64,000 bases of DNA, from the IMG/VR virus record IMGVR_UViG_2061766007_000491; one strand, given 5' to 3'. Origin of the DNA: an uncultured virus (IMG/VR IMGVR_UViG_2061766007_000491) (lineage: Duplodnaviria > Heunggongvirae > Uroviricota > Caudoviricetes). The notes under the pieces are model-generated. The model searched no databases and had not been told where the DNA came from. It was given only the letters and a program-made list of their open reading frames with translations. The position numbers were made by a program, and so were the translations under genes. This document shows, one piece after another, positions 1-64,000 of this stretch (positions within the stretch are counted from its first letter, which is position 1; each line of letters starts with the position of its first letter).

Positions 1-3000
1 TCTAACGCTACGGGGGATGGAAGAGTAGATACGTTTTTGACGGATGTGAACGGTACAGGTAAGTGGGAATGGTACGCAAGAACCAGTTATTGTGGGGTGG
101 GAGGCACGTTTAGTACGTCTGGACACGTTTATGTGACTAGGAGCAGTTCGTCTGGGACTTTGCCAAGTGAATCTAATCCAGTAGTGTTTTATATTGCGGA
201 GTGTAATATATATGACGTAACGAGAGGTAGTTATGGTGCTTTGAGAGCGAGATATGCGGATAGCTCGACCAGTGTGACAGCTACTTCCGACACAACTAAT
301 ACGTTGTATTTGGCTGGTATTAAGTCTGGTGATACCAGCACGTTAAGGTACGATACGAGCATAACGGCTGTGGGTGGCACACTGACGGCGAATGTGGGTA
401 TATTCACCAGTGTCAAAGTGGGTGGTGGTGTGTTATTGAAGTATGCGGATAGTATGCTCAATATCAGGAACAATGCAGATAGTGATTGGGCGAGCGTGAA
501 GGTGGGGAATTTGACTGTGGAAGGTACGATCACTTATATCAATACTCAAGACCTGGATGTGGCTGATAACATTATCACGCTGAACAGTGACGTGACAGGT
601 ACACCGTCTGAGAATGGTGGTATTGAGATCAAGAGAGGTACAAGCACGAATGCGAGTCTGATATGGGACGAAAGCAATGATGTATGGAAGTGTGGTTTGG
701 TTGGCAGTGAAAGCATTATTGTAACGGCTGCGAATTACACGGATTATGTAAAGAATGGTAGCTTGTATCTGCAAGCAAATGGTTCAGGTGTAGCAACATT
801 TACGGCTAACCAGAGTGGGAACACTACGCTGAATATAGGGACAGGTTCAAGCAATGGTACGATTTCAGTAGGCGGTTCCGATGTAGCGGTGAAAGGGTTG
901 GGCAGTAATGCTTATACCAGTATTGCTTACTTGCCTTTAACGGGTGGGACATTATCAGGTATAACGACCTTCCAGAAGGGTATTACGATAGATGTGACAC
1001 AGGGTACATGGGTGAGTGGCATGACCCAGACAGGATGTATCTCGTTTGAGAAAACAGACAGCAGTAATTATTTTCCATATATAAGAGGTTTGTCTAATAC
1101 GAATAATGTATGGAATTGGGGTGGGTATCAGAATCAGATAGGTGTGTATGGGTACTTTGCTGGGAGGACAGATAATAGTTATGACTGGCGAACCTATTGG
1201 GATTTAACAACGGGCAATCTGTATCACTCGAAAGGTTTGCAGGTTTCAGGTGTAGCTACATTCAGTAGTAATGTTGGAGTGACCAGTGCATTGACGGTGG
1301 GGACTACGTTGAGTGTGACAGGTGCAACTACATTGACAGGGAACCTCGCAGCGAACGGTATATCTACGATAGCGGACTTGTATGCGACTAAGCTGACGTT
1401 ACCGAGTGCGACACTGATAGCGACACCTGTTCAGGGTAGAATTGAGAATGATGGTGTGTATCTGTATTACACAGATGATGCACAGGTAAGGCATAAGTTG
1501 GGGTATTCAGAGGCACAGGAAAGCGATTCTACAGCGTTATGGGAGGAATTAGAGGGGTTGAATCACCGTGCAATGGGTGAACGTATTGAAGGGACGTTAC
1601 CTGCTACAGTGGGATGGTATAGAATAGCGACTTTACAGAATAGATCGAGTGCAAACGGTGTATTCAGAGTGAGCGATCAGACAGGTGGGAATGAGGTGTT
1701 GTTTACAGCTAGTGTGGGTGCTGGGTCTTATGGAAGTCTGACACAATTAGGATGTAGTGGTGTTACGAATATAAGCAAGGCTAGAATTGCTTATAGTGGT
1801 GCGTATGCGTTTTTGGAAGTTTATAATAATACTGCAACGGCTAAGGTGATTAGTGTGGAAGCAGTAGCACAGGTGGGTTGGAAGCTGACCAGCGGAATCA
1901 AAGGCGGTGCGCCAACCAGTTATAACGTGGTGGAGTTGACTTTCCATAGTAATGCTGTAGTGGCTAATTATTTCTATGGGGATGGTAGTAATTTAACGAA
2001 CATAAGCAGTGGTTCGTTTAGTGGCATTCTGGGGGCTACACACGGAGGTACGGGGCTAGGCAGTGTGTCTAAGGGAGATTTGCTGTATGGGAGTGCGACT
2101 GATACTTGGGACAGGCTGGGTATAGGCTCGAATGGGTATATCTTAAAGAGTGATGGGACTAAGCCCGTATGGAGTCCTGACATTTATGTGAAACTGGCTG
2201 GCAGTACATGGACAGGTGTAATGACAGCTTTGGGGAGCCAGTACACCGATAGCAGGTCGGGTGCGCTGAACATGAACAACAGCAATATCTACGGTGTGAA
2301 CAGCGTGATATTTGCTGATAAATGTGATAACGCAGCGGAGGGATTGCAATGGTATAGAGGTACGGATACGGTAGATAGTGTCTGGGTGAAGGACGGTGTG
2401 ATGTATATAACACCGAATAGAACTCTGGGAACTACGACAGCAACCGATTATGTGTTCCTGACTAGCGGGAACTATACGGATTATGTAAAGGATGGAACAC
2501 TGCATTTACAGGCAAGTGGAACTGATGTAACGACTTTTACAGCGAATCAGACGGGTGCATCTACGTTTAACATAGCAACGGGTAGCACCAAAGGTACGAT
2601 TTCAGTAGGTGGAACTGATGTGGCAGTGAAGGGTTTAGGCAGTAATGCGTATTCTAGTACGTCTTATTTACCTATCGCTGGTGGTTCCATGACAGGTGTA
2701 GTGACTGTGGGAGGGGCTGCATATATCGCAGGTACAGGTGGAAATGCTTTATTAGGGTATCATCCGACTAGCTGGACAGGGGTGACTAATGCGCAATGGG
2801 CGGTTGGTACAGTGGATTCACAGGGTATTATAAGGTCAAGTAATTCTGATCTGATACACTATAAGAACGGTGTGGGGTCTTATGTGATTCTGGACACGTC
2901 TAATTGGACAGATACCATTACAATGACCACGTTAGGTATAGCGACTTGGGCGCAAGCAGCATCTAAGCCGACATACACATTGGATGAGGTATCAGATGGA

Positions 3001-6000
3001 ACCACAAGGAAGCTGGCTGATTACATAAATAAGGACGGGTCTGTATCTTTTACAGCACCGTGGGGGACTTGGGGGTCTAATTATAGGGGGATATATAGGG
3101 ACTTGGTAAGATATGGCAATTCATCTTCCAGTGTAACAGGTACATTATTGATTAAGACAGGGGCGAATACGTCTAGTATGCAGATAGTGCGTATTATGCT
3201 TTATAACTATGTCACTAATAAATCTGGGGAGATTTTAGTAAGTGGATACTCATCTACGTCTAGTAATAAATGGACTAATGCTACAGTATATAAGTCAACG
3301 GATAACATACCTGCTGTGAGGTTACTGAAGGGGACGGTAGGGGATGTAGATGGGTTTTATATTGGTATTGGAAACACGGATACTTCTTGGGCATACCTTT
3401 ATGTAGTTGTATCGGAGGTGGTGGCATCTTATTATGTCAGTTCTGCGTTTAGGACAGGTTGGACAATCCAACTTGTTACGGAAGAGCCAACTTGGACAAA
3501 TACACTTACTCCAACACCGAATGCTGGGTTAAATGCGGATACAGTGGATGGGGCGCACGTTGGAGTCAATTCAGGTAACATCGCAGTGCTGGGTTCAGGT
3601 GGGGTGTTTGCGACTTCGGTGTTGCCAGTGGTTACAGTGGCAAAGGGCGGTTTTGGTACAAGTAGTTTGTTAGAAGGTGTGGTGATTGGTATAACAGGCA
3701 GTGGATATACCAGCAAGACAGCAACAGGAAGCACGGTACAATACTTAGCTTGGAATGGCAGCAGCTATGGGTTTACTACGATAGCAAGCTCGGATTTACC
3801 AGCGATCAATACGTTACCTAGTGGGAGTACAAACGCAGGGTATGTGCTTGTGGTGGGGTCAGCCAGTTCTTATGCACCTACATGGGCAGAGAAAGCACCA
3901 AAGGCTACGGATGCGAATAATGCAAGTAATGTGTATGTAACTAATGATACAACTAATACATTGTATCTATTAGCTGTTACAGGGACTACAGCAGGGAATA
4001 AGCCTGTGTATGCTGATTCCAGTATATCTATAAAGGGTGGAACTATTACAGCAACTACGTTTAGTGGGAATGCGAGTACAGCGAGTGCATGGAAGAATGG
4101 AAGGACTATAACGCTAACAGGTGGTGTGACTGGTACAAGTGCTTCTTGGACAGGTTCGGGTAATTTATCTATAACTACTACCTTGAGTAGCCACCAACAC
4201 GCAGTAGGTGATATAACAGGTATTTTACCTATAGCGAATGGCGGTACAGGCTCAAGTAGTGCAACAGCTTATAGAGTTTTAGCGGTCAACAGTGATGCGT
4301 CTGCATATACAACTCTTGGAGTTGGTACAAGTAATTATGTGTTAGTGGGTAACGGGGCAAGCTCTTTACCGACTTGGGCAGAGAAGGCTCCGAAAGCGAC
4401 AGATGCGGATAATGCAAGTAAAGTGTCTGTGATGGGTTTAGCTACTAATGGGACGGTTGCCTATTATTTGACGGGGGTTCAGACGCATTCAACGAGTGCG
4501 GACAATAGATCATTGATTTCTACTAAGAATGTGACTATTACGGGTGCAGGGTCAGTGAGCATGGTGAATCTGAATGCTACGGGTATAGTGACACTTTCGG
4601 GTGTGACAACAGTAGCAGGTATTGTGAAGATAAGTTCCGCTGGTAAGTTATCGGCTGGGGCGATTGATTTAGCGAACGAGGTAAGCGGTACATTGCCTGT
4701 GGGGAATTTGCCGACTGGAACAGGGTCAACGCAGGTAGCATTAGGAGATCATACACATAGTGCGTATATCAATAAGGATGGGTCGGTGGCATTTACTAAT
4801 CCCTGGTACTATAGGGATATAAACAGTTCGTCATCGTATTACAGAGGAACATATTATTGTTTAGCACAGTATGGGCCTAGTGCGTCATCCACGACAGGCA
4901 CATTGATAATTAAGATGGGGACATCCCTTTATGCGGTAAGACGTTTATTTAAGGTAATGATACTGGATGCGGAATCTGATAAATCAGGGGAGATACTGAT
5001 TTCAGGGTATTCATCAGGGTCAGACTGGTATTATTATACAGTACATAAGTCATCTGAGAACTTGCCTGATGTGCGGTTGGTATATGGTACATTGAATAAT
5101 GTGACTGCATATTATGTGGCAATAGGTACACCGTCAACGACATGGAAGTATTTGTATGTATCGGTGGTTTCTGCGTTACTAGGTGAGACAGTGGTTTCAA
5201 CTGAAAGGACAGGCTGGGAAATATCATTAACATCTACAGAGCCAGATTGGATAGCGACTAAGACACCAAACGTAACGATAGGAGTGCCACAGCCAGCATC
5301 TACGGATACAGATAAGTATTTGAAATATACATCCAGTGGACTGACATGGGCAACAGTGAGTGGTGGAACAGGGGCGAGTTCATTAGCTGGGTTGGATGAT
5401 GTGACTATTACATCGGCTGCGAAAGGTAATTTGCTATGGCATAATGGCTCTGGATGGGCGAATGTGGCTGGGCCAAGCACCAGTGGCTATGTATTGGCTG
5501 AGACAGTGTCAAGCGGTGCGGTGACAGCTTTAACTTGGGTGAATCCGAACCTAGTAGGTGTGGCTACTAGGGCTACAAATAATAGTACAAAGAATTATCT
5601 AATAGGTATTCAGACGTATAGCTCGGCAGGTAATAGAAGTGCGTATGTTAGCTATGGTGGGTATCAGTATTTCCAGGGGAATGGTGTTTTTTGTACGAAG
5701 TCCCTAGTTGTTAGTGATTACAGCACTACGCTGGGTGTGGTTTATAATAATACATTAGGTATAGTAACTACTCTGACGGGTGGAACGGCTGGACAGGTGT
5801 TGCGAGTGGATAGTGATGGAACAGGGTTGGAATGGGCTACTATTAGTAGTGGGTCAACTACTTTATCAGGATTGACGGATACGTCTATAAGTAGCCCAGG
5901 TGCTTATGCTTTGCTGTATTACGATAGCACTTCAAGTAAATGGACGAATCTAGCAGCACCAACAGACGGTAAGTATTTGAAGTATGTGACAGGGACAGGA

Positions 6001-6942
6001 TTGACATGGGCATCCGTGAGTGGTGGAGGTGGTGGTGCTACACAGTTAAGTGAGTTGGATGATGTTGGTTTAGGAACAGCGGTACTCAAAGGAGACATTC
6101 TCTGGTTTGGAGGTGAGAAGTGGAATAATTTTGCTGGAATATCATCTAACTCGACTTATATATTGAGTCAGACTAAGACCTCTTCTGGTGGGGTGACTAT
6201 GGCATGGACGCAGATAGCACCACAGGCTTCACAGGTGAGGCTTACGGGTGTAACTACTACTAATACAACTAAGTATTATTTGACTGGAAATTCTGGGGTA
6301 AACACTGCATCTACTTACGAAAGAAGTTTATATACACCTCTGGCGACAGCAACTACTAGCCCATATTTTACACCTGCTGGCGAGGTAGGGTTTAACTCGT
6401 TAAAGCTGAATGGAAATGCTGGTACGGCTGGACAGGTGTTGATGGTGAATAGTGATGCGTCAGGTGTAATATGGGGAACTCCTAGCGGTGGTGGAAGCGG
6501 TGTTCATGTTCAGCATTTTGACTGGTATGCTTCTACTAATGCGACAGTTACGTCTGAGTGGTTGGATAATAATTATGATGATATAAGTGTTAGTGTCAGT
6601 GTTGGAACAGGTACATCTAACTTAACAGGTACATTTAATTTATGTTTACCTAATTTGTCAACAGTGAGTGATGGGGCTAGGATAAACATAATGCTTTATT
6701 TTAGTACACCAGCTAGTCCGACATACAATCTTAGTTTCTATATAAAGGATTATAATGCTTTGAATACTTCTGTGATAGGTGATTTGGGGGCTATTTTTGA
6801 TAGAGCAGCTAATACGAACCCTATTGTTATGTTTATGTGTGTTGCACATACTTATTCTGGAAATAAGAAGTGGTTTGTAAAGAATATAACTAGGAACTGG
6901 TGTCAGAATGATACGTTGATTTATTCAGATGATAACGTATAG
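1..6942 (+). CDS. Giant tail fibre / receptor-binding protein (5'-truncated, >2300 aa)
   Basis: Frame open back to base 1. Gly/Ser/Thr-rich with fibre-type motifs (ADNIITLN..GGIEIKRG, LPIANGGTG, L..LDDV.I) and several internal duplications. Confidence 0.85.
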   Translation, partial: SNATGDGRVDTFLTDVNGTGKWEWYARTSYCGVGGTFSTSGHVYVTRSSSSGTLPSESNPVVFYIAECNIYDVTRGSYGALRARYADSSTSVTATSDTTNTLYLAGIKSGDTSTLRYDTSITAVGGTLTANVGIFTSVKVGGGVLLKYADSMLNIRNNADSDWASVKVGNLTVEGTITYINTQDLDVADNIITLNSDVTGTPSENGGIEIKRGTSTNASLIWDESNDVWKCGLVGSESIIVTAANYTDYVKNGSLYLQANGSGVATFTANQSGNTTLNIGTGSSNGTISVGGSDVAVKGLGSNAYTSIAYLPLTGGTLSGITTFQKGITIDVTQGTWVSGMTQTGCISFEKTDSSNYFPYIRGLSNTNNVWNWGGYQNQIGVYGYFAGRTDNSYDWRTYWDLTTGNLYHSKGLQVSGVATFSSNVGVTSALTVGTTLSVTGATTLTGNLAANGISTIADLYATKLTLPSATLIATPVQGRIENDGVYLYYTDDAQVRHKLGYSEAQESDSTALWEELEGLNHRAMGERIEGTLPATVGWYRIATLQNRSSANGVFRVSDQTGGNEVLFTASVGAGSYGSLTQLGCSGVTNISKARIAYSGAYAFLEVYNNTATAKVISVEAVAQVGWKLTSGIKGGAPTSYNVVELTFHSNAVVANYFYGDGSNLTNISSGSFSGILGATHGGTGLGSVSKGDLLYGSATDTWDRLGIGSNGYILKSDGTKPVWSPDIYVKLAGSTWTGVMTALGSQYTDSRSGALNMNNSNIYGVNSVIFADKCDNAAEGLQWYRGTDTVDSVWVKDGVMYITPNRTLGTTTATDYVFLTSGNYTDYVKDGTLHLQASGTDVTTFTANQTGASTFNIATGSTKGTISVGGTDVAVKGLGSNAYSSTSYLPIAGGSMTGVVTVGGAAYIAGTGGNALLGYHPTSWTGVTNAQWAVGTVDSQGIIRSSNSDLIHYKNGVGSYVILDTSNWTDTITMTTLGIATWAQAASKPTYTLDEVSDGTTRKLADYINKDGSVSFTAPWGTWGSNYRGIYRDLVRYGNSSSSVTGTLLIKTGANTSSMQIVRIMLYNYVTNKSGEILVSGYSSTSSNKWTNATVYKSTDNIPAVRLLKGTVGDVDGFYIGIGNTDTSWAYLYVVVSEVVASYYVSSAFRTGWTIQLVTEEPTWTNTLTPTPNAGLNADTVDGAHVGVNSGNIAVLGSGGVFATSVLPVVTVAKGGFGTSSLLEGVVIGITGSGYTSKTATGSTVQYLAWNGSSYGFTTIASSDLPAINTLPSGSTNAGYVLVVGSASSYAPTWAEKAPKATDANNASNVYVTNDTTNTLYLLAVTGTTAGNKPVYADSSISIKGGTITATTFSGNASTASAWKNGRTITLTGGVTGTSASWTGSGNLSITTTLSSHQHAVGDITGILPIANGGTGSSSATAYRVLAVNSDASAYTTLGVGTSNYVLVGNGASSLPTWAEKAPKATDADNASKVSVMGLATNGTVAYYLTGVQTHSTSADNRSLISTKNVTITGAGSVSMVNLNATGIVTLSGVTTVAGIVKISSAGKLSAGAIDLANEVSGTLPVGNLPTGTGSTQVALGDHTHSAYINKDGSVAFTNPWYYRDINSSSSYYRGTYYCLAQYGPSASSTTGTLIIKMGTSLYAVRRLFKVMILDAESDKSGEILISGYSSGSDWYYYTVHKSSENLPDVRLVYGTLNNVTAYYVAIGTPSTTWKYLYVSVVSALLGETVVSTERTGWEISLTSTEPDWIATKTPNVTIGVPQPASTDTDKYLKYTSSGLTWATVSGGTGASSLAGLDDVTITSAAKGNLLWHNGSGWANVAGPSTSGYVLAETVSSGAVTALTWVNPNLVGVATRATNNSTKNYLIGIQTYSSAGNRSAYVSYGGYQYFQGNGVFCTKSLVVSDYSTTLGVVYNNTLGIVTTLTGGTAGQVLRVDSDGTGLEWATISSGSTTLSGLTDTSISSPGAYALLYYDSTSSKWTNLAAPTDGKYLKYVTGTGLTWASVSGGGGGATQLSELDDVGLGTAVLKGDILWFGGEKWNNFAGISSNSTYILSQTKTSSGGVTMAWTQIAPQASQVRLTGVTTTNTTKYYLTGNSGVNTASTYERSLYTPLATATTSPYFTPAGEVGFNSLKLNGNAGTAGQVLMVNSDASGVIWGTPSGGGSGVHVQHFDWYASTNATVTSEWLDNNYDDISVSVSVGTGTSNLTGTFNLCLPNLSTVSDGARINIMLYFSTPASPTYNLSFYIKDYNALNTSVIGDLGAIFDRAANTNPIVMFMCVAHTYSGNKKWFVKNITRNWCQNDTLIYSDDNV

Positions 6943-6958
6943 TTAAAAGGAAAAATAT

Positions 6959-7987
6959 ATGTTAAGACGATTATTGGTTAGAGGACATTGTGATGCGTAT
7001 AGTGGTTATGGTCAGCTATTCCTGAACATGGTTCGGGGATTGCGTGATTATGGCTACGATCTGGTAGTACGACCCACTGCCATAGATGAGAAGTATGCGC
7101 CTTACCCAGAGGATGTAAAGCGGTTGTTATGGGACAGGGAACCGATGATACAGCGAGAGCTATTCATACACTTGCCCAGAGCGTTATATCCGAATAGGAA
7201 GGTGGTTCTCTGGTACACGATGTGGGAGAGTACACGGCTGCAATCACAGTGGGTAGAGTACATAGACAGTGCTAATGCTGTGATTGTACCTAGCACTTAT
7301 AATGCTAATGTGTTTAGTGCGAATGGAATACACACACCTATATATAAGATTCCATTGTTTATAGATGATGTGTATGAGTATAGGGAATATCCAAAGCGTA
7401 AAAAGTTTATCTTTGGAGCAGGTGGACGCACTACATACGGTGGGTGTAGGAAAGGTTTAGGGCGGTTGATGGAGCTATTCACTAAGGCGTTTCCCGATGA
7501 AAAGGATGTTGAGCTACAGATCAAGACGTTACCTGATACACAGCTACAGGAGCCAGAGGATAAGCGCATACATATAATACGGGACTATTACACGGAACCG
7601 CAGATGTTAGATTGGTACAAGAACCTGAATGCTTTTGTGTCTATCAGTACGTCAGAGGGTTGGGGATTCATGCAACACCAAGCTATGAAGGTGGGGCGAC
7701 CGCTGATTAGTACAAACTATGCAGGTGTATCTGAGTATTTTGATGACACTTGTGGTTTAGCTCTGGATTATGAGTTTGAACAGGCGACCGATATATACAA
7801 GGATATGGGTATATGGGCAGTGCCTACAGAGGAGAGTATTATCCGTTGTATGCGTATTCTGTACGGTAACAGAGAGCTTGCTAAGGTGATGGGTCAGAAT
7901 GCCAGCGAAAGAGTGTCACAGTTTACCAGAGAACGAACGATTACGGCATTGTCTAAGCTGATACAGAAGTACGATGTAGCCCGATGA
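6959..7987 (+). CDS. Glycosyltransferase, GT-B fold (GT4-like)
   Basis: SGYG N-terminal motif, TMWES, VIVPS, RKG, EGWG..QAM..G.PLISTN.AG. Confidence 0.85.
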   Translation: MLRRLLVRGHCDAYSGYGQLFLNMVRGLRDYGYDLVVRPTAIDEKYAPYPEDVKRLLWDREPMIQRELFIHLPRALYPNRKVVLWYTMWESTRLQSQWVEYIDSANAVIVPSTYNANVFSANGIHTPIYKIPLFIDDVYEYREYPKRKKFIFGAGGRTTYGGCRKGLGRLMELFTKAFPDEKDVELQIKTLPDTQLQEPEDKRIHIIRDYYTEPQMLDWYKNLNAFVSISTSEGWGFMQHQAMKVGRPLISTNYAGVSEYFDDTCGLALDYEFEQATDIYKDMGIWAVPTEESIIRCMRILYGNRELAKVMGQNASERVSQFTRERTITALSKLIQKYDVAR

Positions 7988-8682
7988 AGTGTATTTGCAT
8001 ACCAGTCCGAGAGCGGTTTAGCTTGTTAGTACAGCTAGTGGAGAGTTTAGAACCTCTACAGCGGAAGGGATGGACGGTTGTATTATGTATTGAGCCAGGT
8101 AGTGAGTTGATAAATAGGGTGTATGGTAAAAGGAACCCTGTTTATACACTGTTTAACACAGCGATATATGGTATAGGGTGGAACCATTACAGGGTGTTGG
8201 TGTATGCGTTTAACCAGTTACAGGCGGATATAGCTATGGTAATAGACGCAGATACGAAGCTGTTACCCGATGCGGTGAACCTAGCAGAATGGTTTTATCC
8301 CAGACGGAATGATTATCTGGGACTGAGTATGTTATCCCCGAAGCTGGAAGATTCTTACCCACACCATGATGGGGCTTTAGTGGAGTGTGGTTTCTCGTCA
8401 AGATTCCAGTTGACATTATCCAGAGAGATATGGTATAAATACATTCAGCCCGTATGGATGCGGAAGGGTTATTGGGATGAGGACTTTAGCGATGTGGTTA
8501 GACGCACAGGATTAAAGGTTGTGCATCCTGAAAAATCCCGACTGAGGTTGTACGGTCAAACGAATAGCAGGGTACTCAATGCTGAGGAACATGAGCGGAT
8601 AGAAGAGAGGCTTGTCTGCTTCGAGGGGGATTCTGTTCGTGGGTACTATATGAAAGACCCTGTTATAGTGGAAAGAAGATAG
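7984..8682 (+). CDS. Putative GT-A fold glycosyltransferase
   Basis: N-terminal ICIPV..R strand, DAD (DxD) motif, WD near the C-terminal third; adjacent to a GT4 gene. Confidence 0.55.
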   Translation: MKCICIPVRERFSLLVQLVESLEPLQRKGWTVVLCIEPGSELINRVYGKRNPVYTLFNTAIYGIGWNHYRVLVYAFNQLQADIAMVIDADTKLLPDAVNLAEWFYPRRNDYLGLSMLSPKLEDSYPHHDGALVECGFSSRFQLTLSREIWYKYIQPVWMRKGYWDEDFSDVVRRTGLKVVHPEKSRLRLYGQTNSRVLNAEEHERIEERLVCFEGDSVRGYYMKDPVIVERR

Positions 8683-8684
8683 CT

Positions 8685-9146
8685 ATGGAATTAAAGTTAA
8701 AACGGAATCAAGTGTATGCCATGCACGGTGCATTGACTTCACTGGATAGAGTGGATAACCCAAACAGTGATAAGAAGGATAAGATCAGTTTCAGTACGAA
8801 CACGACTTATGCCCTCTATAAGAACCTGAAACGTGTGACAGAGAAGTTCGAGGAGTACGAGAAAATCCGTAACTCTATTGTGCGCAAATACCTGAAAGAC
8901 GGTGAGACTTCTCTGGACAAAGAAGCGGGCGAGAAAGCCACTAAGGAATGGAATGAGTTTGCGGAAGCAGAGGATTCCATTGAACTTTTTAAGATCAAAT
9001 TCAGCGATTTACAGGTTGAAAAGAACAAGATTCCTCTGAGTGTTCTGGTCAACCTGGGGGACATTATCATTGACGATAATGACCTCGAAAGTCAGTTGTA
9101 TGCTGACGAGCGTAAGACCACTGGTGAAGTGGGTCAAGAGGATTAG
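8685..9146 (+). CDS. Hypothetical helical protein (possible tail-fibre chaperone)
   Basis: Intact charged helical ORF downstream of the tail fibre, followed by a terminator. Confidence 0.6.
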   Translation: MELKLKRNQVYAMHGALTSLDRVDNPNSDKKDKISFSTNTTYALYKNLKRVTEKFEEYEKIRNSIVRKYLKDGETSLDKEAGEKATKEWNEFAEAEDSIELFKIKFSDLQVEKNKIPLSVLVNLGDIIIDDNDLESQLYADERKTTGEVGQED

Positions 9147-9159
9147 TCATAATGGTTGG

Positions 9160-9192
9160 AAGGTGGTGGGCGAGAGTTCACCACCTTTTTTT
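9160..9192 (+). terminator. Rho-independent terminator
   Basis: AAGGTGGTGGGC-GAGA-GTTCACCACCTT followed by a T run. Confidence 0.8.
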
Positions 9193-9198
9193 AGTGCT

Positions 9199-10134
9199 AT
9201 GGTTAAAACGGTTATATGTGTGTTAGTGTTCCTATCCTGTGCTGGATGTAATAGTTATACGTTCAAGAGCAGTAGGTTGGCTAAGGTTGAGTCTCAATTA
9301 GAAGAGACACAGAGACAAGTAACAGAGAAACAACGCCAGTACACGACAGCGACAGTGGATGCTTTGACCGCTCCTGGGACACCATACACGAATGCTAACG
9401 TGATAGTGGCTACTGAGTATGCGAAGGGTGCGCAGAGCCTCGCTGGTATGCCGAATGAAAGGCTGGACGTGGTTTCAGCTATTGAACAGGTGCGTGAAAA
9501 AGTGGACACTATAGACCAGAACACTACGAACCTACAGGCAGAGGTCAATAAGGTTTGGCTGGCTATAACGAATGGCAGTGTGGGCAGTATGAAAAAGGAT
9601 ATAGCCGATGCCAGTACGTTATTGAAAAAGGTGGAAGAGCTAGAGGTGAAAGTGCAGAAAGCTGAGGATGCTTTGGTCTCTAAGGCTGCGTATGAGGAGA
9701 AGCAGGGTGTTAAGCGGTTTTGGCAGAAAACGGGCTTCTGGACGAAAATAGGCATTATAGCGGGCGGTATTATAGCCTTGTGTGTGTTTGTACCAGCGGT
9801 GATTCCTGTGTTGGGTTCTCTGCTGGGCTGGTTGATCGGTAAGATACCGACTCTGGTTAGCTTTGTGGGTGTAGTGGGTAAAAATACTTTTGATGCAGTT
9901 GTCGAAGGTGTAGGCAATGCGAAAAAAGCAGTTAAGAACACCTCTGTGGGCAGTGTGGTTACTGAGGAGAAAGAGACCTATACACGGGCTGAGGTGGATG
10001 TGATGCTGGAAAACATGAAGAGTAAAATAGAAAGTATATATGCGAATAACCTGCGGAATACGACTTCCGATGCGGATAAGGCAGTGATCGCTAGTAGAAA
10101 ATTGCAGGTAGTGGATAGAGGAGTGACAGAGTAA
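9199..10134 (+). CDS. Lipoprotein with coiled coil and C-proximal TM segment (possible spanin/lysis protein)
   Basis: ATG 9199 just after the terminator gives MVKTVICVLVFLSCAG-C lipobox, then heptad-rich region and hydrophobic IGIIAGGIIALCVFVPAVIPVLGSLLGWLIG. Confidence 0.65.
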   Translation: MVKTVICVLVFLSCAGCNSYTFKSSRLAKVESQLEETQRQVTEKQRQYTTATVDALTAPGTPYTNANVIVATEYAKGAQSLAGMPNERLDVVSAIEQVREKVDTIDQNTTNLQAEVNKVWLAITNGSVGSMKKDIADASTLLKKVEELEVKVQKAEDALVSKAAYEEKQGVKRFWQKTGFWTKIGIIAGGIIALCVFVPAVIPVLGSLLGWLIGKIPTLVSFVGVVGKNTFDAVVEGVGNAKKAVKNTSVGSVVTEEKETYTRAEVDVMLENMKSKIESIYANNLRNTTSDADKAVIASRKLQVVDRGVTE

Positions 10135-11393
10135 TGATATACGGATTAAAAGGGTTTCATTCATATTGGACTAAGCCACAGTTAGTTAAGCGTGGTAAAA
10201 TAACCATGCAAGACTTTGAGATACTGACGATGGCGTTAAGTGCGTGTGTGTTCAGACGGTTAGGTTATCCGATGACACTGATAACGGACACGAAAGGCGC
10301 ACAGTTTATGCAGAAAATAGGTGTATTACAGTGTTATGATAATGTATATACAACACTGGATAGACTGACAGGGGTGAATCCGAGCATCTTTTTCGCTGCG
10401 GGCAAGAACTTAGCGTATGAAATGATGACCACACCGTGCGTAAGTATTGATTTGGACGCAGTTGTGTGGAGAATGCCTGAATTTGACGAGTTCAATACCG
10501 ATTTAGTGGTGTTGCATGAGGATTTTATCGAGTGGGATTGTTACCATAGCTCGAAAGAATTGTATGGAGAGCTAGGATTTAAGTCTGATCTTTGGAATTG
10601 GGGTGTTAGACCATTCAATGTAGCTGTGTTACTGTTTAACAATAGCTATTTAAGAACAGCATATACTTCTCTGAGCCAGATGTTTATGGAAAACTACTCA
10701 CGGTTTTATTCCAGGGACTATTTACAGGAACAGAGCAAGGATATAGTCAAGTACGGCAGACATCCGAGGGTATTTGAACAGATTTTCGCCGAACAACAGC
10801 TATTAGCCATGATAGCGAATAGGATGAAAGCGAAGGTATGCACAATAAGCTCCATAGATAAGGCTACAGACCATTTAATGAGCAATCCGCTAGTGACACA
10901 CCTATGGGGAATAAAAACCGTTTATAGGTCAAATATGGAGGTTAAAGACGCACTTGTGACTGGATTGCTGAACACGCTGGGTAAAAACTATCCTGAGACA
11001 CGGCGGTTGTGTAATTATGTGCGGAAGGTTTACTCCAAGAGCAACAGGGACACTGAGGGTGATATATTTGAGGGCAGTTTCCAGTTTAAGGACACACCTA
11101 TAGCGGAGGACAGTTATTCCCACAGCATACCGTATCGGGATAGGATGATGAAGGTTTTAGACGTGCAGGGTGAAGTGATGGCGAGCGATATATGCTTTGG
11201 GTACAAGAGACCTGTGCGCAAGAACGGTGTGGTTGTAGTGGGTGAGAGTATATATTTGAGAGAAGGGGCTTTTTGCGTACTTCTGAGAGGCGGTAAAGCG
11301 GTGATAGTGAAAGCACCAGCTAACGCTATTAAGGATGGCGAGGGCTGGGTGAAAACGAAAGTGATTAAAAAAGTTAAGGAAGGAACACTATGA
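10134..11393 (+). CDS. DUF6734-like putative NDP-sugar transferase
   Basis: LSA...LITD..G, FFAAGK, SIDLDA (DxD), FAEQ, THLWG; paralogue of 11676..12536. Confidence 0.55.
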   Translation: MIYGLKGFHSYWTKPQLVKRGKITMQDFEILTMALSACVFRRLGYPMTLITDTKGAQFMQKIGVLQCYDNVYTTLDRLTGVNPSIFFAAGKNLAYEMMTTPCVSIDLDAVVWRMPEFDEFNTDLVVLHEDFIEWDCYHSSKELYGELGFKSDLWNWGVRPFNVAVLLFNNSYLRTAYTSLSQMFMENYSRFYSRDYLQEQSKDIVKYGRHPRVFEQIFAEQQLLAMIANRMKAKVCTISSIDKATDHLMSNPLVTHLWGIKTVYRSNMEVKDALVTGLLNTLGKNYPETRRLCNYVRKVYSKSNRDTEGDIFEGSFQFKDTPIAEDSYSHSIPYRDRMMKVLDVQGEVMASDICFGYKRPVRKNGVVVVGESIYLREGAFCVLLRGGKAVIVKAPANAIKDGEGWVKTKVIKKVKEGTL

Positions 11394-11611
11394 CAGGTAC
11401 TATTATAACAGTGGTTGTGATCGCTGTATTGGCGGTTATTCTGAGACAGACCATTATCAATAAGAACGCTGAATTGAAAGAGGCGTTTGATAAGCTGGAC
11501 GCTGAGGTCAAAGAAAAGGTGAAAACCGTTGCGACCGAGGTAAAAGAGAAGGTCGAAGAGGCTAAAGCCAAAAAGACGACCAAGAAAAAAGATGCGGAAC
11601 CTGAAAAATAA
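11390..11611 (+). CDS. Small membrane protein (N-terminal TM, Lys-rich tail)
   Basis: Hydrophobic IITVVVIAVLAVIL followed by a charged tail. Confidence 0.7.
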   Translation: MTGTIITVVVIAVLAVILRQTIINKNAELKEAFDKLDAEVKEKVKTVATEVKEKVEEAKAKKTTKKKDAEPEK

Positions 11612-11650
11612 TTGTAGAAAAAACGAGGGCTAGACGATATATATTAGATA
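11605..11650 (+). promoter_or_regulatory. Repeated promoter-like motif, copy 1
   Basis: AAAATAATTGTAGAAAAAACG-N11-ATATATATTAGATA; same motif and spacing at 58665..58710. Confidence 0.6.
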
Positions 11651-11675
11651 CTAGCCGATATGTGGCGTGGTTGGT

Positions 11676-12536
11676 ATGAATGGGTTTCATAGTTATTTTG
11701 TCACCCCGAAGGTGAGACAGGGAAAGGTCAGGTTCGCTAAGTTCGAGCTATTGACTTGGGTTGCGAGTGCCGTGCAGTGGAAAAAGCTGTATGGTGGGCT
11801 TGATTTTATTACAGATGCAGATGGTTTGCAGGTGATAAGCAAGCTCGGTCTGGGTGGGTTGTACGATTCCATTAAGGTATTGGACACACCGTTTAAGAAA
11901 ATCAATCCAAGTGTGTTCTGGGCAGCGGGTAAGATCGTGGCTATGAAACATTATGTGGGCTTTGAGGATGTGTATTCTGTGGACACGGACTGCATACTCT
12001 GGAAGCACATGAAGCAGAAGAGTGGGTTGGCATTGGTGGGATTGAATTATGACAATCCAGAGTTCTATAAGGTCGTGACTGAGCGATACAGGGATGATCT
12101 GAAAGGTTGGGGGTTGAATAATAAGCCTATCAATGCAGCCATACTCGGTTTTAACGGTTATTGTGGGGATGGAAGTCTCTTAGATGTGTTTACGTCTGTG
12201 AGCTTAAGGTTCATGGAAACGGTGTCAAGACGTGATAACTTGGACAGCGCAAGCATGATATTTGCAGAACAGAAGCTATCCGCTGAGGTATGTAGCCAGA
12301 TGGGATTGGATTATGGTGTGTTATGTCATGTTGATGCCAGTACAGGATACCATATTGAATGTGGAGATATACCGTATATAACACACTTATGGGACACCAA
12401 AGACACCTACAGACAGAGCGAGTCACGGCGAAACGCTTATATTAGCTGGTTGAACGATAGGGTATGTTCTGGGTTGGGACGTGCTAAACCTATCTGGGAA
12501 AAGATATATAACTTGAACGATATTGTGGAGGTATAA
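11676..12536 (+). CDS. DUF6734-like putative NDP-sugar transferase (paralogue)
   Basis: GFHSY, FITD, INPSVFWAAGK, SVDTDC, FAEQ, THLW shared with 10134..11393. Confidence 0.55.
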   Translation: MNGFHSYFVTPKVRQGKVRFAKFELLTWVASAVQWKKLYGGLDFITDADGLQVISKLGLGGLYDSIKVLDTPFKKINPSVFWAAGKIVAMKHYVGFEDVYSVDTDCILWKHMKQKSGLALVGLNYDNPEFYKVVTERYRDDLKGWGLNNKPINAAILGFNGYCGDGSLLDVFTSVSLRFMETVSRRDNLDSASMIFAEQKLSAEVCSQMGLDYGVLCHVDASTGYHIECGDIPYITHLWDTKDTYRQSESRRNAYISWLNDRVCSGLGRAKPIWEKIYNLNDIVEV

Positions 12537-12537
12537 A

Positions 12538-12894
12538 ATGAGTAGTAGTAAGGCATTTGATATTGATGAGAATACACAGAAGCCTTGTGTTTATGTGAGC
12601 AGGGTCAATCCGAGGTACGAAGTGACTGTGATTGATCTGAACGGTGTCCCTAAGAGAGTGGACAGGAAAGAAGCAGTGTATGACGGTGAGACGGTCAGGG
12701 CTATTACAAGGGAACAGCCTATTAAAGATGTTGAACCCGCTTATACGGTATCTATGAAGTTTGACGGTATCGAGAAGGATGTGATGGACATGGTAGTGGC
12801 TGCACCTGTACGGTACTGGCGCAAGGATAGATTTTACGTTAGCGGTGATGTGAATAACCCGATTGTAGGTCATGTGTTAGTGAGTCAGTCTTAG
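12538..12894 (+). CDS. Hypothetical protein
   Basis: Intact ORF in operon-like packing. Confidence 0.6.
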   Translation: MSSSKAFDIDENTQKPCVYVSRVNPRYEVTVIDLNGVPKRVDRKEAVYDGETVRAITREQPIKDVEPAYTVSMKFDGIEKDVMDMVVAAPVRYWRKDRFYVSGDVNNPIVGHVLVSQS

Positions 12895-12895
12895 T

Positions 12896-13135
12896 ATGAA
12901 GGATTTTGAAACAAGAAACATTAGGAATGCCGTTGTAAAGGTACGGCTGACAAGGGACTTACCTGTAACCAAAGTATTAAAGACAGGCGAAGAGGTGTCC
13001 CTTGAGCTACTGACAGGCGACTTGAACGGTGTTTCGTTCAAAGCCAGAACAGCGGATGGGTGTGAGTGTGTGCTGAATAATAATGCCTACAAAGACATGG
13101 TTATTCTTGCTAAGAGTGGTGAGCCTTTAAGATAG
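12896..13135 (+). CDS. Hypothetical protein
   Basis: Intact ORF with 1-nt spacing to both neighbours. Confidence 0.6.
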   Translation: MKDFETRNIRNAVVKVRLTRDLPVTKVLKTGEEVSLELLTGDLNGVSFKARTADGCECVLNNNAYKDMVILAKSGEPLR

Positions 13136-13136
13136 T

Positions 13137-14615
13137 ATGCAGTTAGTTGGTGTGACACCGAGCAAAGCCCAGAATGATGGGGTTGCTTTTTTGATGGAGC
13201 GGGACGGTGGGTGTCTCTTATACGCAACAGGCACAGGCAAGACGGTTATTCAGATAATGACCGCCATGCAAGCGATCGAGACAGGTAAGGTCAATAAGTT
13301 TATTATTATAGCTACTGTATCGAGCTTTATTGAGATCAAGAACGACTTTAAGAAGTTTACCGATGTAAAGCCGTTTCTGATCGAGGATGTGGAAGGGTTA
13401 GCTGAGTTTGCCAAGAACGATAGTCCTATTGGCATAGCGGTGTATTCCAGACTGATGGCTATGGTGAGCATAAACAGAAAGCCAGCAGCAGGGTTGAGTC
13501 TGGAAGGATGCAGAGCGTTAGAAGCGTTGTTTCGGAATAAGGTGGGCTTTACGTTTGATGAAGTCCACACGTTAAAGAATCCGAAAGCGCAGGTAACGCA
13601 GTTTTATAAGATGCTGAGACCGTATATGACTGTATGCTATGGTCTGACGGCAACGGCTATTATGAGTGAGTTGATGGACTTGTACCATACACTGAGCTTT
13701 TGTAAACCTGGGTGTCTAGGCAGTAAAAACAAGTTCTCGAACCATTACATAGTGTGGCGTGATAGACAGTTCCAGAACGGTCGCACGGTGAGAGAGCCAG
13801 CTAAGTATATCAATCTGGACGAGCTTGGTCAGGAAGTGGATAAGGTGGCTTTAAGGTATTACCCCGACAGGGATATTGATTTTCAGCTTATTAAAGCACC
13901 GATGAGCGAAGGAACCCGCCAGAGATACTATGAAGCTGCCGAGGGTGTACTGGAAGAGATAGCAAAGGACAAGCAAGCTGCCTATGAAGCGTATTGTAAA
14001 GGCGGTGAGGATGGTCTGTCTGTGAAGTCTTACAGTGCCAGAATGGTGGACTTGCAGTATGTGGTGAATGATGACCCGAATAAAAAGAATGCTTATCTGG
14101 GTTATCTGAAAGAGCATATTGAGCAGGGTGTTTTGACATTCTGCGCATTCCATGAAACTGTGGGTGTGGTTGAGTCTGTACTGAGTGACTGTAAGGGTAT
14201 CGAGGTTAGAACGATCACAGGCAAGCAAGACGAGGAAGAGCGCAGAGAGAATAAGGAATGGTTCTGTGCTAATCCGAGGAATAAGGTGCTGATAATCACC
14301 AGAGCGGGTGGACAGAGCTTGAACCTGCAAGCAACACCGAACATGATATTTTACGATATACCGTTCGGAGCAGGTCAGGCGACACAGATTTTTGGTAGAG
14401 TGGTGCGTGAGTATAGTTCGTTTAAGAGCTTTAGCATAGCGTTTCTGGCAGTGGAAGATACCATAGACCAGTACAAGTACGATATGCTGGCTGCGAACAA
14501 GGAATTGTTTATGAAGGTACTAAGCAATAGCGTGATGCCTAAGAGTCAGATATTACAGACCTATAACAAGGCGATCATTGACAGACTGAGGCGGTCACTG
14601 CTATGGAAAAATTGA
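13137..14615 (+). CDS. Superfamily 2 (SNF2-like) helicase
   Basis: Walker A TGTGKT, DEVH, LTAT, GGQSLNLQ, Q.FGRVVR. Confidence 0.9.
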   Translation: MQLVGVTPSKAQNDGVAFLMERDGGCLLYATGTGKTVIQIMTAMQAIETGKVNKFIIIATVSSFIEIKNDFKKFTDVKPFLIEDVEGLAEFAKNDSPIGIAVYSRLMAMVSINRKPAAGLSLEGCRALEALFRNKVGFTFDEVHTLKNPKAQVTQFYKMLRPYMTVCYGLTATAIMSELMDLYHTLSFCKPGCLGSKNKFSNHYIVWRDRQFQNGRTVREPAKYINLDELGQEVDKVALRYYPDRDIDFQLIKAPMSEGTRQRYYEAAEGVLEEIAKDKQAAYEAYCKGGEDGLSVKSYSARMVDLQYVVNDDPNKKNAYLGYLKEHIEQGVLTFCAFHETVGVVESVLSDCKGIEVRTITGKQDEEERRENKEWFCANPRNKVLIITRAGGQSLNLQATPNMIFYDIPFGAGQATQIFGRVVREYSSFKSFSIAFLAVEDTIDQYKYDMLAANKELFMKVLSNSVMPKSQILQTYNKAIIDRLRRSLLWKN

Positions 14616-14616
14616 T

Positions 14617-15240
14617 ATGGTAACACCGTTTGTAGAGAATACTTTTAGCCTCACAGAAGATTTTTATGGACGTAAGGCAGCTTCGTTTTACATTGACCCT
14701 TGGTTATGCCGTAACGTATGTGCGAGGTGTGCAATCCGAGAATGGAAAGACCAGCCGTACAAGTTGATGGAAGAGGATATGTTTTACCGTGAGTTGGCTA
14801 GGTATTCTTTATTCAAGGTGGGACTTATCAACATAAGAGGCGGGGATATATCGAATAAAGGATTATTGCGAGCGGATGGGATGCCATTGGAAGAGCTATT
14901 GCCAGTAGCAAGGAAGGTAGCACCGATATGTGTATGGACGAACGGGAGCAACCCTGATGCGATAGAAAGCCTGAAACCGTATGTGGATGGTTTTAGAATA
15001 GATATAAAAGTGCCGTTATTTGATAAGGTGACACGGAGAAGTAAAGTCTTGTGGGAAAGAGCCATAGGCTTTAAGAAGGGCGTGGACACTTATGTGAATG
15101 CGGTGAAAAAGTCAATAATTTTAGTGGACGGGATGCCTGAAACTTATTACACTTCGAGCAGTTGGCGGGACATGGATGCTGGCTATCGTGAGTTGATGGT
15201 TGATGCTATGAAGGATAAGTTGTCTCGTTTTGAGGTGTAA
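14617..15240 (+). CDS. Radical SAM protein (NrdG/PFL-activase-like)
   Basis: CxxxCxxC (CRNVCARC), GG motif, WTNGS, IDIK. Confidence 0.7.
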   Translation: MVTPFVENTFSLTEDFYGRKAASFYIDPWLCRNVCARCAIREWKDQPYKLMEEDMFYRELARYSLFKVGLINIRGGDISNKGLLRADGMPLEELLPVARKVAPICVWTNGSNPDAIESLKPYVDGFRIDIKVPLFDKVTRRSKVLWERAIGFKKGVDTYVNAVKKSIILVDGMPETYYTSSSWRDMDAGYRELMVDAMKDKLSRFEV

Positions 15241-15246
15241 ATTATT

Positions 15247-15420
15247 ATGGTACACGGACAATGTGATTTTTGTGGGCAAGAAGCTGATTTAGAACAGATT
15301 AAGTGTATAGTATGTCACAAGGATTTTTTGGTGTGTAAAGACTGCGAGACAGATATATGCTATGAATGTGAGAGCGGTGAGGTTGAGGAGGTTGTAAATG
15401 GAACAGAATCAGAAGTTTAG
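15247..15420 (+). CDS. 57-aa Cys-rich Zn-finger protein (not in ORF track)
   Basis: Manual translation MVHGQCDFCGQEADLEQIKCIVCHKDFLVCKDCETDICYECESG...; four CxxC; fills the gap between genes. Confidence 0.7.
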   Translation: MVHGQCDFCGQEADLEQIKCIVCHKDFLVCKDCETDICYECESGEVEEVVNGTESEV

Positions 15421-16087
15421 GATTCTAAAAGCGTATCTGGGTTACTTCTGTGTGCCTGTACCAAAGGAGACACGAGACAAGTTCGCCGAGAAGTTCACCA
15501 GCAGGGAAATAACAAGTATTTACGCAGAAGGTACATGGGATAAGCTGAAAGAGTTGGCTGCATGGGCGTTACTGCATTGGGGTGAGCAAAACTATAAGGC
15601 AGAGTCAACTTACGATATACTGAATCGCTTTTTTGGTATAGGTGAAGAGGAAGAGGGTAAGAAGTCTTTTTACGATGTGGATATACCCGTATTGGTGATA
15701 TATCACTTGGAAACGACTTTGCCGAATAAATACACGGCTGACTGTTTAGCGCAGACTTGGGAAGAGCGTAAGGTGCGTGGGTTGCCTACTATAATACTGT
15801 CTTGCTGTGCCAGTGCGTCTATGAGTAAGTTTTTCAGTGAACATGGTGTGCCAGTGATTAAGCTGACCTCTGGGCTGAAAAAGATGCGGAACGAGGTTGG
15901 CGAAGTGGCTAAGGAAACACCAGAGAAAGCCAAGCTCAAGAAAGAAGTGTTCCTGAGAGAGAAAGACCAGCATAAGACGAACGTGGAGCGTAAGAAGGAT
16001 GCTATAGCCAAAGCATTGGAAAACGCAAATAGCGGTGAACGTAAGGAGATCAAGAAGGTAGGACGGATTATAAAAGCAGATTTATGA
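15398..16087 (+). CDS. Possible degenerate DnaC/IstB-like helicase loader
   Basis: ER..RGLPTIILS resembles the DnaC/IstB sensor region; lies directly upstream of DnaB; no Walker A visible. Confidence 0.45.
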   Translation: MEQNQKFRILKAYLGYFCVPVPKETRDKFAEKFTSREITSIYAEGTWDKLKELAAWALLHWGEQNYKAESTYDILNRFFGIGEEEEGKKSFYDVDIPVLVIYHLETTLPNKYTADCLAQTWEERKVRGLPTIILSCCASASMSKFFSEHGVPVIKLTSGLKKMRNEVGEVAKETPEKAKLKKEVFLREKDQHKTNVERKKDAIAKALENANSGERKEIKKVGRIIKADL

Positions 16088-17454
16088 ACAATACATTATA
16101 CCCCACACTGGAAGCTCAATCATTGGTGATACTGAATAATTTGAATCAGTTAGACCCAATGGATGTGGAAGAGATCATTCAAGCAATAGAACGCACATCA
16201 GCAAGCGTACATACGGATGTGTATAAAAAAGCGTTAGAGTTTTACAGATTCTCTAAGGAAAAACACTGGCCTGATATAAACTATCTGCGGTCGCAGTTCG
16301 GTGAAGCGATAAGGGTGGTTGAGGAACCTAATTTTAGCTTTGATTTTGTAGCAGGGTTCATCTTAGAGTGTAAAATGGAGATAACCTCGACCGATGTGCG
16401 TATGGCTGCCTTGAACCGTGACTTCAAGGCAGCGGGCATGATAATTGAAGCCAGTGGGTTAGAGGAACAACGCACAGAAGAGTTTACCGAGGATGACGCA
16501 TTAGAGGAATATAAGATACGCAGAGAAAATCCCTCTGGTATCTTGTTAGACGTACCTGAGATAGACGAGTTTACGCATGGTATATGCTATGGGAATCCCT
16601 GTGTAGTGGGTGGTGGCCCTGGTAGTGGAAAGAGTACATTTGCGATCAGTGCGACTTATGGGGCGTTGATGCGTAACTTTAATTGTGTGTATATCAGCAC
16701 AGAATTGAGCAAGGCAGACCTGATGTTTAATTTTATATCAAGACATAGCTATGAAATGAATATCAGGAACGAGGTAAGCTGTAGTCTGAATGCAGATAGG
16801 ATTAAGAAAGCGACCTTGACCGATAAAGAGTATGAGACCTTTGAAGCGGTGCGTCAGGACTTTAAGAATTGCAAGCGTGGCAAGCTGAGGCTTTATAGTG
16901 GTGGTGACTTCTCACCGTTTAGCCCGATAGGGTTTAGGCATGAAATGAATATGCTGGTCAAGAAGTGGGGGTATCTGGACTTGATCGTGTTGGATTATGT
17001 GCAGAACTGTGTTGTATGGAAAAGCGACCCCAGACAAGATGCAACGCAGTTTTTGAACAGCTTAGTGGAGTATTTAAGAGCGTTTTCAGTGGGCTTTAAT
17101 AAGCATGGTGTGTGTATGATGATATTGAGCCAGTTGAACCGTGAAGGTGTTAAAAAGATACAGCGGAGTCATTCTGGCGATTTAACCTGTTTCGCTGAAT
17201 TGAACACACTGGAACGATGCGCACATACAGCGATATTATTACATGGGGATGCCAGCACCAAGCTGAGAGGTCAGGTCATGGCACAGATCATTAAGAACCG
17301 AAGTGGTGAGTCAATGGCTGAAATGCGTTGTGTAAACTTTGAACCGCAGTATTTTAAGGTGGGCGGTGGTGCTATGAAAGAGGTACTGAACGAGGAATCA
17401 CTTGGACAGATGAGTGATGAAGTCAACGGAGGTGCATTTGAATCCATGTTCTAA
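16084..17454 (+). CDS. dnaB: Replicative DnaB-like (SF4) helicase
   Basis: GGPGSGKS, YISTE, LDYVQ, LSQLNR, IIKNR.G. Confidence 0.9.
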   Translation: MNNTLYPTLEAQSLVILNNLNQLDPMDVEEIIQAIERTSASVHTDVYKKALEFYRFSKEKHWPDINYLRSQFGEAIRVVEEPNFSFDFVAGFILECKMEITSTDVRMAALNRDFKAAGMIIEASGLEEQRTEEFTEDDALEEYKIRRENPSGILLDVPEIDEFTHGICYGNPCVVGGGPGSGKSTFAISATYGALMRNFNCVYISTELSKADLMFNFISRHSYEMNIRNEVSCSLNADRIKKATLTDKEYETFEAVRQDFKNCKRGKLRLYSGGDFSPFSPIGFRHEMNMLVKKWGYLDLIVLDYVQNCVVWKSDPRQDATQFLNSLVEYLRAFSVGFNKHGVCMMILSQLNREGVKKIQRSHSGDLTCFAELNTLERCAHTAILLHGDASTKLRGQVMAQIIKNRSGESMAEMRCVNFEPQYFKVGGGAMKEVLNEESLGQMSDEVNGGAFESMF

Positions 17455-17908
17455 TAAGTCGGGGGTCGTGTGCTTTGCAGACCTGATACCGTATGAGTAT
17501 AAGGTGCGGAAGTTTGTATCGTATCTAGTGCCGATATGGACGTTTTTCGGGGATTTTACTAATCAGAATGTACCTTGCCCGTTCCACCACGATAATACAC
17601 CTAGTGCCAAGCTGTTTGTGGACGATGATAAAATATCGAGGTTATTCTGTTACGCTTGTAGGCAACAGTTTACCAGTTACGACTATATAAAGCTGGTACT
17701 GAATAAGAACCCGATACTGTATTTAAGAGAACGCTATGCGGAGGTGCGCTTAGATGAGCAAGCGGTGTACTTTGCTAACAACCTGTGGGGTGATGCGCCA
17801 TTAGAGACAGGCATGAATTGGCAAGAGATCGAGCGAGACGTGCATGATATGGGTGTGGTGGCTGCGTTGAATAAGCATTATAAAGTGGAGAAGTTGAATT
17901 ATGCCTGA
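17414..17908 (+). CDS. Stand-alone CHC2 primase-type zinc-finger protein
   Basis: CPFHHDNTPS...FCYAC; start codon uncertain. Confidence 0.75.
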   Translation: MMKSTEVHLNPCSNKSGVVCFADLIPYEYKVRKFVSYLVPIWTFFGDFTNQNVPCPFHHDNTPSAKLFVDDDKISRLFCYACRQQFTSYDYIKLVLNKNPILYLRERYAEVRLDEQAVYFANNLWGDAPLETGMNWQEIERDVHDMGVVAALNKHYKVEKLNYA

Positions 17909-19931
17909 TGATATTGTGTTTGAGGGGTATAAACCCTTTTTACCCGAAGCGAGACCAGACACTAAGTTTGCAGAGGGGTTTCAGTGTGAGTGTGTGACTA
18001 CTATAGCGAGGTTCAAGGAACTCACAGATGGGCTTTCAAACGTGTTAGTGGCGTTTGACAGTGAGACGAAGAGCCTTGATTTTAGCGTGAAAGAGCCTGT
18101 AGTGGGTGTCTCATGGAGTACAACAGCCTATAATGGGTACTATGTGCCTTTGAGACATAAGATCGGGCAGAATTTTGAGGATGTAAAGCAGTTTTGGACA
18201 CTCTGGTTTGAGTTTTTGAAGCGGAACAGACGTATAGGGTACAATGTGGCTTTCGACTTGATGATGTTTCAGGCAGAAGGGTTGGATATAACACAGATTC
18301 CCTCGTTTGAAGTGATGGCATTGGTGTATAACGCTGATACTAACGTGAAAACGAACGGATTGAAGTGGGCTGCTAAGTATTATCTGGGACGTTCGCCCAA
18401 GACGTTTGAGGAAACAGTGGGTAAGCATGATACGTTTGACATGATAAGCCCACAGGAGGGTTATTATTACGCTTGCTGTGATACTGCAAACACAATGGGA
18501 CTCTATCAGGTGTTGGGTAAGGCGATCATTGCTGAATGCCCAAAGGTGGTTCGGATAGATAACAGACTGGCGAACATGATGCCTCGCATACTGAGTAATG
18601 ATCTCACCATAGACAGTGAGGAAATGAAAAGTATGTATGATGAAATGAAAGCTAAGAAGGATTCCATTGAAACAGAGATATTTAAGTATTTCGGAGGTGA
18701 GTTTATCAATCTGGATTCTAAGCCACAGTTGTCTAACTTGTTCGACCAGTTGGGTATAGACACAGGGGAACGTACTGCTTCTGGGTATATGAAGCTGGAT
18801 GATGAGCATTTAAGCAAGATAGATCATCCAGTGGGCAAGCTACTCTCTGAGAGAGCCAGTCTGACGAAACAGTTGTCCAGCTATGTTGAGAAGTTAAGCA
18901 CTATCCATGTGGGTCATGTGGCTTATGACATTTTTAGAGTGCCTACGGGACGTTTAGCGTCTGGAAACAGGAAAAATCCGTATTTTCTGATGCTGAACTA
19001 TCAGAATTTGACTAAACCGCATCCAGCAGTGTTTGAGGCTATTGAGAGTGACGAGCCTGGGAATGTATTGGGCTGGAAGTTTATCCAGTGTAGCAAGAAG
19101 GATATGCAGCCTGGTCGTATGTATGTGGAAGGATATGACCCACACCATAACGTGAGACGTGCAATCACTGTGCCGAATAAAGACGAATGGTATTTTGCCA
19201 GTGTGGATTATAAAGCAGAAGAGCTATTGATTGCCTCGCAGTTTAGCAGAGACCCAATATTCTGCGAAGCGTTTGAAACAGGGGATGACCTGCACAAGAA
19301 AGTTGCTATAGAAATGTTCGGTGCTGCGAATTACGATAATTCTAAGCGTAAGAAAGCGAAAATGTGTAACTTTGGCTTGTTATACGGTGGTTCTGCAAGT
19401 GTATTGGCGAACGTGTCGAATATACCCTTAAAAGAGGCACAGGAGCTATTTGATTCATATTGGAAAACCATGAAGGTGCTGGGGAACTGGCGCAAGTTCG
19501 TGGTGAGTGAGGCTTATAGGCATTCTGGCGTGGTTTATACGGCGTTTGGCAGACCCAGAAGGTTAAAATCGTATCTGACTAGTCCTATCTCGAAGGTACG
19601 GACGTTTGGCGAGAGATCAGTGTGTTCCCACATGATTCAAGGCACAGGCGGTGACGTGATACGCATAGTGCTGGTGGAGTTGTTTAACCAGCTATTTATA
19701 CCGTACCCAGATAGGATTAGGTTTGTGGGGTGTGTGCATGATGAGGTGGACGTTGCAATCAGAAAGGACAGTATGGAGTTGCTGGATAAGATGATGCAGA
19801 TAATGTGCGTAAAGCCACCTGGTTTTAGGATTCCATTACAGGTTGACCCTGAGATTGGTTATAGTTATGGTGAAATGTGGGGGTTCGAGAAGGATAAAAC
19901 CACAGGGAAATGGTCGCCTTGCACGATTTAA
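17901..19931 (+). CDS. polA: Family A DNA polymerase with 3'-5' exonuclease
   Basis: Exo DSET / YNVAFD / YACCD; TGRLAS; motif A DYKAEEL; motif B RKKAKMCNFGLLYG; IQG; motif C VHDE. Confidence 0.95.
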   Translation: MPDDIVFEGYKPFLPEARPDTKFAEGFQCECVTTIARFKELTDGLSNVLVAFDSETKSLDFSVKEPVVGVSWSTTAYNGYYVPLRHKIGQNFEDVKQFWTLWFEFLKRNRRIGYNVAFDLMMFQAEGLDITQIPSFEVMALVYNADTNVKTNGLKWAAKYYLGRSPKTFEETVGKHDTFDMISPQEGYYYACCDTANTMGLYQVLGKAIIAECPKVVRIDNRLANMMPRILSNDLTIDSEEMKSMYDEMKAKKDSIETEIFKYFGGEFINLDSKPQLSNLFDQLGIDTGERTASGYMKLDDEHLSKIDHPVGKLLSERASLTKQLSSYVEKLSTIHVGHVAYDIFRVPTGRLASGNRKNPYFLMLNYQNLTKPHPAVFEAIESDEPGNVLGWKFIQCSKKDMQPGRMYVEGYDPHHNVRRAITVPNKDEWYFASVDYKAEELLIASQFSRDPIFCEAFETGDDLHKKVAIEMFGAANYDNSKRKKAKMCNFGLLYGGSASVLANVSNIPLKEAQELFDSYWKTMKVLGNWRKFVVSEAYRHSGVVYTAFGRPRRLKSYLTSPISKVRTFGERSVCSHMIQGTGGDVIRIVLVELFNQLFIPYPDRIRFVGCVHDEVDVAIRKDSMELLDKMMQIMCVKPPGFRIPLQVDPEIGYSYGEMWGFEKDKTTGKWSPCTI

Positions 19932-20008
19932 TAAAAAAGTGAAAAAATTTTTCACAGTGTAATATAGTGGATGATAGTGGTTTACAGAGGTGTGAATAAA
20001 AAATATGA

Positions 20009-20056
20009 AAAAATTTTATACAAAAATGTTGACAAGAAAGCGAGATTGTATAAAAT
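20009..20056 (+). promoter_or_regulatory. Sigma70-type promoter with A-tract UP element
   Basis: TTGACA (20029)-16 nt-TAAAAT (20051), preceded by AAAAATTTTATACAAAAAT. Confidence 0.65.
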
Positions 20057-20067
20057 NNNNNNNNNNT

Positions 20068-20212
20068 TATAGATCAGGCTGTAGTATTATAAGAGGTTTT
20101 CTGGGCAGTTATAGTGGCACAAGCTATACCTATAACGGGATGGATATGTTTAGTAACCGCAAGGAGTTTGTAGATAGGTTGTTTAGTGAGGTAGCTAAGG
20201 AAAATGACTATT
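20068..20212 (+). repeat. Diverged copy of part of gene 22661..23830, between two N gaps
   Basis: Aligns codon-for-codon with 23468..23612 (GFLGSYSGTSYTYNGMD.FSNRK.FVDRL). Confidence 0.8.
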
Positions 20213-20273
20213 GNNNNNNNNNNATTTCCGTGCTTCGGCAATGAAGCCGACACAGTATTAGAAAGGGCAATAC

Positions 20274-21518
20274 ATGATTAAGACTTTAGTTGAGTTAAAG
20301 GAAAAAGCACTTGAGGCTTTCAAGAATGAATACAACCACGATGATTCCACTATCGAGGTTGGTGATTCTCAAAATGTGTACGTCTATGAGAATAGACCAG
20401 CGATATTTGCGAACGATGGATATAGAGAGTTGCTGATCTCTCTGGAATGGGATAAGAATGGCAAGCACACCTTCCATGAAGAGGTGCTGGAAAATCAGGG
20501 TGTACCTACTTGTCGTTACTTCGTGGACGACAATAATGAGGTGCATACTGAGTGGGAGCCTGAGAAGGTGACAGTGGTGAGAGACTTCTGCCAGCAGGTC
20601 AAGACTTGCACGAATAGTGTGGTCTTAAAAGTCAAGGATGGAGCCTTGATTAAAGCTGAGGCGTTTTATAACGCTGATGGGAGCTTTACTGGCTTTGATA
20701 TTGAATTGGATGTTACCGTGCCTAAGACTGATTATCTCTGGCACAGCCTGTTTGGGAAGAGCTTGGAGCAGTTGATCTCTCGCTTTGGTAAGAGCTTTGT
20801 CATTACAGGCGAGTGGACAGAAAACGATCTGGTCGTGAACAAGGGCGAGAAGTTTCTCCGTTATAACGTGACGGTGGACAACGCTCTGGTGTTTGACTCT
20901 TATTGTGATAATAGAGGCGATGAGGGGTTCTATAGCGAGAGCTTTATTAAGTCTGGTTGGCTGCATGGCAGTTGGAGCAGACCGAAGTTCGCAGGTTACT
21001 TCTACGGACAGCCTTGCTATGTGATTGGACATTATCACAACACAGAGGTGTTGTTTGTGTACGATCACGATACAGGGGTACAGGATAATTTTGTAGTGCC
21101 TGGGTACATTCTGACTGTGAACACGGATGCCACTAACCCTGTGGGGAATGCAGTGGGCAAGTATGAGGTGGAGTATGGCAGAGTCCATTACAAGACAGGC
21201 GTGGAAGAGGTGGATGCCCAGACATTCATTGAATGGGCTAAGGCTCTGGGCGAACGTGCCTATATAGAGATTTACGCTACTAGGGATGTGGACGTACATG
21301 ATGAAGTGTATTATGTGGTGAAGGGATATGACCTGAAAAATGTGTATCCTAGCTATGACTTCGGTTGGAAGCGAGTCCGCACGGTAAGAGGTCAGAAAGA
21401 GGTTATCAAAGCTCTTGTGACTAGTCTGGTGGATAAAGACCACCTGTTGAACAAGGATTTTGACGAGACTGTTTACACTGTGGTTGTGAACGGAAAGGGT
21501 GAGTCTATCACTGAATAG
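20274..21518 (+). CDS. Hypothetical protein (414 aa)
   Basis: Long intact ORF; no motif recognised. Confidence 0.75.
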   Translation: MIKTLVELKEKALEAFKNEYNHDDSTIEVGDSQNVYVYENRPAIFANDGYRELLISLEWDKNGKHTFHEEVLENQGVPTCRYFVDDNNEVHTEWEPEKVTVVRDFCQQVKTCTNSVVLKVKDGALIKAEAFYNADGSFTGFDIELDVTVPKTDYLWHSLFGKSLEQLISRFGKSFVITGEWTENDLVVNKGEKFLRYNVTVDNALVFDSYCDNRGDEGFYSESFIKSGWLHGSWSRPKFAGYFYGQPCYVIGHYHNTEVLFVYDHDTGVQDNFVVPGYILTVNTDATNPVGNAVGKYEVEYGRVHYKTGVEEVDAQTFIEWAKALGERAYIEIYATRDVDVHDEVYYVVKGYDLKNVYPSYDFGWKRVRTVRGQKEVIKALVTSLVDKDHLLNKDFDETVYTVVVNGKGESITE

Positions 21519-21583
21519 AGTTTCAATCAGGGGGGGATGCCCTTATGGGTGTCCCTCTATATTAAAGAAGGAGATATAGTTAT

Positions 21584-22126
21584 ATGGCATGGTGGGAATT
21601 AAAGTATGCGTGTGGACATGGCACTCACAGGGTGCAGTTGTATGGGCCTCACAGAGACAGAGAGAGCAAGGCTGCTTGGTATGAAAAGGAAGTAGTGTGT
21701 CCTGAGTGCTGGAAAAAACAGCAACAGGAGAAAGAAGCCAGTAAGCCGAAAGAGGTTATTGGCAACTACAACATAAACAGCTTCAATAAGAGTAGGCCGT
21801 TAGTGTTTACACTGGAAGCGGTTGGGCAGCGTGACCAGAATAAGGAAGCGTTGGCAGAGCTTGGTTTCAAGTGGAGAAAGAGCTTTGATACAGGTTGGCA
21901 GCTAAAGTATTTCATTGAGTTCACAACGAAAGAGGAACTGAAAGAGAAGTACGATGATATTATCAAGAAGCTGGAACCGCTTGGGTATAAGCCTTATAAG
22001 GGTAAACCTCTGGCGGGGTTAGATGAATACCAGTTGAAAGCGATAAAGGCGCATTTAGAGTTATATGCGGATGCGCATAAGTCTGAGGCTGCTGATAAGA
22101 TCGAAGAGGTATTAAAAACAATTTAA
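21584..22126 (+). CDS. Hypothetical protein with ACGH...CPEC Zn-binding motif
   Basis: AAGGAG RBS upstream; CGH and CxxC. Confidence 0.7.
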   Translation: MAWWELKYACGHGTHRVQLYGPHRDRESKAAWYEKEVVCPECWKKQQQEKEASKPKEVIGNYNINSFNKSRPLVFTLEAVGQRDQNKEALAELGFKWRKSFDTGWQLKYFIEFTTKEELKEKYDDIIKKLEPLGYKPYKGKPLAGLDEYQLKAIKAHLELYADAHKSEAADKIEEVLKTI

Positions 22127-22128
22127 TT

Positions 22129-22641
22129 ATGGGTTATTTTGGTAAATACTGTCCTGATAGTTGCAAGCCATACAATGATTGTGACCCAACACCAGAAGGG
22201 CCAGCTTACCCAGATTGTGATTATAAAAAAGTTATGAGTTACGATAATAATAAGTACAGAGGGCGGTATAACAATGACCGCAAGAACGAGAGCAATGATA
22301 ACGGTGGCTACAGGAAGCAGTACACTGATGAGGAGATCAAGAGCATCTGGCAGAATACGCTTCTGAAAGATTGGTGGGAGATCGTTGGAGTGGACGAGAA
22401 CGCCCAGACAAGCGCAGGTGAGCCAGCGGTTAAGATCAAGTGTAAGTCACTCGCTAAAACGTGGCATACCGTGTGTGTGATGCCGATGAAGTATGACTTC
22501 GTTAAAAAGAAGTACGAGAAGTTGAAAGATACAGTAGGTGGTTTCCTAGTGGGTGCTAAGGTGTGGATTATTCTCAAGAATGAGAAGTTTTCCACCATAC
22601 AAAAGGTGAAAGCACCTGACGGCAAGGAAGTGTTTATCTAA
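22129..22641 (+). CDS. Hypothetical protein
   Basis: Intact ORF; start uncertain. Confidence 0.6.
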   Translation: MGYFGKYCPDSCKPYNDCDPTPEGPAYPDCDYKKVMSYDNNKYRGRYNNDRKNESNDNGGYRKQYTDEEIKSIWQNTLLKDWWEIVGVDENAQTSAGEPAVKIKCKSLAKTWHTVCVMPMKYDFVKKKYEKLKDTVGGFLVGAKVWIILKNEKFSTIQKVKAPDGKEVFI

Positions 22642-22660
22642 GCCGAAAGAGAGGTGTGGA

Positions 22661-23830
22661 ATGGGTGATATTAGAATAGATATTATAAATCCAGTACGGC
22701 CTTATGTACTGTTTATTGATGGTGCAGATAATAGTATAGATGCGTACTTAGATACCAGCAACATAGACAAGGGTATTAGGTTCATAGGTCGTAAAGATAC
22801 TGAGATAGAGGAAGCCTACGAGTCCCTGAAAGGATGGATAAAACCTCTGTGGGATAAATGGCAAAGGGATTATCACCGAGACTGGTTGATAGATACACCT
22901 ATAGATCAGTTAGTAGCTGAGGACTGCCCTGATGCAGTACGGAAAATAGTGGATAACCTGAAAGCATTGGCGATTTTTTACAAGTATTCCAGTAGGAAGC
23001 TGAATCAAAGAGGTTATACTGAAATGTATGGCTATGGTAGGGAACGCTTTACAGATGAGGAACGGGATTATATTGGCAAGGGAGAGGCACTAGATAAATT
23101 GAACCGTGATGGGTACTATAGTGATGCTCTGTTTGAGGTAACTACCGATGACTATAGACCACTTACTGAGATAGAGAAGCACCTGTATGAGATAAAGCCA
23201 CACCACCACCACCTATTGCAGTTGGAGAGAGATAAGGTAAAGCACCTGATTACAACAGAGTCACGTTATTATGGTGTTGATGATTGGGTGGGCTTGGTAC
23301 TGGATAACCCAACTAAGGAACGGTTAAAAGAGGTTCAGGCGTGGGTTGATAACCTAACGGCACATTCAAGTATGGGCTACCTGATGTTGTTTGGCACTAC
23401 GAACGAGAGCTATAAGCATTACAAGGTGATGTATATGTTTAATATGTTTAAGCATTCAACAGCACCGTATAGGAATGGTTGTAAGATAATCAGCGGTTTT
23501 TTGGGCAGTTATAGTGGCACAAGCTATACCTATAACGGGATGGATATATTTAGTAACCGCAAGAAGTTTGTAGATAGGTTGGCCAGTGAAGTAGAGAAGG
23601 AAAATGATTATTTACTATTGAAGCGTGGAAAGTCTCTGGATGTGCTAAAGAGAGATAGGTTAGTGAGTGGCGTTACTACAGATACATCGTTTGTGTGGCC
23701 GTACTTACAGCCTGATCTGTGGTTGGTGGATAAGCCAGGAGCGCAATACTATTGTTATTTGAAAGCGTATAGTGGTTCGTTCTCTGATGATGAGAAGAGA
23801 CAATCCTTAGTAGAGCTTACGATGTTATAA
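22661..23830 (+). CDS. Hypothetical protein (389 aa)
   Basis: GAGGTG RBS; intact ORF. Confidence 0.75.
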   Translation: MGDIRIDIINPVRPYVLFIDGADNSIDAYLDTSNIDKGIRFIGRKDTEIEEAYESLKGWIKPLWDKWQRDYHRDWLIDTPIDQLVAEDCPDAVRKIVDNLKALAIFYKYSSRKLNQRGYTEMYGYGRERFTDEERDYIGKGEALDKLNRDGYYSDALFEVTTDDYRPLTEIEKHLYEIKPHHHHLLQLERDKVKHLITTESRYYGVDDWVGLVLDNPTKERLKEVQAWVDNLTAHSSMGYLMLFGTTNESYKHYKVMYMFNMFKHSTAPYRNGCKIISGFLGSYSGTSYTYNGMDIFSNRKKFVDRLASEVEKENDYLLLKRGKSLDVLKRDRLVSGVTTDTSFVWPYLQPDLWLVDKPGAQYYCYLKAYSGSFSDDEKRQSLVELTML

Positions 23831-23873
23831 ATTTATTCCCTGAGTAGGGAGATTCCTGCATAGATTACGGTAT

Positions 23874-23901
23874 GGGAGAGGATTAAAACCTCTCCCTTTT
23901 T
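23874..23901 (+). terminator. Rho-independent terminator
   Basis: GGGAGAGG-ATTAAAA-CCTCTCCC-TTTTT. Confidence 0.8.
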
Positions 23902-23911
23902 GTCTATATTA
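23902..23911 (+). promoter_or_regulatory. GTCTATATTA motif (candidate phage late promoter); also at 26959, 35111, 42717 and TCTATATTA at 21556
   Basis: Recurrent 10-mer, always intergenic and shortly upstream of an ATG. Confidence 0.6.
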
Positions 23912-23916
23912 TAGGC

Positions 23917-24600
23917 ATGAGTATTTTAGACTCTTTGAATAATGCGATTTCGGAGTTTAGACAGGTTCTATCTGAAACTTCTATTGTTAGGTGGAAGAAT
24001 TTAGTGTATGCTAAGTATGGGTTTATTGTGATTTCTGCCTATAGAGGTGATAAAGAGTTGAATGTGAATAACCATAACACAAAGCTCTTACTGAGAGATA
24101 TTAGAGATTCTGGGTATCAATACCATAGAGCAGATGGTTATTATGTCGAGATTGTAGATGATACTAAGGACGATAAAGACCCTGAAAATTTAAGGGAGGT
24201 TGCTGAGAAGTCTTTTATTGTAGTGAACATGAAGGAAGTCAATGGTGTATGGACTCCCTTAGAGGATTTTGATGCCCTAAAACAGTTAGGTATTGAATGG
24301 TGTGGGAAGTACGATCAGGATTCTGTACTGGTTGTTCGCCCTGGGGGAAAGGCTTGTTTTTATGACAGATACGGTGAAAAATCGAAGTCAATGGGTTTCA
24401 AAGGTGCAGGGAGAAGGGATGACTTTCATATTTTAGCAGGTTATCCGAGAAAGCATAGAAAGGAATTAAAGTTTGGTTCGTTTGTAAAAGGTGGAAGTCA
24501 GGGTTTTATTGCTGGTTCTAATAAAGACGTAAAAGATGCAAGGGGTCTAAGTGCTAACTATAAATATCCCGCTGTGAGACGGAATAAGTTTAAGTTCTAG
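23917..24600 (+). CDS. SAM-lyase (T3 SAMase)/DUF3293-like protein
   Basis: FIVISAYR..N, GYYVE..EKS, WCGKYDQDSVLV parallel T3 SAMase motifs as recalled (VLVSAFR, GCYRE..EEKT, EWEQDCVLV). Confidence 0.55.
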   Translation: MSILDSLNNAISEFRQVLSETSIVRWKNLVYAKYGFIVISAYRGDKELNVNNHNTKLLLRDIRDSGYQYHRADGYYVEIVDDTKDDKDPENLREVAEKSFIVVNMKEVNGVWTPLEDFDALKQLGIEWCGKYDQDSVLVVRPGGKACFYDRYGEKSKSMGFKGAGRRDDFHILAGYPRKHRKELKFGSFVKGGSQGFIAGSNKDVKDARGLSANYKYPAVRRNKFKF

Positions 24601-24609
24601 GAGATAAAA

Positions 24610-25011
24610 ATGAACAATCTGGATTTTCTTGAACAGATCGCCAAGCGTTTGGATGAGTTGGACATACCTAACATATTATTGATAGGTTCGCCTGATGATG
24701 AGTTAGAAGTGTTATTGAAGGGCATGGGGTGTGTAACGACTTGGGTTAAAACGCTGGCAGAGGCACAGGAACAGATTGAGGCACAGCACGTTAAGGTAAT
24801 TTTTGTTTTAGGAAACAAGAGTGTGGGCTTAGGGTTGGTGAAGTGGTTGACGATACAGGGTAAGAATATCCCTGTGGTTTTCGTGAGTGCGGATAAACGG
24901 AGTAATGAGCTACAGGACGCATATCCCGTAACAGTGTTGAATAGTAAGAATAAGACGGGTAAGGTGCGGACGTACTTGGAAGGGTTACACCACACAGGAA
25001 TGGCTTTATAA
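24610..25011 (+). CDS. Degenerate receiver (REC)-like domain protein
   Basis: NILLI..., AEAQEQI....KVIFV, G.GLVKWL....IPVVFVSA pattern; acidic pocket residues absent. Confidence 0.5.
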   Translation: MNNLDFLEQIAKRLDELDIPNILLIGSPDDELEVLLKGMGCVTTWVKTLAEAQEQIEAQHVKVIFVLGNKSVGLGLVKWLTIQGKNIPVVFVSADKRSNELQDAYPVTVLNSKNKTGKVRTYLEGLHHTGMAL

Positions 25012-25012
25012 A

Positions 25013-25594
25013 ATGAGTGATATTAAGAAGAGATCGGATGAAACACGGGAAATGCTGAATTTTCTGTCTGCGAGTGGGGTAGGAGTTCCGTTGGACACAG
25101 ACAGCGATAAGGTGTTTAGATGGGCGTTAGTGTTTCAGATTAAGGAACTTAACACAGAGGTTTCTCATATTAAGGAAATGATGACTGGCATTCAGGCTAC
25201 GGTTACGGGTATGGAGGGGTTGAAGGTGCAGTTCGTACACTTGGAGCAGAGTATCAAGAATTTGGAGAGGAAGCTGGGGGATGAGAGCTTGGTTGAGATT
25301 AAGCGGGCAGTGGACGATTTAAGGACGCAGATAGTCAAGATAAAGGATGACTTGGTACAGTGTGATATTGTCCACTTGAATAAGCGGTTAGAGGGGATGG
25401 AAAAGACAATGGAGACTATGAAGGAATGGCAACACGCACGGGAGTTGTTACTGACGAACGATCAGATCAGGATGCTAATAGATAGTGTACGGAATAATAA
25501 CGCATTCCAGATCAAAGTGACGGCGATAGCTGCTGCTGCGTTGAGTGGTTTATCGTTCCTGAGTATGGTGTTTAAGATTTTTGGAGGAAACTAA
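25013..25594 (+). CDS. Coiled-coil protein with C-terminal TM helix
   Basis: Heptad pattern, then VTAIAAAALSGLSFLSMVFKIF. Confidence 0.7.
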   Translation: MSDIKKRSDETREMLNFLSASGVGVPLDTDSDKVFRWALVFQIKELNTEVSHIKEMMTGIQATVTGMEGLKVQFVHLEQSIKNLERKLGDESLVEIKRAVDDLRTQIVKIKDDLVQCDIVHLNKRLEGMEKTMETMKEWQHARELLLTNDQIRMLIDSVRNNNAFQIKVTAIAAAALSGLSFLSMVFKIFGGN

Positions 25595-25597
25595 GAT

Positions 25598-26074
25598 ATG
25601 AATGTATTTGACAGATTAGAGGCGATTTGTGAGGAAGAGAAGCTGACAAAGGAACAGCAAGAACAGATTGACGCTGCCAGTAAGGGCAGTAGAGAGGCTT
25701 TGAAGTATGCGCAGAGCAAGGGTAAGTTTGACCCTGTGACCTACGCTGCTATGAAGGATGATAAAGAGCGTGAGGAATACGCTAAGAAAGTCCCTGATAC
25801 GGTCAAGGCACTCACTAGCAAGAAAAACGAGTGTAAAGGCACAGTAGGGTGTAAGTTGAGCCAGAAACGGCCTAAGAACCGGTTTTTCAGGAAGCGTGGC
25901 ACTAAGAAGCATGAATGTGCATCTAAGAACGAATCGAGGCTGATACGGTGGTTTAATAAGTGCTATAGTATGGATGCTACCGTACAGGGCGCACAGAGCT
26001 TGCATGAGAGCCAAGTGAGCAAGAACGGTGCTATTAGGTTTTTCACCAAGAAACCAGTTGGGATTAGGAGGTAG
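25598..26074 (+). CDS. Hypothetical basic protein with Glu-ending leader
   Basis: MNVFDRLEAICEE leader; Lys/Arg-rich C-terminal part. Confidence 0.65.
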   Translation: MNVFDRLEAICEEEKLTKEQQEQIDAASKGSREALKYAQSKGKFDPVTYAAMKDDKEREEYAKKVPDTVKALTSKKNECKGTVGCKLSQKRPKNRFFRKRGTKKHECASKNESRLIRWFNKCYSMDATVQGAQSLHESQVSKNGAIRFFTKKPVGIRR

Positions 26075-26076
26075 GT

Positions 26077-26487
26077 ATGTTTAATGGAATTGCGAGCGGT
26101 GTCGTATGGGAAGCTGTACCTGCCCAGGGTGAGATTGAACTGAAAGCCGTACCCGAAGCGGGCGATAAAGTGACTGTGAACGGTAAGGACTTTATTTTCG
26201 GTGATTGGGAGCCGTCTGAGAACTATACGACCAACTACAATGTTAAGATTGGCAGAACACCAGGCGAGAGTGCGAGGAACCTGACTTTTGCGATCAATGC
26301 GGTGGATAGTATGTATGGACAGGCACATTTGAATAGGGATATACAGGTGGTGTACGCTATGCAGTACGGCAAGTATGTCCATGTGGTTGCGAGGATTCAA
26401 GGAACGGCTGGTAACGCATACACGCTGGCTGCGAACGGTGACAGCTTGGATGTGAGCGGGGCAACATTGACAGGGGGCAAGGCTTAG
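26077..26487 (+). CDS. Putative virion structural (beta-rich) protein
   Basis: GDKVTVNG..F, NL..AIN, G.AGN..TL, LTGG pattern seen in tail-sheath/decoration-type domains. Confidence 0.55.
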   Translation: MFNGIASGVVWEAVPAQGEIELKAVPEAGDKVTVNGKDFIFGDWEPSENYTTNYNVKIGRTPGESARNLTFAINAVDSMYGQAHLNRDIQVVYAMQYGKYVHVVARIQGTAGNAYTLAANGDSLDVSGATLTGGKA

Positions 26488-26503
26488 TGTACCATAGGGG
26501 TGC

Positions 26504-26767
26504 ATGAGTGGTTTGAACGAGAATAATGTGTACTGTGCCATGCTGGAAGCGAAGTGTTCAAGCTGGACGATTGATAAACTCTGCAAGAACATACGCAGAG
26601 AGACTAAAAAGGGCAATGTGAAAGCGGTGGGTGTGTTGATGGTCGAGTATGAGAGGCGCACATTGCCAGTGGGAGCGACCCCAGAGGAACAGCATACCAA
26701 GACGATGCAAGACCTCGAAGCATTACAGCGCAAGTACGCAGTAAGCGGAGGATTTGGATTTGATTGA
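26504..26767 (+). CDS. Hypothetical protein
   Basis: Intact ORF. Confidence 0.55.
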   Translation: MSGLNENNVYCAMLEAKCSSWTIDKLCKNIRRETKKGNVKAVGVLMVEYERRTLPVGATPEEQHTKTMQDLEALQRKYAVSGGFGFD

Positions 26768-26951
26768 GGGATGGATGGTCGTTAAGATTGAGGGCTTAGA
26801 AGTAAGTCCTGTAGTTGACGAGATATTCTGGGTGAAGGAAGAGGCCGATCGAGTGGCGAAGGGTGTGTGCAGACGGAAGTTTGGTCAAGTGGTGAAGGTT
26901 CAGATAAGGTATCTGCCAGCTTCAATCAAAGAGCGATTGTTAAAGTTATAG
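26754..26951 (+). CDS. Hypothetical protein
   Basis: Overlapping ORF with GGAGG upstream. Confidence 0.5.
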   Translation: MDLIEGWMVVKIEGLEVSPVVDEIFWVKEEADRVAKGVCRRKFGQVVKVQIRYLPASIKERLLKL

Positions 26952-26990
26952 GCGATTAGTCTATATTAAAGACAAGGATATATCTGAGTT

Positions 26991-27581
26991 ATGAGCGATA
27001 TTGAAAGTTTGAGCAAACTGATGGAACAGGTCTTGCAAGGTAACAAGGCTGCAATCCATGAAGATGATGATGCGGAACCCGATTTCCGTGACGATGCCAC
27101 CCCTGCCGATACTGGCGTGGATGACATTGATAATGATGATTTTGAGCAACCTGTGGACGACACTGAACCCGCTGCTGATGCTGAAACTACAGACGATGCA
27201 GAAGAGGAAGAGGTGGACGTGAACACGAGGGAAGGATTCTTTGTTGACGTGACCGAAGAGACACCGACCGCAGAAGGTCAGTATCTCGCAGTGGTCGCAG
27301 GTGGCGAGGATGAACCCGATAGGTTTGTTCTTGTGAACTATAGCCCAGAGGATGATACGTTTAGCGCAGACGGTGAAACAGTAGAAGTGAAGTATTGGGA
27401 GCCGTTGCCGACTATGCCTGGTGCAGAAGAGGAAACCGAGTTTGACGATACCGATTTTGACACTGAGGAACCCACTGAGGACGATATTGAGGACGACATT
27501 GAGGACATTGACAGTGACGAAGATGAACTGGCTGATGACATTGACGACCTCGAAGATGACGAAGAAGATGCAGGTGAATAA
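26991..27581 (+). CDS. Highly acidic protein (possible prohead core/scaffold component)
   Basis: Asp/Glu tracts flank a small folded core; GTCTATATTA upstream and terminator downstream. Confidence 0.7.
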   Translation: MSDIESLSKLMEQVLQGNKAAIHEDDDAEPDFRDDATPADTGVDDIDNDDFEQPVDDTEPAADAETTDDAEEEEVDVNTREGFFVDVTEETPTAEGQYLAVVAGGEDEPDRFVLVNYSPEDDTFSADGETVEVKYWEPLPTMPGAEEETEFDDTDFDTEEPTEDDIEDDIEDIDSDEDELADDIDDLEDDEEDAGE

Positions 27582-27608
27582 TTTATTATTCATGTAACTA
27601 TTGGTTGT

Positions 27609-27640
27609 GGGGCATAGGCGAGTGTCTATGCCCTTTTATT
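27609..27640 (+). terminator. Rho-independent terminator
   Basis: GGGCATAGGC-GAGT-GTCTATGCCC-TTTTATT. Confidence 0.8.
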
Positions 27641-27641
27641 T

Positions 27642-28199
27642 ATGCTGAATAACCCTTACAGACGCTTGAGGTTTACCCTCACTGAGACATTACAACAGCG
27701 GTATTGGAATGATCTGGATGTGATGAGACCTGCGCTGATTGCTAAGAGATTGATGGGAGTGACCGATATGTACCCTGACGGCGTGGGTTACATGGGAAAG
27801 TGGCTGGTGGGCGATCAGTTTATAATAGGCGGTGAGGGAACAGGTGCGTTGACATGGACGGATGGAACGCATTACAGCAGGGTGAAGGTGCATATACATG
27901 ATGGCTTTGAGGTTGCGGATGGTAGAATAGCACCACCTATAGAGAGCTATTTAATTGGAGGTCTGATGCAGAACCCGTATGCTAAGGCTAAGACCTTCGT
28001 GGTGACTAGGGACGAGAGAGTGAAGTGTGATGTGGAGTTGTGTGAGTATTGTGAGACAATGGATGAATGCAGGGGTGTATTAGCAGGGAACAGTGTGCCA
28101 GAAGAGGGTATCATTAGTGTTAAGTGCTTCCCTGATATGTTGATAGCATACGGTAAGATGATAGACAGCGTTTGTTTGAATTTAGTAAAAAGGCTTTAA
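27642..28199 (+). CDS. Hypothetical protein
   Basis: Intact ORF. Confidence 0.65.
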   Translation: MLNNPYRRLRFTLTETLQQRYWNDLDVMRPALIAKRLMGVTDMYPDGVGYMGKWLVGDQFIIGGEGTGALTWTDGTHYSRVKVHIHDGFEVADGRIAPPIESYLIGGLMQNPYAKAKTFVVTRDERVKCDVELCEYCETMDECRGVLAGNSVPEEGIISVKCFPDMLIAYGKMIDSVCLNLVKRL

Positions 28200-28200
28200 G

Positions 28201-30918
28201 ATGAGTAAGATAGCAAGGTTGGCAAGCATTGTAGAGAGAGCCGAAAAACAGGCTCTTGTTTTGTTTATAAAGGAGAGTAAGCAGAATGATAATACGGCTG
28301 TAGCAATGCTCAAGAAGCGGGGAGTGCCTGAACCTGAGAAAGTGCTGGAATTGCTCAAAGAGATAACGGTGGATGGGACTGAGAACGGAAAAACGGTGTG
28401 GGATATAAGCAAGACGGGAAAGGAAATACAGCCGTTAGCGGGGTGGTTTTGTTCCACGTGGAACAATGATGACTTGGTACAGGCGAGGGAGAGGGTAGCG
28501 GATACAGTGCATAAGATGTATCGGATACCTAGCGCACGGAACGCTGATCTGACGAAGGTGTGGATGGCGAACAAGGAACTTACCGATTATGAGGAGTGGG
28601 TGAACAAGGCATACGAACAGGACAAAGCAAAGGGGCTAATAGCGGATGCTGAGGAGGGTGAAAAGGTGAATGTGGGAGCCTATGATTTTCCGAAAAAGAT
28701 GCTGGCTTATAGTGATAAGTATGTGGATTGCTATAGGGCAGATACCCCTGCGGATGCTATGTTGTTAGGAGACGGTTATCCATTCTGTATATCGAGGCGA
28801 GACGGTAGCAATATGTTCTATTCTTATAGGATGAATCCAACGACCACAGCGTACTTTTGTTGGTTTAAGGACAAGAATGGGAATAAGACTAAAAAGAATA
28901 TGGTAGTGGTTCATGTGGGAGAGGATGATCGTTATATGGTTACTAAGTCTGAGAATGGTAATTTTCCGAGGGACAGTAAGGCAACTACGATTGAAAAATA
29001 TCCAAAATTGAAAGGTGCAATCAATTCTGGGAAGTTGGTTGTAAAACCAGCAACAGATACGGAGAGTTCCATTAGAGATAAATATAATTTTAAGAGTAAG
29101 ATAACTATTGATGATGTAGAGGGTAAAACGCCTGAATATATTGAGTTGATCCTTGCACAAGGAGTACAGTTGAGTGATGAGGTTTTTGATTATATATTTG
29201 AGAATATAGATAATGGAAATCTACGCACAGGAAATAAGGGTAACTCATTGATAAAGAAGTATGTAGAGAGTGGAATACATAGGTTGACAAAGTATCAGAA
29301 AGATGTATTGATTAAGGCAGGGTATAAAAATGAGTTATGGAGGGCTTTAGAAGTTTATATAAGAAGTCATCTTGCAGTAGGAGAACCCTTAAAGGTAACT
29401 GATTTGAAAAATGTTATAGCACATATAGATAAGTTCGACATAGCTAATAAAGATTCTCTTTTTAGGGATTATGTAACTAAAAAAATATACTTAACAGCAG
29501 AACAAGAGTCTTGTTTGGATAAATTATGTAAATCTAATCCTAAATTAAAGAAAGATTATGAAGATTTGTTAAAAGGATTTCTTATTCCTAAAAGGATTGA
29601 AAATTTGTTTAGGTGGGTAAAAGTAAAAGTTGTTCCAGTTGAAGGTGGTTATGATGTTATTAGTGATTCAACTACAATTTCAATGGATGCTGATGCTAAA
29701 GATTTTGATAATATAATAATTACAATTAAGAAAATACGAAGTGTTAAAGAAATAATTATATCTAATTATAGTAGGGAGAAGATAGATAGAATTAAGTACT
29801 TCCCAAGCATCCCTTCTGATGTTTGGTTATACTTACAGAACAGTTCTATAAATGTATTGCGTTATATTAAGTCTCGTATAGAGAATTTGAATATAGAGGG
29901 TGCATTAGTAGGGGGGGATATAGATGCTATGCAGAATGTGGAGTGTAAAAGGATTAGTGTGAATAGTGATTTAACACCTGGAACTAAGTTACCTAGAATA
30001 GTAGAGGATATATATGTTCACTATAATGTAACTAATAAGTGCTTAGATATTAGTACGTTACCTAGAAAAGTAGAGAATGTTTGTATTTTGAATAGGGGTA
30101 GTTTGTTACATTCAGATTTACAAGGAATACCTGATGAGATAGATGATTTAACAGTGTTTTATAGGGACGATATAAAGTATTTTCCGAAGAGAGTTGGTAC
30201 TTGGCATATAAATTCTGCTTATGGTGAAGGAGAAGTACCACAATGTGTTAAGGATAGTGCTATAAATAAATTAGAGGTGAGTAATGATGTTTTTAGAGGT
30301 ATTCCAGGTAGTAGTTTTGTGACTTGGTTTAGCGAGCGAGTTGGGAAGTTACCTATAGAATCTTTTGTAGAATCCTTTGATTATACGAAGGTTATCTATT
30401 CTAAGAGTGATAAAGGTATAGAGCTACAGGCAATTCACAGAGGTTCAATATATTTTCCGTATATACCTTCAAAAGAATCTCTATCTCGTTTGGTATGTGA
30501 TGGTGATATAAGAATAGCGGGGATATTCAATCTTTCAGATTTACCTAGAGAGATAGTATCTTCCTCTAATACTAATGTTGATAGAATGTTGTATATAGAA
30601 AAGACTTGGTTAGAAACTTTAAGTCTGAATCATCCAGTAGAAGGTGTGAGTGTTCTAATGATACAGAATGTTCATAACTTAAAGCATATAAAGGGGTTAG
30701 AAAATTTTAGGGGATTAAAAAAGATATATGTAACTGACTCGTCTTATTACTCTGATAGGAGGGAATCTCATTTTAGATCAATTAGCGATGATCTATTAGC
30801 AAGTACACCTAAGAATGTTTACATAGATGTAAATAATGATGTAATACAATATGGTGACAATAATGAATCCCTCTCCCTGAGTCCGTTGAGTGTAGCATTG
30901 AACAGTATTATAGATTAG
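28201..30918 (+). CDS. Modular paralogue family member 1 (leader + conserved core + LRR-like variable region + ESL tail)
   Basis: Core YRADT..A...G.GY.FCIS....NMFYSYR...T.YF.WFKD...VVHV...YMVT; L..LP repeats; ends NNESLSLSPLSVALNSIID. Confidence 0.85.
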   Translation: MSKIARLASIVERAEKQALVLFIKESKQNDNTAVAMLKKRGVPEPEKVLELLKEITVDGTENGKTVWDISKTGKEIQPLAGWFCSTWNNDDLVQARERVADTVHKMYRIPSARNADLTKVWMANKELTDYEEWVNKAYEQDKAKGLIADAEEGEKVNVGAYDFPKKMLAYSDKYVDCYRADTPADAMLLGDGYPFCISRRDGSNMFYSYRMNPTTTAYFCWFKDKNGNKTKKNMVVVHVGEDDRYMVTKSENGNFPRDSKATTIEKYPKLKGAINSGKLVVKPATDTESSIRDKYNFKSKITIDDVEGKTPEYIELILAQGVQLSDEVFDYIFENIDNGNLRTGNKGNSLIKKYVESGIHRLTKYQKDVLIKAGYKNELWRALEVYIRSHLAVGEPLKVTDLKNVIAHIDKFDIANKDSLFRDYVTKKIYLTAEQESCLDKLCKSNPKLKKDYEDLLKGFLIPKRIENLFRWVKVKVVPVEGGYDVISDSTTISMDADAKDFDNIIITIKKIRSVKEIIISNYSREKIDRIKYFPSIPSDVWLYLQNSSINVLRYIKSRIENLNIEGALVGGDIDAMQNVECKRISVNSDLTPGTKLPRIVEDIYVHYNVTNKCLDISTLPRKVENVCILNRGSLLHSDLQGIPDEIDDLTVFYRDDIKYFPKRVGTWHINSAYGEGEVPQCVKDSAINKLEVSNDVFRGIPGSSFVTWFSERVGKLPIESFVESFDYTKVIYSKSDKGIELQAIHRGSIYFPYIPSKESLSRLVCDGDIRIAGIFNLSDLPREIVSSSNTNVDRMLYIEKTWLETLSLNHPVEGVSVLMIQNVHNLKHIKGLENFRGLKKIYVTDSSYYSDRRESHFRSISDDLLASTPKNVYIDVNNDVIQYGDNNESLSLSPLSVALNSIID

Positions 30919-30921
30919 ATT

Positions 30922-31413
30922 ATGAGTATCAAGAGTTTACGAAAGATGTGCGAAGAAGCGGAACCGATGACTTTGGATGTAGTGAATGTGTCTAAGGGTG
31001 TGTCCGCTGAAATGTTGTCTGTGGATGAGGCGAACAAGCTGCGGGATGCTGCGAAGGGCATGGGTGTGAATCCCGATCAGAACAGACTTTTATACATAGT
31101 TGTTAGTGGCGAGCAAGTGGCAGGTGGGTTATATGCGTTTGTAGATGAAGAGGTAGTGCGTATGAGTCCTGTAGTGGTGAAGGAATTTACAGGCAAGGGC
31201 GTGGGTGAAATGTTGTGTAAATTAGCTAGAACAGAGTTTCGTGATAACTATGACGACCAGAAGAAGATACTGGAATTAGTAGTGGGTAAGTCACTGACAC
31301 CTACACTGAAAAAAGACGGATTTATCTTGAAAGATAATGTGGAACACGATACAGTGACGGCGAGGCTATTGCCGACTGGCGATAGAGTACAAGAGATATT
31401 AGAGGATGAATGA
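30922..31413 (+). CDS. GNAT-family acetyltransferase
   Basis: VV..EFTGKGVGEML matches acetyl-CoA motif A; leader MSIKSLRKMCEE. Confidence 0.65.
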   Translation: MSIKSLRKMCEEAEPMTLDVVNVSKGVSAEMLSVDEANKLRDAAKGMGVNPDQNRLLYIVVSGEQVAGGLYAFVDEEVVRMSPVVVKEFTGKGVGEMLCKLARTEFRDNYDDQKKILELVVGKSLTPTLKKDGFILKDNVEHDTVTARLLPTGDRVQEILEDE

Positions 31414-31504
31414 TGTTTTAACAGTGTTGGTGTATTTCTTTCTGCCCTTTGTGTTGGTAGGAGGAGCTTTAGCGTTTGTGTGGATAATGACTAAGATGAA
31501 TTAG
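31406..31504 (+). CDS. 32-aa single-TM peptide (not in ORF track)
   Basis: Manual translation MNDVLTVLVYFFLPFVLVGGALAFVWIMTKMN; exactly fills the gap between genes. Confidence 0.55.
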   Translation: MNDVLTVLVYFFLPFVLVGGALAFVWIMTKMN

Positions 31505-31505
31505 T

Positions 31506-32042
31506 ATGAATAAAGTGGATAGTGTGAGAGACTTGTGGAACACGGTCAAGACGGATTACGTCTGGGACGTGATTATCAATAACGATGCGCCGATGGAAGC
31601 GTATTTGGCGAGCAGGTTAGGTGAGCGGAAGAAAAGCGATATGGTGTTTGCGGATTTTCCAGCGTATATCAATAGTTGTGTGAGGATGCTGAGTAAACCG
31701 CCTGTGATGGATTATGTGGAGTGGTTACTGGATAAAGCGTATGACGATAGTGTGCCAGACGAGTTTCCAGAGCCGATGAAGCGGTTTGCGAAGGAATTAG
31801 TAGCTGACAAGTTACATGGGCATACGGTCAAGAACCCAGACTATTATGCGTTTCCTGACATGGAACCGTGCCAGTTTGCAAGGTGTGTCTTGATGGTGAT
31901 GAATCAGACATTTGTATTTCAGATTGATCGTATATTGGTGAATTTATGTGTACCAGTTGTTTTATCGGGTACGCTGAATAGTGTTTATCCAGCATTCTAT
32001 CAGACCTTAGTGGATGAACAGATTGAGGTATATTCACTGTAA
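31506..32042 (+). CDS. Hypothetical protein
   Basis: Intact ORF. Confidence 0.65.
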   Translation: MNKVDSVRDLWNTVKTDYVWDVIINNDAPMEAYLASRLGERKKSDMVFADFPAYINSCVRMLSKPPVMDYVEWLLDKAYDDSVPDEFPEPMKRFAKELVADKLHGHTVKNPDYYAFPDMEPCQFARCVLMVMNQTFVFQIDRILVNLCVPVVLSGTLNSVYPAFYQTLVDEQIEVYSL

Positions 32043-32051
32043 TGCCTCATA

Positions 32052-32084
32052 AACGCACACATTTGACTTATAAGACGTTTTTAT
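32052..32084 (+). repeat. 33-bp intergenic repeat, copy 1 (copy 2 at 54851..54883)
   Basis: AACG(C/T)ACA(C/T)ATTTGACTTATAAGACGTTTTTAT, two mismatches between copies. Confidence 0.8.
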
Positions 32085-32085
32085 T

Positions 32086-32571
32086 ATGAGAGAGTATCTT
32101 TGCATATCCTATCACGGTAGAATGGAAGGTGAGCCGAATGAGAGCGATCTATTGGGCTATGAGAGGATGTTTGCCAAAGAGATACCCTGCTGGGTTCGGG
32201 CATGGTTTTTGATGGGTCAATGGTATTTGGGTCAGACGATAAACACTTATGAGGTGAGTCCGCAGTGGCTAAGGACATTCAAGCGGTTGTTATGGATAAA
32301 CTGTAATTCATTAGAAGGCGAGGAGAGACTGCTGGACATAGACGCTGATTTTAGACTGATACACTGGAATGAGAATAGTTTAATGCACAGCGTGAGTGCG
32401 TATGACGTGAATAGGACGAACAAGGGTGATATTGTGGTTGGATGCAAGGTAGAGGAACCCACAGAGGACTGCATTGTGTTTCGGCCTGAGTACGGCACGA
32501 TAAAGGACTTAGGCAGTGTGAGGGGTATTATCACGTCACAAGTAAAGCTGGGATTGACACTAAGGATGTAG
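32086..32571 (+). CDS. Hypothetical protein
   Basis: Intact ORF. Confidence 0.6.
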   Translation: MREYLCISYHGRMEGEPNESDLLGYERMFAKEIPCWVRAWFLMGQWYLGQTINTYEVSPQWLRTFKRLLWINCNSLEGEERLLDIDADFRLIHWNENSLMHSVSAYDVNRTNKGDIVVGCKVEEPTEDCIVFRPEYGTIKDLGSVRGIITSQVKLGLTLRM

Positions 32572-32572
32572 C

Positions 32573-33247
32573 ATGAACACGTTTTTCGAGAAGTTTGGTT
32601 TAGCTTTTGTGGTCAGTTTACCCTCTTGTACTGAGAGACGTGAGCGAACCATACACGAATTTACGAAGTGGAACATCCCTTTTATGTTCGTGGATGCGAT
32701 AGACAGAGCGGATATAACGATACCAGAGGACTTTAACACACAGTGGTTGAGCAAGACTGACCCGAAAGCGGTAGGATATTATGCCTGTTATTTATCACAT
32801 ATCAAGGCGATCAAGTACGCACTGAGCCTGGGGTTTAGTAGGTTTAGTATCTTTGAGGATGATATTGAGTTTCCAAGCACGTTTGACTGGATGCTGGACA
32901 AGTATAAGAAGGAAATACCCGATGGATGGTATATGCTGAATTGGAGCGCACACCATTTAGAGGGGCATGAGCAAGTGTCTGATAATGTGTATCGGATAAA
33001 GGGCATGATCGGTGCGTTTGCGTATGCCTTGACGAATGTGGGTGCTATTGAGTTGCTGAATACGGTGACGGTACAGTATAAGACGTTTTACGATATAGGC
33101 ATGGTGTATTTTAATAACTACTATGGGGCGAGCTATACGTTCAGGGACAGGTTTGTACTGCATAGAGAGGGGAACAGTGTGATAACGGGTCAATGGGTAG
33201 ATGAAGGACATTTACCGAGGGTGCGGAATGGACAAGCTGTTTTATGA
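32573..33247 (+). CDS. Glycosyltransferase family 25
   Basis: VVSL....ERR, F.DAID, ACYLSH, IFEDD, GAFAYALT..GA. Confidence 0.85.
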   Translation: MNTFFEKFGLAFVVSLPSCTERRERTIHEFTKWNIPFMFVDAIDRADITIPEDFNTQWLSKTDPKAVGYYACYLSHIKAIKYALSLGFSRFSIFEDDIEFPSTFDWMLDKYKKEIPDGWYMLNWSAHHLEGHEQVSDNVYRIKGMIGAFAYALTNVGAIELLNTVTVQYKTFYDIGMVYFNNYYGASYTFRDRFVLHREGNSVITGQWVDEGHLPRVRNGQAVL

Positions 33248-33860
33248 CCTTTATGGTATAGGGTATATGGTCAATCTGGAACGGGCAGTAGAGAGACGGA
33301 AACGAACCAGCCTGAACCTGAATGAGCAGAACATCCCCTTTTTATGTGTGAGTGCTGTAGAGGGAAGCACTGTTACCGTACCAGAGGGGTTTAGAGGGTC
33401 GAGCGAGGACATAGAGCATCCTACAGTGAGGAACGAATACGCTTGCACACTGAGCCATATCAAGGCGATAAAAGAGGGGTTACGGAGTGGAGCTAAAAGG
33501 TTCTGTGTGTTTGAGGATGACATAGGGTTTAACGAACACTTTGCAATGAATCTGGCACGGTGTTACATGGAGATACCGAGCGACTGGCGCATAGTGAGCT
33601 TTGGGGCGACTGTGCAGGGTGATACGGAGCCTGTATCAGCGAATGTAATACGGTTAGGGAATATATGGGGTGCTTGGGCTTATGCACTGACTCGAAAAGG
33701 GGCATGGGCTTTCTATCAGACCTTAGTGCGTACTAAGACAACAGTGGACGGTGCAATGAGTATGTTCAATAATTATTACAGAAGGACATACGGATTTACC
33801 ATGCCGATGATTGAACATATCAACGGTTATTCTTACATTTTGAACGACACAAGAGAATAA
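33228..33860 (+). CDS. Glycosyltransferase family 25 (tandem paralogue)
   Basis: VNLERA.ERR, SAVEG, ACTLSH, VFEDD, GAWAYALT..GA. Confidence 0.85.
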   Translation: MDKLFYDLYGIGYMVNLERAVERRKRTSLNLNEQNIPFLCVSAVEGSTVTVPEGFRGSSEDIEHPTVRNEYACTLSHIKAIKEGLRSGAKRFCVFEDDIGFNEHFAMNLARCYMEIPSDWRIVSFGATVQGDTEPVSANVIRLGNIWGAWAYALTRKGAWAFYQTLVRTKTTVDGAMSMFNNYYRRTYGFTMPMIEHINGYSYILNDTRE

Positions 33861-33862
33861 AT

Positions 33863-35101
33863 ATGCAAATAAAACATACAATAGCCCAACTAAAACTTGA
33901 GTGTGAGAAGAGGGGCATAGCTCTGCTGGACGGGTACAAGTACCAGCGGAAGGATTATGTGGAGTTATTGCGGAAGGATGTAGCCAAGCATCCAGAGCAA
34001 TGGCTGAACGATCATGCACTGACACCTGGGCATGATATGAGTGAGGGAATGGAGTATATGCTGAGGCTGGAATCTCCGATGCTGTGTTACACCTGGGGTA
34101 AGCTGAAACAGGAGGAACAGGAATCCTGTATGTACGGTGACAGGTGGATGGCACAGTGGAAAATCAACGGTGTGCGGTGTATCGTGACCTATTTCCCTGA
34201 CGAGGGGATTAGGGTGTTTACACGGGCGATAGGCACTGACTATTATCCAGTGGAGTTGACTAAGAAACTTAAAGTGGATGGTGTACCCGCCCAAGACTGG
34301 CGAGACCATATACAGGACTTTGTTCTGGACTGTGAACTTGTGCTTGAGGGTGATGTGGACTTGACAGAGTATATCGCAGAGGTGGATAGAGTGGCGAATA
34401 TGAATGTACTGGTGAACCCGACTTCTATCGTGGTGCATTGTGACCGTGATAAGGTGCTGGCGTGTAAGGGTACATTCAAGCTGGTGGTTCTGGATGTACT
34501 GCGCTGGGGTGGTGACGTGGATGTGATGATTCTGCCGTTATGGGAACGCTATGGTATTCTGAGCAAGCTCATGCGTAACTTAGAAGGTGATACGTTCCAG
34601 CTAGTAGCGGATAATGTGCGCTATGAAATGAATAAGGAAGAGTTTTACGAAAAGGTGATTGAGCAGGGCGGTGAAGGTGTAGTGTATAAAAACATAGATA
34701 TGCCTTACTGTGCGAGCGAGTCACGGAGGCGTGATTATTGTGTAAAACGTAAACCTGACACAAAGGGGGTGGAGGTGGATGCCTATGTAAGTGGTGTAAT
34801 ACGGGATAAAGAGAATCGGATTGTGACCCTGACTTTATCCGTATGTGACCCTTATGGGGATAGAGTGGTTGGCTATATCAATTACTTTACCGAGGAAGAG
34901 AGAGCCAAGCTGTTTAGAACCGAAGGCGGTGTGGAAGAGCTACAGGAGGGTATCATGGGCAAGGTAGTACGGTTCACGGGTAGCGATTTTGACCCGAAGC
35001 AGGGTGTTTATAGAAAAATCACCTTGGACTGGAATACGGACATGAGAGACGATAAAACTCCTATGAACTGTGATGGGTCAGAGTTAGATGATCTGTTTTA
35101 G
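33863..35101 (+). CDS. ATP-dependent DNA ligase
   Basis: Motif I QWKINGVR, LDCEL, LDVL, EGVVYK, VKRK, C-terminal OB-like region ending R.DK. Confidence 0.85.
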   Translation: MQIKHTIAQLKLECEKRGIALLDGYKYQRKDYVELLRKDVAKHPEQWLNDHALTPGHDMSEGMEYMLRLESPMLCYTWGKLKQEEQESCMYGDRWMAQWKINGVRCIVTYFPDEGIRVFTRAIGTDYYPVELTKKLKVDGVPAQDWRDHIQDFVLDCELVLEGDVDLTEYIAEVDRVANMNVLVNPTSIVVHCDRDKVLACKGTFKLVVLDVLRWGGDVDVMILPLWERYGILSKLMRNLEGDTFQLVADNVRYEMNKEEFYEKVIEQGGEGVVYKNIDMPYCASESRRRDYCVKRKPDTKGVEVDAYVSGVIRDKENRIVTLTLSVCDPYGDRVVGYINYFTEEERAKLFRTEGGVEELQEGIMGKVVRFTGSDFDPKQGVYRKITLDWNTDMRDDKTPMNCDGSELDDLF

Positions 35102-35149
35102 AGTGCTTATGTCTATATTACAGAGACGATATATCGGAGATAAGTATTT

Positions 35150-35428
35150 ATGAAACGTGACTATAGTAAATTGAAAACTGCTCTGAAAATGATTGGTGAG
35201 TCTTATTGGGACACTACTGAGCAACCCTGGACAAGCGATAAGGTTTGTCCGAACTGCAAAGCACAAGTGCAGTTGAAACAAGAGGATGTTGGCACGGATG
35301 GCAAGAGTAAAATCCAGTGTGCCTCTTGTGGGTTTGAAGGCTGGGGCAAGTTCGTGAACGGCGAACAATGGATTGCATGGAAAATGAATCCTGGTGATGC
35401 CTACAGTAAACCGTATATTGGTAAGTAA
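35150..35428 (+). CDS. Small Zn-ribbon protein with Glu-ending leader
   Basis: CPNC...CASC; N-terminus ..LKTALKMIGE-S. Confidence 0.7.
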   Translation: MKRDYSKLKTALKMIGESYWDTTEQPWTSDKVCPNCKAQVQLKQEDVGTDGKSKIQCASCGFEGWGKFVNGEQWIAWKMNPGDAYSKPYIGK

Positions 35429-35436
35429 GAGTGTGT

Positions 35437-35465
35437 GAGGCTGGTGTTGAACTAGCCTCTTTTTT
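35437..35465 (+). terminator. Rho-independent terminator
   Basis: GAGGCTGGT-GTTGA-ACTAGCCTC-TTTTTT. Confidence 0.8.
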
Positions 35466-35470
35466 GCTTT

Positions 35471-36085
35471 ATGAGTAGATTTGATAAACTGCAACGGATG
35501 TGTGAGGAGTTTGGAGAGTACCAGTTTGACACGACTGGCACGATGAAAAACGAGGATGGTATTCAGGACGCTATTGATACTATTGAGACCATACTGGATA
35601 ATCCCACTGTAACAGTGGAGCCTAGCGTGGAGGATAAAATGGTGTTGACTGCACCTAACTTGGAAGAGCCTATCGTGAATGACGAGACCACACAGATTGA
35701 CTTGCAGAATAAGCCTGAGTGTCCCAGCGGTGATGCGATGGCGTTTGCGTTACAGTTGACAGCGCAGTTAAAGCTCTGGCACTGGCAAGCGAAGGAACAC
35801 ACTGTGCATGAGATTTTGGGTAAGATGTACGATGAACTGGACGAGGAACTGGATAAGTTTGTGGAGTTGGTCGTGGGTGCTTATGGTATCTGTGCGGAGG
35901 ACTACATTGTGAGCGAGTTAGAGCCGTACCAGACTAAGGCACAGATCATTGATGTGGTTGAGGGCTGGATTGGTTCATTGAAAGACCCTTCCAGTGTGTT
36001 TGCGGACAACACGGACATAGCGAGCGTGAGGGATAACGTGATTGCTTCACTGAGGCGTGGAGTGTATCTGCTGGATATGGAATAA
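35471..36085 (+). CDS. Dps/ferritin-like protein (DUF5856-like)
   Basis: LWHWQ....H..LG..YD.LDE.LDKFVE; C-terminal RD.......YLL. Confidence 0.75.
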   Translation: MSRFDKLQRMCEEFGEYQFDTTGTMKNEDGIQDAIDTIETILDNPTVTVEPSVEDKMVLTAPNLEEPIVNDETTQIDLQNKPECPSGDAMAFALQLTAQLKLWHWQAKEHTVHEILGKMYDELDEELDKFVELVVGAYGICAEDYIVSELEPYQTKAQIIDVVEGWIGSLKDPSSVFADNTDIASVRDNVIASLRRGVYLLDME

Positions 36086-36516
36086 TGGCAGCGAAGGGTG
36101 ACAGCATAGGCAGTAGGCTAGTAAAAGGGGGCAGTGAATCCTTTGAAAGCTGGTGTGATCGGATTAAGAGGGCGCATATATCGGTATTAGGTCGGATATT
36201 ACCGAGTTATCAGATAATCGAGAGTGTGCCGAAGTGGAGAAGGGAGTTACAGACCTTTGTTTATGGGAGCAATCTGGGTTTAGGTGTGCTGAGTACGTTA
36301 TGCACGGGTGAATCGTTCATGTATTTTATCGAGAAAACGAGGACACCTATGGGGTTCCAGACGTGTTCAAGCTGGCAGAGGCGGTATAGTATGAGTTTAG
36401 CGATAAGAGAGGCTTATAGACTGACGATGCTGGCACTAAAGAGGGGTATATTTAGGCGGTGTTATAAGGCACAGTATATTAAAAGGCTGGGTCAGGTAAG
36501 AAGGATGGCAGAATGA
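36085..36516 (+). CDS. Hypothetical basic protein, paralogous to C-terminal half of 37694..38428
   Basis: Shared QT.VYGS.LG.GVLST..TGESFMYF.E..R.PMG..TCSSW. Confidence 0.7.
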   Translation: MAAKGDSIGSRLVKGGSESFESWCDRIKRAHISVLGRILPSYQIIESVPKWRRELQTFVYGSNLGLGVLSTLCTGESFMYFIEKTRTPMGFQTCSSWQRRYSMSLAIREAYRLTMLALKRGIFRRCYKAQYIKRLGQVRRMAE

Positions 36517-37691
36517 TGCTAAAGAAGTTGACAGAGGCATTACAGATGGTTGAAGCTGGTTATGACGGCTATAGCATGAGCAATAATGCTAGGGCTGCTT
36601 ATGATGCAGGGATGATGCCTTTGAGTAAGTGGACAAAGAGCGACATTCTGGATGGTATTAGAGAGGAGTATAACATACCCGAAGAGGTTTACGCTGTGAT
36701 CGCCAAGTTACCTCTGGGGTATTTGCGTGATAAGTTCTTGGAAACGAGGGAGTGGCATCACACTAGCAGTATGTATAACGCAACAGATTTTTACCAGATT
36801 GACTCGGACTTTCTGGATACGGACAATACTGCGGAGGGGATGATTGACTTTCTGAAACAGGACTATGCTGAGTGGAAAGCGGACTACGATAAGGAAAAGG
36901 CAAAGAAAAAAGCGGTGAAGGACAGCAAGGGTGACTTCTGCTATTTTAAGTATCTGGTATGGGGTGGTTCGAGAGCGCATCCCAGAGCGTATGAGGAGGA
37001 GAGTTATGGTTATGTAAAGGGTGATTGGATTTACTTTGCAGACGAGAACGGTAACTTAACAGGGAGAAAGAAGGGGTTATACTCGAATGGTACAGAGGTT
37101 ATTAAGTACCTAGAGCCTGGGGAAAAGATGCCTGTTAAAGAGGAACCTAAGAAAAAAGAAAAGGTAAGTAAACCTAGTGGGAGTGTGAAACCTCGTATAA
37201 GTGTATTTGATGCAGGGGATTCAAGAGGTTCTGAGCGATGGTATGAGTTTGTCACTAAGAATAAGGGTAGGTTCTCTGATTACGATGTTATTGTGGAGTT
37301 AGTAGATAAAGGTGATTTTTATGTGTTAGATAGTAAAGATCATAGTCCATCTTATTGTGTACCTATTTACGGTGTATGGTCTAAGCCTATTAGAGAGGTG
37401 ACTTGTTCCGCTCAAGTAATTCCACTAAGGGATGATAAAGCAGAGTTAAGTACCTGCCCAGAACGCATATTAGGTAGTCTTAATATAAATGGTTTTGAAG
37501 GTGCAGAATTAGGTTTAGAGAATGTAGTTGTAGATATGAATGTAAACTTGACCTACTGCAAGAAACTAAGGACACTTAAAGGGTTGCCACAGGTTAAAGG
37601 AGAGGTGAGGGTGTTGGGTTGTTATGCGTTGAGTCCAGAGGCTATTAAAGAGGCTGAGGATAGAGGTTATACAGTTATAGTAAAAGATTGA
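36513..37691 (+). CDS. Hypothetical protein with leader, conserved phage-type N-domain and LRR-like C-terminus
   Basis: MSNNA..AY..G..PLSKW, EWHHTS..YN.TDFY; C-terminal CKKLRTLKGLP. Confidence 0.7.
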   Translation: MMLKKLTEALQMVEAGYDGYSMSNNARAAYDAGMMPLSKWTKSDILDGIREEYNIPEEVYAVIAKLPLGYLRDKFLETREWHHTSSMYNATDFYQIDSDFLDTDNTAEGMIDFLKQDYAEWKADYDKEKAKKKAVKDSKGDFCYFKYLVWGGSRAHPRAYEEESYGYVKGDWIYFADENGNLTGRKKGLYSNGTEVIKYLEPGEKMPVKEEPKKKEKVSKPSGSVKPRISVFDAGDSRGSERWYEFVTKNKGRFSDYDVIVELVDKGDFYVLDSKDHSPSYCVPIYGVWSKPIREVTCSAQVIPLRDDKAELSTCPERILGSLNINGFEGAELGLENVVVDMNVNLTYCKKLRTLKGLPQVKGEVRVLGCYALSPEAIKEAEDRGYTVIVKD

Positions 37692-37693
37692 TT

Positions 37694-38428
37694 ATGAAGA
37701 ATTTAATTAGACTATTTGAAGAAGATGCCACAGCGTACCTTGCTAGGGTGGTGAACAGTACGGAGGATGCGCAGAGTGCAGTGAGGGCGTTAAGTGCGGT
37801 AGGTCGTATCGGGTTAGACAATGCGAACCTACTCCCTGCTGTTCGGTGGGTAGCGGATGGATACAAGACGAACCACAACCTAGATGCTTGTGTCAATGAT
37901 GTTATTGAGGTAGTGGATAGGCTGGGCAAGAATGCGGAGTTGAAAGACCTTGACTTGGACACTATACAGAAGGAGTATCCTACTCTTGAGGATGTCAAGG
38001 CAGTGTTGGACGCACAGAGTGAGACGGGCATGAAGATGGGTAAGAACGAGACCTTTGACCAGTGGACAGAGCGCATGGGTGAAGTGCATAGAGATATACT
38101 CAAGAAGGTATTGCCCAGCTATGAAGTGATTGAGACTTTGCCTAAGTATAACAGGGAAGTGCAGACGTATGTGTATGGGAGTGTATTGGGGATAGGTGTG
38201 TTGAGTACGAACACTACGGGAGAGTCATTTATGTATTTTGTGGAACGGAGCAGGGTTCCGATGGGTTATTCCACCTGTTCGAGTTGGTTAAAGCGGTTCA
38301 ATTTGGTGCTGGCGATCAGGGATGCGTATAGGATGACGATGCTGGCTTTACGGAGAGGTGTATTCAGACGGTGCAACAGGGCGCAGTATAGAATGGGAAC
38401 AGGTAAGATCAGAAGGACGGAGAACTAG
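37694..38428 (+). CDS. Chimeric hypothetical protein (family-type N-domain + 36085-type domain)
   Basis: LPAVRWVAD...KEYPTLE resembles the 38554 N-domain; C-terminal half matches 36085. Confidence 0.7.
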   Translation: MKNLIRLFEEDATAYLARVVNSTEDAQSAVRALSAVGRIGLDNANLLPAVRWVADGYKTNHNLDACVNDVIEVVDRLGKNAELKDLDLDTIQKEYPTLEDVKAVLDAQSETGMKMGKNETFDQWTERMGEVHRDILKKVLPSYEVIETLPKYNREVQTYVYGSVLGIGVLSTNTTGESFMYFVERSRVPMGYSTCSSWLKRFNLVLAIRDAYRMTMLALRRGVFRRCNRAQYRMGTGKIRRTEN

Positions 38429-38553
38429 GATTTGTTCAGGGTGAACAAAAAAGAATGCTTGGACTTTTTGTATATTTTTCGCCGAGCATAAGGGTACGAG
38501 GTCTTTGTTGGGTTATTTCCCTTGTACCCTCTTTTATTATAAGGATTTGAGCT

Positions 38554-40575
38554 ATGAGAATGGATGTATTGGAACAGTTATTGAACGAGGGTCAAGCGGT
38601 GGACAACGAGGTCAATGCGGTGCTGAGGAAGGCAGGTGTGAGTGACATAGATGGGTTGAGGAACAGATTGTATCAGTTGCGGTGGGTAAAGAATAGCCCG
38701 AACAATAAAGATGCAGTACCTACAGTGAAGTGGATAGCGGATTTTGCGAAGGAACATGGTTTATCCATAGAAGAGCGGTGGAGAGACCTGTTTAAGTGGG
38801 TGTGGGCAATTATACGGAAAAAGAACAGACTCAATACGACCAAGAACAGGGCATTAGTGGATATATGGAAGGAATACCCGACCTTTCGAGAGTTCGAGGA
38901 GTACATAGACGATGAGGAACAGAAGCTAGTCAATGGCTGGAAGGATGATTTTGGTGGGCAAGCGGAAGTAGTGGATGACGACCCCGATGAGGTGAGGATG
39001 CAACGGATTAGACAGGACTTAGGAAAGCCCACGTTTAGCACCCCTGGTGTAGTGGACATATATAGAGCGGACACACAGGCAGAGGCGATCAGGTTGGGCA
39101 AGGGCTATAGCTGGTGTATTAGCTACACTACAGGGGACAATTACTTTTATCACTATAGGTTGAACCCAGAGTCAACAGCGTATTTTTGTTTTTTCAAGGA
39201 ACCACAGCCTGAGTATGACGATGTGGCCTGTGTTATCCATGTAAGCAAGGACGGCAAATATCGCATGACAAACGCAGAGAACGACAATGGTTCGCCTGTA
39301 GTGGATGAGGAGAGAGTGGTCTATTGTTATCCACCGTTGGATAAGTGGCTACCTAAGATGACCGTTACCCCGATTGCAGGTAAGGAAGCGAAGTTTGCAG
39401 ACTTAAAGAAAGATATAGGCAATAACAGATGGGTGAACCTGACTCTGGATTTAGTAAAGGATTATAACTTTAACCGAAGCGATTGGCGCATGATACTAAG
39501 CATGGGTGCTGGTCTAAGTGATGAGTTATTTGATTATCTGCTGAAAAAGTACGATCATGGTAAGTTCAACGATAAGGATAGCCTGATAAACCTCTATGCG
39601 AAGGTAACAATCTATCCACTCACGGCACACCAGAGAGAGGTTGTATCTAAGAACAACTCACTTATTAAGTTCTATGACGAGAGGCATGAGGGTATGATAG
39701 AGGAAACAGCAAAACAACACATGGAAAACCTGATTAAGCTGGGTGTGTACGATGAAACAACGCATACTTTAGATAATGATAGGGATTTTGTGTTTATAGC
39801 GGATGTGCCAGAGTACCCTGTGGATGACCCTGTAGATGAGTTAGTGATTTCTACTATATGTCAGAGTTTAGACGGTGTGCCTAGTGCTTATCATGCAGTT
39901 TTATCTAACAATAAGTATATTCAGGACTTAACAGGTTTAAGGGGTGTAACGGTAGCAATAGACGGTTGTGCTGGCTTAAATCATGGGGAAGTGATGTGTG
40001 GTTCTGACTTAGATATAGTGAATTGCAATAACTTAAAACATTTAGTAGTGCGACCGTTTGACTCTGGTTGGGTGTGTACTATTAAAATAAAAGAGTGTAA
40101 TAGTTTACAGAGCATTGAGGGTTTAAGAGGTTTTGAGAGTGATGAAGATGAATTTCCTGAGATTGTTTTTGAAGATTTGCCTAACTTGGTAAGTGTTCCC
40201 AGACTGCCATACGAATTAAGTGCATTGAAAATAGAGGGATGTCCTAAGTTAGATATTATACAGCCATTACGATATGTGAGTAGGATAGACAGTTTTGATG
40301 TATTTATTTATAGTTATGAGCTTTTATCTAAGGTATTGGAATTATTACAGAATAAGATAGAAGTAAATTACTTATGTATAGATTATAGGGGTAGCGATAA
40401 TCATAAAGAAGCATATAAATTGGCAGCTAATTTTAGAGAAAATAATAAGAATGTGGAAGTGGATTTTATTGATATTAGTGCGCACTCATTACCTCATTGG
40501 GCTAGTGCCGATGATTATGATGAATCCCTTACTTTACACCCTCTGAGGAGAGCATTGAACAATTTAATAGACTAG
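38554..40575 (+). CDS. Modular paralogue family member 2
   Basis: Core YRADT..GKGYSWCIS...YR...STAYF; LRR-like region (CNSLQSIEGL, LPNLVSVP, CPKL); ends YDESLTLHPLRRALNNLID. Confidence 0.85.
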   Translation: MRMDVLEQLLNEGQAVDNEVNAVLRKAGVSDIDGLRNRLYQLRWVKNSPNNKDAVPTVKWIADFAKEHGLSIEERWRDLFKWVWAIIRKKNRLNTTKNRALVDIWKEYPTFREFEEYIDDEEQKLVNGWKDDFGGQAEVVDDDPDEVRMQRIRQDLGKPTFSTPGVVDIYRADTQAEAIRLGKGYSWCISYTTGDNYFYHYRLNPESTAYFCFFKEPQPEYDDVACVIHVSKDGKYRMTNAENDNGSPVVDEERVVYCYPPLDKWLPKMTVTPIAGKEAKFADLKKDIGNNRWVNLTLDLVKDYNFNRSDWRMILSMGAGLSDELFDYLLKKYDHGKFNDKDSLINLYAKVTIYPLTAHQREVVSKNNSLIKFYDERHEGMIEETAKQHMENLIKLGVYDETTHTLDNDRDFVFIADVPEYPVDDPVDELVISTICQSLDGVPSAYHAVLSNNKYIQDLTGLRGVTVAIDGCAGLNHGEVMCGSDLDIVNCNNLKHLVVRPFDSGWVCTIKIKECNSLQSIEGLRGFESDEDEFPEIVFEDLPNLVSVPRLPYELSALKIEGCPKLDIIQPLRYVSRIDSFDVFIYSYELLSKVLELLQNKIEVNYLCIDYRGSDNHKEAYKLAANFRENNKNVEVDFIDISAHSLPHWASADDYDESLTLHPLRRALNNLID

Positions 40576-40577
40576 GT

Positions 40578-42714
40578 ATGAACTTGATAGAGCGATTAGA
40601 GTTGGTATTAGACGAGAGCCGTAAGAACGATGATCTGGCGTTGAACCTGCTTGTCAAAGCGGGCGTGGACAAGACCATTGCACCAGAGGTGTTAAAAGCG
40701 TTAGGGGCTATTACAGTGGACGGTGGGGACAATAGTAAGCGAGTGGTGGATATGTCTAAGAACGGCAAGGATATTATTCCTTTGGCGTGGGAGGGTTGAA
40801 AGAGGTGATGAGTTAGATGATAAAGTATTTAAAGAATTATTTTACAATGTATATAAAGGTGCTTTAACAGGTGATACTGTTATAGATAGATACCTAGAGT
40901 TAAGTAACCACCTTTTAACGCCATATCAATCAGAGTGTTTAAAGGATGCAGGGTATAGCCAAGAAGTTGAAAAAGCTGCTAGAACTTATTTATTAAACAC
41001 AGTAAACAGCGGTAAACTATTAAACGCATCTGAAATGCAATCTGCAATAGAGCTATTGGATAAAGGTGATATAACAAAAAGGGATTCTATAGTAAATCAG
41101 TATTTGAGCAAAATGGTTAGCCAAATTAGACCCTTTCGAGTACCTTTATCAAGTTTTAAAAAAGGGAGTGATTCTGAAAAAATATATTGCATTTATGCCT
41201 TAGCATCTCATTTACTTAACCACACACATACGGGTACATTTATCTGTGAAAAACAAGGTGATAAGTTTGTTTTGGAATGTACTGGCCCATTAGGGGACGG
41301 ATTGACTTTTTTTGAGATTAGCTGGATTCCTATAGGGAATGGTACGGATGTCAATGCTATAGTGTCTAAGGGGTTAGAAACAGTTGATATTATTAAAGGG
41401 GCAGATAAGGTTCGTTTTTTGTATTGTGATTTCAGGGAAGTAGAGAGATTTCCTTATTTTGAGGGGTTACAAACATTAGTTATCAATGGAGGCATATTTA
41501 ATGCGAACTTGTTAAAGAATAATAAGTTAGATACATTAAAGGTGTTTAACCTTTCCAGAGATATTGATTTTTCGTCTATAAAGTGTAAGCATTTTGAGAT
41601 AACTTCTGATAGGGTTAAAGACCATACTGTAATTGCACCTAAAGGGGTTGAAGTATTTAATAGCCAGACGTTAGGAAACAAGAAAACATTATCGTCTTTA
41701 CCGAGAACTGTGTCTAAGATGTTTCTTAATAGTGTGCAATCTGAGTTAGAGGGAATACCAGAGGAAATAACAGGGGATTTTAGATTGAAGTTGAAGGATG
41801 GGTTCGCTTTTAGAGAACTAAAGAATTTTCCAAAGAAAATAGGTGGTGAGTTTGAACTTATTTTAGATACGAATGAGGGTATTGACCAAATAAAAACAAT
41901 AGAGGATGTCCCACAGTGTGTTAGAGATTGTGATGTCAATAAGGTATCATGGAATTATACACAGGATATTCCTTTTGGATTAGCACAATTTTATAGAGAA
42001 AAGAATAAGGCTATAGATATTGATACCTTTAAGGCTTATAACACTACCGTAAAAAAAGAGGATGGAAAGACTGTAGTGGTATATGAGAAATACGATTATT
42101 ACATAGATAATTTTAAAACAAGACCTTATAAGGTTATAATAGATACCCGTAAATCTACTAATGCACCATCATATTGTCATTTATCTGTTGCTTTTAATGT
42201 TCCATTGAATGTTATACCTGATATAGTGGAGATAAAAGAGGGTTATGGTGTGACTTTAAGTATATATCGTTCTTTTTATGAAGAGCTTACACTTGACCAT
42301 GATATTAGTGGTATAACTAAGTTGAGTATAGTAGATTGTGCCTTCTTAAAAGAGATCAAAGGTCTTGAACATATAAAGGGTTTAAAGAGTGTTTCGGTAG
42401 ATGATTGCCCTCTCTTGAACCTAGAGAGTCTAAAATCCCAGCTTCCCGAAGGTATTGAGTTGGATTTGGATTATGCCAAGCGTGAATCCCTCACCACACT
42501 GCACACGGTGTTGAATGCTTTATCGGAAGAGGATGCGCCTGTGGGTGATGCTGGTGCTGGTTCTACTACTGGCACAGCGGTGGGGAATGGAACGGTGAGT
42601 GACTTGGGTGAAGTGCCTGAGCCGAAGCTGGCATTGCTGAACGTACCGTACAAGAAGCGCAAGAAGGGTATAAAGGGGTTGATAGCCCTGTTAAGTGCCA
42701 AGTCTGAGCGATAA
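40578..42714 (+). pseudogene. Modular paralogue family member 3, split and lacking the core domain
   Basis: 40578..40799 matches the N-terminus of member 1 up to PLAW; a different frame resumes in the helical repeat (GDELDDKVF); the conserved core is missing. Confidence 0.65.
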
Positions 42715-42742
42715 AAGTCTATATTATAAGAGAGAGTTTGAT

Positions 42743-43105
42743 ATGAGTGATAAAGCGTTTGAACCTGTGAAAGACCTGCCCACTGAGGAGAAAGAGCAGT
42801 ACATAGACTATAAGGAGTTGCCTGTGGAAGATAACCCTGTAGAGTTATCGGCTAAGGTGGATAAGAAGGTTACTGAATTAGCGGAGCGAATAATTGCTGG
42901 TGAGATAGACAAGAGGGCTGCCGATGTGGAACTGATGGAGCTATGTGACGGTGTGGAACTGGCTGCTGCGATGGAGAAGCTGAGTGCAGCGATCACGGCA
43001 GAGGCAGACAAGCACAGGAGTCTCCCTTCGTACAGTGGATTGCCTGTATTTGTGAATTGTGGCTTAAAACGCCTACAGAGGGCATTAGACGGATTGAACG
43101 ACTAA
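42743..43105 (+). CDS. Hypothetical acidic protein with family-type C-terminal helix
   Basis: GTCTATATTA upstream; ends LKRLQRALDGLND. Confidence 0.65.
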   Translation: MSDKAFEPVKDLPTEEKEQYIDYKELPVEDNPVELSAKVDKKVTELAERIIAGEIDKRAADVELMELCDGVELAAAMEKLSAAITAEADKHRSLPSYSGLPVFVNCGLKRLQRALDGLND

Positions 43106-43141
43106 GATGGGCATAGAAGTATAGGTAAACAATAAAAATGC

Positions 43142-43165
43142 GCCAGAAGCGATTTCTGGCTTTTT
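43142..43165 (+). terminator. Probable Rho-independent terminator
   Basis: GCCAGAAG-CGA-TTTCTGGC-TTTTT. Confidence 0.6.
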
Positions 43166-43175
43166 CTGTGTATAT

Positions 43176-46100
43176 ATGAGAGCGATCAACATACTGGAAC
43201 AACTATTAGCCGAGGGGCAGGGTGTAGATAACACTGTCTTAGGTATGCTGAGGAATGCAGGTATAGGTAAGCCAGGTAAAGAGGGTGATGAATCGAGGCA
43301 GAACTTATTGTGGGCGTTAAAGAATTTGCGTATTAGTAATGAGAGGAATGCACCTACATTGTACGACTATTCTGAGAACCCGAACCAGAGAAGCACTGGA
43401 AAGAACATAATCCCGATATGCAAGTACCTGATAGACTTTGTGGCTGAGAATCCAGATAAGCCTATACCTGGTGTAATAGAGCATCTGGGTGATCTGATAA
43501 AGTTAAAGCACAGTTTAGTTACGACACAGAGAAAAAGCTGGGAGGCATTACAGCAGAACGGTAAGACGAATACTATTGATAAGCTGGAATCGTGGTTACA
43601 GAACGAGAGAGGGAAAGCTGAGAACCGTATTCAGCACAAGACAGGAGCGTATGATTTTCCGCATTTAGAGGTGTATAGTGATGCTAACATAGATGTATAT
43701 AAAGCGGATACCCCTGATGAGGCTATTGAGCTAGGAGCGGACAATTACACATTCTGCATTAGTGATACGAGTGGTGGGAACCAGTTTTATACATACAGGT
43801 TTGGTACACAACCTGGTTGGGGTGCTAAACAGAGAACGTCATGCTACTTTGTATGGTTCAAGGATAGGCAGGGGAATAAGACACACGATAAGATGGTGGT
43901 TGTCCATGTGGGAGAGAACGGTGAATACATGGTTACGGAGTCCCAGAACGGTTTATTTCCCTGGTGGAGTGAGTCTAAGTTATTGGAACATTATCCGATG
44001 CTAAGACCTGCATTGAAGTACATGGTATATAAGAAGCCTAGCGATCAGGAACAGATAGCACGGTATTTTAACGAGTATGTAACAGCAACCTATGAGGAGA
44101 TTCCAGAGGGTACAGATATGAGCCAAGTTATGAATTATAACTTAGCTAAGTATGACCCCAAGTATCTGGACATTATCATTAGTACAGGTTGTCAGTTAAA
44201 CGACCATGCTTTTGAATATGTATTCAAGCAAGTGGATGGGAGCGACCTCGTAAATGGCAATCATGGTGATTCTATTACAAAGAAGTATATAGAGATAGGA
44301 ATGCACCCTTTAACATCCGAACAGATGGATATGTTAAGGGATGCTGGGTATAGTAAAGAGGTGGATAGAGCGCAAGAGGTGAATATCAGGCGTGACATAG
44401 CTAGTAGTCGGGTTATAAGTAAACAAGACCTAGATTTCATAGTACAACGTACAAGTAAAGAGGAGTTAGTTGACCCGAACAATGCAATACGTAAATACAT
44501 TGTAGATAACGCAGCACCTTACGACCGTATGAATAGAAGTACGGTGGAATATCTATTACGGCTTGGGTTACTAGATTTAGCGTATGCGAGAGAGTTATTC
44601 CTTATTAAGGAACAGAGACATTCACAGTGGGATGATGCTGTGTTTAAGGTAGCCTTTGAATATGTGGATAAGGGGGATATAACTAAACAAAACTCCGCAG
44701 TACGCAGGTTTATACGGAACCTGAACGACTGTGAACTTACGGATGGTATGCGTAAAATGCTCAAGGATAGTGGATATGAAAAAGTTGTAACTAAGTTTGA
44801 TAAGGATAAGGCTAACTTTTTATGGAAGCGGTGGCAAGAACGCAATGAGGGTAATGTTACTGTAGAAGAGACACCTAAAGGGTATATCATTAAATATCAC
44901 TATGAAGCTGGTAAGTGGCGGTCTGACCTGATTGATATACCGAACACACCGAAAAAACCAGTTATTGAGGTTTGGTTAAAATCTTATTGGGACGTTACTA
45001 TGGATTTTAATAGTAATGATGCACACTATACTACTAAGAAACTGCCTATAGTCAAAGACTTAGATGGTAAGGTACTCAAAGACTATCATTTGGAATTAAA
45101 GAATGTTCCACCTTTAACTGAGTTTCAAGTGTCGTGGGATAATATAAAGTCACTAAAGTTAGATAGTTTTAAGCTAAAAAATATGCAGGGACTTCCAGAA
45201 GTGCCTAAAGATCGCCAACTTATAATAGATTGTTCTAACGCTTCATTAGAGGGGTTAAAAGGTAGTGGTTTTAGTTTAACAATAGATTGGGGATTGGATA
45301 GTCTGAAAGGAGTACCTAGCAAACTGAGTACGTTTGTGTTATCTATGAACAAGGGTCAATTTGACTCGTTAAAAGATAAATCCATGCCTGACGAGGTAGG
45401 GGTTATGAATATAACTCGTGATTGGGGTGGAGACATAGATGTATTGCCTAAACGGATAAGCATTTTGAAAACACATAACCCTTCTGATAAGATTACAGCT
45501 AAAGGTGTAGAGTATTTGGGTAAACTGCCTTCTATAGAGGATATACCCACTAAGAATGTAAAATGGTATGCGAATTTGACCACTGAGGAGAATCTAAGAG
45601 CAATATCTTATAATGGTTCGGATTCAGGCTATTATAGATCACACGGCATATTTTATGGTGCTAACGCTGTTAAGCCCTTGAAACCTACGGTAGAGACAGA
45701 TTATCTTTATGGGGACGACTACGATGTATATGTATATCCTTTTGTATCTTCGTTAAAGGGTTTGATATGTCAGAAGGTGATTAAGATAGATAAGCAATAT
45801 AAGTACGGTGAAGTGGTTAAGCAGACGAAAAAGTCTATCACGAGCTACACACTGTATGTGTATCAGAACGTCTTGATAAAGAGCTTAGAGGGTATTCCCA
45901 CCAAGAAGAGTTATACTACTGTGTACCTGTATAACTGTCCGATACTGAGCGACATAAGTGCATTATTGAAGTGTGACAGGCTAGAGTCTGTGTTTATCTC
46001 TAAGTGTCCAAAGGTGAGTAAGGATGTTATAGATAAGTTAAAGGCGAAGGGTATTCAAGTGAATAAGATAGATAGGGTTTACATAAGGAACAATCTGCCT

Positions 46101-46184
46101 GAATTGAATCAGTGGAATGGTAAATACTCTACCTATGAATCCCTGTTACGACTAAGTACAATACTGAATGGATTATATGACTGA
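43176..46184 (+). CDS. Modular paralogue family member 4
   Basis: Core YKADT..YTFCIS..NQFY.YR..CYFVWFKD; repeated helical units; LRR-like region; ends TYESLLRLSTILNGLYD. Confidence 0.85.
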   Translation: MRAINILEQLLAEGQGVDNTVLGMLRNAGIGKPGKEGDESRQNLLWALKNLRISNERNAPTLYDYSENPNQRSTGKNIIPICKYLIDFVAENPDKPIPGVIEHLGDLIKLKHSLVTTQRKSWEALQQNGKTNTIDKLESWLQNERGKAENRIQHKTGAYDFPHLEVYSDANIDVYKADTPDEAIELGADNYTFCISDTSGGNQFYTYRFGTQPGWGAKQRTSCYFVWFKDRQGNKTHDKMVVVHVGENGEYMVTESQNGLFPWWSESKLLEHYPMLRPALKYMVYKKPSDQEQIARYFNEYVTATYEEIPEGTDMSQVMNYNLAKYDPKYLDIIISTGCQLNDHAFEYVFKQVDGSDLVNGNHGDSITKKYIEIGMHPLTSEQMDMLRDAGYSKEVDRAQEVNIRRDIASSRVISKQDLDFIVQRTSKEELVDPNNAIRKYIVDNAAPYDRMNRSTVEYLLRLGLLDLAYARELFLIKEQRHSQWDDAVFKVAFEYVDKGDITKQNSAVRRFIRNLNDCELTDGMRKMLKDSGYEKVVTKFDKDKANFLWKRWQERNEGNVTVEETPKGYIIKYHYEAGKWRSDLIDIPNTPKKPVIEVWLKSYWDVTMDFNSNDAHYTTKKLPIVKDLDGKVLKDYHLELKNVPPLTEFQVSWDNIKSLKLDSFKLKNMQGLPEVPKDRQLIIDCSNASLEGLKGSGFSLTIDWGLDSLKGVPSKLSTFVLSMNKGQFDSLKDKSMPDEVGVMNITRDWGGDIDVLPKRISILKTHNPSDKITAKGVEYLGKLPSIEDIPTKNVKWYANLTTEENLRAISYNGSDSGYYRSHGIFYGANAVKPLKPTVETDYLYGDDYDVYVYPFVSSLKGLICQKVIKIDKQYKYGEVVKQTKKSITSYTLYVYQNVLIKSLEGIPTKKSYTTVYLYNCPILSDISALLKCDRLESVFISKCPKVSKDVIDKLKAKGIQVNKIDRVYIRNNLPELNQWNGKYSTYESLLRLSTILNGLYD

Positions 46185-46623
46185 TTTGATAATTGAAAAC
46201 GGAGTGGTTATCGGTTATAATGGCACTGCGAAGCACTTGGTGATACCGAGCGGGGTGAAGGGTATAGGCGATGGAGCGTTTGCGGGGTGTACTACCCTAG
46301 AGAGTGTCTGTTTCCCGAACGGCTGCGAGTGGATAGGCGAGGGTGCGTTTAGGGGCTGTGACAGGCTTTCTAAGGCAGTTTTCAGTGAGACCCTTATCCG
46401 TATAGAGGATGATGCTTTCAAGGGCTGTAGCGGGCTTACAGAGCTTTATTTACCCTCTTCTGTGCGTGAGGTGGGATATAGTGCATTTGGGGACTGCAAG
46501 GGGTTACGGTGTGTAAGTCTGAGTGAGGGGTTAGAGTTGAGGGGCAAGGGTGTATTTGCACGGAGTGGTGGGAAAGAGCGCATTAAATTGAACAAGCGAG
46601 TGAGAATACTGGATTTGATATGA
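46177..46623 (+). CDS. BspA/TpLRR-type leucine-rich repeat protein
   Basis: Repeated IG..AF.GC..L..V..P units. Confidence 0.85.
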   Translation: MTDLIIENGVVIGYNGTAKHLVIPSGVKGIGDGAFAGCTTLESVCFPNGCEWIGEGAFRGCDRLSKAVFSETLIRIEDDAFKGCSGLTELYLPSSVREVGYSAFGDCKGLRCVSLSEGLELRGKGVFARSGGKERIKLNKRVRILDLI

Positions 46624-49526
46624 GACTAGGATACTTATTAGAGGCACTAAACAACCCTTACGGCGATCACTCTGCGATTGATACCCTCTATGGCACACCC
46701 ACTGAGCCTATCATGTTGCCTATCCCTGTAGATACAGCACTTAGAGAGGGCAGGAATGTGGATGATGCTATGGATGCGTTATTAAAGCACAGCGGATACG
46801 ATGGGGAAGGGAACAAGGCTTTAAGGGAGAGGGTCATTAAGGCGGTGAATGCGTTACCTGTAGTGTGGGCTAGTCCGAACGGTCAGAACGCACGAACGGG
46901 GAAGGATGCCCTGCCTATCTTGACATGGTTCCTGGGTATATGGAACGGCACAGCGGGTACGATACAGCATGATTTAGAGCAGGTGAGCGATCTAGTAGTG
47001 TCTAAGAACGGTATGAAGTCCACGAGGGGCAAGTGGTTAGACGAGTTACAGAGGCGTTATCCCACTATGGACAAGTTCAGGGCTTTTATAGAGCGGGAGA
47101 GGGAGAACCCAGCGAACAAGGTCGAGGATGAAACTGTGGAGGGGTACGATTATCCGAACCCGTTTTACAGTGATTCTAAGGTGGATGTGTATAAGGCGAG
47201 TACGATCAGTGATGCGATCAAGTACAGCAAGGGGTACACATTTTGTATAGGCAGGCGGGATGGGAGCAACCTATTCTACGGGTATAGGATTGCTGCTGAT
47301 GCGCCTGAAAGTACGGTGTATTTTTGCTGGTTCAAGGGGCCTCATGGTGAAAAGACGCACGACAATATGTGTGTGATTCATGTTAGCTCTAACGGCAAGT
47401 ATAGAATGACCAATGCTGGCAACACGAACGGGAGTCCTGTGGTGGATAAAGAGACCGTGTTACGGGAATACCCTGCGTTAAAGGGTGTGTTGGATAAGAT
47501 GTATAGCGAGCCTCTGGATGATGAAGAGAAAGTGGTGTCCTCTGTGAGACCGTTCACTGTGATAGACTTGAACGATACGACTAAGGGCTATACGAGGAAG
47601 CAGATAGCGATGTTGATAGGGAATGCCTGTCGGTTTGGGGACGATTACTTTGAATGGGTATATGAAACGCTGGATGGAGGGGACTTAGAAAGTGGAGACT
47701 CCCTGATACGGAAATACTTGGCTACTGGTGCGAACCGACCCACTGAGGAGCAAGAGGAGAGGCTTGTGAGGGATGGCTGGGGCGAGTATGTGGAATATAA
47801 CTTGAAGCAGTACACCAAGCAGATGCGTGAGGTACAAGAACACGATAATAAATATACCTTAGAGCCTGTGATTGTATCAGGTAAAACAATAGCCTATAAA
47901 GTTAAGACTAATAACGCAGGTTATTCTGCTGTAAATTTATACGCTCCGTTAGATGTACCGTTACAGATACAAAACGGTGGGAATACCTTTATAAAGTTAA
48001 AAGGCGATCTTTGGAATGATGATGCTTTATCTAATCTACAGCTAGAGATTAAAGGGCCTTATCTGAGTGAACTTTATATAATAGATAATAACCGCATAAA
48101 GAGTATAGAGTCCTTACCTCACCTGCCTATAACACATATAGGCATAGAGAATACGAATATAAGTGGTGATGTAGATGTCAGTAACATATATAACTTAGAT
48201 TATATCTCTATAGTAAAATGCAATAAGGTACTAGGTGTAAAAGGAAACCCTGGTATATTAGGCAGGGTTTTATCTATAAGTGTAAAAGACTGTGTTAATT
48301 TTGAAAGAGTAGAAGTTAAAACTAATGTCTATCCAAAGATAGACCTTTATAATGTGGGTATTCACGATATAAGTTATATTACGACACCCTTCTCAAAGCT
48401 ATTTATAACAGAATGCAAGAAACTAAAATCTGTAAACGGCATTTATGATAAGCTAGGTGAAGTAGAGGAGTTATTTATACAGAGTTGTCCTAACTTAGAG
48501 GATGTATCTGATTTTAGACAATACAGGTCAACAGAGCCTATAAAGCAGGTAGTGATTACTAATAATCCTAAAATACGGGAAGAGGACTATATCAAGTATA
48601 TTCTGCCATTATATAAGCCTTTGCCTATAAACAGGCAAAAAGCAACGAATGATTTTGTAAGCAGGTCTTTCCCGAAGGGTATGCGTGTTTTTAAGGACAC
48701 CCTACAGGTATATGGCAAAACAGGGAAAGAAGCCTATAATATGGAAAAGTATTATGTGCATGATTTTCAATATACATCCCCATATAAGCATCCCTTAGTT
48801 GTACCTCTTGCAGATGTAAACAGTTACGGGAATGTTAAGGATTATTCAGGGTTGCTGAAAGTCGGGTCTCTAACTATAGCGAATAACTATCTAATGACTG
48901 ATTTTGAACCTATCTCTCACATAGAGATACGAACATACTTACACATAAGTACCTGTGGGAGTTTATTTAGTACAAAGGATTGTCCTGCTGTAGAGGGTTT
49001 AAGCATAGATAATTGTAATAACATACAAGAGGTGCTTATACCTAACAAGAACAAAAAAACGCTTATATCTACCTGTAGTCCGTCTTTAATAAAAGGTAAC
49101 GGTGCGGTTATACCAGAGTTACAATTACATTTTATAGGCTATAATCATGCGGATAAGAAACTAGACTTAGCTGCTATAAAAAGTCGAGTAAATAAATTAG
49201 AGCTAACGACTAATAGTTATGTAAACGAATCTGCACCCTTTGAAAGACTACAAGTAAAAGTACATAACTTAGTGCTTTCTAACTTATCAAATATCAAGTC
49301 ATTAGAGGGCTTCAATAAAGATAACATACCTGACGTTATAGATATTATATCATGGTATCAGATGGGTATGTCCCCTGAGACGTTTATAAAACAAGTAGAA
49401 GCAAACGATTATTTTATATTGAGGCATATAAACGCAAACTCTTTCTTTAGGGAAGATAAATGTCCACTTAAAAAATACTATGAAAAGCATTGGAGTGATT
49501 TGTTAGACGCTAACCTAGAATTTTAA
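46620..49526 (+). CDS. Modular paralogue family member 5 (no ESL tail)
   Basis: Core YKAS...KGYTFCIG..NLFY.YR..YFCWFK..HDNMCVIHV; LRR-like region. Confidence 0.85.
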   Translation: MRLGYLLEALNNPYGDHSAIDTLYGTPTEPIMLPIPVDTALREGRNVDDAMDALLKHSGYDGEGNKALRERVIKAVNALPVVWASPNGQNARTGKDALPILTWFLGIWNGTAGTIQHDLEQVSDLVVSKNGMKSTRGKWLDELQRRYPTMDKFRAFIERERENPANKVEDETVEGYDYPNPFYSDSKVDVYKASTISDAIKYSKGYTFCIGRRDGSNLFYGYRIAADAPESTVYFCWFKGPHGEKTHDNMCVIHVSSNGKYRMTNAGNTNGSPVVDKETVLREYPALKGVLDKMYSEPLDDEEKVVSSVRPFTVIDLNDTTKGYTRKQIAMLIGNACRFGDDYFEWVYETLDGGDLESGDSLIRKYLATGANRPTEEQEERLVRDGWGEYVEYNLKQYTKQMREVQEHDNKYTLEPVIVSGKTIAYKVKTNNAGYSAVNLYAPLDVPLQIQNGGNTFIKLKGDLWNDDALSNLQLEIKGPYLSELYIIDNNRIKSIESLPHLPITHIGIENTNISGDVDVSNIYNLDYISIVKCNKVLGVKGNPGILGRVLSISVKDCVNFERVEVKTNVYPKIDLYNVGIHDISYITTPFSKLFITECKKLKSVNGIYDKLGEVEELFIQSCPNLEDVSDFRQYRSTEPIKQVVITNNPKIREEDYIKYILPLYKPLPINRQKATNDFVSRSFPKGMRVFKDTLQVYGKTGKEAYNMEKYYVHDFQYTSPYKHPLVVPLADVNSYGNVKDYSGLLKVGSLTIANNYLMTDFEPISHIEIRTYLHISTCGSLFSTKDCPAVEGLSIDNCNNIQEVLIPNKNKKTLISTCSPSLIKGNGAVIPELQLHFIGYNHADKKLDLAAIKSRVNKLELTTNSYVNESAPFERLQVKVHNLVLSNLSNIKSLEGFNKDNIPDVIDIISWYQMGMSPETFIKQVEANDYFILRHINANSFFREDKCPLKKYYEKHWSDLLDANLEF

Positions 49527-49543
49527 CACAAAGAGACCGATTT

Positions 49544-52500
49544 ATGAGCATTAGAACACTAGAACAGTTATTGAACGGCACACACCCTACGGATACACAC
49601 CCTGCTATGAGGGTACTACCTGCATATACCTATCCCACCGATGAGGGTCAAAGTGTGCGGGGCATGGCATTAGGCATCCTGAGCAGGGCTGGTGTGAAAG
49701 ATGCGGAGGGTGTTCTGGACACCTTAGCGTCTCTGTCAGTGTCGAATGATTTAGGGGCTAGAACGATAGCACAGGTGGAAAAGAACGAGAAAGCCCTTAT
49801 CCCTGTAGTGAACTGGTATGTGGGTGCTAGGGATTGGAGTCAGCCCTATACGGACAGTGATGAAGCTAGTGTAATTGAGGATATAGGGGATGCAATACGG
49901 AAGATATATAGTTATGAGACCACACGGAATTACAATGGTGGGTTGACGGCGATACAAGCGAGGTACAGGACTCTGGGCAAGCTGAATGCTTGGTTAGAGG
50001 CAGAGAGTAAAGATAACAGGAATATCAAGATGGACAGGGGAGGGTACAACTTCCCTGAGCTACTAGCATACAGTGATAAGGGTGTGGATGTATATAAGGC
50101 GAGCAACCCGATGGAGGCGATAGCATTATCGAAGGGGTATAGTTTCTGCATTGGACAGCCTGGGGGGAATAATATGTTTTATTCCTACCGCAACGACCCT
50201 AAAGACGCTACTGCCTACTTTGCATGGTTTAAGGATGCTGAGGGGAATAAGACTCACGACAATATGTGTGTGTTGCACGTTGGGAGTGATGGGCGGTATA
50301 GATTGACGGGATCGGGCAATCACGGTTCTCCTGTTGTGAGCAAGCGGGAGGTACTGAGTGAATACCCTGCTTTGAGAGGAGCATTGGAATCTGGTAAATT
50401 GACTGCTGATGAATACAGTGAGGACGAAAAGGCAGTACAGTTTGTTCGACCTATGGCAAGGATTGAGCTAAATGGACGGACAAAAACATTCTCCCCTACC
50501 AGCATAGCCATTCTGATAGGCAAGGGTTGTGTATTCAGCGATGAATTTTTTGATTACGTTTGGGAGGAAGTAGATAAAGGGAGGTATAGGGATGCAGGGT
50601 ATGATTCACTGATTAGGAAGTATGTACTGGCTGGGTTCACACGGCTAAGTCCCCACCAGAGAGAGGTGTTAGAAGGGTCTGGATATGGCAGGGAGGTACA
50701 AGCGTCTGAGGTTAGGTATAAGAGGCATTGGGTACAGGAGCAGATGGCATATTTTGAAAACTTAATTGCTAGTGGGAAAATGAGCATGGAGGAGAAAGAG
50801 GATGGATACCATATTGAATCGAGGAAGGTAGAGCCTATTAAGCTATACAGTCCATTGGACAAGAACATTATTATAGACGATGTGCATACCCTAGAGATAC
50901 TTGGAAATGTCTGGGATGACCATAACATTAAGAGTCTCCGTATAGGTGATGATGAAATAAAAAATACAATTAGTGAGCTAACCATTAGGGATAATGATAC
51001 TCTGACTAGAATTGAGCTTGACCCGACATTTAAGAGGTTACACGCACTTGGTTTAACTATTACGAACTGTACCAGACTTGAGACGCTAGAGGGTTTGAAC
51101 TTTAGGGCGGTTACTGGTACATTTGAGATACACTACTTACCTAAACTAAAAAATCTAAAGGGGATAGAATCACTGCCAGCATTGCCGAGGCAGTTTATGA
51201 TATGGTATTGCTCTGATTTGGAATCCCTAGATGGGTTAGATACTGCCTATGGGGACGAGGAATATCAATTACGTTTGAATGGGTTGCCCAAACTGCATAA
51301 CATGAAACACCTTCCTAAAGGGACACATCTTTTATCCTTAACTGATGTAGGACTTAACAGCGTAGAGGGCATTGAATGGTTATTGGATATGGATGACCCT
51401 GATTATGAGGGTAGGGAGATTTTAAAGAAGGTAGCATACTCTATCATGGAATTTTACAATGAGAAGTATGATGTAATGAAGGAGAGGATACCTGCTGATG
51501 CACTAGCCAAGCTATATGTGTATGTCCAGGAAAGTGGGCTTGATTTCTTTAATGAGAATATATATCACTTCACGGGTGAGGTTCCGCCAAAGGGTGCTAA
51601 GACCCTTGTTATCAATGGACATAAATATCTGAATAGGGTAGTAGGTCACATGGACACGAGTAATTATATTCCAAAGCTGGAATATATGCCCAAGAAAGCG
51701 GATACACTTAAGTACAATAACAAGCTATGTGCTGACCTAGAGGGGATAACCCCTAACATCCTTGAACTCACCATAAACTCGGATTGTGTTGGAAACCTAC
51801 ACAGTTTAAGGGGAATACGTAAAGTTGGCACACTCAATATGCGAGGTGAGATACCTGCTGAATGGATAGAGTCACTTATAGATGACAAAGAGGCTGATAT
51901 AAGAATTTTAGATATAGGTTATTATGGCGATAATCCTGAACTAGCAGATGCTTTTGTTAGTGCCTTAGAACGATATATAAGTAAACACCTCACTACCAAG
52001 ATACACGCTATACCTCGCTTTAACAGTGAATATGTAAGGAAAAAGTTTAAGGAACGATTATCCGATAACCTAACAACGGATGAATCCCTGACTCCCTGCC
52101 ACACACTGATGCGCACATTGAATGCGGTGTCAGAGGGTTGGATGGACAAAGTGAGTGGGTTCTTAGACAAGGTTGACCCTGATCGGTCTAAGATGCGTGG
52201 TTTAGCCAAGACAGCCCTTGCTCTTGCTGGCGGTGGCGAGCTTGACGATCTGGTGGGACTGATAAAAGACCGTTCCACCGATGCCGAAGTGGACGATGAC
52301 CGTGCTACCGACATATTGAGGGAAGTGAGTCTGATCTTAGGCAAGACCGATGCTGAGGTGAACCAATTTACCCGTCTCCCTGAGAAAGAGCGCACGGAGA
52401 GGGTCAAAAAGGCACTGCAAGACGTGATCTATCGCAAGTACAAGATGAACCGTTCTGAGGGTCGGGCAATGGAAAGGCTGTTATACAGGCGCATAAAGGA

Positions 52501-53020
52501 TGCCCTCTGGAATAAGTATAAATGCACTTTAGGCGAAAGCCTAAACGGTCATGCCCAGCCTGACACTCTGGGTGAATCAATCACCCACAAGGCAAAAGCA
52601 CGGAACGAGAGCCTGTCTAAGCCCTTGCAAAGCCCTGACTGGTATAACCATACCACCCACCACATAAAAGTGTCTCACAAGGCAAATACGGGCGTTTTTG
52701 AGGGGCTTCCACCCACAGTAAACTTCGAGGGTGAAGTGATGGAACTCACCACTACCGAGAGCGATAACGACTCTCGCTACGGTCATGTCAAGCCCGACTT
52801 AAAAGGTCATGCTATGCCTGACACTACCGAGGCTAACGAAGTAGATACCATAGTAGCGAACGTACATAGGCTTATAGAGAGGGACTTGAGCGAGCAAGAC
52901 CTAGAGAGTCCTGAGTTCAAGAAGGAACTGGCTAAGATGTGCATGAGGTTCGCCAACAGCGACAAACGCACTGCTAAGAAGGCGTTTATAAAAACACTTA
53001 AAAATTTTATACAAAAATAA
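49544..53020 (+). CDS. Modular paralogue family member 6 with C-terminal extension
   Basis: Core YKAS...KGYSFCIG..NMFYSYR; clear LRRs (LETLEGL, LKNLKGI, LESLDGL); internal TDESLTP..LMRTLNAVSE, then about 300 further residues. Confidence 0.85.
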   Translation: MSIRTLEQLLNGTHPTDTHPAMRVLPAYTYPTDEGQSVRGMALGILSRAGVKDAEGVLDTLASLSVSNDLGARTIAQVEKNEKALIPVVNWYVGARDWSQPYTDSDEASVIEDIGDAIRKIYSYETTRNYNGGLTAIQARYRTLGKLNAWLEAESKDNRNIKMDRGGYNFPELLAYSDKGVDVYKASNPMEAIALSKGYSFCIGQPGGNNMFYSYRNDPKDATAYFAWFKDAEGNKTHDNMCVLHVGSDGRYRLTGSGNHGSPVVSKREVLSEYPALRGALESGKLTADEYSEDEKAVQFVRPMARIELNGRTKTFSPTSIAILIGKGCVFSDEFFDYVWEEVDKGRYRDAGYDSLIRKYVLAGFTRLSPHQREVLEGSGYGREVQASEVRYKRHWVQEQMAYFENLIASGKMSMEEKEDGYHIESRKVEPIKLYSPLDKNIIIDDVHTLEILGNVWDDHNIKSLRIGDDEIKNTISELTIRDNDTLTRIELDPTFKRLHALGLTITNCTRLETLEGLNFRAVTGTFEIHYLPKLKNLKGIESLPALPRQFMIWYCSDLESLDGLDTAYGDEEYQLRLNGLPKLHNMKHLPKGTHLLSLTDVGLNSVEGIEWLLDMDDPDYEGREILKKVAYSIMEFYNEKYDVMKERIPADALAKLYVYVQESGLDFFNENIYHFTGEVPPKGAKTLVINGHKYLNRVVGHMDTSNYIPKLEYMPKKADTLKYNNKLCADLEGITPNILELTINSDCVGNLHSLRGIRKVGTLNMRGEIPAEWIESLIDDKEADIRILDIGYYGDNPELADAFVSALERYISKHLTTKIHAIPRFNSEYVRKKFKERLSDNLTTDESLTPCHTLMRTLNAVSEGWMDKVSGFLDKVDPDRSKMRGLAKTALALAGGGELDDLVGLIKDRSTDAEVDDDRATDILREVSLILGKTDAEVNQFTRLPEKERTERVKKALQDVIYRKYKMNRSEGRAMERLLYRRIKDALWNKYKCTLGESLNGHAQPDTLGESITHKAKARNESLSKPLQSPDWYNHTTHHIKVSHKANTGVFEGLPPTVNFEGEVMELTTTESDNDSRYGHVKPDLKGHAMPDTTEANEVDTIVANVHRLIERDLSEQDLESPEFKKELAKMCMRFANSDKRTAKKAFIKTLKNFIQK

Positions 53021-53049
53021 CTTGCTTCTCTCGCTGGAATGTGTAAAAT
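53001..53049 (+). promoter_or_regulatory. Sigma70-type promoter with the same A-tract as 20009
   Basis: AAAATTTTATACAAAAAT..TTGCTT-16 nt-TAAAAT. Confidence 0.5.
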
Positions 53050-53086
53050 GTGTGCAGTTACTCACGATGGTGTGGGTAACGCACTC

Positions 53087-53587
53087 ATGTTAAGTATGAC
53101 ACAAGTTGAAAAGATAAAGTATGTTGCCAAGGTAGCGATACTGGTATGGAACACTCATGCGAACAAGTTTGACGAGTTACGGATTACGCAAGAAGATTTC
53201 GTTCAGAATGTCTTTGTACGGTGTTCTGAGGTAGGCTGGGACAACCTAAATAGTGGCAAGGGTTTATCCACCTATGTCACGAAGCTGGCTCGTTCGTTAG
53301 CGATCAAGCTGTTAAGCAAGCGGTCTTTAGTAGATTATGTGGAACATGATTCAGAGGTATTGGAACTGAACATAACGCCCATAGACGAGACCGAGTTTCT
53401 GAGTCACCTATGGGAGTGTTTACCCACCAAGCCTGTATGCAGGGGTCACACCTACAGGGATATAATTGAGAGGTTTTTAGAGAGCAGTGATTGGGAATAT
53501 AGTGTAGGCACTAAGAACTGGACTACTATTGGCAAGGTACAGAGAGCGATAAAGGGATTTATACGTTATGCGGGACAAAATCTATGA
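53087..53587 (+). CDS. Putative RNA polymerase sigma-factor-like protein (region 2)
   Basis: EDFVQNVFVR...W......LSTYVTKLARSLAIKLL resembles sigma70/ECF region 2; start placed after the promoter. Confidence 0.55.
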   Translation: MLSMTQVEKIKYVAKVAILVWNTHANKFDELRITQEDFVQNVFVRCSEVGWDNLNSGKGLSTYVTKLARSLAIKLLSKRSLVDYVEHDSEVLELNITPIDETEFLSHLWECLPTKPVCRGHTYRDIIERFLESSDWEYSVGTKNWTTIGKVQRAIKGFIRYAGQNL

Positions 53588-53801
53588 TGCTAAGGGGCTA
53601 GAGTTACGCCCTGGGGATAGAGTGACTTCTAAGGTAGGTCTGTTTACACAAGGCTTTGTGAGTGACGACTGGCTCACGAACGTACCTGACGGCGAGATAC
53701 GGGTTTATGTAAACCTGTTGCCTATCGTGACTAAGAAAAACACGGTTCGGCAAAGAAAGAAGTTTTATACCGTGAATCCCCGTTTAATATGGAAGGTCTA
53801 A
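53568..53801 (+). CDS. Hypothetical protein (SH3/KOW-like)
   Basis: D.KG.ELRPGDRV N-terminal pattern. Confidence 0.6.
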   Translation: MRDKIYDAKGLELRPGDRVTSKVGLFTQGFVSDDWLTNVPDGEIRVYVNLLPIVTKKNTVRQRKKFYTVNPRLIWKV

Positions 53802-54244
53802 ACGTGGATGGTCACACTATGCCTGACATAAGGGGTCATGCCCAGCCTGACACACACCCTACTACGGTGAGGACATTATACCTGGGCATACCGAGGGGGA
53901 TAGACGCTAACACCTTTACGGTACTGAGCGATAAGGCTACACTGGTTGCGTACTGTGATCGGTGGTCTGGGAGTGACGTTGCCTTACGGATGGATTGCAG
54001 GGGGATAGCTGACCCTTCGCTATACCAATACATACTGCGATTTATAGAGGGGTATGAAGGTTCCATAGAGCTAATAGCGAGGGAACCTGTACCTGAGACC
54101 ATACTGTCACGGTTCACAGTGATTAAAAAGGCGTTTACCCCACCTGAGAAGGGTTCTATCTGGTTAAAGGTGCTGGGTGAGATACCGCCTTATATGCGGG
54201 ACAAGATAGGTTCCTTATACGGATTTGAATATGCTGATAATTAG
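53789..54244 (+). CDS. Possible degenerate clamp-loader (delta-prime-like) subunit
   Basis: ILRFIE...ETILSRF resembles the LLK.LEE...TILSRC signature; no P-loop. Confidence 0.4.
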   Translation: MEGLNVDGHTMPDIRGHAQPDTHPTTVRTLYLGIPRGIDANTFTVLSDKATLVAYCDRWSGSDVALRMDCRGIADPSLYQYILRFIEGYEGSIELIAREPVPETILSRFTVIKKAFTPPEKGSIWLKVLGEIPPYMRDKIGSLYGFEYADN

Positions 54245-54842
54245 CTTAGAAGGTTTAGATGGGTGTGGAAAATCCACACAATGCAAAATGTTACACGACA
54301 CACTCACGGAGCGAGGTTTTCATGTTGGCATGGTACGAGAGCCTGGTGGGAGTGATCTGGGCAATGAATTACGCTCTATTCTGTTAAGGGAAGGTCGTAT
54401 TGCTCTATGGGCAGAGGCTTACCTGTTTATGGCAGCGAGGGCGCAGATGCTCTCTGAGTTAGGCGAGTACGACATACTATTATGTGATAGGTACATTGAT
54501 TCCAGTGTAGTTTATCAGGGCTATGCGAGGGGTTTAGGCATAGAACGTATCTGGAAGCTGAGTGACCCTTCCATTGCTGACCGCTACCCTGACACTACGC
54601 TGTATATAAGAGTGCCTTATGAGACGTGCTTAGAGAGACTAACCAGCAGGGGCAAGGCAGACCGTATTGAGTCCAGCGGTATTGAGTTTTTCAAGCGGGT
54701 CTATGAGGGATATGAGACTCTAAGCGACCAAGACACAAACAGGTGGATTACGATAGATGGTCTAGGCACACCTGAGCAGGTACATGACCGTATCATACTA
54801 TCTCTAAGGCAACGCTATACCCACTTATATATGCGTATATAA
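54231..54842 (+). CDS. tmk: Thymidylate kinase
   Basis: LEGLDGCGKST, REPGG, LFMAARAQ, DRY.DSS.VYQG, DRIE. Confidence 0.95.
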   Translation: MLIISLEGLDGCGKSTQCKMLHDTLTERGFHVGMVREPGGSDLGNELRSILLREGRIALWAEAYLFMAARAQMLSELGEYDILLCDRYIDSSVVYQGYARGLGIERIWKLSDPSIADRYPDTTLYIRVPYETCLERLTSRGKADRIESSGIEFFKRVYEGYETLSDQDTNRWITIDGLGTPEQVHDRIILSLRQRYTHLYMRI

Positions 54843-54881
54843 CGCTATATAACGTACATATTTGACTTATAAGACGTTTTT

Positions 54882-55205
54882 ATGACAAAAACATACTATT
54901 ATAACCCACCGAGGCTAAGAACGACTTTAGCGATCACTGCTGGCATATTCACTATATTCATAGGTATGCTGATAGTGGGTTGCTGTGAGAGGCAAGAGAC
55001 TCCACAACTAAGTCCCACTGAGTATATGCAAGAGCAATCAGACTTCAACTACAGAGAGGCTACCAGTGGGGGAGGCTATGCACCCAGAACCTACCATGCT
55101 TCACTGGCGACCATGTACGAGGTGCGGTTATTGAGGCAAGAGGTACAGACATTGAACTCCAACATAACCTACCTGATAGACCACCTGTCTGAGAGAGACC
55201 GCTAA
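54882..55205 (+). CDS. Membrane/lipoprotein-like hypothetical protein
   Basis: Hydrophobic segment ending LIVG-C. Confidence 0.6.
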   Translation: MTKTYYYNPPRLRTTLAITAGIFTIFIGMLIVGCCERQETPQLSPTEYMQEQSDFNYREATSGGGYAPRTYHASLATMYEVRLLRQEVQTLNSNITYLIDHLSERDR

Positions 55206-55236
55206 CCCACTGTGAATAACTTGTGAATAACCCAAT

Positions 55237-55908
55237 ATGAGTGTAAAAAACAGAATCCAGTGTGAAGAGTCTAACTATGGGCTTATATCGTACCTATGGC
55301 CTTTATATCGGTGGGTATATTATCCCTACACGCCTTTTGTACCTGAGAGCCATTTAATAGTGGTGTGTGACATGGAGAGGGATTTATACCCCACTAAAAC
55401 GTGCATATATCTAACCAAGCACAATGGGGTCAAGGTGGACACGAAACAAGGGTTTATCACGATACTCTCTGAGAGGTGGGCATTAGACGACAAGCTCAAG
55501 GGTATGTTGCTTGCCTTAGATGACACTGAGTTCTGGGAGGCTGGCAAGTATTTCTGGCTTATGGGGACACTGCCTTATGCTCTGGGTACGGACACCACTG
55601 CGAGTGTATTTAAGGTGTTCAGGGCGTTATTCAGCGATTATGGTACGGCTTATGCCATGTACCGTGCGATGCAAAGGTCTTACAAGGCTGTATTCAGCGG
55701 GTTACTGTCCATGATGCTCAAGAGCCAAGCGGAACTGGTTACAGCGGATGCCTCACCTGTATATAAGAGGGCATTACAAGAGAACCGTATCTATATGGGT
55801 TGGTTCCGCAGGTGTGTTACGGATTACTTATCTAGTGATCGCACAGAGAGGGATTTTCTTACCTTTTTATACCAATGTTCACAGGCACGGAGGGGTGTAT
55901 TAGCATGA
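55237..55908 (+). CDS. Hypothetical protein
   Basis: Intact ORF. Confidence 0.65.
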   Translation: MSVKNRIQCEESNYGLISYLWPLYRWVYYPYTPFVPESHLIVVCDMERDLYPTKTCIYLTKHNGVKVDTKQGFITILSERWALDDKLKGMLLALDDTEFWEAGKYFWLMGTLPYALGTDTTASVFKVFRALFSDYGTAYAMYRAMQRSYKAVFSGLLSMMLKSQAELVTADASPVYKRALQENRIYMGWFRRCVTDYLSSDRTERDFLTFLYQCSQARRGVLA

Positions 55909-57056
55909 CCCACCTGACTGAGAGCATACTAAGGGAGCGGTTTAGCAAGGGAGCTATACCGATTAAAAATAATTTCACAAAACCACTTGACACAAAATCG
56001 AGTGTGTTATACAATGATTTCGCCTTGAGGGTTAAGCGTTGTGTTGCTTGCGGGTTAGCCGAGAGAAGGTCATGGCTGCCTGTAACACCGCACGGAGACT
56101 TAACCGCCAGGGTATGCGTGATAGGCAGATGTCCGTCATTCCGAGAGGGGTGCGAGGGACACTCCTTCCCCAAAGGGTCATACAGATACAATCTGATGCA
56201 AGAATACAAGCGTATATTTGGTATTGAACAGGAACCTTTATGGTACTCCTACGCAACCTATTGTGATTGCGGTACGGAGAGACCATCCTATTCAGAGATC
56301 GCTTGTTGCCGTGCATACAAGGCTATGGAATTATCCATGCTGGAAAGGGTTGATGTTATATTCTTGTGGGGACTATCCGCAGTACGGTCTCTACTGGATG
56401 TGCCTTATACACATATTAGTGATGTATTAGGGTACACCTACGAAACTGTGCTGGCTAACCGAACAGCGTGGCTTATCCCAACGCTTCATCCCATAAGCCT
56501 GGGGTGGCGTACCAGAGTGCTGGGGCGTTGGGTGAATGAGTGTTTGAGTGTCTTAGTAAGAGATACCCTTGCTAAGAAGCTCACCTCTGCCGTTCGGGTT
56601 ATGTGCAATACGGTGCAAACAGGTGTGTGCGATACAGCGGAGGGCGTTTCCCGAAGCGAGAGTACCGCTCTTCCCACACAATATGGTCATTCTACAACAG
56701 AGACCACTCTTTCTACAGAGGGTCACTCTGCTATGGAATCCCACCCTTTTGATGCCCACCAAGGTGCTACAGAGAGGTGTGAGAGTGGGAACCATGTTCG
56801 TATCACTGATAACCACACCACTACAGAACCCACCTTTGTTACACAAAAACAGGGTGGTTCCACAGTGGTTTCTTACCATGATACAGAATCCACACCTAAG
56901 TGCTTGGAAACAAGCACACTACACCGTACTTGGAACCAAGTAACGGTTAATAAAAAGACTATAGTGTATAATAATCATTGTAATATGTATTCGATAATGA
57001 ATTGTAATAATTCATTAGCGAACTTATCAATGCACAATGTGCATTTGATAACCTGA
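55905..57056 (+). CDS. Family-4 uracil-DNA glycosylase-like protein with low-complexity extension
   Basis: CVAC.L.......P..G....V.VIG..P...E...G..F, EIACC, IPTLHP; last ~150 aa are Thr/His/Ser-rich. Confidence 0.65.
   Translation: MTHLTESILRERFSKGAIPIKNNFTKPLDTKSSVLYNDFALRVKRCVACGLAERRSWLPVTPHGDLTARVCVIGRCPSFREGCEGHSFPKGSYRYNLMQEYKRIFGIEQEPLWYSYATYCDCGTERPSYSEIACCRAYKAMELSMLERVDVIFLWGLSAVRSLLDVPYTHISDVLGYTYETVLANRTAWLIPTLHPISLGWRTRVLGRWVNECLSVLVRDTLAKKLTSAVRVMCNTVQTGVCDTAEGVSRSESTALPTQYGHSTTETTLSTEGHSAMESHPFDAHQGATERCESGNHVRITDNHTTTEPTFVTQKQGGSTVVSYHDTESTPKCLETSTLHRTWNQVTVNKKTIVYNNHCNMYSIMNCNNSLANLSMHNVHLIT
55965..56015 (+). promoter_or_regulatory. Near-consensus sigma70 promoter inside the UDG-like ORF
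   Basis: TTGACA (55987)-17 nt-TACAAT (56010) with upstream A-tract. Confidence 0.5.
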
Positions 57057-57787
57057 TAAGTGGAGTGTTACACCCCCAGTGTAACCTACACTCCACTACA
57101 GTAGTAGTAATACATACATAGTATGAATAGGGGTTGTTAGGGGAATTAAGGTGAGGGAGTGCTGAGGTGAGCGTTGAGTGAGGCTGAGAGAGGCGGAGCG
57201 AGAGGTGGGCTGAGGCACGAACGGAACGGAGAGGAACCTGACGATTGAAACGAAACTGTGGTGGATGAAAGTGGGCAAAGCTCGAAAGGCTGGGTTGTCT
57301 TGAGATAAGAAGAGACGAGTAGAGCGAGGGGTGTGCTGGACAGGAATAGAACCCTGGACTCCATTTGCTGTGAAAAGTCAGTAAAAAGGACGGAACACTG
57401 CGGTCAGATACACGATCGCCCGTCTGAGGCTCTGAGAAGGCGTTAGAGACGTTTTGATGGGTTAGGTGATATGGTGATACCACCCAGACCATAAAAACCG
57501 CTCACAGGTCAATTCTGTGCGTTTTTGAAGGCAACGGTGAACAAGTGCGAGTGTTGCATTGCCCGACAGGTATGAAGCTGATACCGCCGTGAGGGTACAG
57601 CAGGCGCAAACCTGTGGGATGGCTGTAGGGATGGAAAGGCCCGATATTGAAGCGAAGGATGAATGGTATAACGGAGAAAGAGGGCTGCCGTACTGAGAAG
57701 GGTCGGCAAGTGAACTTTGAGTGAATGGATGGATGCTCTGGGATGGGCATGGAAACGAGAATGTAAGTGGAATGGATGGAATGGAAT
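56940..57787. other. Candidate replication origin or genome-end region
   Basis: AT-rich tract, three stacked inverted repeats (56995..57097), abrupt switch to purine/G-rich non-coding DNA. Confidence 0.45.
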
Positions 57788-58015
57788 ATGAGTGAGAATA
57801 CAGAGCCTCGTGAGAAGAGGCGGTACAGCAGACCGTACAAGGATTGCTCTGGTGTCCCGTACAGGACATTTGGGGTGAGGGTACACGGCTATGAATGGGA
57901 GTATCTGAAAAAGGCAGCGAAGGGTGCGAACAAGACTGTTAGCTCTTTTGTAAGGAGCAGGTTATCGGACGTGCTTGAGGATGCCAGGAAGGAGCGGTTA
58001 TGTTCGGCTGGGTAA
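57788..58015 (+). CDS. Ribbon-helix-helix DNA-binding protein
   Basis: FGVRV...EWEYLKKAA......VSSFVRSRL. Confidence 0.7.
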   Translation: MSENTEPREKRRYSRPYKDCSGVPYRTFGVRVHGYEWEYLKKAAKGANKTVSSFVRSRLSDVLEDARKERLCSAG

Positions 58016-58671
58016 GGAGTCTGGTAGGGTGCAAGTGTGCTGAGAAGGACATAGAGATCAGCCAGTTACAGGGTGGAATGGAAACCTGGATGAACAAGTG
58101 CTATGATGCGGAAGGACGCATCAGGGAGCTTGAACAGGAAGCAGCGACTGAGAAGGACATCAGGCAGACATTAGAGAAGGGTCTGAACGAGAAGGAAGTG
58201 GAACTGAGGCGCAAGAGTGACTTGGTAGAATCGTTAGAGAAGCAAGTGCGTGATCTGACGGCAGATAACGGTCAATGGGCGAGCAAGTTTGACTTCTTGC
58301 ACACGGAGAAGGTGAAGTGTTGTGATCGTGTGAAGGAATTGGAGCGGGAGAACGCTGAATTGAAGCAGACGATAAGCAACATGAACGAAGAGCGGACGAT
58401 GCTGTGCAATCAGATACAAAAGCTGATGGATGACAAGCGTGGGTTAGAGGAGCAGATAGCGGAGTTATATCGGAAAGTGGAGGCGTTAGAGAAGGAGCGA
58501 GAGGACTTGCGCAAGACGTTAGAGCAGCGGACAGAGGAAATGGACGTGATGGAGGACAGGGCGAGTGCTGCTAGGATAGCGTCTGGCAAGGTAGATATAG
58601 CTGACATTGAGACGGATGTGAAGAAGCGCAGAAAGTCTGTCAAGGCAGAGGCGAAAAAAAGGTCAAAATAA
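58000..58671 (+). CDS. Long coiled-coil protein
   Basis: Continuous heptad, E/K/Q-rich. Confidence 0.75.
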   Translation: MFGWVRSLVGCKCAEKDIEISQLQGGMETWMNKCYDAEGRIRELEQEAATEKDIRQTLEKGLNEKEVELRRKSDLVESLEKQVRDLTADNGQWASKFDFLHTEKVKCCDRVKELERENAELKQTISNMNEERTMLCNQIQKLMDDKRGLEEQIAELYRKVEALEKEREDLRKTLEQRTEEMDVMEDRASAARIASGKVDIADIETDVKKRRKSVKAEAKKRSK

Positions 58672-58710
58672 TTGTAGAAAAAACGCCTCGAAAAGTATAT
58701 ATATGAGATA
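58665..58710 (+). promoter_or_regulatory. Repeated promoter-like motif, copy 2
   Basis: AAAATAATTGTAGAAAAAACG-N11-ATATATATGAGATA, directly upstream of the candidate ncRNA. Confidence 0.6.
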
Positions 58711-58711
58711 G

Positions 58712-59331
58712 AAGCCCGTGAGAGCGGGCAATGATTTACAGGCGAGGCGACCTGTAGGGCTTAGACGGTGTTATGGTGTCTGAGAACGCACAACGAGTAT
58801 AAGGACGCTGACCGATTGAAGTGACGTGCTGTAACGTGAAAGCGACTGCTAAGCTGAGTTATCAACCTCGCTTGTTTACGCAGACGAAGTGCTGTATAAG
58901 GTACACGCTAAGGCTGGCTGAAACGGCATGATAGAGTAAGCTGGTTTATCCTGAAAGGGATAGGGTATATTGGAGAAGCATAGAGTCTGTGAGCATGGTA
59001 TGAGTCCATTGGATAGGTACTCTCCTGTATGTTGTCTCTGGAATAGACAGCATAAGTCTCTAACGAAGGGACAGTATTAGTGCAGGGCTTGTATCGTGTG
59101 AAGGGCGAGCATAGGTCACTAATCGTGAATCGCCAACAGCGGGAGACCGTTGCCTCGGAAACGAGGAGGATATTGTGGAAGCCTGTGCTTTGCTTGAGCC
59201 GTGCAGTATGCGGACAATAACTTGGCTGCATGGCGAGTGTCTGGTCTGGTAAACCGAAAGTCACTCTGGACTGGATGCGAAGGGCCACCTACTGTGGGGA
59301 GTGGAGTGTTTGAACTTGATTCCCCACTTTT
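58712..59331 (+). ncRNA. Candidate large structured non-coding RNA (~620 nt)
   Basis: No credible ORF; more than ten stems, four closed by GAGA/GAAA tetraloops; ends in a terminator. Confidence 0.65.
59294..59331 (+). terminator. Rho-independent terminator closing the candidate ncRNA
   Basis: GTGGGGAGT...ATTCCCCAC-TTTT. Confidence 0.7.
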
Positions 59332-59344
59332 ACTAATAGAGTGT

Positions 59345-59485
59345 ATGAAGGTACGAATTGAAATAGACACGGATACCGATAAGGTCGAGGTCAAGAAAGA
59401 CGAAGCGAAGGTTGAGAGTCAAAAGACGATGAACCTGAACGAAGTTGTTAGAGACGAGGCGAAGGGTCAAGCGATCAATGAGTAG
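59345..59485 (+). CDS. Small hypothetical protein (46 aa)
   Basis: MKVRIEIDT...; starts after the terminator and overlaps the next start. Confidence 0.55.
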   Translation: MKVRIEIDTDTDKVEVKKDEAKVESQKTMNLNEVVRDEAKGQAINE

Positions 59486-59921
59486 TTTGAATGCGGTGAC
59501 AGGTCTGACGGTACGGTGGAAGCGGTTGCATGAGGATGCGAAGCCACCTTTGCGGGTAGCTGCGAGTGTGCCTGTATATGACTTGTTCTGTTACAAGTAC
59601 GAAGAGATCGTTGAGGGGATGCTGGTGTACGATGGTTATTACAGATACCATACTGGCATTGTGTTTGAAGTTCCTGATTATTGGGCTGGGTTCTTATTCC
59701 CTCGGAGCAGTATTTATACGGTGGGGATGGACTTAGCGAACAGTGTAGGGATAATCAGGAGTGATTCACGAGGTGAGGTCGTATTTAACTATCGGGCATT
59801 GAGCCATAGACACTATGTAGCTGGACACAGGATAGGTCAAGTGGTGTTCATGCCATTGGGTGATGCGATACTGGAAGAGGTTGAGGAATTGACTCAATAC
59901 TGGAAGAAGTTGAAAAGTTGA
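59478..59921 (+). CDS. dut: Trimeric dUTPase-like protein, degenerate
   Basis: YDL, HTGI, PRSS, LANSVGII...RGEV, RIGQ; motif III altered and motif V absent. Confidence 0.75.
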   Translation: MSSLNAVTGLTVRWKRLHEDAKPPLRVAASVPVYDLFCYKYEEIVEGMLVYDGYYRYHTGIVFEVPDYWAGFLFPRSSIYTVGMDLANSVGIIRSDSRGEVVFNYRALSHRHYVAGHRIGQVVFMPLGDAILEEVEELTQYWKKLKS

Positions 59922-59923
59922 CG

Positions 59924-60280
59924 ATGAATGCTTTGAAAGAGGATGTGCTGAGGGTACTGGACAATTATCACGGGTACTGTGAAGATGAACGGTTCAGCGA
60001 ATACATTGAGGGTGACGGCAAGCCTAGAGAGTATTTTGAGGATAAAGCGCAGTATGCACGGATGATATTGCAAGACGTGTTAAAGATGGGCGATAGTCAG
60101 GAACAGTATGACACACTGATACCGATGATGGATGTGTGGGATAGTCTGATGACACGGCACACTTGGGACACGGAAGCGCAAGAAGAGTTGTTCGGTGATA
60201 TGTTTGTGAACGAGCTATTAAGGCGACTAGGCTGGACGCAGGTGTCAGAGGATTGCTGGCGTGGGACAAACTTTTTTTAG
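59924..60280 (+). CDS. Hypothetical protein (paralogue pair A1)
   Basis: IPMMD...EELF.DMF..ELLRRLGW shared with the next gene. Confidence 0.65.
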   Translation: MNALKEDVLRVLDNYHGYCEDERFSEYIEGDGKPREYFEDKAQYARMILQDVLKMGDSQEQYDTLIPMMDVWDSLMTRHTWDTEAQEELFGDMFVNELLRRLGWTQVSEDCWRGTNFF

Positions 60281-60291
60281 AGGTGAGTGAT

Positions 60292-60681
60292 ATGTTTGTG
60301 AATGATACGGATATAAATGTGAACGAACATTACGAGGTGGGTGCAGACGATAAGGTACTGTATGAAGTGAACAAAGCCCTGATGCAATATCATTACACGG
60401 AAGAGGGTCACGATATAGAGAAGGATGATTTCGACTCGAAAGAGAAGGGCGAGATCATTGACAGATTGAGTGACTTTCTGGGTGTAGAACTGCGGATGTG
60501 GGACATGATACCCCTGATGGACTTATACAGTAGGATTAAGCGAGACGTGAGCTTTAGCTGTAAGAGCGAAGAGGTCTTGTTTAATAATATGTATGCCCAT
60601 GAGGTTTTGAGAAAAATAGGCTTTATAGAAGAGAGTGATTCCTGGGTTAAGGATAAAACGACTCTGATAGAAAAAGAATAG
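60292..60681 (+). CDS. Hypothetical protein (paralogue pair A2)
   Basis: IPLMD...EEVLF.NMY..EVLRKIGF. Confidence 0.65.
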   Translation: MFVNDTDINVNEHYEVGADDKVLYEVNKALMQYHYTEEGHDIEKDDFDSKEKGEIIDRLSDFLGVELRMWDMIPLMDLYSRIKRDVSFSCKSEEVLFNNMYAHEVLRKIGFIEESDSWVKDKTTLIEKE

Positions 60682-60682
60682 T

Positions 60683-60964
60683 ATGCTGGATTGCGGGTTG
60701 GATTTGCCATTAGGAACTAAGTTCCGCTTAGTGAGTGCAGTGGACAGTGAGCATCCAGTGACATGGGTGCAGGTGACTGAGGTGAATAAAGCGGATAAAG
60801 AACCGAGGGATAGCAAAACGCTTTGTGAAAAGAATTGTTTTTTCTGGAAGCATTGCAGTTGGCGGTTCCAGAGCAGGTACACTTCTATTGTAAGTGAGGT
60901 GACACCGATATGCAGCAGACATTTCAGAGCCGATGGGAAGGACGTGTTTTTTAAGGTATGTTAA
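60683..60964 (+). CDS. Small Cys-rich protein (triplet B1)
   Basis: LDLPLGT...C..C...C....R.DGKDVFFK. Confidence 0.7.
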   Translation: MLDCGLDLPLGTKFRLVSAVDSEHPVTWVQVTEVNKADKEPRDSKTLCEKNCFFWKHCSWRFQSRYTSIVSEVTPICSRHFRADGKDVFFKVC

Positions 60965-61188
60965 AACTGGATTTACCTATAGGCACAGAGTTTAATGTGA
61001 CTACTGATGAAGGGACTAAGACCTTTAGGGTGGTTAAGTTAGATACAATGATACATGATTGTGCTATGTGTCCTTTTGGTGGTTCTGACCTCTGCGATAG
61101 ATCGGATGATAAAGTGGTGTGTTGTGATAATGACAGAGCGGATGGCAAGGATGTGTACTTTGAAGAGGTGAAGGATGTTAGAGATTGA
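60958..61188 (+). CDS. Small Cys-rich protein (triplet B2)
   Basis: LDLPIGT...CAMC...C...RADGKDVYFEEV. Confidence 0.7.
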   Translation: MLKLDLPIGTEFNVTTDEGTKTFRVVKLDTMIHDCAMCPFGGSDLCDRSDDKVVCCDNDRADGKDVYFEEVKDVRD

Positions 61189-61417
61189 GATACCCTTGGG
61201 GACACGGATATGTGTGCGGAAGGGCGATCACTATGCCGACTATGAGTTAGTGGAGGGTGACGCTTGTAATAAGTGTGGACTGTATGCGTATTGCGATAAC
61301 GGCAGAATGAGCGAGGAGAATGATATATCTTTTCTGTGTGGCCGTTATGTACGCAGTGACAGTAAGGATGTGTATTTTAAGAAAGTGATTAAGAGGAAGA
61401 GGAAGAGCAATGAATAA
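61175..61417 (+). CDS. Small Cys-rich protein (triplet B3)
   Basis: IEIPLGT...CNKC...C...RSDSKDVYFKKV. Confidence 0.7.
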   Translation: MLEIEIPLGTRICVRKGDHYADYELVEGDACNKCGLYAYCDNGRMSEENDISFLCGRYVRSDSKDVYFKKVIKRKRKSNE

Positions 61418-61826
61418 CGAGCCAGAGAGTTTCAGGAATGCGGTTCATGCGTTGAATAAGCCACAGCGAGAACAATTAGATGCTCGACTTGCTTGTGTTG
61501 TAAATCGCTGGGACACCTTGAAAAACAATGGTGGCGGGATTGCTTGGGACGAGCTAAGTGGCTTTTTTGATTGGGCGAGAGAGGAATTAGCAGAAGCCTA
61601 TTGGGATATGTTTGAACAGCGGTTTCTCAATGGCGAGAAGGGTCATAGAACGCCAGGTGGGTGTGACAAAGCAGAGCAAGCGGATGTGGATGATGTAGAG
61701 CCTGATGTGCCTTATGTAGATAACCATTTGAATGAGCCGAAGCGGATTCCTTTTTATAGAACGTGTTTGATGGCGATTAGCTCGATAGTGGATAAGGCGT
61801 TAGAGGAAGGAGACAAGCATGAGTAG
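61410..61826 (+). CDS. Hypothetical protein (triplet C1)
   Basis: FFDWAREELAEAYWDMFE motif shared with the next two genes. Confidence 0.65.
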   Translation: MNNEPESFRNAVHALNKPQREQLDARLACVVNRWDTLKNNGGGIAWDELSGFFDWAREELAEAYWDMFEQRFLNGEKGHRTPGGCDKAEQADVDDVEPDVPYVDNHLNEPKRIPFYRTCLMAISSIVDKALEEGDKHE

Positions 61827-62178
61827 CACTCCTGACTTTGTAAGGTGGGCAAGAGACCTGAGCTTGACACAGGGAGAGAAGCTGGATGATGCGCTAAACA
61901 ATGTTTTGGTGCATTACATGAAGGTGATGGGTACAAGTGAACTGCAACATTTTTATAACTATGCCAGACAGGAACTAGCTTGTGCGTTCTGGCAGGTGTA
62001 TGAAGAGATAAAAAAGGATGACCCCTTTGATTTGAAGCGTTATAAGGGGGACATACCTGAGTATATGGGCGGTGGGATGCCTAAGAAGCCCGAAGTGATC
62101 GTGACGGGTTTGGATAATAATACAACACCGTATGAGAACCCTGTGAGTGGTGGAACGACAAAGACATATCCAAGATGA
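61819..62178 (+). CDS. Hypothetical protein (triplet C2)
   Basis: FYNYARQELACAFWQVYE. Confidence 0.65.
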   Translation: MSSTPDFVRWARDLSLTQGEKLDDALNNVLVHYMKVMGTSELQHFYNYARQELACAFWQVYEEIKKDDPFDLKRYKGDIPEYMGGGMPKKPEVIVTGLDNNTTPYENPVSGGTTKTYPR

Positions 62179-62783
62179 CAACGGTAGATTTATATATTAA
62201 AGAGGCTAAGAAACTAAACAGACATAACAATTCTTGGGTGAACTATGCCTTGAGACTTGTGTTACAGGAATACGAAAAGCTGGATAAAAGCGATGATGAG
62301 TCTGTGGAACGGTTTTATACTTGGGCTATGGAGACGTTATGTCCAGCATTCTGGGGTGTTTATGAAATGCACTTCCTGTATGGTGATCGTGACCCTGAGC
62401 AGTGGTTAAAAGAGAATACGGGTTTTCTGTATCGCTTAGAGAGACTGCTGATAGACGGCAAGGGCGAGGCTTTGAAGCAGATGCGTGATAAGTTGCCGAT
62501 GTTGTTTAATATGCCTTCTGCTGAGGATGTGCCAGCCGAGGAAGTGATGTGTACTTGTGATGGTGACTGTAGCAGGTGCGATGGTCAGCAAGTGGAGTGT
62601 AAAGATTGCAAGTATTGTGGGGATATTCCAGACGATGAAAAGGTAGCGTGTACCTGTGAGGATGGGGACTGTATGGATTGCAATGGGCAGAATGTGGCGT
62701 GTAAGGATTGCAAGTATGGTGGGTGTAAGAAGGATATAGATGGTGATATGCCTGTGATGGGTGTAGATGTGAGGGTTCCATGA
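62175..62783 (+). CDS. Hypothetical protein (triplet C3) with duplicated Cys-rich tail
   Basis: FYTWAMETLCPAFWGVYE; CTC.(D)GDC..C.GQ.V.CKDCKY present twice. Confidence 0.65.
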   Translation: MTTVDLYIKEAKKLNRHNNSWVNYALRLVLQEYEKLDKSDDESVERFYTWAMETLCPAFWGVYEMHFLYGDRDPEQWLKENTGFLYRLERLLIDGKGEALKQMRDKLPMLFNMPSAEDVPAEEVMCTCDGDCSRCDGQQVECKDCKYCGDIPDDEKVACTCEDGDCMDCNGQNVACKDCKYGGCKKDIDGDMPVMGVDVRVP

Positions 62784-63133
62784 GTGATGTAGATTTTAGC
62801 GATATTAAGAAGGAATACGAGGATGCTTGTATCAGGTGTTTAGCGAAGAGTTCTGGCATACCAGAGAAGAAGCTGAGAGCCTATTATGAAGAGCAGCGTG
62901 AGTATTACAGGCGAAAACGAGAAGAAGCGAAAAAGCCTGTGGATGAAGCTATGTCCTTTGCGCTGGGTTCAATCCATGATGTGCTGGAAGGGCGTGAGAA
63001 GCAGAGACAAGAGCGAGAACGTGAACATGAGAAGCGTATAGAAGAGGTCAATAATAAGACTCGTGACTTCTTAAAGAAGCTGATAGATGCGGAGAAGGAG
63101 CGGATTATTGGAAAGGGAGACGTGTTGATATGA
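62780..63133 (+). CDS. Hypothetical charged helical protein
   Basis: Intact ORF with ATGA overlap. Confidence 0.6.
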   Translation: MSDVDFSDIKKEYEDACIRCLAKSSGIPEKKLRAYYEEQREYYRRKREEAKKPVDEAMSFALGSIHDVLEGREKQRQEREREHEKRIEEVNNKTRDFLKKLIDAEKERIIGKGDVLI

Positions 63134-63357
63134 GTGCGATAAATAAGCGTCAGTGGGTATCTTTAGACGATAATGACCTGCTTGTTGTCCTGAATAAATC
63201 CAGGGTAGTGAAGGGCGTGTATATGCTGAACAGCCAAGGTGCGTTAGTAAGTGCGACTTATAGCGATGTTGCGGGCGGTTGGATAGATGCGAATGAATTT
63301 GAATTGAAAAAGGGTGACGATGGTTGGGTTAAGATAAAAGGAAAGATATTATGTTAG
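63130..63357 (+). CDS. Hypothetical protein
   Basis: Intact ORF with ATGA overlap. Confidence 0.55.
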   Translation: MSAINKRQWVSLDDNDLLVVLNKSRVVKGVYMLNSQGALVSATYSDVAGGWIDANEFELKKGDDGWVKIKGKILC

Positions 63358-63563
63358 CTTATATATCTGATGAATGGTTCGTGTGCTGGTATGTGTTTGG
63401 GTTCTTTCTGGGTGCGTTTGGTGCGCTAGTGAACGGTGTAGCGATACACGAACAAAAGAAAGCATACAGCATACGGTTTGATACGGTGCTGTATTTTTGT
63501 TTATGTGTGGGTGCGATGGTGTTTAGCGGTGTGAAGCTGTTTTTGTTATGGCTGGCAAGATAA
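63351..63563 (+). CDS. Small two-TM membrane protein
   Basis: Two hydrophobic segments. Confidence 0.6.
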   Translation: MLAYISDEWFVCWYVFGFFLGAFGALVNGVAIHEQKKAYSIRFDTVLYFCLCVGAMVFSGVKLFLLWLAR

Positions 63564-63943
63564 AGGAATATAGAAGGGATTATAATACTTGGATTAAGTT
63601 TAATGGAAACGACCCCGTTGAATCAAGAGCCATGTTTTACTTTGAACTGGCTGAGTTATACGATCGCTACTGGAAAAAGGAATTGCTGATGTACGGACGA
63701 TGCGAGTGTTTGGTCTATGAGGAAGCTGGTTATGTAGAGATACGCTGTATAGAACGCAAGCATAGATTCTGGTTTGGTGAGAAGTGTAGTGCAATACGCA
63801 GGTTTAAGTTGCTGGATGACAAGCTCCATGTACTGATCTATATGGTGAAAGAAAGCATAGTAGATGATTGTATCATAGACAGAAGCACATCCTATAATCC
63901 GCATGATGGAACCGATGCAACAGTTGGAACTGTTCAAGGGTGA
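63548..63943 (+). CDS. Hypothetical protein
   Basis: Intact ORF. Confidence 0.55.
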   Translation: MAGKIKEYRRDYNTWIKFNGNDPVESRAMFYFELAELYDRYWKKELLMYGRCECLVYEEAGYVEIRCIERKHRFWFGEKCSAIRRFKLLDDKLHVLIYMVKESIVDDCIIDRSTSYNPHDGTDATVGTVQG

Positions 63944-64000
63944 AGAGATCATCCTGGTGGACGGCGATAAGTGGGACTTATTCTTGTGGGATAACGAGGG

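Follow-up and report, generated by a model that had tools for sequence, protein, structure and literature searches.

Organization of the array

The window, the whole 64-kb stretch of DNA that was analysed, comes from an uncultured phage of ruminant gut samples and encodes one protein family as five intact copies and one broken copy. Six open reading frames (ORFs), all on the plus strand, were confirmed at the positions given in Table 1; genes are designated from this point on by their start coordinates. The full copies (genes 28201, 38554, 43176, 46620 and 49544) have in common an N-terminal module of about 400 residues, which runs from a short leader through a helical domain and a core, whose Cys is invariant, to a helical repeat. 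Downstream of it lies an LRR region of low GC3, usually with a 17-residue tail motif at its end. By BLASTP, all 10 possible pairs of full copies are linked through their N-terminal ~370-450 residues (25-36% identity), and the alignment of the five has 41 invariant columns, within which falls the core motif described in a first-pass annotation of the sequence. The ORF list and these pairs confirm overall the six ORFs and the shared N-terminal architecture described there; as a six-member architecture, the description holds for the five full copies but not for 40578/40723, which is frameshifted and lacks the core. The 5' fragment of this broken copy ends at a TGA at 40797 and matches profile A1 with an E-value of 9.5e-14. 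An intact orthologue of 942 aa is encoded in a related metagenome contig, L030. The array is a paralogous family of modular phage proteins, each with a constant N module and a predicted protein-binding LRR cassette, and the first-pass interpretation as a whole is partly supported.

Table 1. Coordinates of the array members, their modules and neighbouring genes
Feature	Position	Strand	Description
Member 1	28201..30918	+	905 aa; leader to Glu25, helical N domain, core Cys196, two helical repeats, LRR-like cassette, tail
Member 2	38554..40575	+	673 aa; shortest complete copy; model: helices 2-122, core strands 161-240, helical repeat 277-395, LRR solenoid ~385-645 (strands from 411), disordered linker 644-661, tail helix 662-672
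Member 3, 5' fragment	40578..40799	+	73 aa; leader and first part of N domain
Member 3, remainder	40723..42714	+	Other frame, 663 aa from GTG; no Cys core; helical repeats, LRR-like cassette, tail at residue 588, 63-aa extension
Member 4	43176..46184	+	1002 aa; leader to Glu13, core Cys194, three helical repeats, LRR-like cassette, tail
Member 5	46620..49526	+	968 aa; 43-residue leader with insert, core Cys209, regular 22-26-residue LRR array, tail motif absent
Member 6	49544..53020	+	1158 aa; leader with insert (Glu34), core Cys202, LRR-like cassette, internal tail motif at residue 847, then conserved ~300-residue extension of normal GC3
Leader, member 2	38554..38589	+	12 residues, the last being the invariant Glu that precedes Gly
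Leaders, other members	28201-28275, 40578-40616, 43176-43214, 46620-46748, 49544-49645	+	Position in the 40578 fragment read by eye from the translation
Cys core, member 2	39055..39387	+	Asp168 to Glu278, Cys188
Cys cores, other members	28726-29064, 43692-44051, 47184-47528, 50087-50428	+	
First helical repeat, member 2	39505..39633	+	Last conserved block upstream of the cassette
First helical repeat, other members	starts at 29161, 40804, 44187, 47625, 50525		
Cassette, member 1	29338..30864	+	Low GC3; relatives P0013, P0014 and P0015 have different cassettes here
Cassette, member 2	39606..40519	+	LRR solenoid; 896 other letters in an X4 contig
Cassette, member 3	40788..42482	+	Both flanks match L030 DNA (86% and 97%); the cassette has no match there
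LRR-like C part, member 4	44976..46136	+	Left border approximate
Cassette, member 5	47880..49526	+	GC3 0.25-0.38, against 0.47-0.68 upstream
Cassette, member 6	50743..52080	+	Between helical repeat and internal tail motif; weak joint (side 26)
Tail motif, member 2	40522..40572	+	Glu-Ser-Leu ... Leu-Asn; short helix on disordered linker
Tail motifs, other members	30865-30915, 42484-42534, 46137-46181, 52082-52132	+	
246-aa protein	37688..38428	+	Family N domain (profile E 4.1e-07); neither core nor LRR
136-aa ORF	42695..43105	+	C terminus like family tail (by eye); syntenic in L030 and L032
Stand-alone BspA-type LRR protein	46168..46623	+	151 aa; between members 4 and 5; GC3 0.51, normal

The array is set among replication and nucleotide-metabolism genes of the same strand, ~21 kb downstream of a candidate tail fibre at 1-6942 (>2313 aa, with abundant Thr, Gly and Ser). 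ORF 37688 reuses the family N domain with a different C half, which is paralogous to ORF 36085-36516. Small ORFs follow four of the members and are mutually unrelated.

Composition and LRR character of the C-terminal halves

GC3 drops along the genes from about 0.45-0.68 to 0.17-0.38, most sharply near codon ~420 of g46620, while 17 other genes pooled have a GC3 of 0.46. The AT-rich C-halves noticed at first reading thus reflect a real step at synonymous sites. That these halves cannot be aligned between copies is true only in part: by BLASTP, g28201 and g40723 can be aligned along 574 residues (25% identity), and the alignments among g38554, g46620 and g49544 extend as far as the first repeats. 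The conserved tail is likewise a feature of most members, but it is absent from g46620 and is internal in g40723 and g49544, where 63 and 296 residues follow it, respectively.

The evidence for LRRs differs among members. By its model, g38554, the sole member modelled full length, has as its C-half a predicted curved solenoid of the LRR protein class. Residues ~385-645 match the TSH receptor LRR with a VIA Z of 14.3 (rmsd 3.6, 220 residues), 50 of the 50 structural matches listed for the solenoid are LRR proteins, and the LRR domains of SspH1 and IpaH (Z 13.0-13.7) are among the best; pLDDT in the cassette is mostly 80-97, with brief dips to 78-79. In g46620, a periodic LRR motif gives 10 matches spaced 22-26 residues (shuffle mean 2.1, maximum 7), and counts in the other five members are not above those of shuffles. 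None of the C-halves in the window reaches a Pfam LRR cutoff, the best being LRR_4 (E 0.0086) and LRR_EndoS (E 0.0048). One relative, P0012, passes LRR_5 with 33.7 bits against a cutoff of 27.7, and another, P0017, stays below it at 23.3 bits. The designation LRR-like is well founded for g38554 (model) and g46620 (periodic motif), and the other four have only sub-threshold Pfam LRR matches or homology to these two.

Exchange of cassettes among related phages

Comparison with related phages reveals where the constant part ends. For instance, g46620 and its orthologue P0002 are 90-100% identical at residues 1-400 and 10-44% beyond, and the orthologues P0002-P0005 give about 70-100% upstream against 10-44% in the cassette. 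Against P0013, P0014 and P0015, g28201 is mostly 72-100% identical in the first ~360 residues (one 40-residue block has 55-60%), 7-42% in the middle and 82-94% over the last 17 residues. Because these three differ mutually in the same pattern as they differ from g28201, at least four cassettes occur at this locus. At the DNA level, the blastn match of contig L029 to the window (93.7%) ends at 29337, the module border, and in a contig from another study (X4) positions 39605 and 40520 are connected by 896 other letters (side 151), a replacement spanning exactly the stretch from helical repeat to tail. The orthologue identity pattern, together with the exact replacement in X4, identifies the LRR parts as exchangeable cassettes, in agreement with the earlier proposal of exchangeable modules on a constant one (80-100% identity between orthologues at the N module and tail, 7-47% in between). 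In the phage population, recombination with very divergent alleles exchanges the entire cassette at once, and the cassette is flanked by two conserved blocks, the helical repeat and the 17-residue tail.

Targets of a diversity-generating retroelement (DGR) were considered and rejected: no reverse transcriptase was found among the 48 ORFs scanned in the 64-kb window, and the differences seen amount to the replacement of entire cassettes. The only repeats shared between copies measure 76-284 bp, at 68-79% identity: three belong to the cores, and the fourth pairs ORF 36085 with ORF 37688.

The Cys core and its wider family

The core defines a much wider family, with 743 viral representatives at E<=1e-3. 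It lies near the N terminus (medians of 59 residues before it and 298 after), and the modules downstream include ankyrin, LRR, HEAT/Arm and DUF4116 repeats, GNAT or lysozyme. The core has no Pfam, PHROG or PDB match, and the constant module matches no Pfam family at E<=0.1. Its model likewise finds nothing in the PDB at Foldseek E<=0.001, the best VIA Z being 4.9; several GNAT rows score Z 3.5-4.7 against it over about 90 residues, which is within the noise range of the tool. One structural match is to an ankyrin protein whose annotation comes from a Marseillevirus metagenomic bin, which makes a tail-specific role less likely.

All 132 aligned family members have the Cys, which the core model places at the start of a short helix. 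The core was first described as a Cys/His-containing, possibly enzymatic module, of which the Cys stands; the His does not, since its column in the wider family holds Asp (38%), His (36%), Tyr (11%) and Gln (7%), so the data do not point to a Cys/His enzyme. Among polar residues, only Cys, Tyr, Arg, Asn and Glu are invariant, and no catalytic set can be recognised in them.

A likeness of the core to PcfJ (PF14284), also suggested at first, is not supported by sequence, there being no Pfam or significant profile match. PF14284 is not matched at E<=0.1 by the six window proteins (cutoff 25 bits), nor at E<=1 in any of four phage records with the family, while PcfJ of pCF10 itself scores 148.9 bits; nor is it among the 25 most frequently matched of the 89 Pfam families that 66 wider members match at E<=1. 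Profile alignments by hhalign to pCF10 PcfJ have E-values of 0.28 and 0.63, with a shallow PcfJ profile of 7 sequences, mostly from Enterococcus; in one of these insignificant alignments the order of motifs is similar by eye. BFVD entries named 'PcfJ like' are weak structural matches (E 0.03-0.16, prob 0.63-0.94), an atlas cluster with PcfJ on 21% of its members (rank 21, score 0.86) is a weak feature-based lead, and no solved PcfJ structure exists for comparison. PcfJ and the array core are both uncharacterised domains of mobile elements. The pCF10 PcfJ gene adjoins a gene of the AcrIIA9 family, and in a survey of DGRs a PcfJ-like motif is listed as lying upstream of variable regions (PMC5758913).

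The leader and T4 internal proteins

As the first-pass annotation had it, the leader ends in Glu followed by Gly or Ser; this Glu is the second of two that are invariant, in 23 of 23 close family members. It is found at residue 12-13 in three copies (including the 40578 fragment) and at 25, 34 and 43 in the others, and inserts of 20-30 residues fall exactly between the leader and the Glu-Gly site. A hydrophobic-hydrophobic-x-Glu-Gly/Ser motif occurs within the first 30 residues of 60 of the 133 wider members (control windows: mean 1.7, maximum 6).

By this motif match, the leader resembles a T4-type capsid targeting sequence with a Glu cleavage-type site. Prohead proteases of T4 and giant phages cut after Glu (PMC5694885), and the T4 internal proteins are a diverse anti-restriction set, injected to counter host restriction (PMC3012670), with only a targeting sequence of ~10 residues in common, which is cut off (PMC8442874). 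In these accounts, IPI, IPII and IPIII are like the array in their short common N-terminal leader, Glu cleavage-type site and diverse payloads, and also in occurring as several copies per genome, with a repertoire highly variable between related phages. In contrast to them, the array conserves about 400 residues including the Cys core, beyond the leader alone, and its payloads are LRR cassettes rather than small unrelated proteins. Cleavage and packaging of the array proteins are putative, and the replication genes of the window (family A polymerase and DnaB) are, we presume, not T4-like.

Large phages often possess Peptidase_S77, and it is encoded in all four of the large phage records carrying the family, which are distant carriers selected by size. 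TATAAATA was found upstream of a family gene in none of these four records. No head gene or prohead protease was detected among the 48 window ORFs scanned, so processing of the leader is not tied to this phage. In the g38554 model the leader is part of one long helix (residues 2-26) rather than an exposed linker.

Possible roles of the array proteins

Two further systems invite comparison. The IpaH/SspH proteins of Shigella and Salmonella, like the array, join a target-selecting LRR to a constant module with a key Cys. The order is reversed in the array, where the LRR is C-terminal; its members are phage proteins rather than secreted effectors of animal pathogens, and the likeness is that of the common LRR fold only. 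An IpaH/SspH-type (NEL) E3 ligase was rejected for the constant module, with no Pfam match at E<=0.1 and no informative PDB match. Polymorphic toxin/effector systems share with the array a constant N module, recombining C modules and many alleles per population; unlike theirs, its variable part is a predicted binding scaffold, not a toxin domain, and no immunity genes are evident.

We tentatively favour a reading in which the proteins are effectors that bind host proteins and are probably carried in the phage head. Inside the host cell they would serve as binders or effectors, and each LRR cassette would recognise a different fast-changing host protein, for which defence components are the obvious candidates; the wholesale swaps of LRR modules suggest an arms race over host targets. 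The constant module would provide a common function, part of which would probably be loading into the head and delivery with the DNA, given a leader like T4-type capsid targeting sequences that are cut after Glu, and the Cys core may contribute an activity or a docking role. An intracellular or delivered role would agree with the position of the core near the N terminus in the wider family and with the modules that follow it there. Counting against this reading are the window ORFs scanned, with neither head gene nor prohead protease, the replication genes, the leader modelled within a long helix, the core, with no recognisable catalytic set and no informative PDB match, and the frequency of LRRs in surface adhesins. 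It is rather unlikely that the proteins are made after infection as cytoplasmic effectors and are never packaged, in which case the shared N terminus would be the first helix of a conserved domain and the constant module an enzyme or adaptor brought by the LRR cassette to different host proteins. Such proteins would suit the replication and nucleotide-metabolism surroundings, a window free of head genes, the long helix of the modelled leader, the invariant Cys at a short-helix start, where nucleophiles often sit, and the place of SspH1 and IpaH among the best structural matches. Nevertheless, throughout a very wide family the leader motif is over-represented, and this at a fixed short distance from the start; the inserts before the Glu-Gly site fit a detachable tag better than a domain core, and a lysozyme fusion in the wider family suits an ejected protein; the genes for T4 internal proteins, too, lie outside the head gene cluster.

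A position on the virion surface, with the N module anchored to the particle and a swappable LRR binding variable host surface molecules, would make these accessory receptor-binding or adhesion proteins, paralleling mosaic tail fibres and multi-tailspike phages. Phage receptor-binding proteins classically combine a conserved N terminus with a variable C terminus that recombines, and occur as several paralogues in one genome, a pattern that the array shows; a BspA-type stand-alone LRR gene lies within the array, and one weak structural row (E 3.3e-3) is a PA5oct protein annotated as structural. We nonetheless hold this to be improbable, as the array differs from mosaic fibres in genomic setting (DNA-metabolism neighbours, distance from the candidate tail fibre), in folds and in the fusion partners of the wider family. 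The models consist of helical and alpha/beta domains plus an LRR, and neither a fibre nor a beta-helix nor a trimer-like coiled coil is seen in them; the ankyrin, HEAT and GNAT modules fused to the core in the wider family typify intracellular proteins; a leader with Glu at its end suits proteins inside the head, not the tail; and the right border of the cassette, unlike that of mosaic fibres, is a conserved 17-residue tail. Very improbable, finally, is neutral turnover, in which the low-GC3 C-halves would be either recent foreign acquisitions or remnants in decay, without a function that is maintained. The sharp GC3 step, the broken copy and a g46620 cassette with no detectable homologue among proteins of 301-959 aa would agree with it, but the present data already weigh against it. 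Every cassette is an open frame, of 270-550 codons, and that of g38554 is modelled as a confident solenoid. The g46620 allele was found again, at about 95-96% identity, in contigs of two further studies, and the C part is stably lower in GC3 in 12 of 12 relatives' genes. Across shared alleles, cassette dN/dS is 0.19-0.50, below 1; it is higher in the C part in two of four pairs (0.50 vs 0.12; 0.31 vs 0.07) and equal between the parts in the other two.

Exchange of C-terminal cassettes

The array is a modular paralogue family whose cassettes are exchanged in the population between fixed flanks, and this exchange is the strongest result of the analysis. All six ORFs lie where the first-pass annotation had placed them, and the common N-terminal architecture proposed for them holds for five: these full members, named by their starts (g28201, g38554, g43176, g46620 and g49544), are paralogous over the first ~400 residues, with BLASTP linking 10 of 10 pairs at 25-36% identity and 41 columns invariant in their alignment. 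This region, the N module, comprises a leader, a helical N domain, a core with a conserved Cys, and a helical repeat. The AT-rich 3' halves were likewise borne out, GC3 falling from ~0.45-0.68 to 0.17-0.38 where the background is 0.46; the drop is synonymous, is steepest at codon ~420 of g46620, and recurs in relatives, 12 of 12 of whose genes have a lower GC3 in the C part. The claim that C-terminal halves cannot be aligned between paralogues stands for most, which give no BLASTP match, but has exceptions: g28201 matches the second frame of the sixth copy (g40723) at 25% over 574 residues, short overlaps reaching the first repeats occur among g38554, g46620 and g49544, and g40723 and g43176 overlap briefly at the C end.

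C-terminal swaps relative to related phages, the other expectation, were found in both orthologues and contigs, where the cassette, a low-GC3 stretch between the helical repeat and a 17-residue tail, is replaced between conserved flanks. At the g46620 locus, the relatives' proteins P0002, P0003 and P0004 are mostly 90-100% identical over residues 1-400 and then 10-44%, apart from 60-86% in the opening 50-150 residues of P0003 and P0004. At the g28201 locus, identity to P0013, P0014 and P0015 is mostly 72-100% up to residue ~360, apart from a single 40-residue block at 55-60%; it sinks to 7-42% for the following ~500 residues and recovers to 82-94% in the final 17. Since these three differ mutually in the same pattern, the locus has at least four cassettes. 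The LRR part of g49544 is 12-47% identical to P0012 and P0017, its N module mostly 52-97% once the variable initial ~160 residues are set aside, and its C-terminal extension 55-97% over the first ~160 residues. At the g38554 locus, P0011 is the same allele (80-100% throughout) and P0019 differs in the cassette.

The joints are also visible in DNA. The match of one related contig, L029 (93.7%), stops at 29337, where the first helical repeat of g28201 is close to its end, and a contig from sequencing run X4 joins 39605 to 40520 via 896 other letters, a replacement that runs from the helical repeat of g38554 to a point two bases short of its tail codons. A run X10 contig carries 459 other letters in place of 43216-43649, the N domain after the leader; the X10 joint from 50742 to 52081, with a side of 26, is a mere hint. 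The contigs compared against the window come from four studies, and window parts lacking contig cover in X8, X10 and X13 were excluded as evidence. Window alleles also persist: two contigs (L034 and L035) match whole genes at 88-91%, and the g46620 allele is found again at ~95-96% in X4 and X10. Where an allele is shared, the C part has a dN/dS of 0.19-0.50 and the N part one of 0.07-0.26, which implies relaxed or partly diversifying selection and no decay. No long DNA repeats were found between the array copies; recombination inside the genome was rejected for this reason, and exchange between genomes, not programmed within one, is implied. A donor search for the g46620 cassette among proteins of 301-959 aa returned no homologue at E<=0.001. 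In contig L033 (1357-3147), the g46620 position is taken by a much shorter member of 596 aa with an acidic C terminus and no tail, placed after a stand-alone LRR_5 gene and before the g49544 orthologue, which implies that whole members are exchanged and not only cassettes.

Predicted anatomy and the broken sixth copy

A full-length AlphaFold2 model of g38554 (mean pLDDT 80.4) contains a solenoid whose best match to LRR structures has Z 14.3 (rmsd 3.6, 220 residues); the LRR domains of SspH1 and IpaH follow at Z 13.0-13.7, and LRR proteins make up 50 of the 50 structural matches listed. The C half of g46620 has a regular motif periodicity of 22-26 residues. The other four members show only sub-threshold Pfam LRR matches or homology to g38554 or g46620, from which their LRR nature is inferred. 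A canonical LRR regular expression exceeds shuffles for g46620 only, yet it is insensitive, as it also misses g38554, whose model is a clear LRR. Nothing usable was returned for the six array proteins by Pfam or PHROGs.

Features of the window (nucleotides) and of the g38554 model (residues)
Feature	Position	Strand	Remarks
Open-ended ORF	1-6942	+	>2313 aa; Thr 13%, Gly 12%, Ser 11.5%
ORF, 153 aa	8685-9146	+	weak match to helical-repeat part of family profile, E 9.6e-4 among 67 ORFs
Two runs of 10 N	20057-20066, 20214-20223		within small ORF just 3' of polymerase gene
Leader-like ORF starts	20274, 23917, 24610, 25598, 26991, 30922, 35471, 36513, 37688	+	
ORF pair	36085-36516, 37688-38428	+	common C-terminal domain, 58% over 126 residues, ending in Arg-rich motif
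Sixth copy, first ORF	40578-40799		leader and first ~70 N-domain residues, then stop; profile E 9.5e-14
Sixth copy, second frame	40723-42714		helical repeats, LRR-like region, tail, 63-residue extension
Acidic ORF, 136 aa	42695-43105	+	overlaps end of sixth copy
Gly-His-Ala-Gln/Met-Pro-Asp-Thr and variants	49592, 52550, 52808, 53813, 53837	+	five occurrences
g38554 long first helix	2-26		contains leader
g38554 helical domain	up to 122		
g38554 low confidence	129-144		
g38554 further helix	145-156		
g38554 alpha/beta core	161-240		strands
g38554 helical repeat region	277-395		
g38554 beta solenoid	411-640		
g38554 disordered linker	644-661		
g38554 terminal helix	662-672		

The sixth copy is split into two frames. 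The related contig L030 has a single intact 942-aa gene here, between the orthologues of g38554 and g43176, and its DNA is 86% identical to the window as far as 40787 and 97% identical from 42483 on, with no match between. Contigs of three runs from three studies leave the window sequence at this same base, 40787, and the 30 bases that follow in them are shared at 29 or 30 positions. The intact gene and the shared divergence point imply that the window copy was rearranged in a lineage-specific manner, with loss of the core and a broken frame. The acidic ORF that overlaps its end is conserved in L030 (4905-5315) and has a 126-aa version in contig L032 (1550-1930); the likeness of the ORF's C terminus to the family tail motif, judged by eye, suggests that the tail may be a portable signal.

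The N domain also occurs alone, on the ORF at 37688, where it is joined to a different C half, the C-terminal domain in common with ORF 36085-36516. This recurrence fits a reusable module for targeting or docking. Four large phage records that carry the core have one copy each (4 of 4), which implies that the six-copy array is an expansion in the window lineage and no general trait of the wider family.

The constant module and its wider family

By profile matches the core belongs to a wide family: the N-module profile finds 743 representative proteins at E<=1e-3, of which just 15 reach E<=1e-30, and the close family is small (11 clusters). The matched region lies near the N terminus, with medians of 59 residues before and 298 after it in the 165 sequences scored. 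Fusion partners in the wider family include ankyrin, LRR, HEAT/Arm and DUF4116 repeats, GNAT, phage lysozyme and DUF5824. A wider-family member has a single match in the GenBank phage collection, to a 595-kb uncultured phage.

The first-pass annotation had tentatively described the constant module as possibly enzymatic, as containing Cys and His and as resembling PcfJ. The Cys is found in 100% of 132 aligned members, together with Tyr-Arg (100% and 98%), two Asn (94% and 92%) and Glu (97%), and Tyr-Phe, Lys and Thr are likewise conserved; the His of the close family, however, is variable in the wider family. A Cys-His-Asn triad of papain or NlpC/P60 type, suggested by the invariance of that His in the close family, was therefore dropped. 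Neither PF14284 nor a profile comparison with PcfJ of plasmid pCF10 supports membership of the PcfJ family. The core model is confident (pLDDT 89.4). Foldseek against the PDB gives no match at E<=0.001, VIA-align against 48,161 chains reaches a best Z of only 4.9, and a profile search of PDB sequences gives no match at E<=1. In BFVD, the core retrieves solely uncharacterised viral models, 8 of them at E<=0.001, and entries labelled 'PcfJ like' come in at E 0.03-0.16. A survey of DGRs places a PcfJ-like motif upstream of variable regions (PMC5758913). On pCF10 itself (15874-17984), the PcfJ gene directly adjoins a gene annotated as Cas9 inhibitor of the AcrIIA9 family, a hint that PcfJ-domain proteins may occur in anti-defence neighbourhoods.

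Terminal motifs and possible roles

The leader ends in an invariant Glu followed by Gly or Ser. Inserts of 20-30 residues in g46620 and g49544 fall exactly between the first helix turn and this site, and the orthologue P0008 has no such insert. Leaders of this kind occur in 60 of 133 members of the wider family, an enrichment over the controls, which average 1.7. The relatives P0002 (of g46620) and P0006 (of g49544) have the same Cys-containing insert of ~11 residues just before the leader Glu-Gly, which looks like a small duplication of that site. Many unrelated ORFs, the SAM lyase included, open with an amphipathic helix (Met, 2-5 residues, a hydrophobic residue, Glu/Asp, any residue, Leu ... 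Glu) that by eye is like the family leader. The tail motif (Glu-Ser-Leu ... Leu-Asn) occurs in 18 of 27 close family members, never in their first 350 residues, and in 0.17 proteins per replicate of shuffled controls; the g46620 orthogroup lacks it. Given its Glu-Ser start, we speculate that the tail could be a second processing site.

Head proteases of T4 and giant phages cut after Glu, and their targeting sequences are 10-20 residues long (PMC5694885). In the T4 internal proteins, a targeting sequence of ~10 residues is removed once (PMC8442874), and only this sequence is common to what is otherwise a diverse anti-restriction set (PMC3012670). Peptidase_S77 is encoded in 4 of the 4 large carrier records, which were chosen by size. 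In these carriers, 0 of 4 family genes are preceded by the T4 late-promoter motif TATAAATA, a weak test given that their promoters may be of other types.

We lean, without great confidence, towards intracellular binders of host proteins that are probably loaded into the head and delivered. Effectors acting in the cytoplasm without packaging are a somewhat unlikely explanation, and adhesins or accessory receptor-binding proteins at the surface an improbable one. That the region is non-functional foreign DNA is very hard to credit; the shared alleles, as noted, give no sign of decay. The preferred reading of delivered binders can be extended, doubtfully, to a phage repertoire of variable receptors against host defence. 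The array proteins would be packed in the capsid and injected along with the DNA, the head protease removing the leader and perhaps also the tail with the same Glu-Ser signature. Trimming would free LRR binders, each fused to a putative Cys enzyme of new fold that might disable or modify the host defence protein recognised by the cassette, and population-wide exchange between the two fixed recombination flanks would quickly re-aim the same warhead.

We rate the array as akin to targeted internal proteins and mosaic binding proteins, with a basis in a domain family that has neither a name nor an assigned fold class. The design of a constant module retargeted by LRRs is familiar in bacterial pathogens and in the immune receptors of animals and plants. 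The literature searched held no description of re-aiming by LRR cassettes in phages, nor of a leucine-rich repeat combined with a capsid targeting sequence; if the proteins are delivered or early effectors, this would be the first phage family with a large conserved module re-aimed by LRR cassette swaps. As the wider family (743 representative clusters) lacks name, fold and literature, a function found here would carry over to many genes in large phages that are uncultured. Being clean, the cassette borders offer a handle for target discovery by pull-down and for following phage-host arms races in rumen metagenomes.

Genomic setting

The DNA is that of a phage, with nearly all genes on the + strand, and the public runs containing the stretch are bovine and sheep gut metagenomes; none of the 20 sequencing runs listed holds RNA data for expression. 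The replication block encodes an SNF2 helicase, DnaB, primase, family A polymerase, ligase, thymidylate kinase, dUTPase and SAM lyase. Against the GenBank phage collection, the polymerase reaches <=27.6% identity to anything, and neither the array region 28201-31200 (megablast) nor g46620 (tblastn) has a match. The first ORF, whose 5' end is open and which has no match in Pfam or PHROG, has the look of a giant tail fibre or adhesin, and is followed by glycosyltransferase genes. The Gly-His-Ala peptide, with no DNA repeat underneath, recurs in the leader insert of g49544 and twice in its C-terminal extension; two further occurrences open ORF 53789-54244, which aligns with g49544 residues 1080-1140 (33%, E 5.6e-6).

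Follow-up and report, generated by a model that had tools for sequence, protein, structure and literature searches.

Genomic context of the RNA locus

The window analyzed here, by which we mean the whole 64,000-nt stretch of DNA, comes from an uncultured, very divergent cattle-rumen phage. It is phage by gene content (DNA polymerase, helicases, and a ligase), is gene-dense, and carries all of its genes on the + strand. The initial annotation had pointed to an ORF-free stretch in this otherwise gene-dense genome, and the stretch indeed lies in a gene-free gap with exact limits of 58672-59344, the second-largest gap of the window. The gene upstream has a stop codon of its own (58669-58671). Downstream, a conserved + strand gene for a 46-aa protein (59345..59485) starts with an ATG at 59345, 14 nt past the U tract that closes the RNA described below and outside of that RNA. 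It overlaps the start of a dUTPase gene (59445-59921; Pfam PF00692, E 1.9e-10), which, together with genes for a thymidylate kinase and a uracil-DNA glycosylase family protein, gives the RNA a set of neighbors in nucleotide metabolism.

The 46-aa protein, which begins with MKVRIEIDT, was found in eight relatives (P0012, P0013, P0014, P0016-P0018, P0019, and P0021), where its gene has no frame shift and only in-frame insertions, these in P0016-18. The 3' part of the RNA and the 46-aa gene are adjacent in every relative that spans both (P0012, P0013, P0014, P0019, and P0021). The sequencing runs that contain the RNA region are bovine and sheep gut metagenomes. A separate gap of the window consists of an AT-rich segment (56940-57056) and then a purine-rich segment (57100-57300), and is more origin-like than the gap that holds the RNA.

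The gap does not encode a protein

The three + strand frames of 58672-59345 contain 16, 14, and 13 stop codons in 224 codons each. All three kinds of stop are present in every + frame and, as a result, an alternative genetic code opens none of them and was ruled out. The + strand ORFs of at least 30 aa in the region are 36, 36, and 46 aa long and use GTG or TTG starts. A search of seven ORFs of the region, from both strands, against Pfam and PHROG at E values up to 1 returned nothing except two noise matches on a 94-aa ORF, and none of seven ORFs of the region is present in a collection of 15 billion proteins. An antisense protein gene was also considered; a search of 5.8 billion proteins gave no relative for the antisense ORF of 126 aa, and with neither a family match nor a relative in the protein collections this candidate was rejected.

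ORFs that had been called on the contigs of relatives proved to be translations of the 3' third of the RNA. When these translations were compared with the window, frame-shifting indels were found at six distinct places inside the RNA (two in P0012, four in P0013, one in P0015, and six in P0020, some of them shared), as compared to zero in the adjacent 46-aa gene of the relatives. The absence of a credible ORF, as first annotated, is thus borne out by the stops that fill all + frames and by the frame-shifting indels, and the stretch 58710-59331 cannot encode a protein.

Promoter-like and terminator-like elements

A promoter-like element is located at 58667..58704 on the + strand. It consists of the 19-mer AATAATTGTAGAAAAAACG (58667-58685) with a -35-like TTGTAG, followed ∼12-14 nt on by a -10-like TATATAT. 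There are exactly two copies of the 19-mer in the 64 kb (at 11607 and 58667), and 0 of 100 shuffles produced two. Both copies lie directly past a stop codon and are followed by (G)ATATATAT(T/G)AGATA; each precedes a -10-like box, in keeping with the earlier proposal that the RNA has a promoter-like motif of its own. The copy at 11607 precedes an ordinary protein gene. A sigma-70 consensus scan did not flag the element at 58667..58704, because its -35 box matches at only three of six positions. Based on this element, transcription would start near 58708-58712.

It should be noted that TTGTAGA does not serve as a general promoter word of this phage, since most of its 11 + strand copies are inside genes. 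A search of viral contigs with the 19-mer gave six loci (L005-L010) from one phage family, which are considered coincidence because neither blastn nor tblastx detects any resemblance between them and the window. To look for a second copy of the RNA, the window was searched by blastn with word size 7; only the shared promoter stretch was returned.

At the other end of the locus, a hairpin of 9 + 4 pairs followed by UUUUAC (59294..59331, + strand) resembles an intrinsic terminator. The hairpin has a folding energy of -22.2 kcal/mol (z -4.98, equalled by 0 of 200 shuffles), and the pairs at 59294-59327 have an ensemble probability of 1.0. Its arms are unchanged in P0012, P0013, and P0020, as read from amino acid sequences, and in all three an indel falls in the loop. 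A terminator scan did not flag 59294-59331, because the loop is longer than 8 nt; the proposal of a dedicated terminator is nonetheless upheld by the z value and the U tract. The consensus scan found no promoter-like site between the terminator and the 46-aa gene. The predicted primary transcript is a noncoding RNA of ∼620 nt (58710..59331, + strand), free of ORFs and of any Rfam family, with a core at 58746-59298 that is represented in RNA libraries.

Predicted structure of the RNA

The structure was predicted from the window's own sequence as a Boltzmann ensemble over 58705-59335. The 5' end of the RNA is predicted to form the hairpin GCCCGU-GAGA-GCGGGC (58714..58729, six pairs, p = 0.99), which carries a GNRA loop. 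A second hairpin found by the GNRA scan, UUUAUCCU-GAAA-GGGAUAGG (58945..58964, eight pairs), has a mean p of 0.72, and a natural deletion of 1-2 nt in the G run at 58963 costs it at most its outer G.U pair. Further 3' are a 10-pair hairpin, UAUGUUGUCU / AGACAGCAUA (59028..59054, p = 0.96), in which the variant 59029 A>G retains the pair as G.U, and two adjacent hairpins, CAGCGG-GAGA-CCGUUG (59137..59152) and CCUCG-GAAA-CGAGG (59153..59166), both with p = 1.0. These are followed by a 10-pair hairpin, GCCGUGCAGU / GCUGCAUGGC (59198..59234, p = 0.99), and by a 13-pair helix from the MFE structure with five G.U pairs and a 16-nt loop (59237..59278, p = 0.99 at the tested pairs). All of these features are on the + strand, and together they suggest that the RNA folds as a chain of hairpin domains, GNRA-capped in the model.

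The stems named by the initial annotation are all present in the sequence as complementarities. The ensemble favors those at 58714, 58945, 59028, 59137, 59153, and 59198, but four others (58735/58751, 58760/58778, and 59076/59123 with its inner stem) have probabilities of 0.00-0.02 because long-range alternatives win. The proposed pseudoknot between 59171-76 and 59214-19 gained no support (p = 0.00) from this ensemble of nested structures, which cannot score pseudoknots. The variant 59173 U>C would break one of its pairs by a C.A mismatch, and five of six pairs would survive in P0020, two of them as wobbles.

To place these hairpins against chance, the region was compared with shuffled sequences and with the rest of the genome. 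The region contains four GNRA hairpins with stems of at least five pairs, as compared to 0.31 expected per 674 nt, given a total of 29 along the + strand of all 64 kb. No other tile among the 188 has three or more, and four were reached by none of 2000 dinucleotide shuffles. The − strand of the region contains none. The folding z of 58710-59298 is -2.55 for the + strand (2 of 120 shuffles as low) and -0.35 for the − strand (43 of 120), and for 58672-59345 (20 shuffles) the corresponding values are -3.13 and -0.80. Taken together, the asymmetry in z, the confinement of GNRA hairpins to one strand, and the substitutions that turn G.U into Watson-Crick pairs (see below) agree with the + strand assignment made initially.

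Among 300-nt windows (n = 211; genome mean z -0.67, sd 1.40), the three from the region have z values of -3.85, -1.16, and -2.87, coding windows reach -4.7, and in a 900-nt running mean of z the region ranks 7th of 207. The MFE is -202 kcal/mol for 590 nt (tile mean -158, sd 18; 2 of 106 tiles as low), with the tile 59001-59590, which overlaps the RNA, at -206.6, and in well-definedness the region ranks no higher than the top 8-12% of tiles. The RNA thus folds only moderately better than shuffles, some coding stretches do equally well or better, and the region cannot be told apart from the rest by folding energy alone.

Changes in relatives preserve the hairpins of the 3' third

The nucleotide changes in relatives were deduced from the amino acid sequences of the mis-called ORFs by frameshift-aware alignment, which makes synonymous changes invisible and leaves some letters ambiguous. 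This comparison spans only about 59080-59333, the 3' third of the RNA; the 5' 400 nt are represented by 11 near-strain substitutions. The substitution test covered 25 sites, 18 from sequencing runs and 7 deduced (P0012, P0013, and P0015). Predicted pairs are broken at 4 of the 25 sites, as compared to 8.7 expected (p = 0.013). Sixteen of the substitutions fall at paired sites, and the pair is retained at 12, of which six are nontrivial (four G>A at G.U and two U>C at U.G, p = 0.002). Under a worst-case reading of two ambiguous deduced changes, the p values are 0.076 for all sites and 0.017 for paired sites. Near-strain variation by itself (all 18 sites) gives p = 0.20.

The more distant relative P0020 has two pairs changed on both sides, each from C-G to U-A (null mean 0.24; p = 0.019 for two or more, 20,000 permutations). 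One is 59140/59149 in the hairpin at 59137, whose loop is still GNRA (GNAA), and the other is 59204/59228 in the hairpin at 59198, where 59205, 59229, and 59231 are changed on one side and keep their pairs while the loop-closing pair 59207/59225 is broken. The X18 variant 59205 A>G likewise retains its pair. In the hairpin at 59153, P0020 has 59164 A>G on the 3' arm and, on the 5' arm, a U59155 that is either missing or substituted. This leaves 3-4 pairs of a C-G stem, without the loop-closing pair and with a loop that is still GARA; the exact letters are ambiguous because they derive from a translation. Overall, one two-sided and one one-sided change break loop-closing pairs in P0020, and the GNRA loops of the hairpins at 59137 and 59153 are both kept. 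In both P0013 and P0020, the 5' arm of the helix at 59237-59278 is longer by 1 nt (59249-50) and the 3' arm by a matching 1 nt (59266-70); the helix also carries 59270 A>G in P0012, which keeps its pair, and 59273 G>A or C in P0015. These observations directly support, as far as the deduced sequences go, that changes in the 3' third preserve the hairpins. Among the relatives, two compensatory pairs were found in the 3' third, but the 5' 400 nt have almost no comparative support.

The gap of ∼670 nt is retained in at least five other versions. At the DNA level, a blastn search of 50,697 phage records with the region as query gave no match. Viral contigs had no match to a 20-mer or a 23-mer of the RNA, to the dUTPase, coiled-coil protein, or DNA polymerase, or to an alignment of the 1158-aa protein with five orthologs, and genome contigs had none to that alignment or to a 22-mer. 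A structure-aware pattern retrieved two loci in metagenome contigs (L001 and L002), which were dismissed as chance matches, lacking both blastn similarity and complementary stems.

The RNA region in RNA libraries

Contigs from RNA runs of three studies map to the locus: X18 covers 58746-59298, X17 covers 58786-59142, and X4 covers 58801-58989 and 58999-59298. All three RNA runs examined over 52001-64000 have contigs of the region. The contigs from X4 and X18 both end at 59298 with no loose end, and a DNA contig from X3 continues to 60075. This is a weak hint that the 3' end is possibly trimmed to about 59298.

The presence of the region in RNA libraries does not by itself establish a stable noncoding RNA, because the same three runs also carry contigs of a protein-coding unit of the phage (56043-57537). 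RNA of this stretch is represented in the libraries of three studies, but the contigs reveal neither the strand, the ends, nor the level of the RNA. Depth was present in 2 of 30 bins of 52001-64000 for X4, 7 of 30 for X17, and 6 of 30 for X18, as compared to 30 of 30 for the DNA run X3, and uncovered parts prove nothing. The same caveat applies to the flanking genes (58000-58671 and 59345 onward), over which there are no RNA contigs. Three additional RNA runs (X6, X19, and X20) contain 0.52, 0.24, and 0.23 of the sampled words and are kept outside of the evidence count.

Comparison with known RNA families

A search of the whole window against Rfam 15 gave no matches at gathering scores and none at E values up to 1. 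At E values up to 10, the segments 58400-59600 and 58700-59340 returned only noise, namely snoTBR5 at E 0.98, which falls within the upstream gene, and Mico1 at E 8.4. As a positive control, ROOL was found in the plasmid pMP118 (NC_007930) with 130.4 bits against a cut-off of 99.1. The ROOL model (RF03087), run with lax filters over 641 nt, gave no match at E values up to 10; GOLLD, OLE, HEARO, raiA, and all other Rfam 15 families likewise lack a covariance-model match in the region. Group I and group II intron models gave no match in Rfam 15, and an intron is further contradicted by the upstream gene, which ends at its own stop, and by the 46-aa gene, which begins at its own ATG and is conserved in relatives. 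ARAGORN found no tRNA or tmRNA genes in the 64-kb window. The initial annotation had recognized no tRNA, tmRNA, RNase P, or intron signatures and had raised the possibility of a new class; with the ROOL control detected, both statements stand. A full-text search of a limited literature collection found no description of a further large RNA class from rumen phages.

According to two reports, ROOL (rumen-originating, ornate, large) occurs in phages and prophages, with rumen and Firmicutes as habitats, and reaches an abundance like that of 16S rRNA in one Ligilactobacillus salivarius strain (PMC12286853, PMC5737381). Its mean length is 581 nt (PMC5737381), with 659 nt for ROOL env-120 (PMC12286853), its highly conserved nucleotides are few (10 at ≥97%, PMC5737381), and it is often located near tRNA islands (PMC12286853). 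For GOLLD, increased expression is described during phage lysis, members that are often >800 nt, and a universally conserved 3' region; both RNAs form RNA-only cages (PMC12286853). Measured against these descriptions, the RNA reported here is similar to ROOL in being phage-borne, rumen-derived, noncoding, rich in hairpins, present in RNA libraries, and ∼600 nt long (550-620 nt versus 580-660 nt). It differs in having no covariance-model match and no tRNA within the 64-kb window (a frequent trait of ROOL, not an obligatory one); it is predicted to fold as a chain of local domains, and ROOL is described as an octamer with six multistem junctions along with three pseudoknots. Like GOLLD, which occurs in phages and prophages, it is a large structured phage RNA with GNRA loops; unlike GOLLD as so described, it is shorter than the frequent >800 nt and has neither an Rfam match nor a tRNA context here.

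Discussion

The stretch is very probably a conserved, transcribed, noncoding structured RNA element. Each part of the original reading, a structured noncoding phage RNA of ∼620 nt on the + strand outside of known families, survived a test. Our preferred interpretation, to which we assign a probability of roughly 0.55, is that 58710-59331 (+) is a free-standing gene for a multi-domain structured noncoding RNA of about 550-620 nt. Transcription would start near 58710 and stop at the terminator at 59294-59331, and the RNA would accumulate as a stable molecule during infection. By analogy, it may act in trans via its folded shape, not by base-pairing with a target or by encoding a product. It might assemble with itself into a scaffold, or serve as a decoy for RNA-binding or translation factors of the host, roles that are also suspected for the ROOL and GOLLD RNAs of other phages.

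A trans-acting RNA is only somewhat favored over a cis-acting element. It is possible, if rather improbable, that the stretch is a long structured 5' leader of the downstream operon (the 46-aa gene, the dUTPase, and small paralogous genes). Polymerase starting at 58710 would then mostly stop at 59294-59331 and leave an abundant terminated leader, and read-through, perhaps aided by a phage antiterminator or by the fold of the leader itself, would express the genes. The 14-nt distance from the terminator to the conserved 46-aa gene, with no promoter-like site in between, the adjacency of the two in every relative that covers both, and the ordinary protein gene driven by the same 19-mer promoter at 11607 all agree with a leader. 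Phages are known to make leader and antitermination RNAs of ∼70-200 nt, such as lambda 6S RNA (pR'-tR') with Q and the HK022 put RNA, which share with this locus the order of promoter, untranslated RNA, and intrinsic terminator right before co-oriented phage genes. However, the RNA, with its ∼620 nt, its four GNRA loops, and seven or more hairpin domains that are stable, far exceeds the size of known attenuator and antiterminator leaders, which are about 70-300 nt. In addition, the compensatory changes sit in hairpins 150-190 nt upstream of the terminator, which points to selection on more than the terminator and on hairpins far from it.

That the stretch is instead a transcribed, functionless spacer or a decayed gene remnant, with hairpins arising by chance on a G+U-rich strand, is unlikely. 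In its favor, the strand is G-rich (G 30%, C 18%), which favors G.U pairing, z values as good or better occur in coding parts of this genome, and near-strain variation is weak support when taken alone (p = 0.20, all 18 sites). Against it stand a GNRA excess that occurs in no shuffle of 2000 and nowhere else in the genome, pairs in relatives that changed on both sides in a compensatory way, insertions in relatives that match between the arms of a helix, stems that are kept while loops vary, and the 670 nt that a gene-dense phage retains here across at least five further versions. That the RNA is an origin's replication primer or R-loop transcript, in the manner of ColE1 RNA II, is extremely unlikely. 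A ∼600-nt transcript that is untranslated, G-rich, and structured, has a promoter to itself, and lies beside thymidylate kinase, uracil-DNA glycosylase family, and dUTPase genes would suit such a role, but its 3' end is a terminator and not an AT-rich unwinding region, the gap at 56940-57056 and 57100-57300 is more origin-like, and GNRA-capped domains with compensatory changes are unexpected for a mere primer. Finally, a highly divergent ROOL homolog beyond the reach of the Rfam model is very unlikely: habitat, carrier, and size class are the same and highly conserved nucleotides are few in ROOL (PMC5737381), but the model gave no match at E values up to 10 in 641 nt while the control scored 130.4 bits, the window has no tRNA, and folding predicts a chain of local domains.

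The RNA probably represents a new class in the size range of ROOL and GOLLD. A bolder and doubtful proposal would make it the founder of a third large-RNA class of phages, beside these two and unrelated to them in sequence. Like them, it might accumulate to high levels in infected rumen bacteria and form an RNA-only cage or scaffold through its GNRA loops and their receptors. If this were the case, such architectures would be a recurrent phage invention and not two isolated curiosities. Large, intricately folded noncoding RNAs are rare outside of the ribosome, RNase P, and introns, and an unrelated phage RNA of the same size, conserved and present in RNA libraries, would show that phages repeatedly evolve them. 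It would also provide a new subject for structure determination and a second angle on the role of such RNAs in infection.

A practical observation concerns the way in which the relatives were recovered. Gene callers turn RNAs of this kind into spurious "hypothetical proteins", and these provide a usable handle for finding homologs where the DNA itself is out of reach.

A non-coding gap probably conserved as RNA

The element at 58710-59331 (+) is, with a probability of about 85%, a conserved, transcribed, non-coding, and structured plus-strand RNA. It lies in a gap of 673 nt in which no reading frame is usable; upstream, a coiled-coil gene ends with its stop at 58671, and downstream, a conserved 46-aa gene begins with the ATG at 59345. 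The three plus frames of this gap carry 16, 14, and 13 stops, respectively, and because all three kinds of stop are present, no recoding opens a frame. The ORFs that can be drawn are 36 to 46 aa long with GTG or TTG starts. Pfam and PHROG returned no family for seven gap ORFs from both strands, and a 126-aa antisense ORF had no relative in our searches. The initial annotation had described the stretch as lacking a credible ORF, which these results bear out. Among the listed gaps between plus-strand ORFs of at least 100 aa, it is second in size to that at 57057-57766.

Direct searches of phage records and of viral, genome, and metagenome contigs found no homologous DNA. On related contigs, gene callers translated the 3′ part of the RNA, which placed spurious proteins in the protein collections. 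A search with the 94-aa ORF at 59201-59485, the last 46 residues of which are the real small gene, retrieved the relatives P0012, P0013, P0014, and P0015 as well as three proteins containing the small gene only. P0015 fuses two window frames and covers the homologue of 59080-59335. Searching with P0015 itself, without a profile, then found the more distant P0020, whose cluster mate, P0021, extends into the small gene. The relatives were compared with the window by frameshift-aware alignment, so nucleotide changes are inferred and synonymous changes are missed. Frame-shifting indels were found at six distinct places in the RNA part, whereas across eight relatives the adjoining 46-aa gene is free of them; therefore, the RNA part is conserved, but not as protein.

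The 46-aa protein (59345-59485) is acidic and lysine-rich, starts with MKVRIEIDT, directly follows the RNA terminator, and overlaps the dUTPase start. In three relatives, 8 to 10 residues are inserted in frame; the protein matches no family.

Predicted structure and substitution pattern

All stems listed in the initial annotation are present as complementarities, and six of them, together with the terminal hairpin, are strongly favored in the Boltzmann ensemble (P 0.72-1.0). Long-range alternatives outcompete the stems at 58735/58751, 58760/58778, and 59076/59123, the last together with the stem inside it (P ≤ 0.02). The proposed pseudoknot has P 0.00 in this ensemble of nested structures, which is unable to score pseudoknots. 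The most specific signal beyond chance is an excess of GNRA-capped hairpins with stems of at least 5 pairs. Four occur in the 674-nt region as compared to 29 on the whole 64-kb plus strand, no other tile among the 188 has as many as three, and four were reached in 0 of 2000 dinucleotide shuffles. Folding energy is supportive, not distinctive. The region folds better than its shuffles (z −2.55 with 2 of 120 shuffles as low; −0.35 with 43 of 120 on the minus strand), and its absolute MFE is 2.4 sd below that of the genome's 590-nt tiles. Nevertheless, it is not singled out: its three 300-nt windows give z values of −3.85, −1.16, and −2.87, some coding windows reach −4.7 (211 windows scanned), and its 900-nt running mean of z ranks 7th of 207.

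The substitution set comprised 25 changes, namely 18 strain variants from the runs and seven inferred from P0012, P0013, and P0015. Four break a predicted pair, two of these at low-probability pairs, as compared to 8.7 expected (P 0.013, rising to 0.076 if two ambiguous sites are read in the least favorable way), which suggests that substitutions avoid breaking the predicted pairs. Six non-trivial transitions all convert G.U to Watson-Crick pairs, which makes sense only for a plus-strand RNA. Together with the strand difference in folding z and the lack of GNRA hairpins (stems of at least 5 pairs) on the opposite strand of the region, this upholds the strand originally proposed. In P0020, two C-G pairs have become U-A through changes on both sides (59140/59149 and 59204/59228; null mean 0.24, P 0.019), both tetraloops stay GNRA, and two loop-closing pairs are broken. 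In P0013 and P0020, both arms of the helix at 59237-59278 are longer by one base, and the terminator arms are kept in relatives while the loop varies. The 5′ 400 nt are covered by near-strain data only, and near-strain variants alone give P 0.20.

Predicted transcription signals and RNA libraries

The window has exactly two copies of the 19-mer AATAATTGTAGAAAAAACG, at 11607 and 58667. Both copies directly follow a stop codon and have a TATATAT box and AGATA 12 to 14 nt downstream; the copy at 11607 precedes an ordinary gene. The 3′ hairpin of the RNA (−22.2 kcal/mol, z −4.98) is followed by UUUUAC. A simple consensus scan flagged neither element, so the promoter-like motif and terminator attributed to the RNA by the initial annotation are drawn from repetition and stability instead of a consensus match. 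Six mutually related IMG/VR contigs (L005-L010), which have no other similarity to the window, each contain a single exact copy of the 19-nt motif, probably by coincidence. A 182-aa protein (53039-53587) matches sigma-70 region 2 only weakly, below threshold (E 0.008, 16.4 bits versus a cut-off of 24); were it a phage sigma factor, the unusual TTGTAG-type promoter common to 11607 and 58667 could be its target.

Three RNA runs from three studies and one DNA run were compared with positions 52001-64000 of the window. RNA contigs, which give no strand, ends, or level of the RNA, cover 58746-59298 (X18), 58786-59142 (X17), and 58801-58989 and 58999-59298 (X4, a small library of only 34 million letters). 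As a weak hint, the X4 and X18 contigs share an end point at 59298, which is five bases inside the terminator stem, and the DNA contig extends beyond it. Because the same RNA runs also contain another phage unit at 56043-57537, glycosylase gene included (contigs 56043-56467, 56549-56915, and 57354-57537), presence in RNA alone is no proof of a stable ncRNA. This unit has a near-consensus sigma-70 promoter at 55987-56015 (TTGACA-17-TACAAT, 11/12) and a terminator-like site at 57503-57519.

The annotated ORF 55875-57056 contains this sigma-70 promoter immediately before the uracil-DNA glycosylase domain, and the real gene start is probably near 56026-56040, downstream of the promoter. An X17 RNA contig (430 nt, depth 372) returns from 56467 to 56068, which implies a 400-nt circle or tandem duplication spanning most of the glycosylase domain. 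The join was not seen in DNA run X3 and could reflect a circular RNA, a duplication-bearing strain, or a library artefact. The largest ORF-free gap, 57057-57766 (710 nt, stops in all plus frames), contains the terminator-like site. An AT-rich palindromic zone (56940-57056) precedes it, and it begins with a long perfect hairpin (57060-57100) followed by a very purine-rich stretch (57100-57300). Its fold is ill-defined (z −2.18, but with the centroid far from the MFE), and the gap may serve as an origin region and/or as the untranslated 3′ tail of the transcript that carries the glycosylase gene.

Relation to known RNAs and possible role

Rfam 15 gave no match in the window at gathering scores or at E up to 1, and two noise hits only at E up to 10 over the RNA region. 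As a positive control, RF03087, the model for ROOL with a cut-off of 99.1 bits, was run on plasmid pMP118, whose known ROOL scored 130.4 bits by genome search as well as by cmscan as used on the window. Rumen habitat, phage carrier, and size are common to both this RNA and ROOL, as the latter is described in parts of PMC12286853 and PMC5737381, but the RNA fails the defining test of that family, a match to RF03087. A full-text search within the literature library used found no description of it. We class it with the large ornate phage ncRNAs, matching no Rfam 15 family.

We lean toward a free-standing, trans-acting RNA, given its size, multi-domain build, GNRA excess, and the selection on hairpins 150 to 190 nt from the terminator. 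The rival reading, a very long leader acting in cis on the small-protein/dUTPase genes, is less likely; in its favor, the terminator lies 14 nt upstream of the next ATG, and the RNA and the small gene are constantly syntenic. By analogy with ROOL and GOLLD, the RNA would most likely play a shape-based role during infection, as a scaffold, cage, or decoy.

Genome context

The window is gene-dense phage sequence with all credible genes on the plus strand, a strong G-over-C skew along its whole length, and no tRNA within the 64 kb. It encodes a family-A DNA polymerase, two helicases, a ligase, a thymidylate kinase, a uracil-DNA glycosylase family protein, and a dUTPase. The closest match of the polymerase among 50,697 phage records is 27.6% identical, which places the phage, as judged from sequence, far from cultured phages. 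A 1158-aa protein has only five orthologues (54-70% identity) among 5.8 billion proteins. The public runs containing this stretch are bovine and sheep gut metagenomes.

The 1158-aa protein (49544-53020) adjoins a 968-aa paralogue (46620-49526) that is 36% identical over part of its length. Neither has a Pfam or PHROG family; one orthologue, P0005, has PF13306 in its precomputed list. A giant ORF of >2300 aa (1-6942) runs off the window start, has no Pfam match, and may encode a virion-associated giant protein. A stretch of ∼50 nt beginning TTGTAGATAGGTTG has two copies (20168-20197 and 23568-23597) near two gene ends, and a run of N breaks the window near 20226. Two arrays of small paralogous genes of unassigned function occupy 59918-61417: 59918-60280 and 60253-60681 have a C-terminal motif in common, and 60683-60964, 60958-61188, and 61175-61417 are Cys-rich paralogues. 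The folding z of the window is lowest at 60301-60600, inside these arrays (−4.73).
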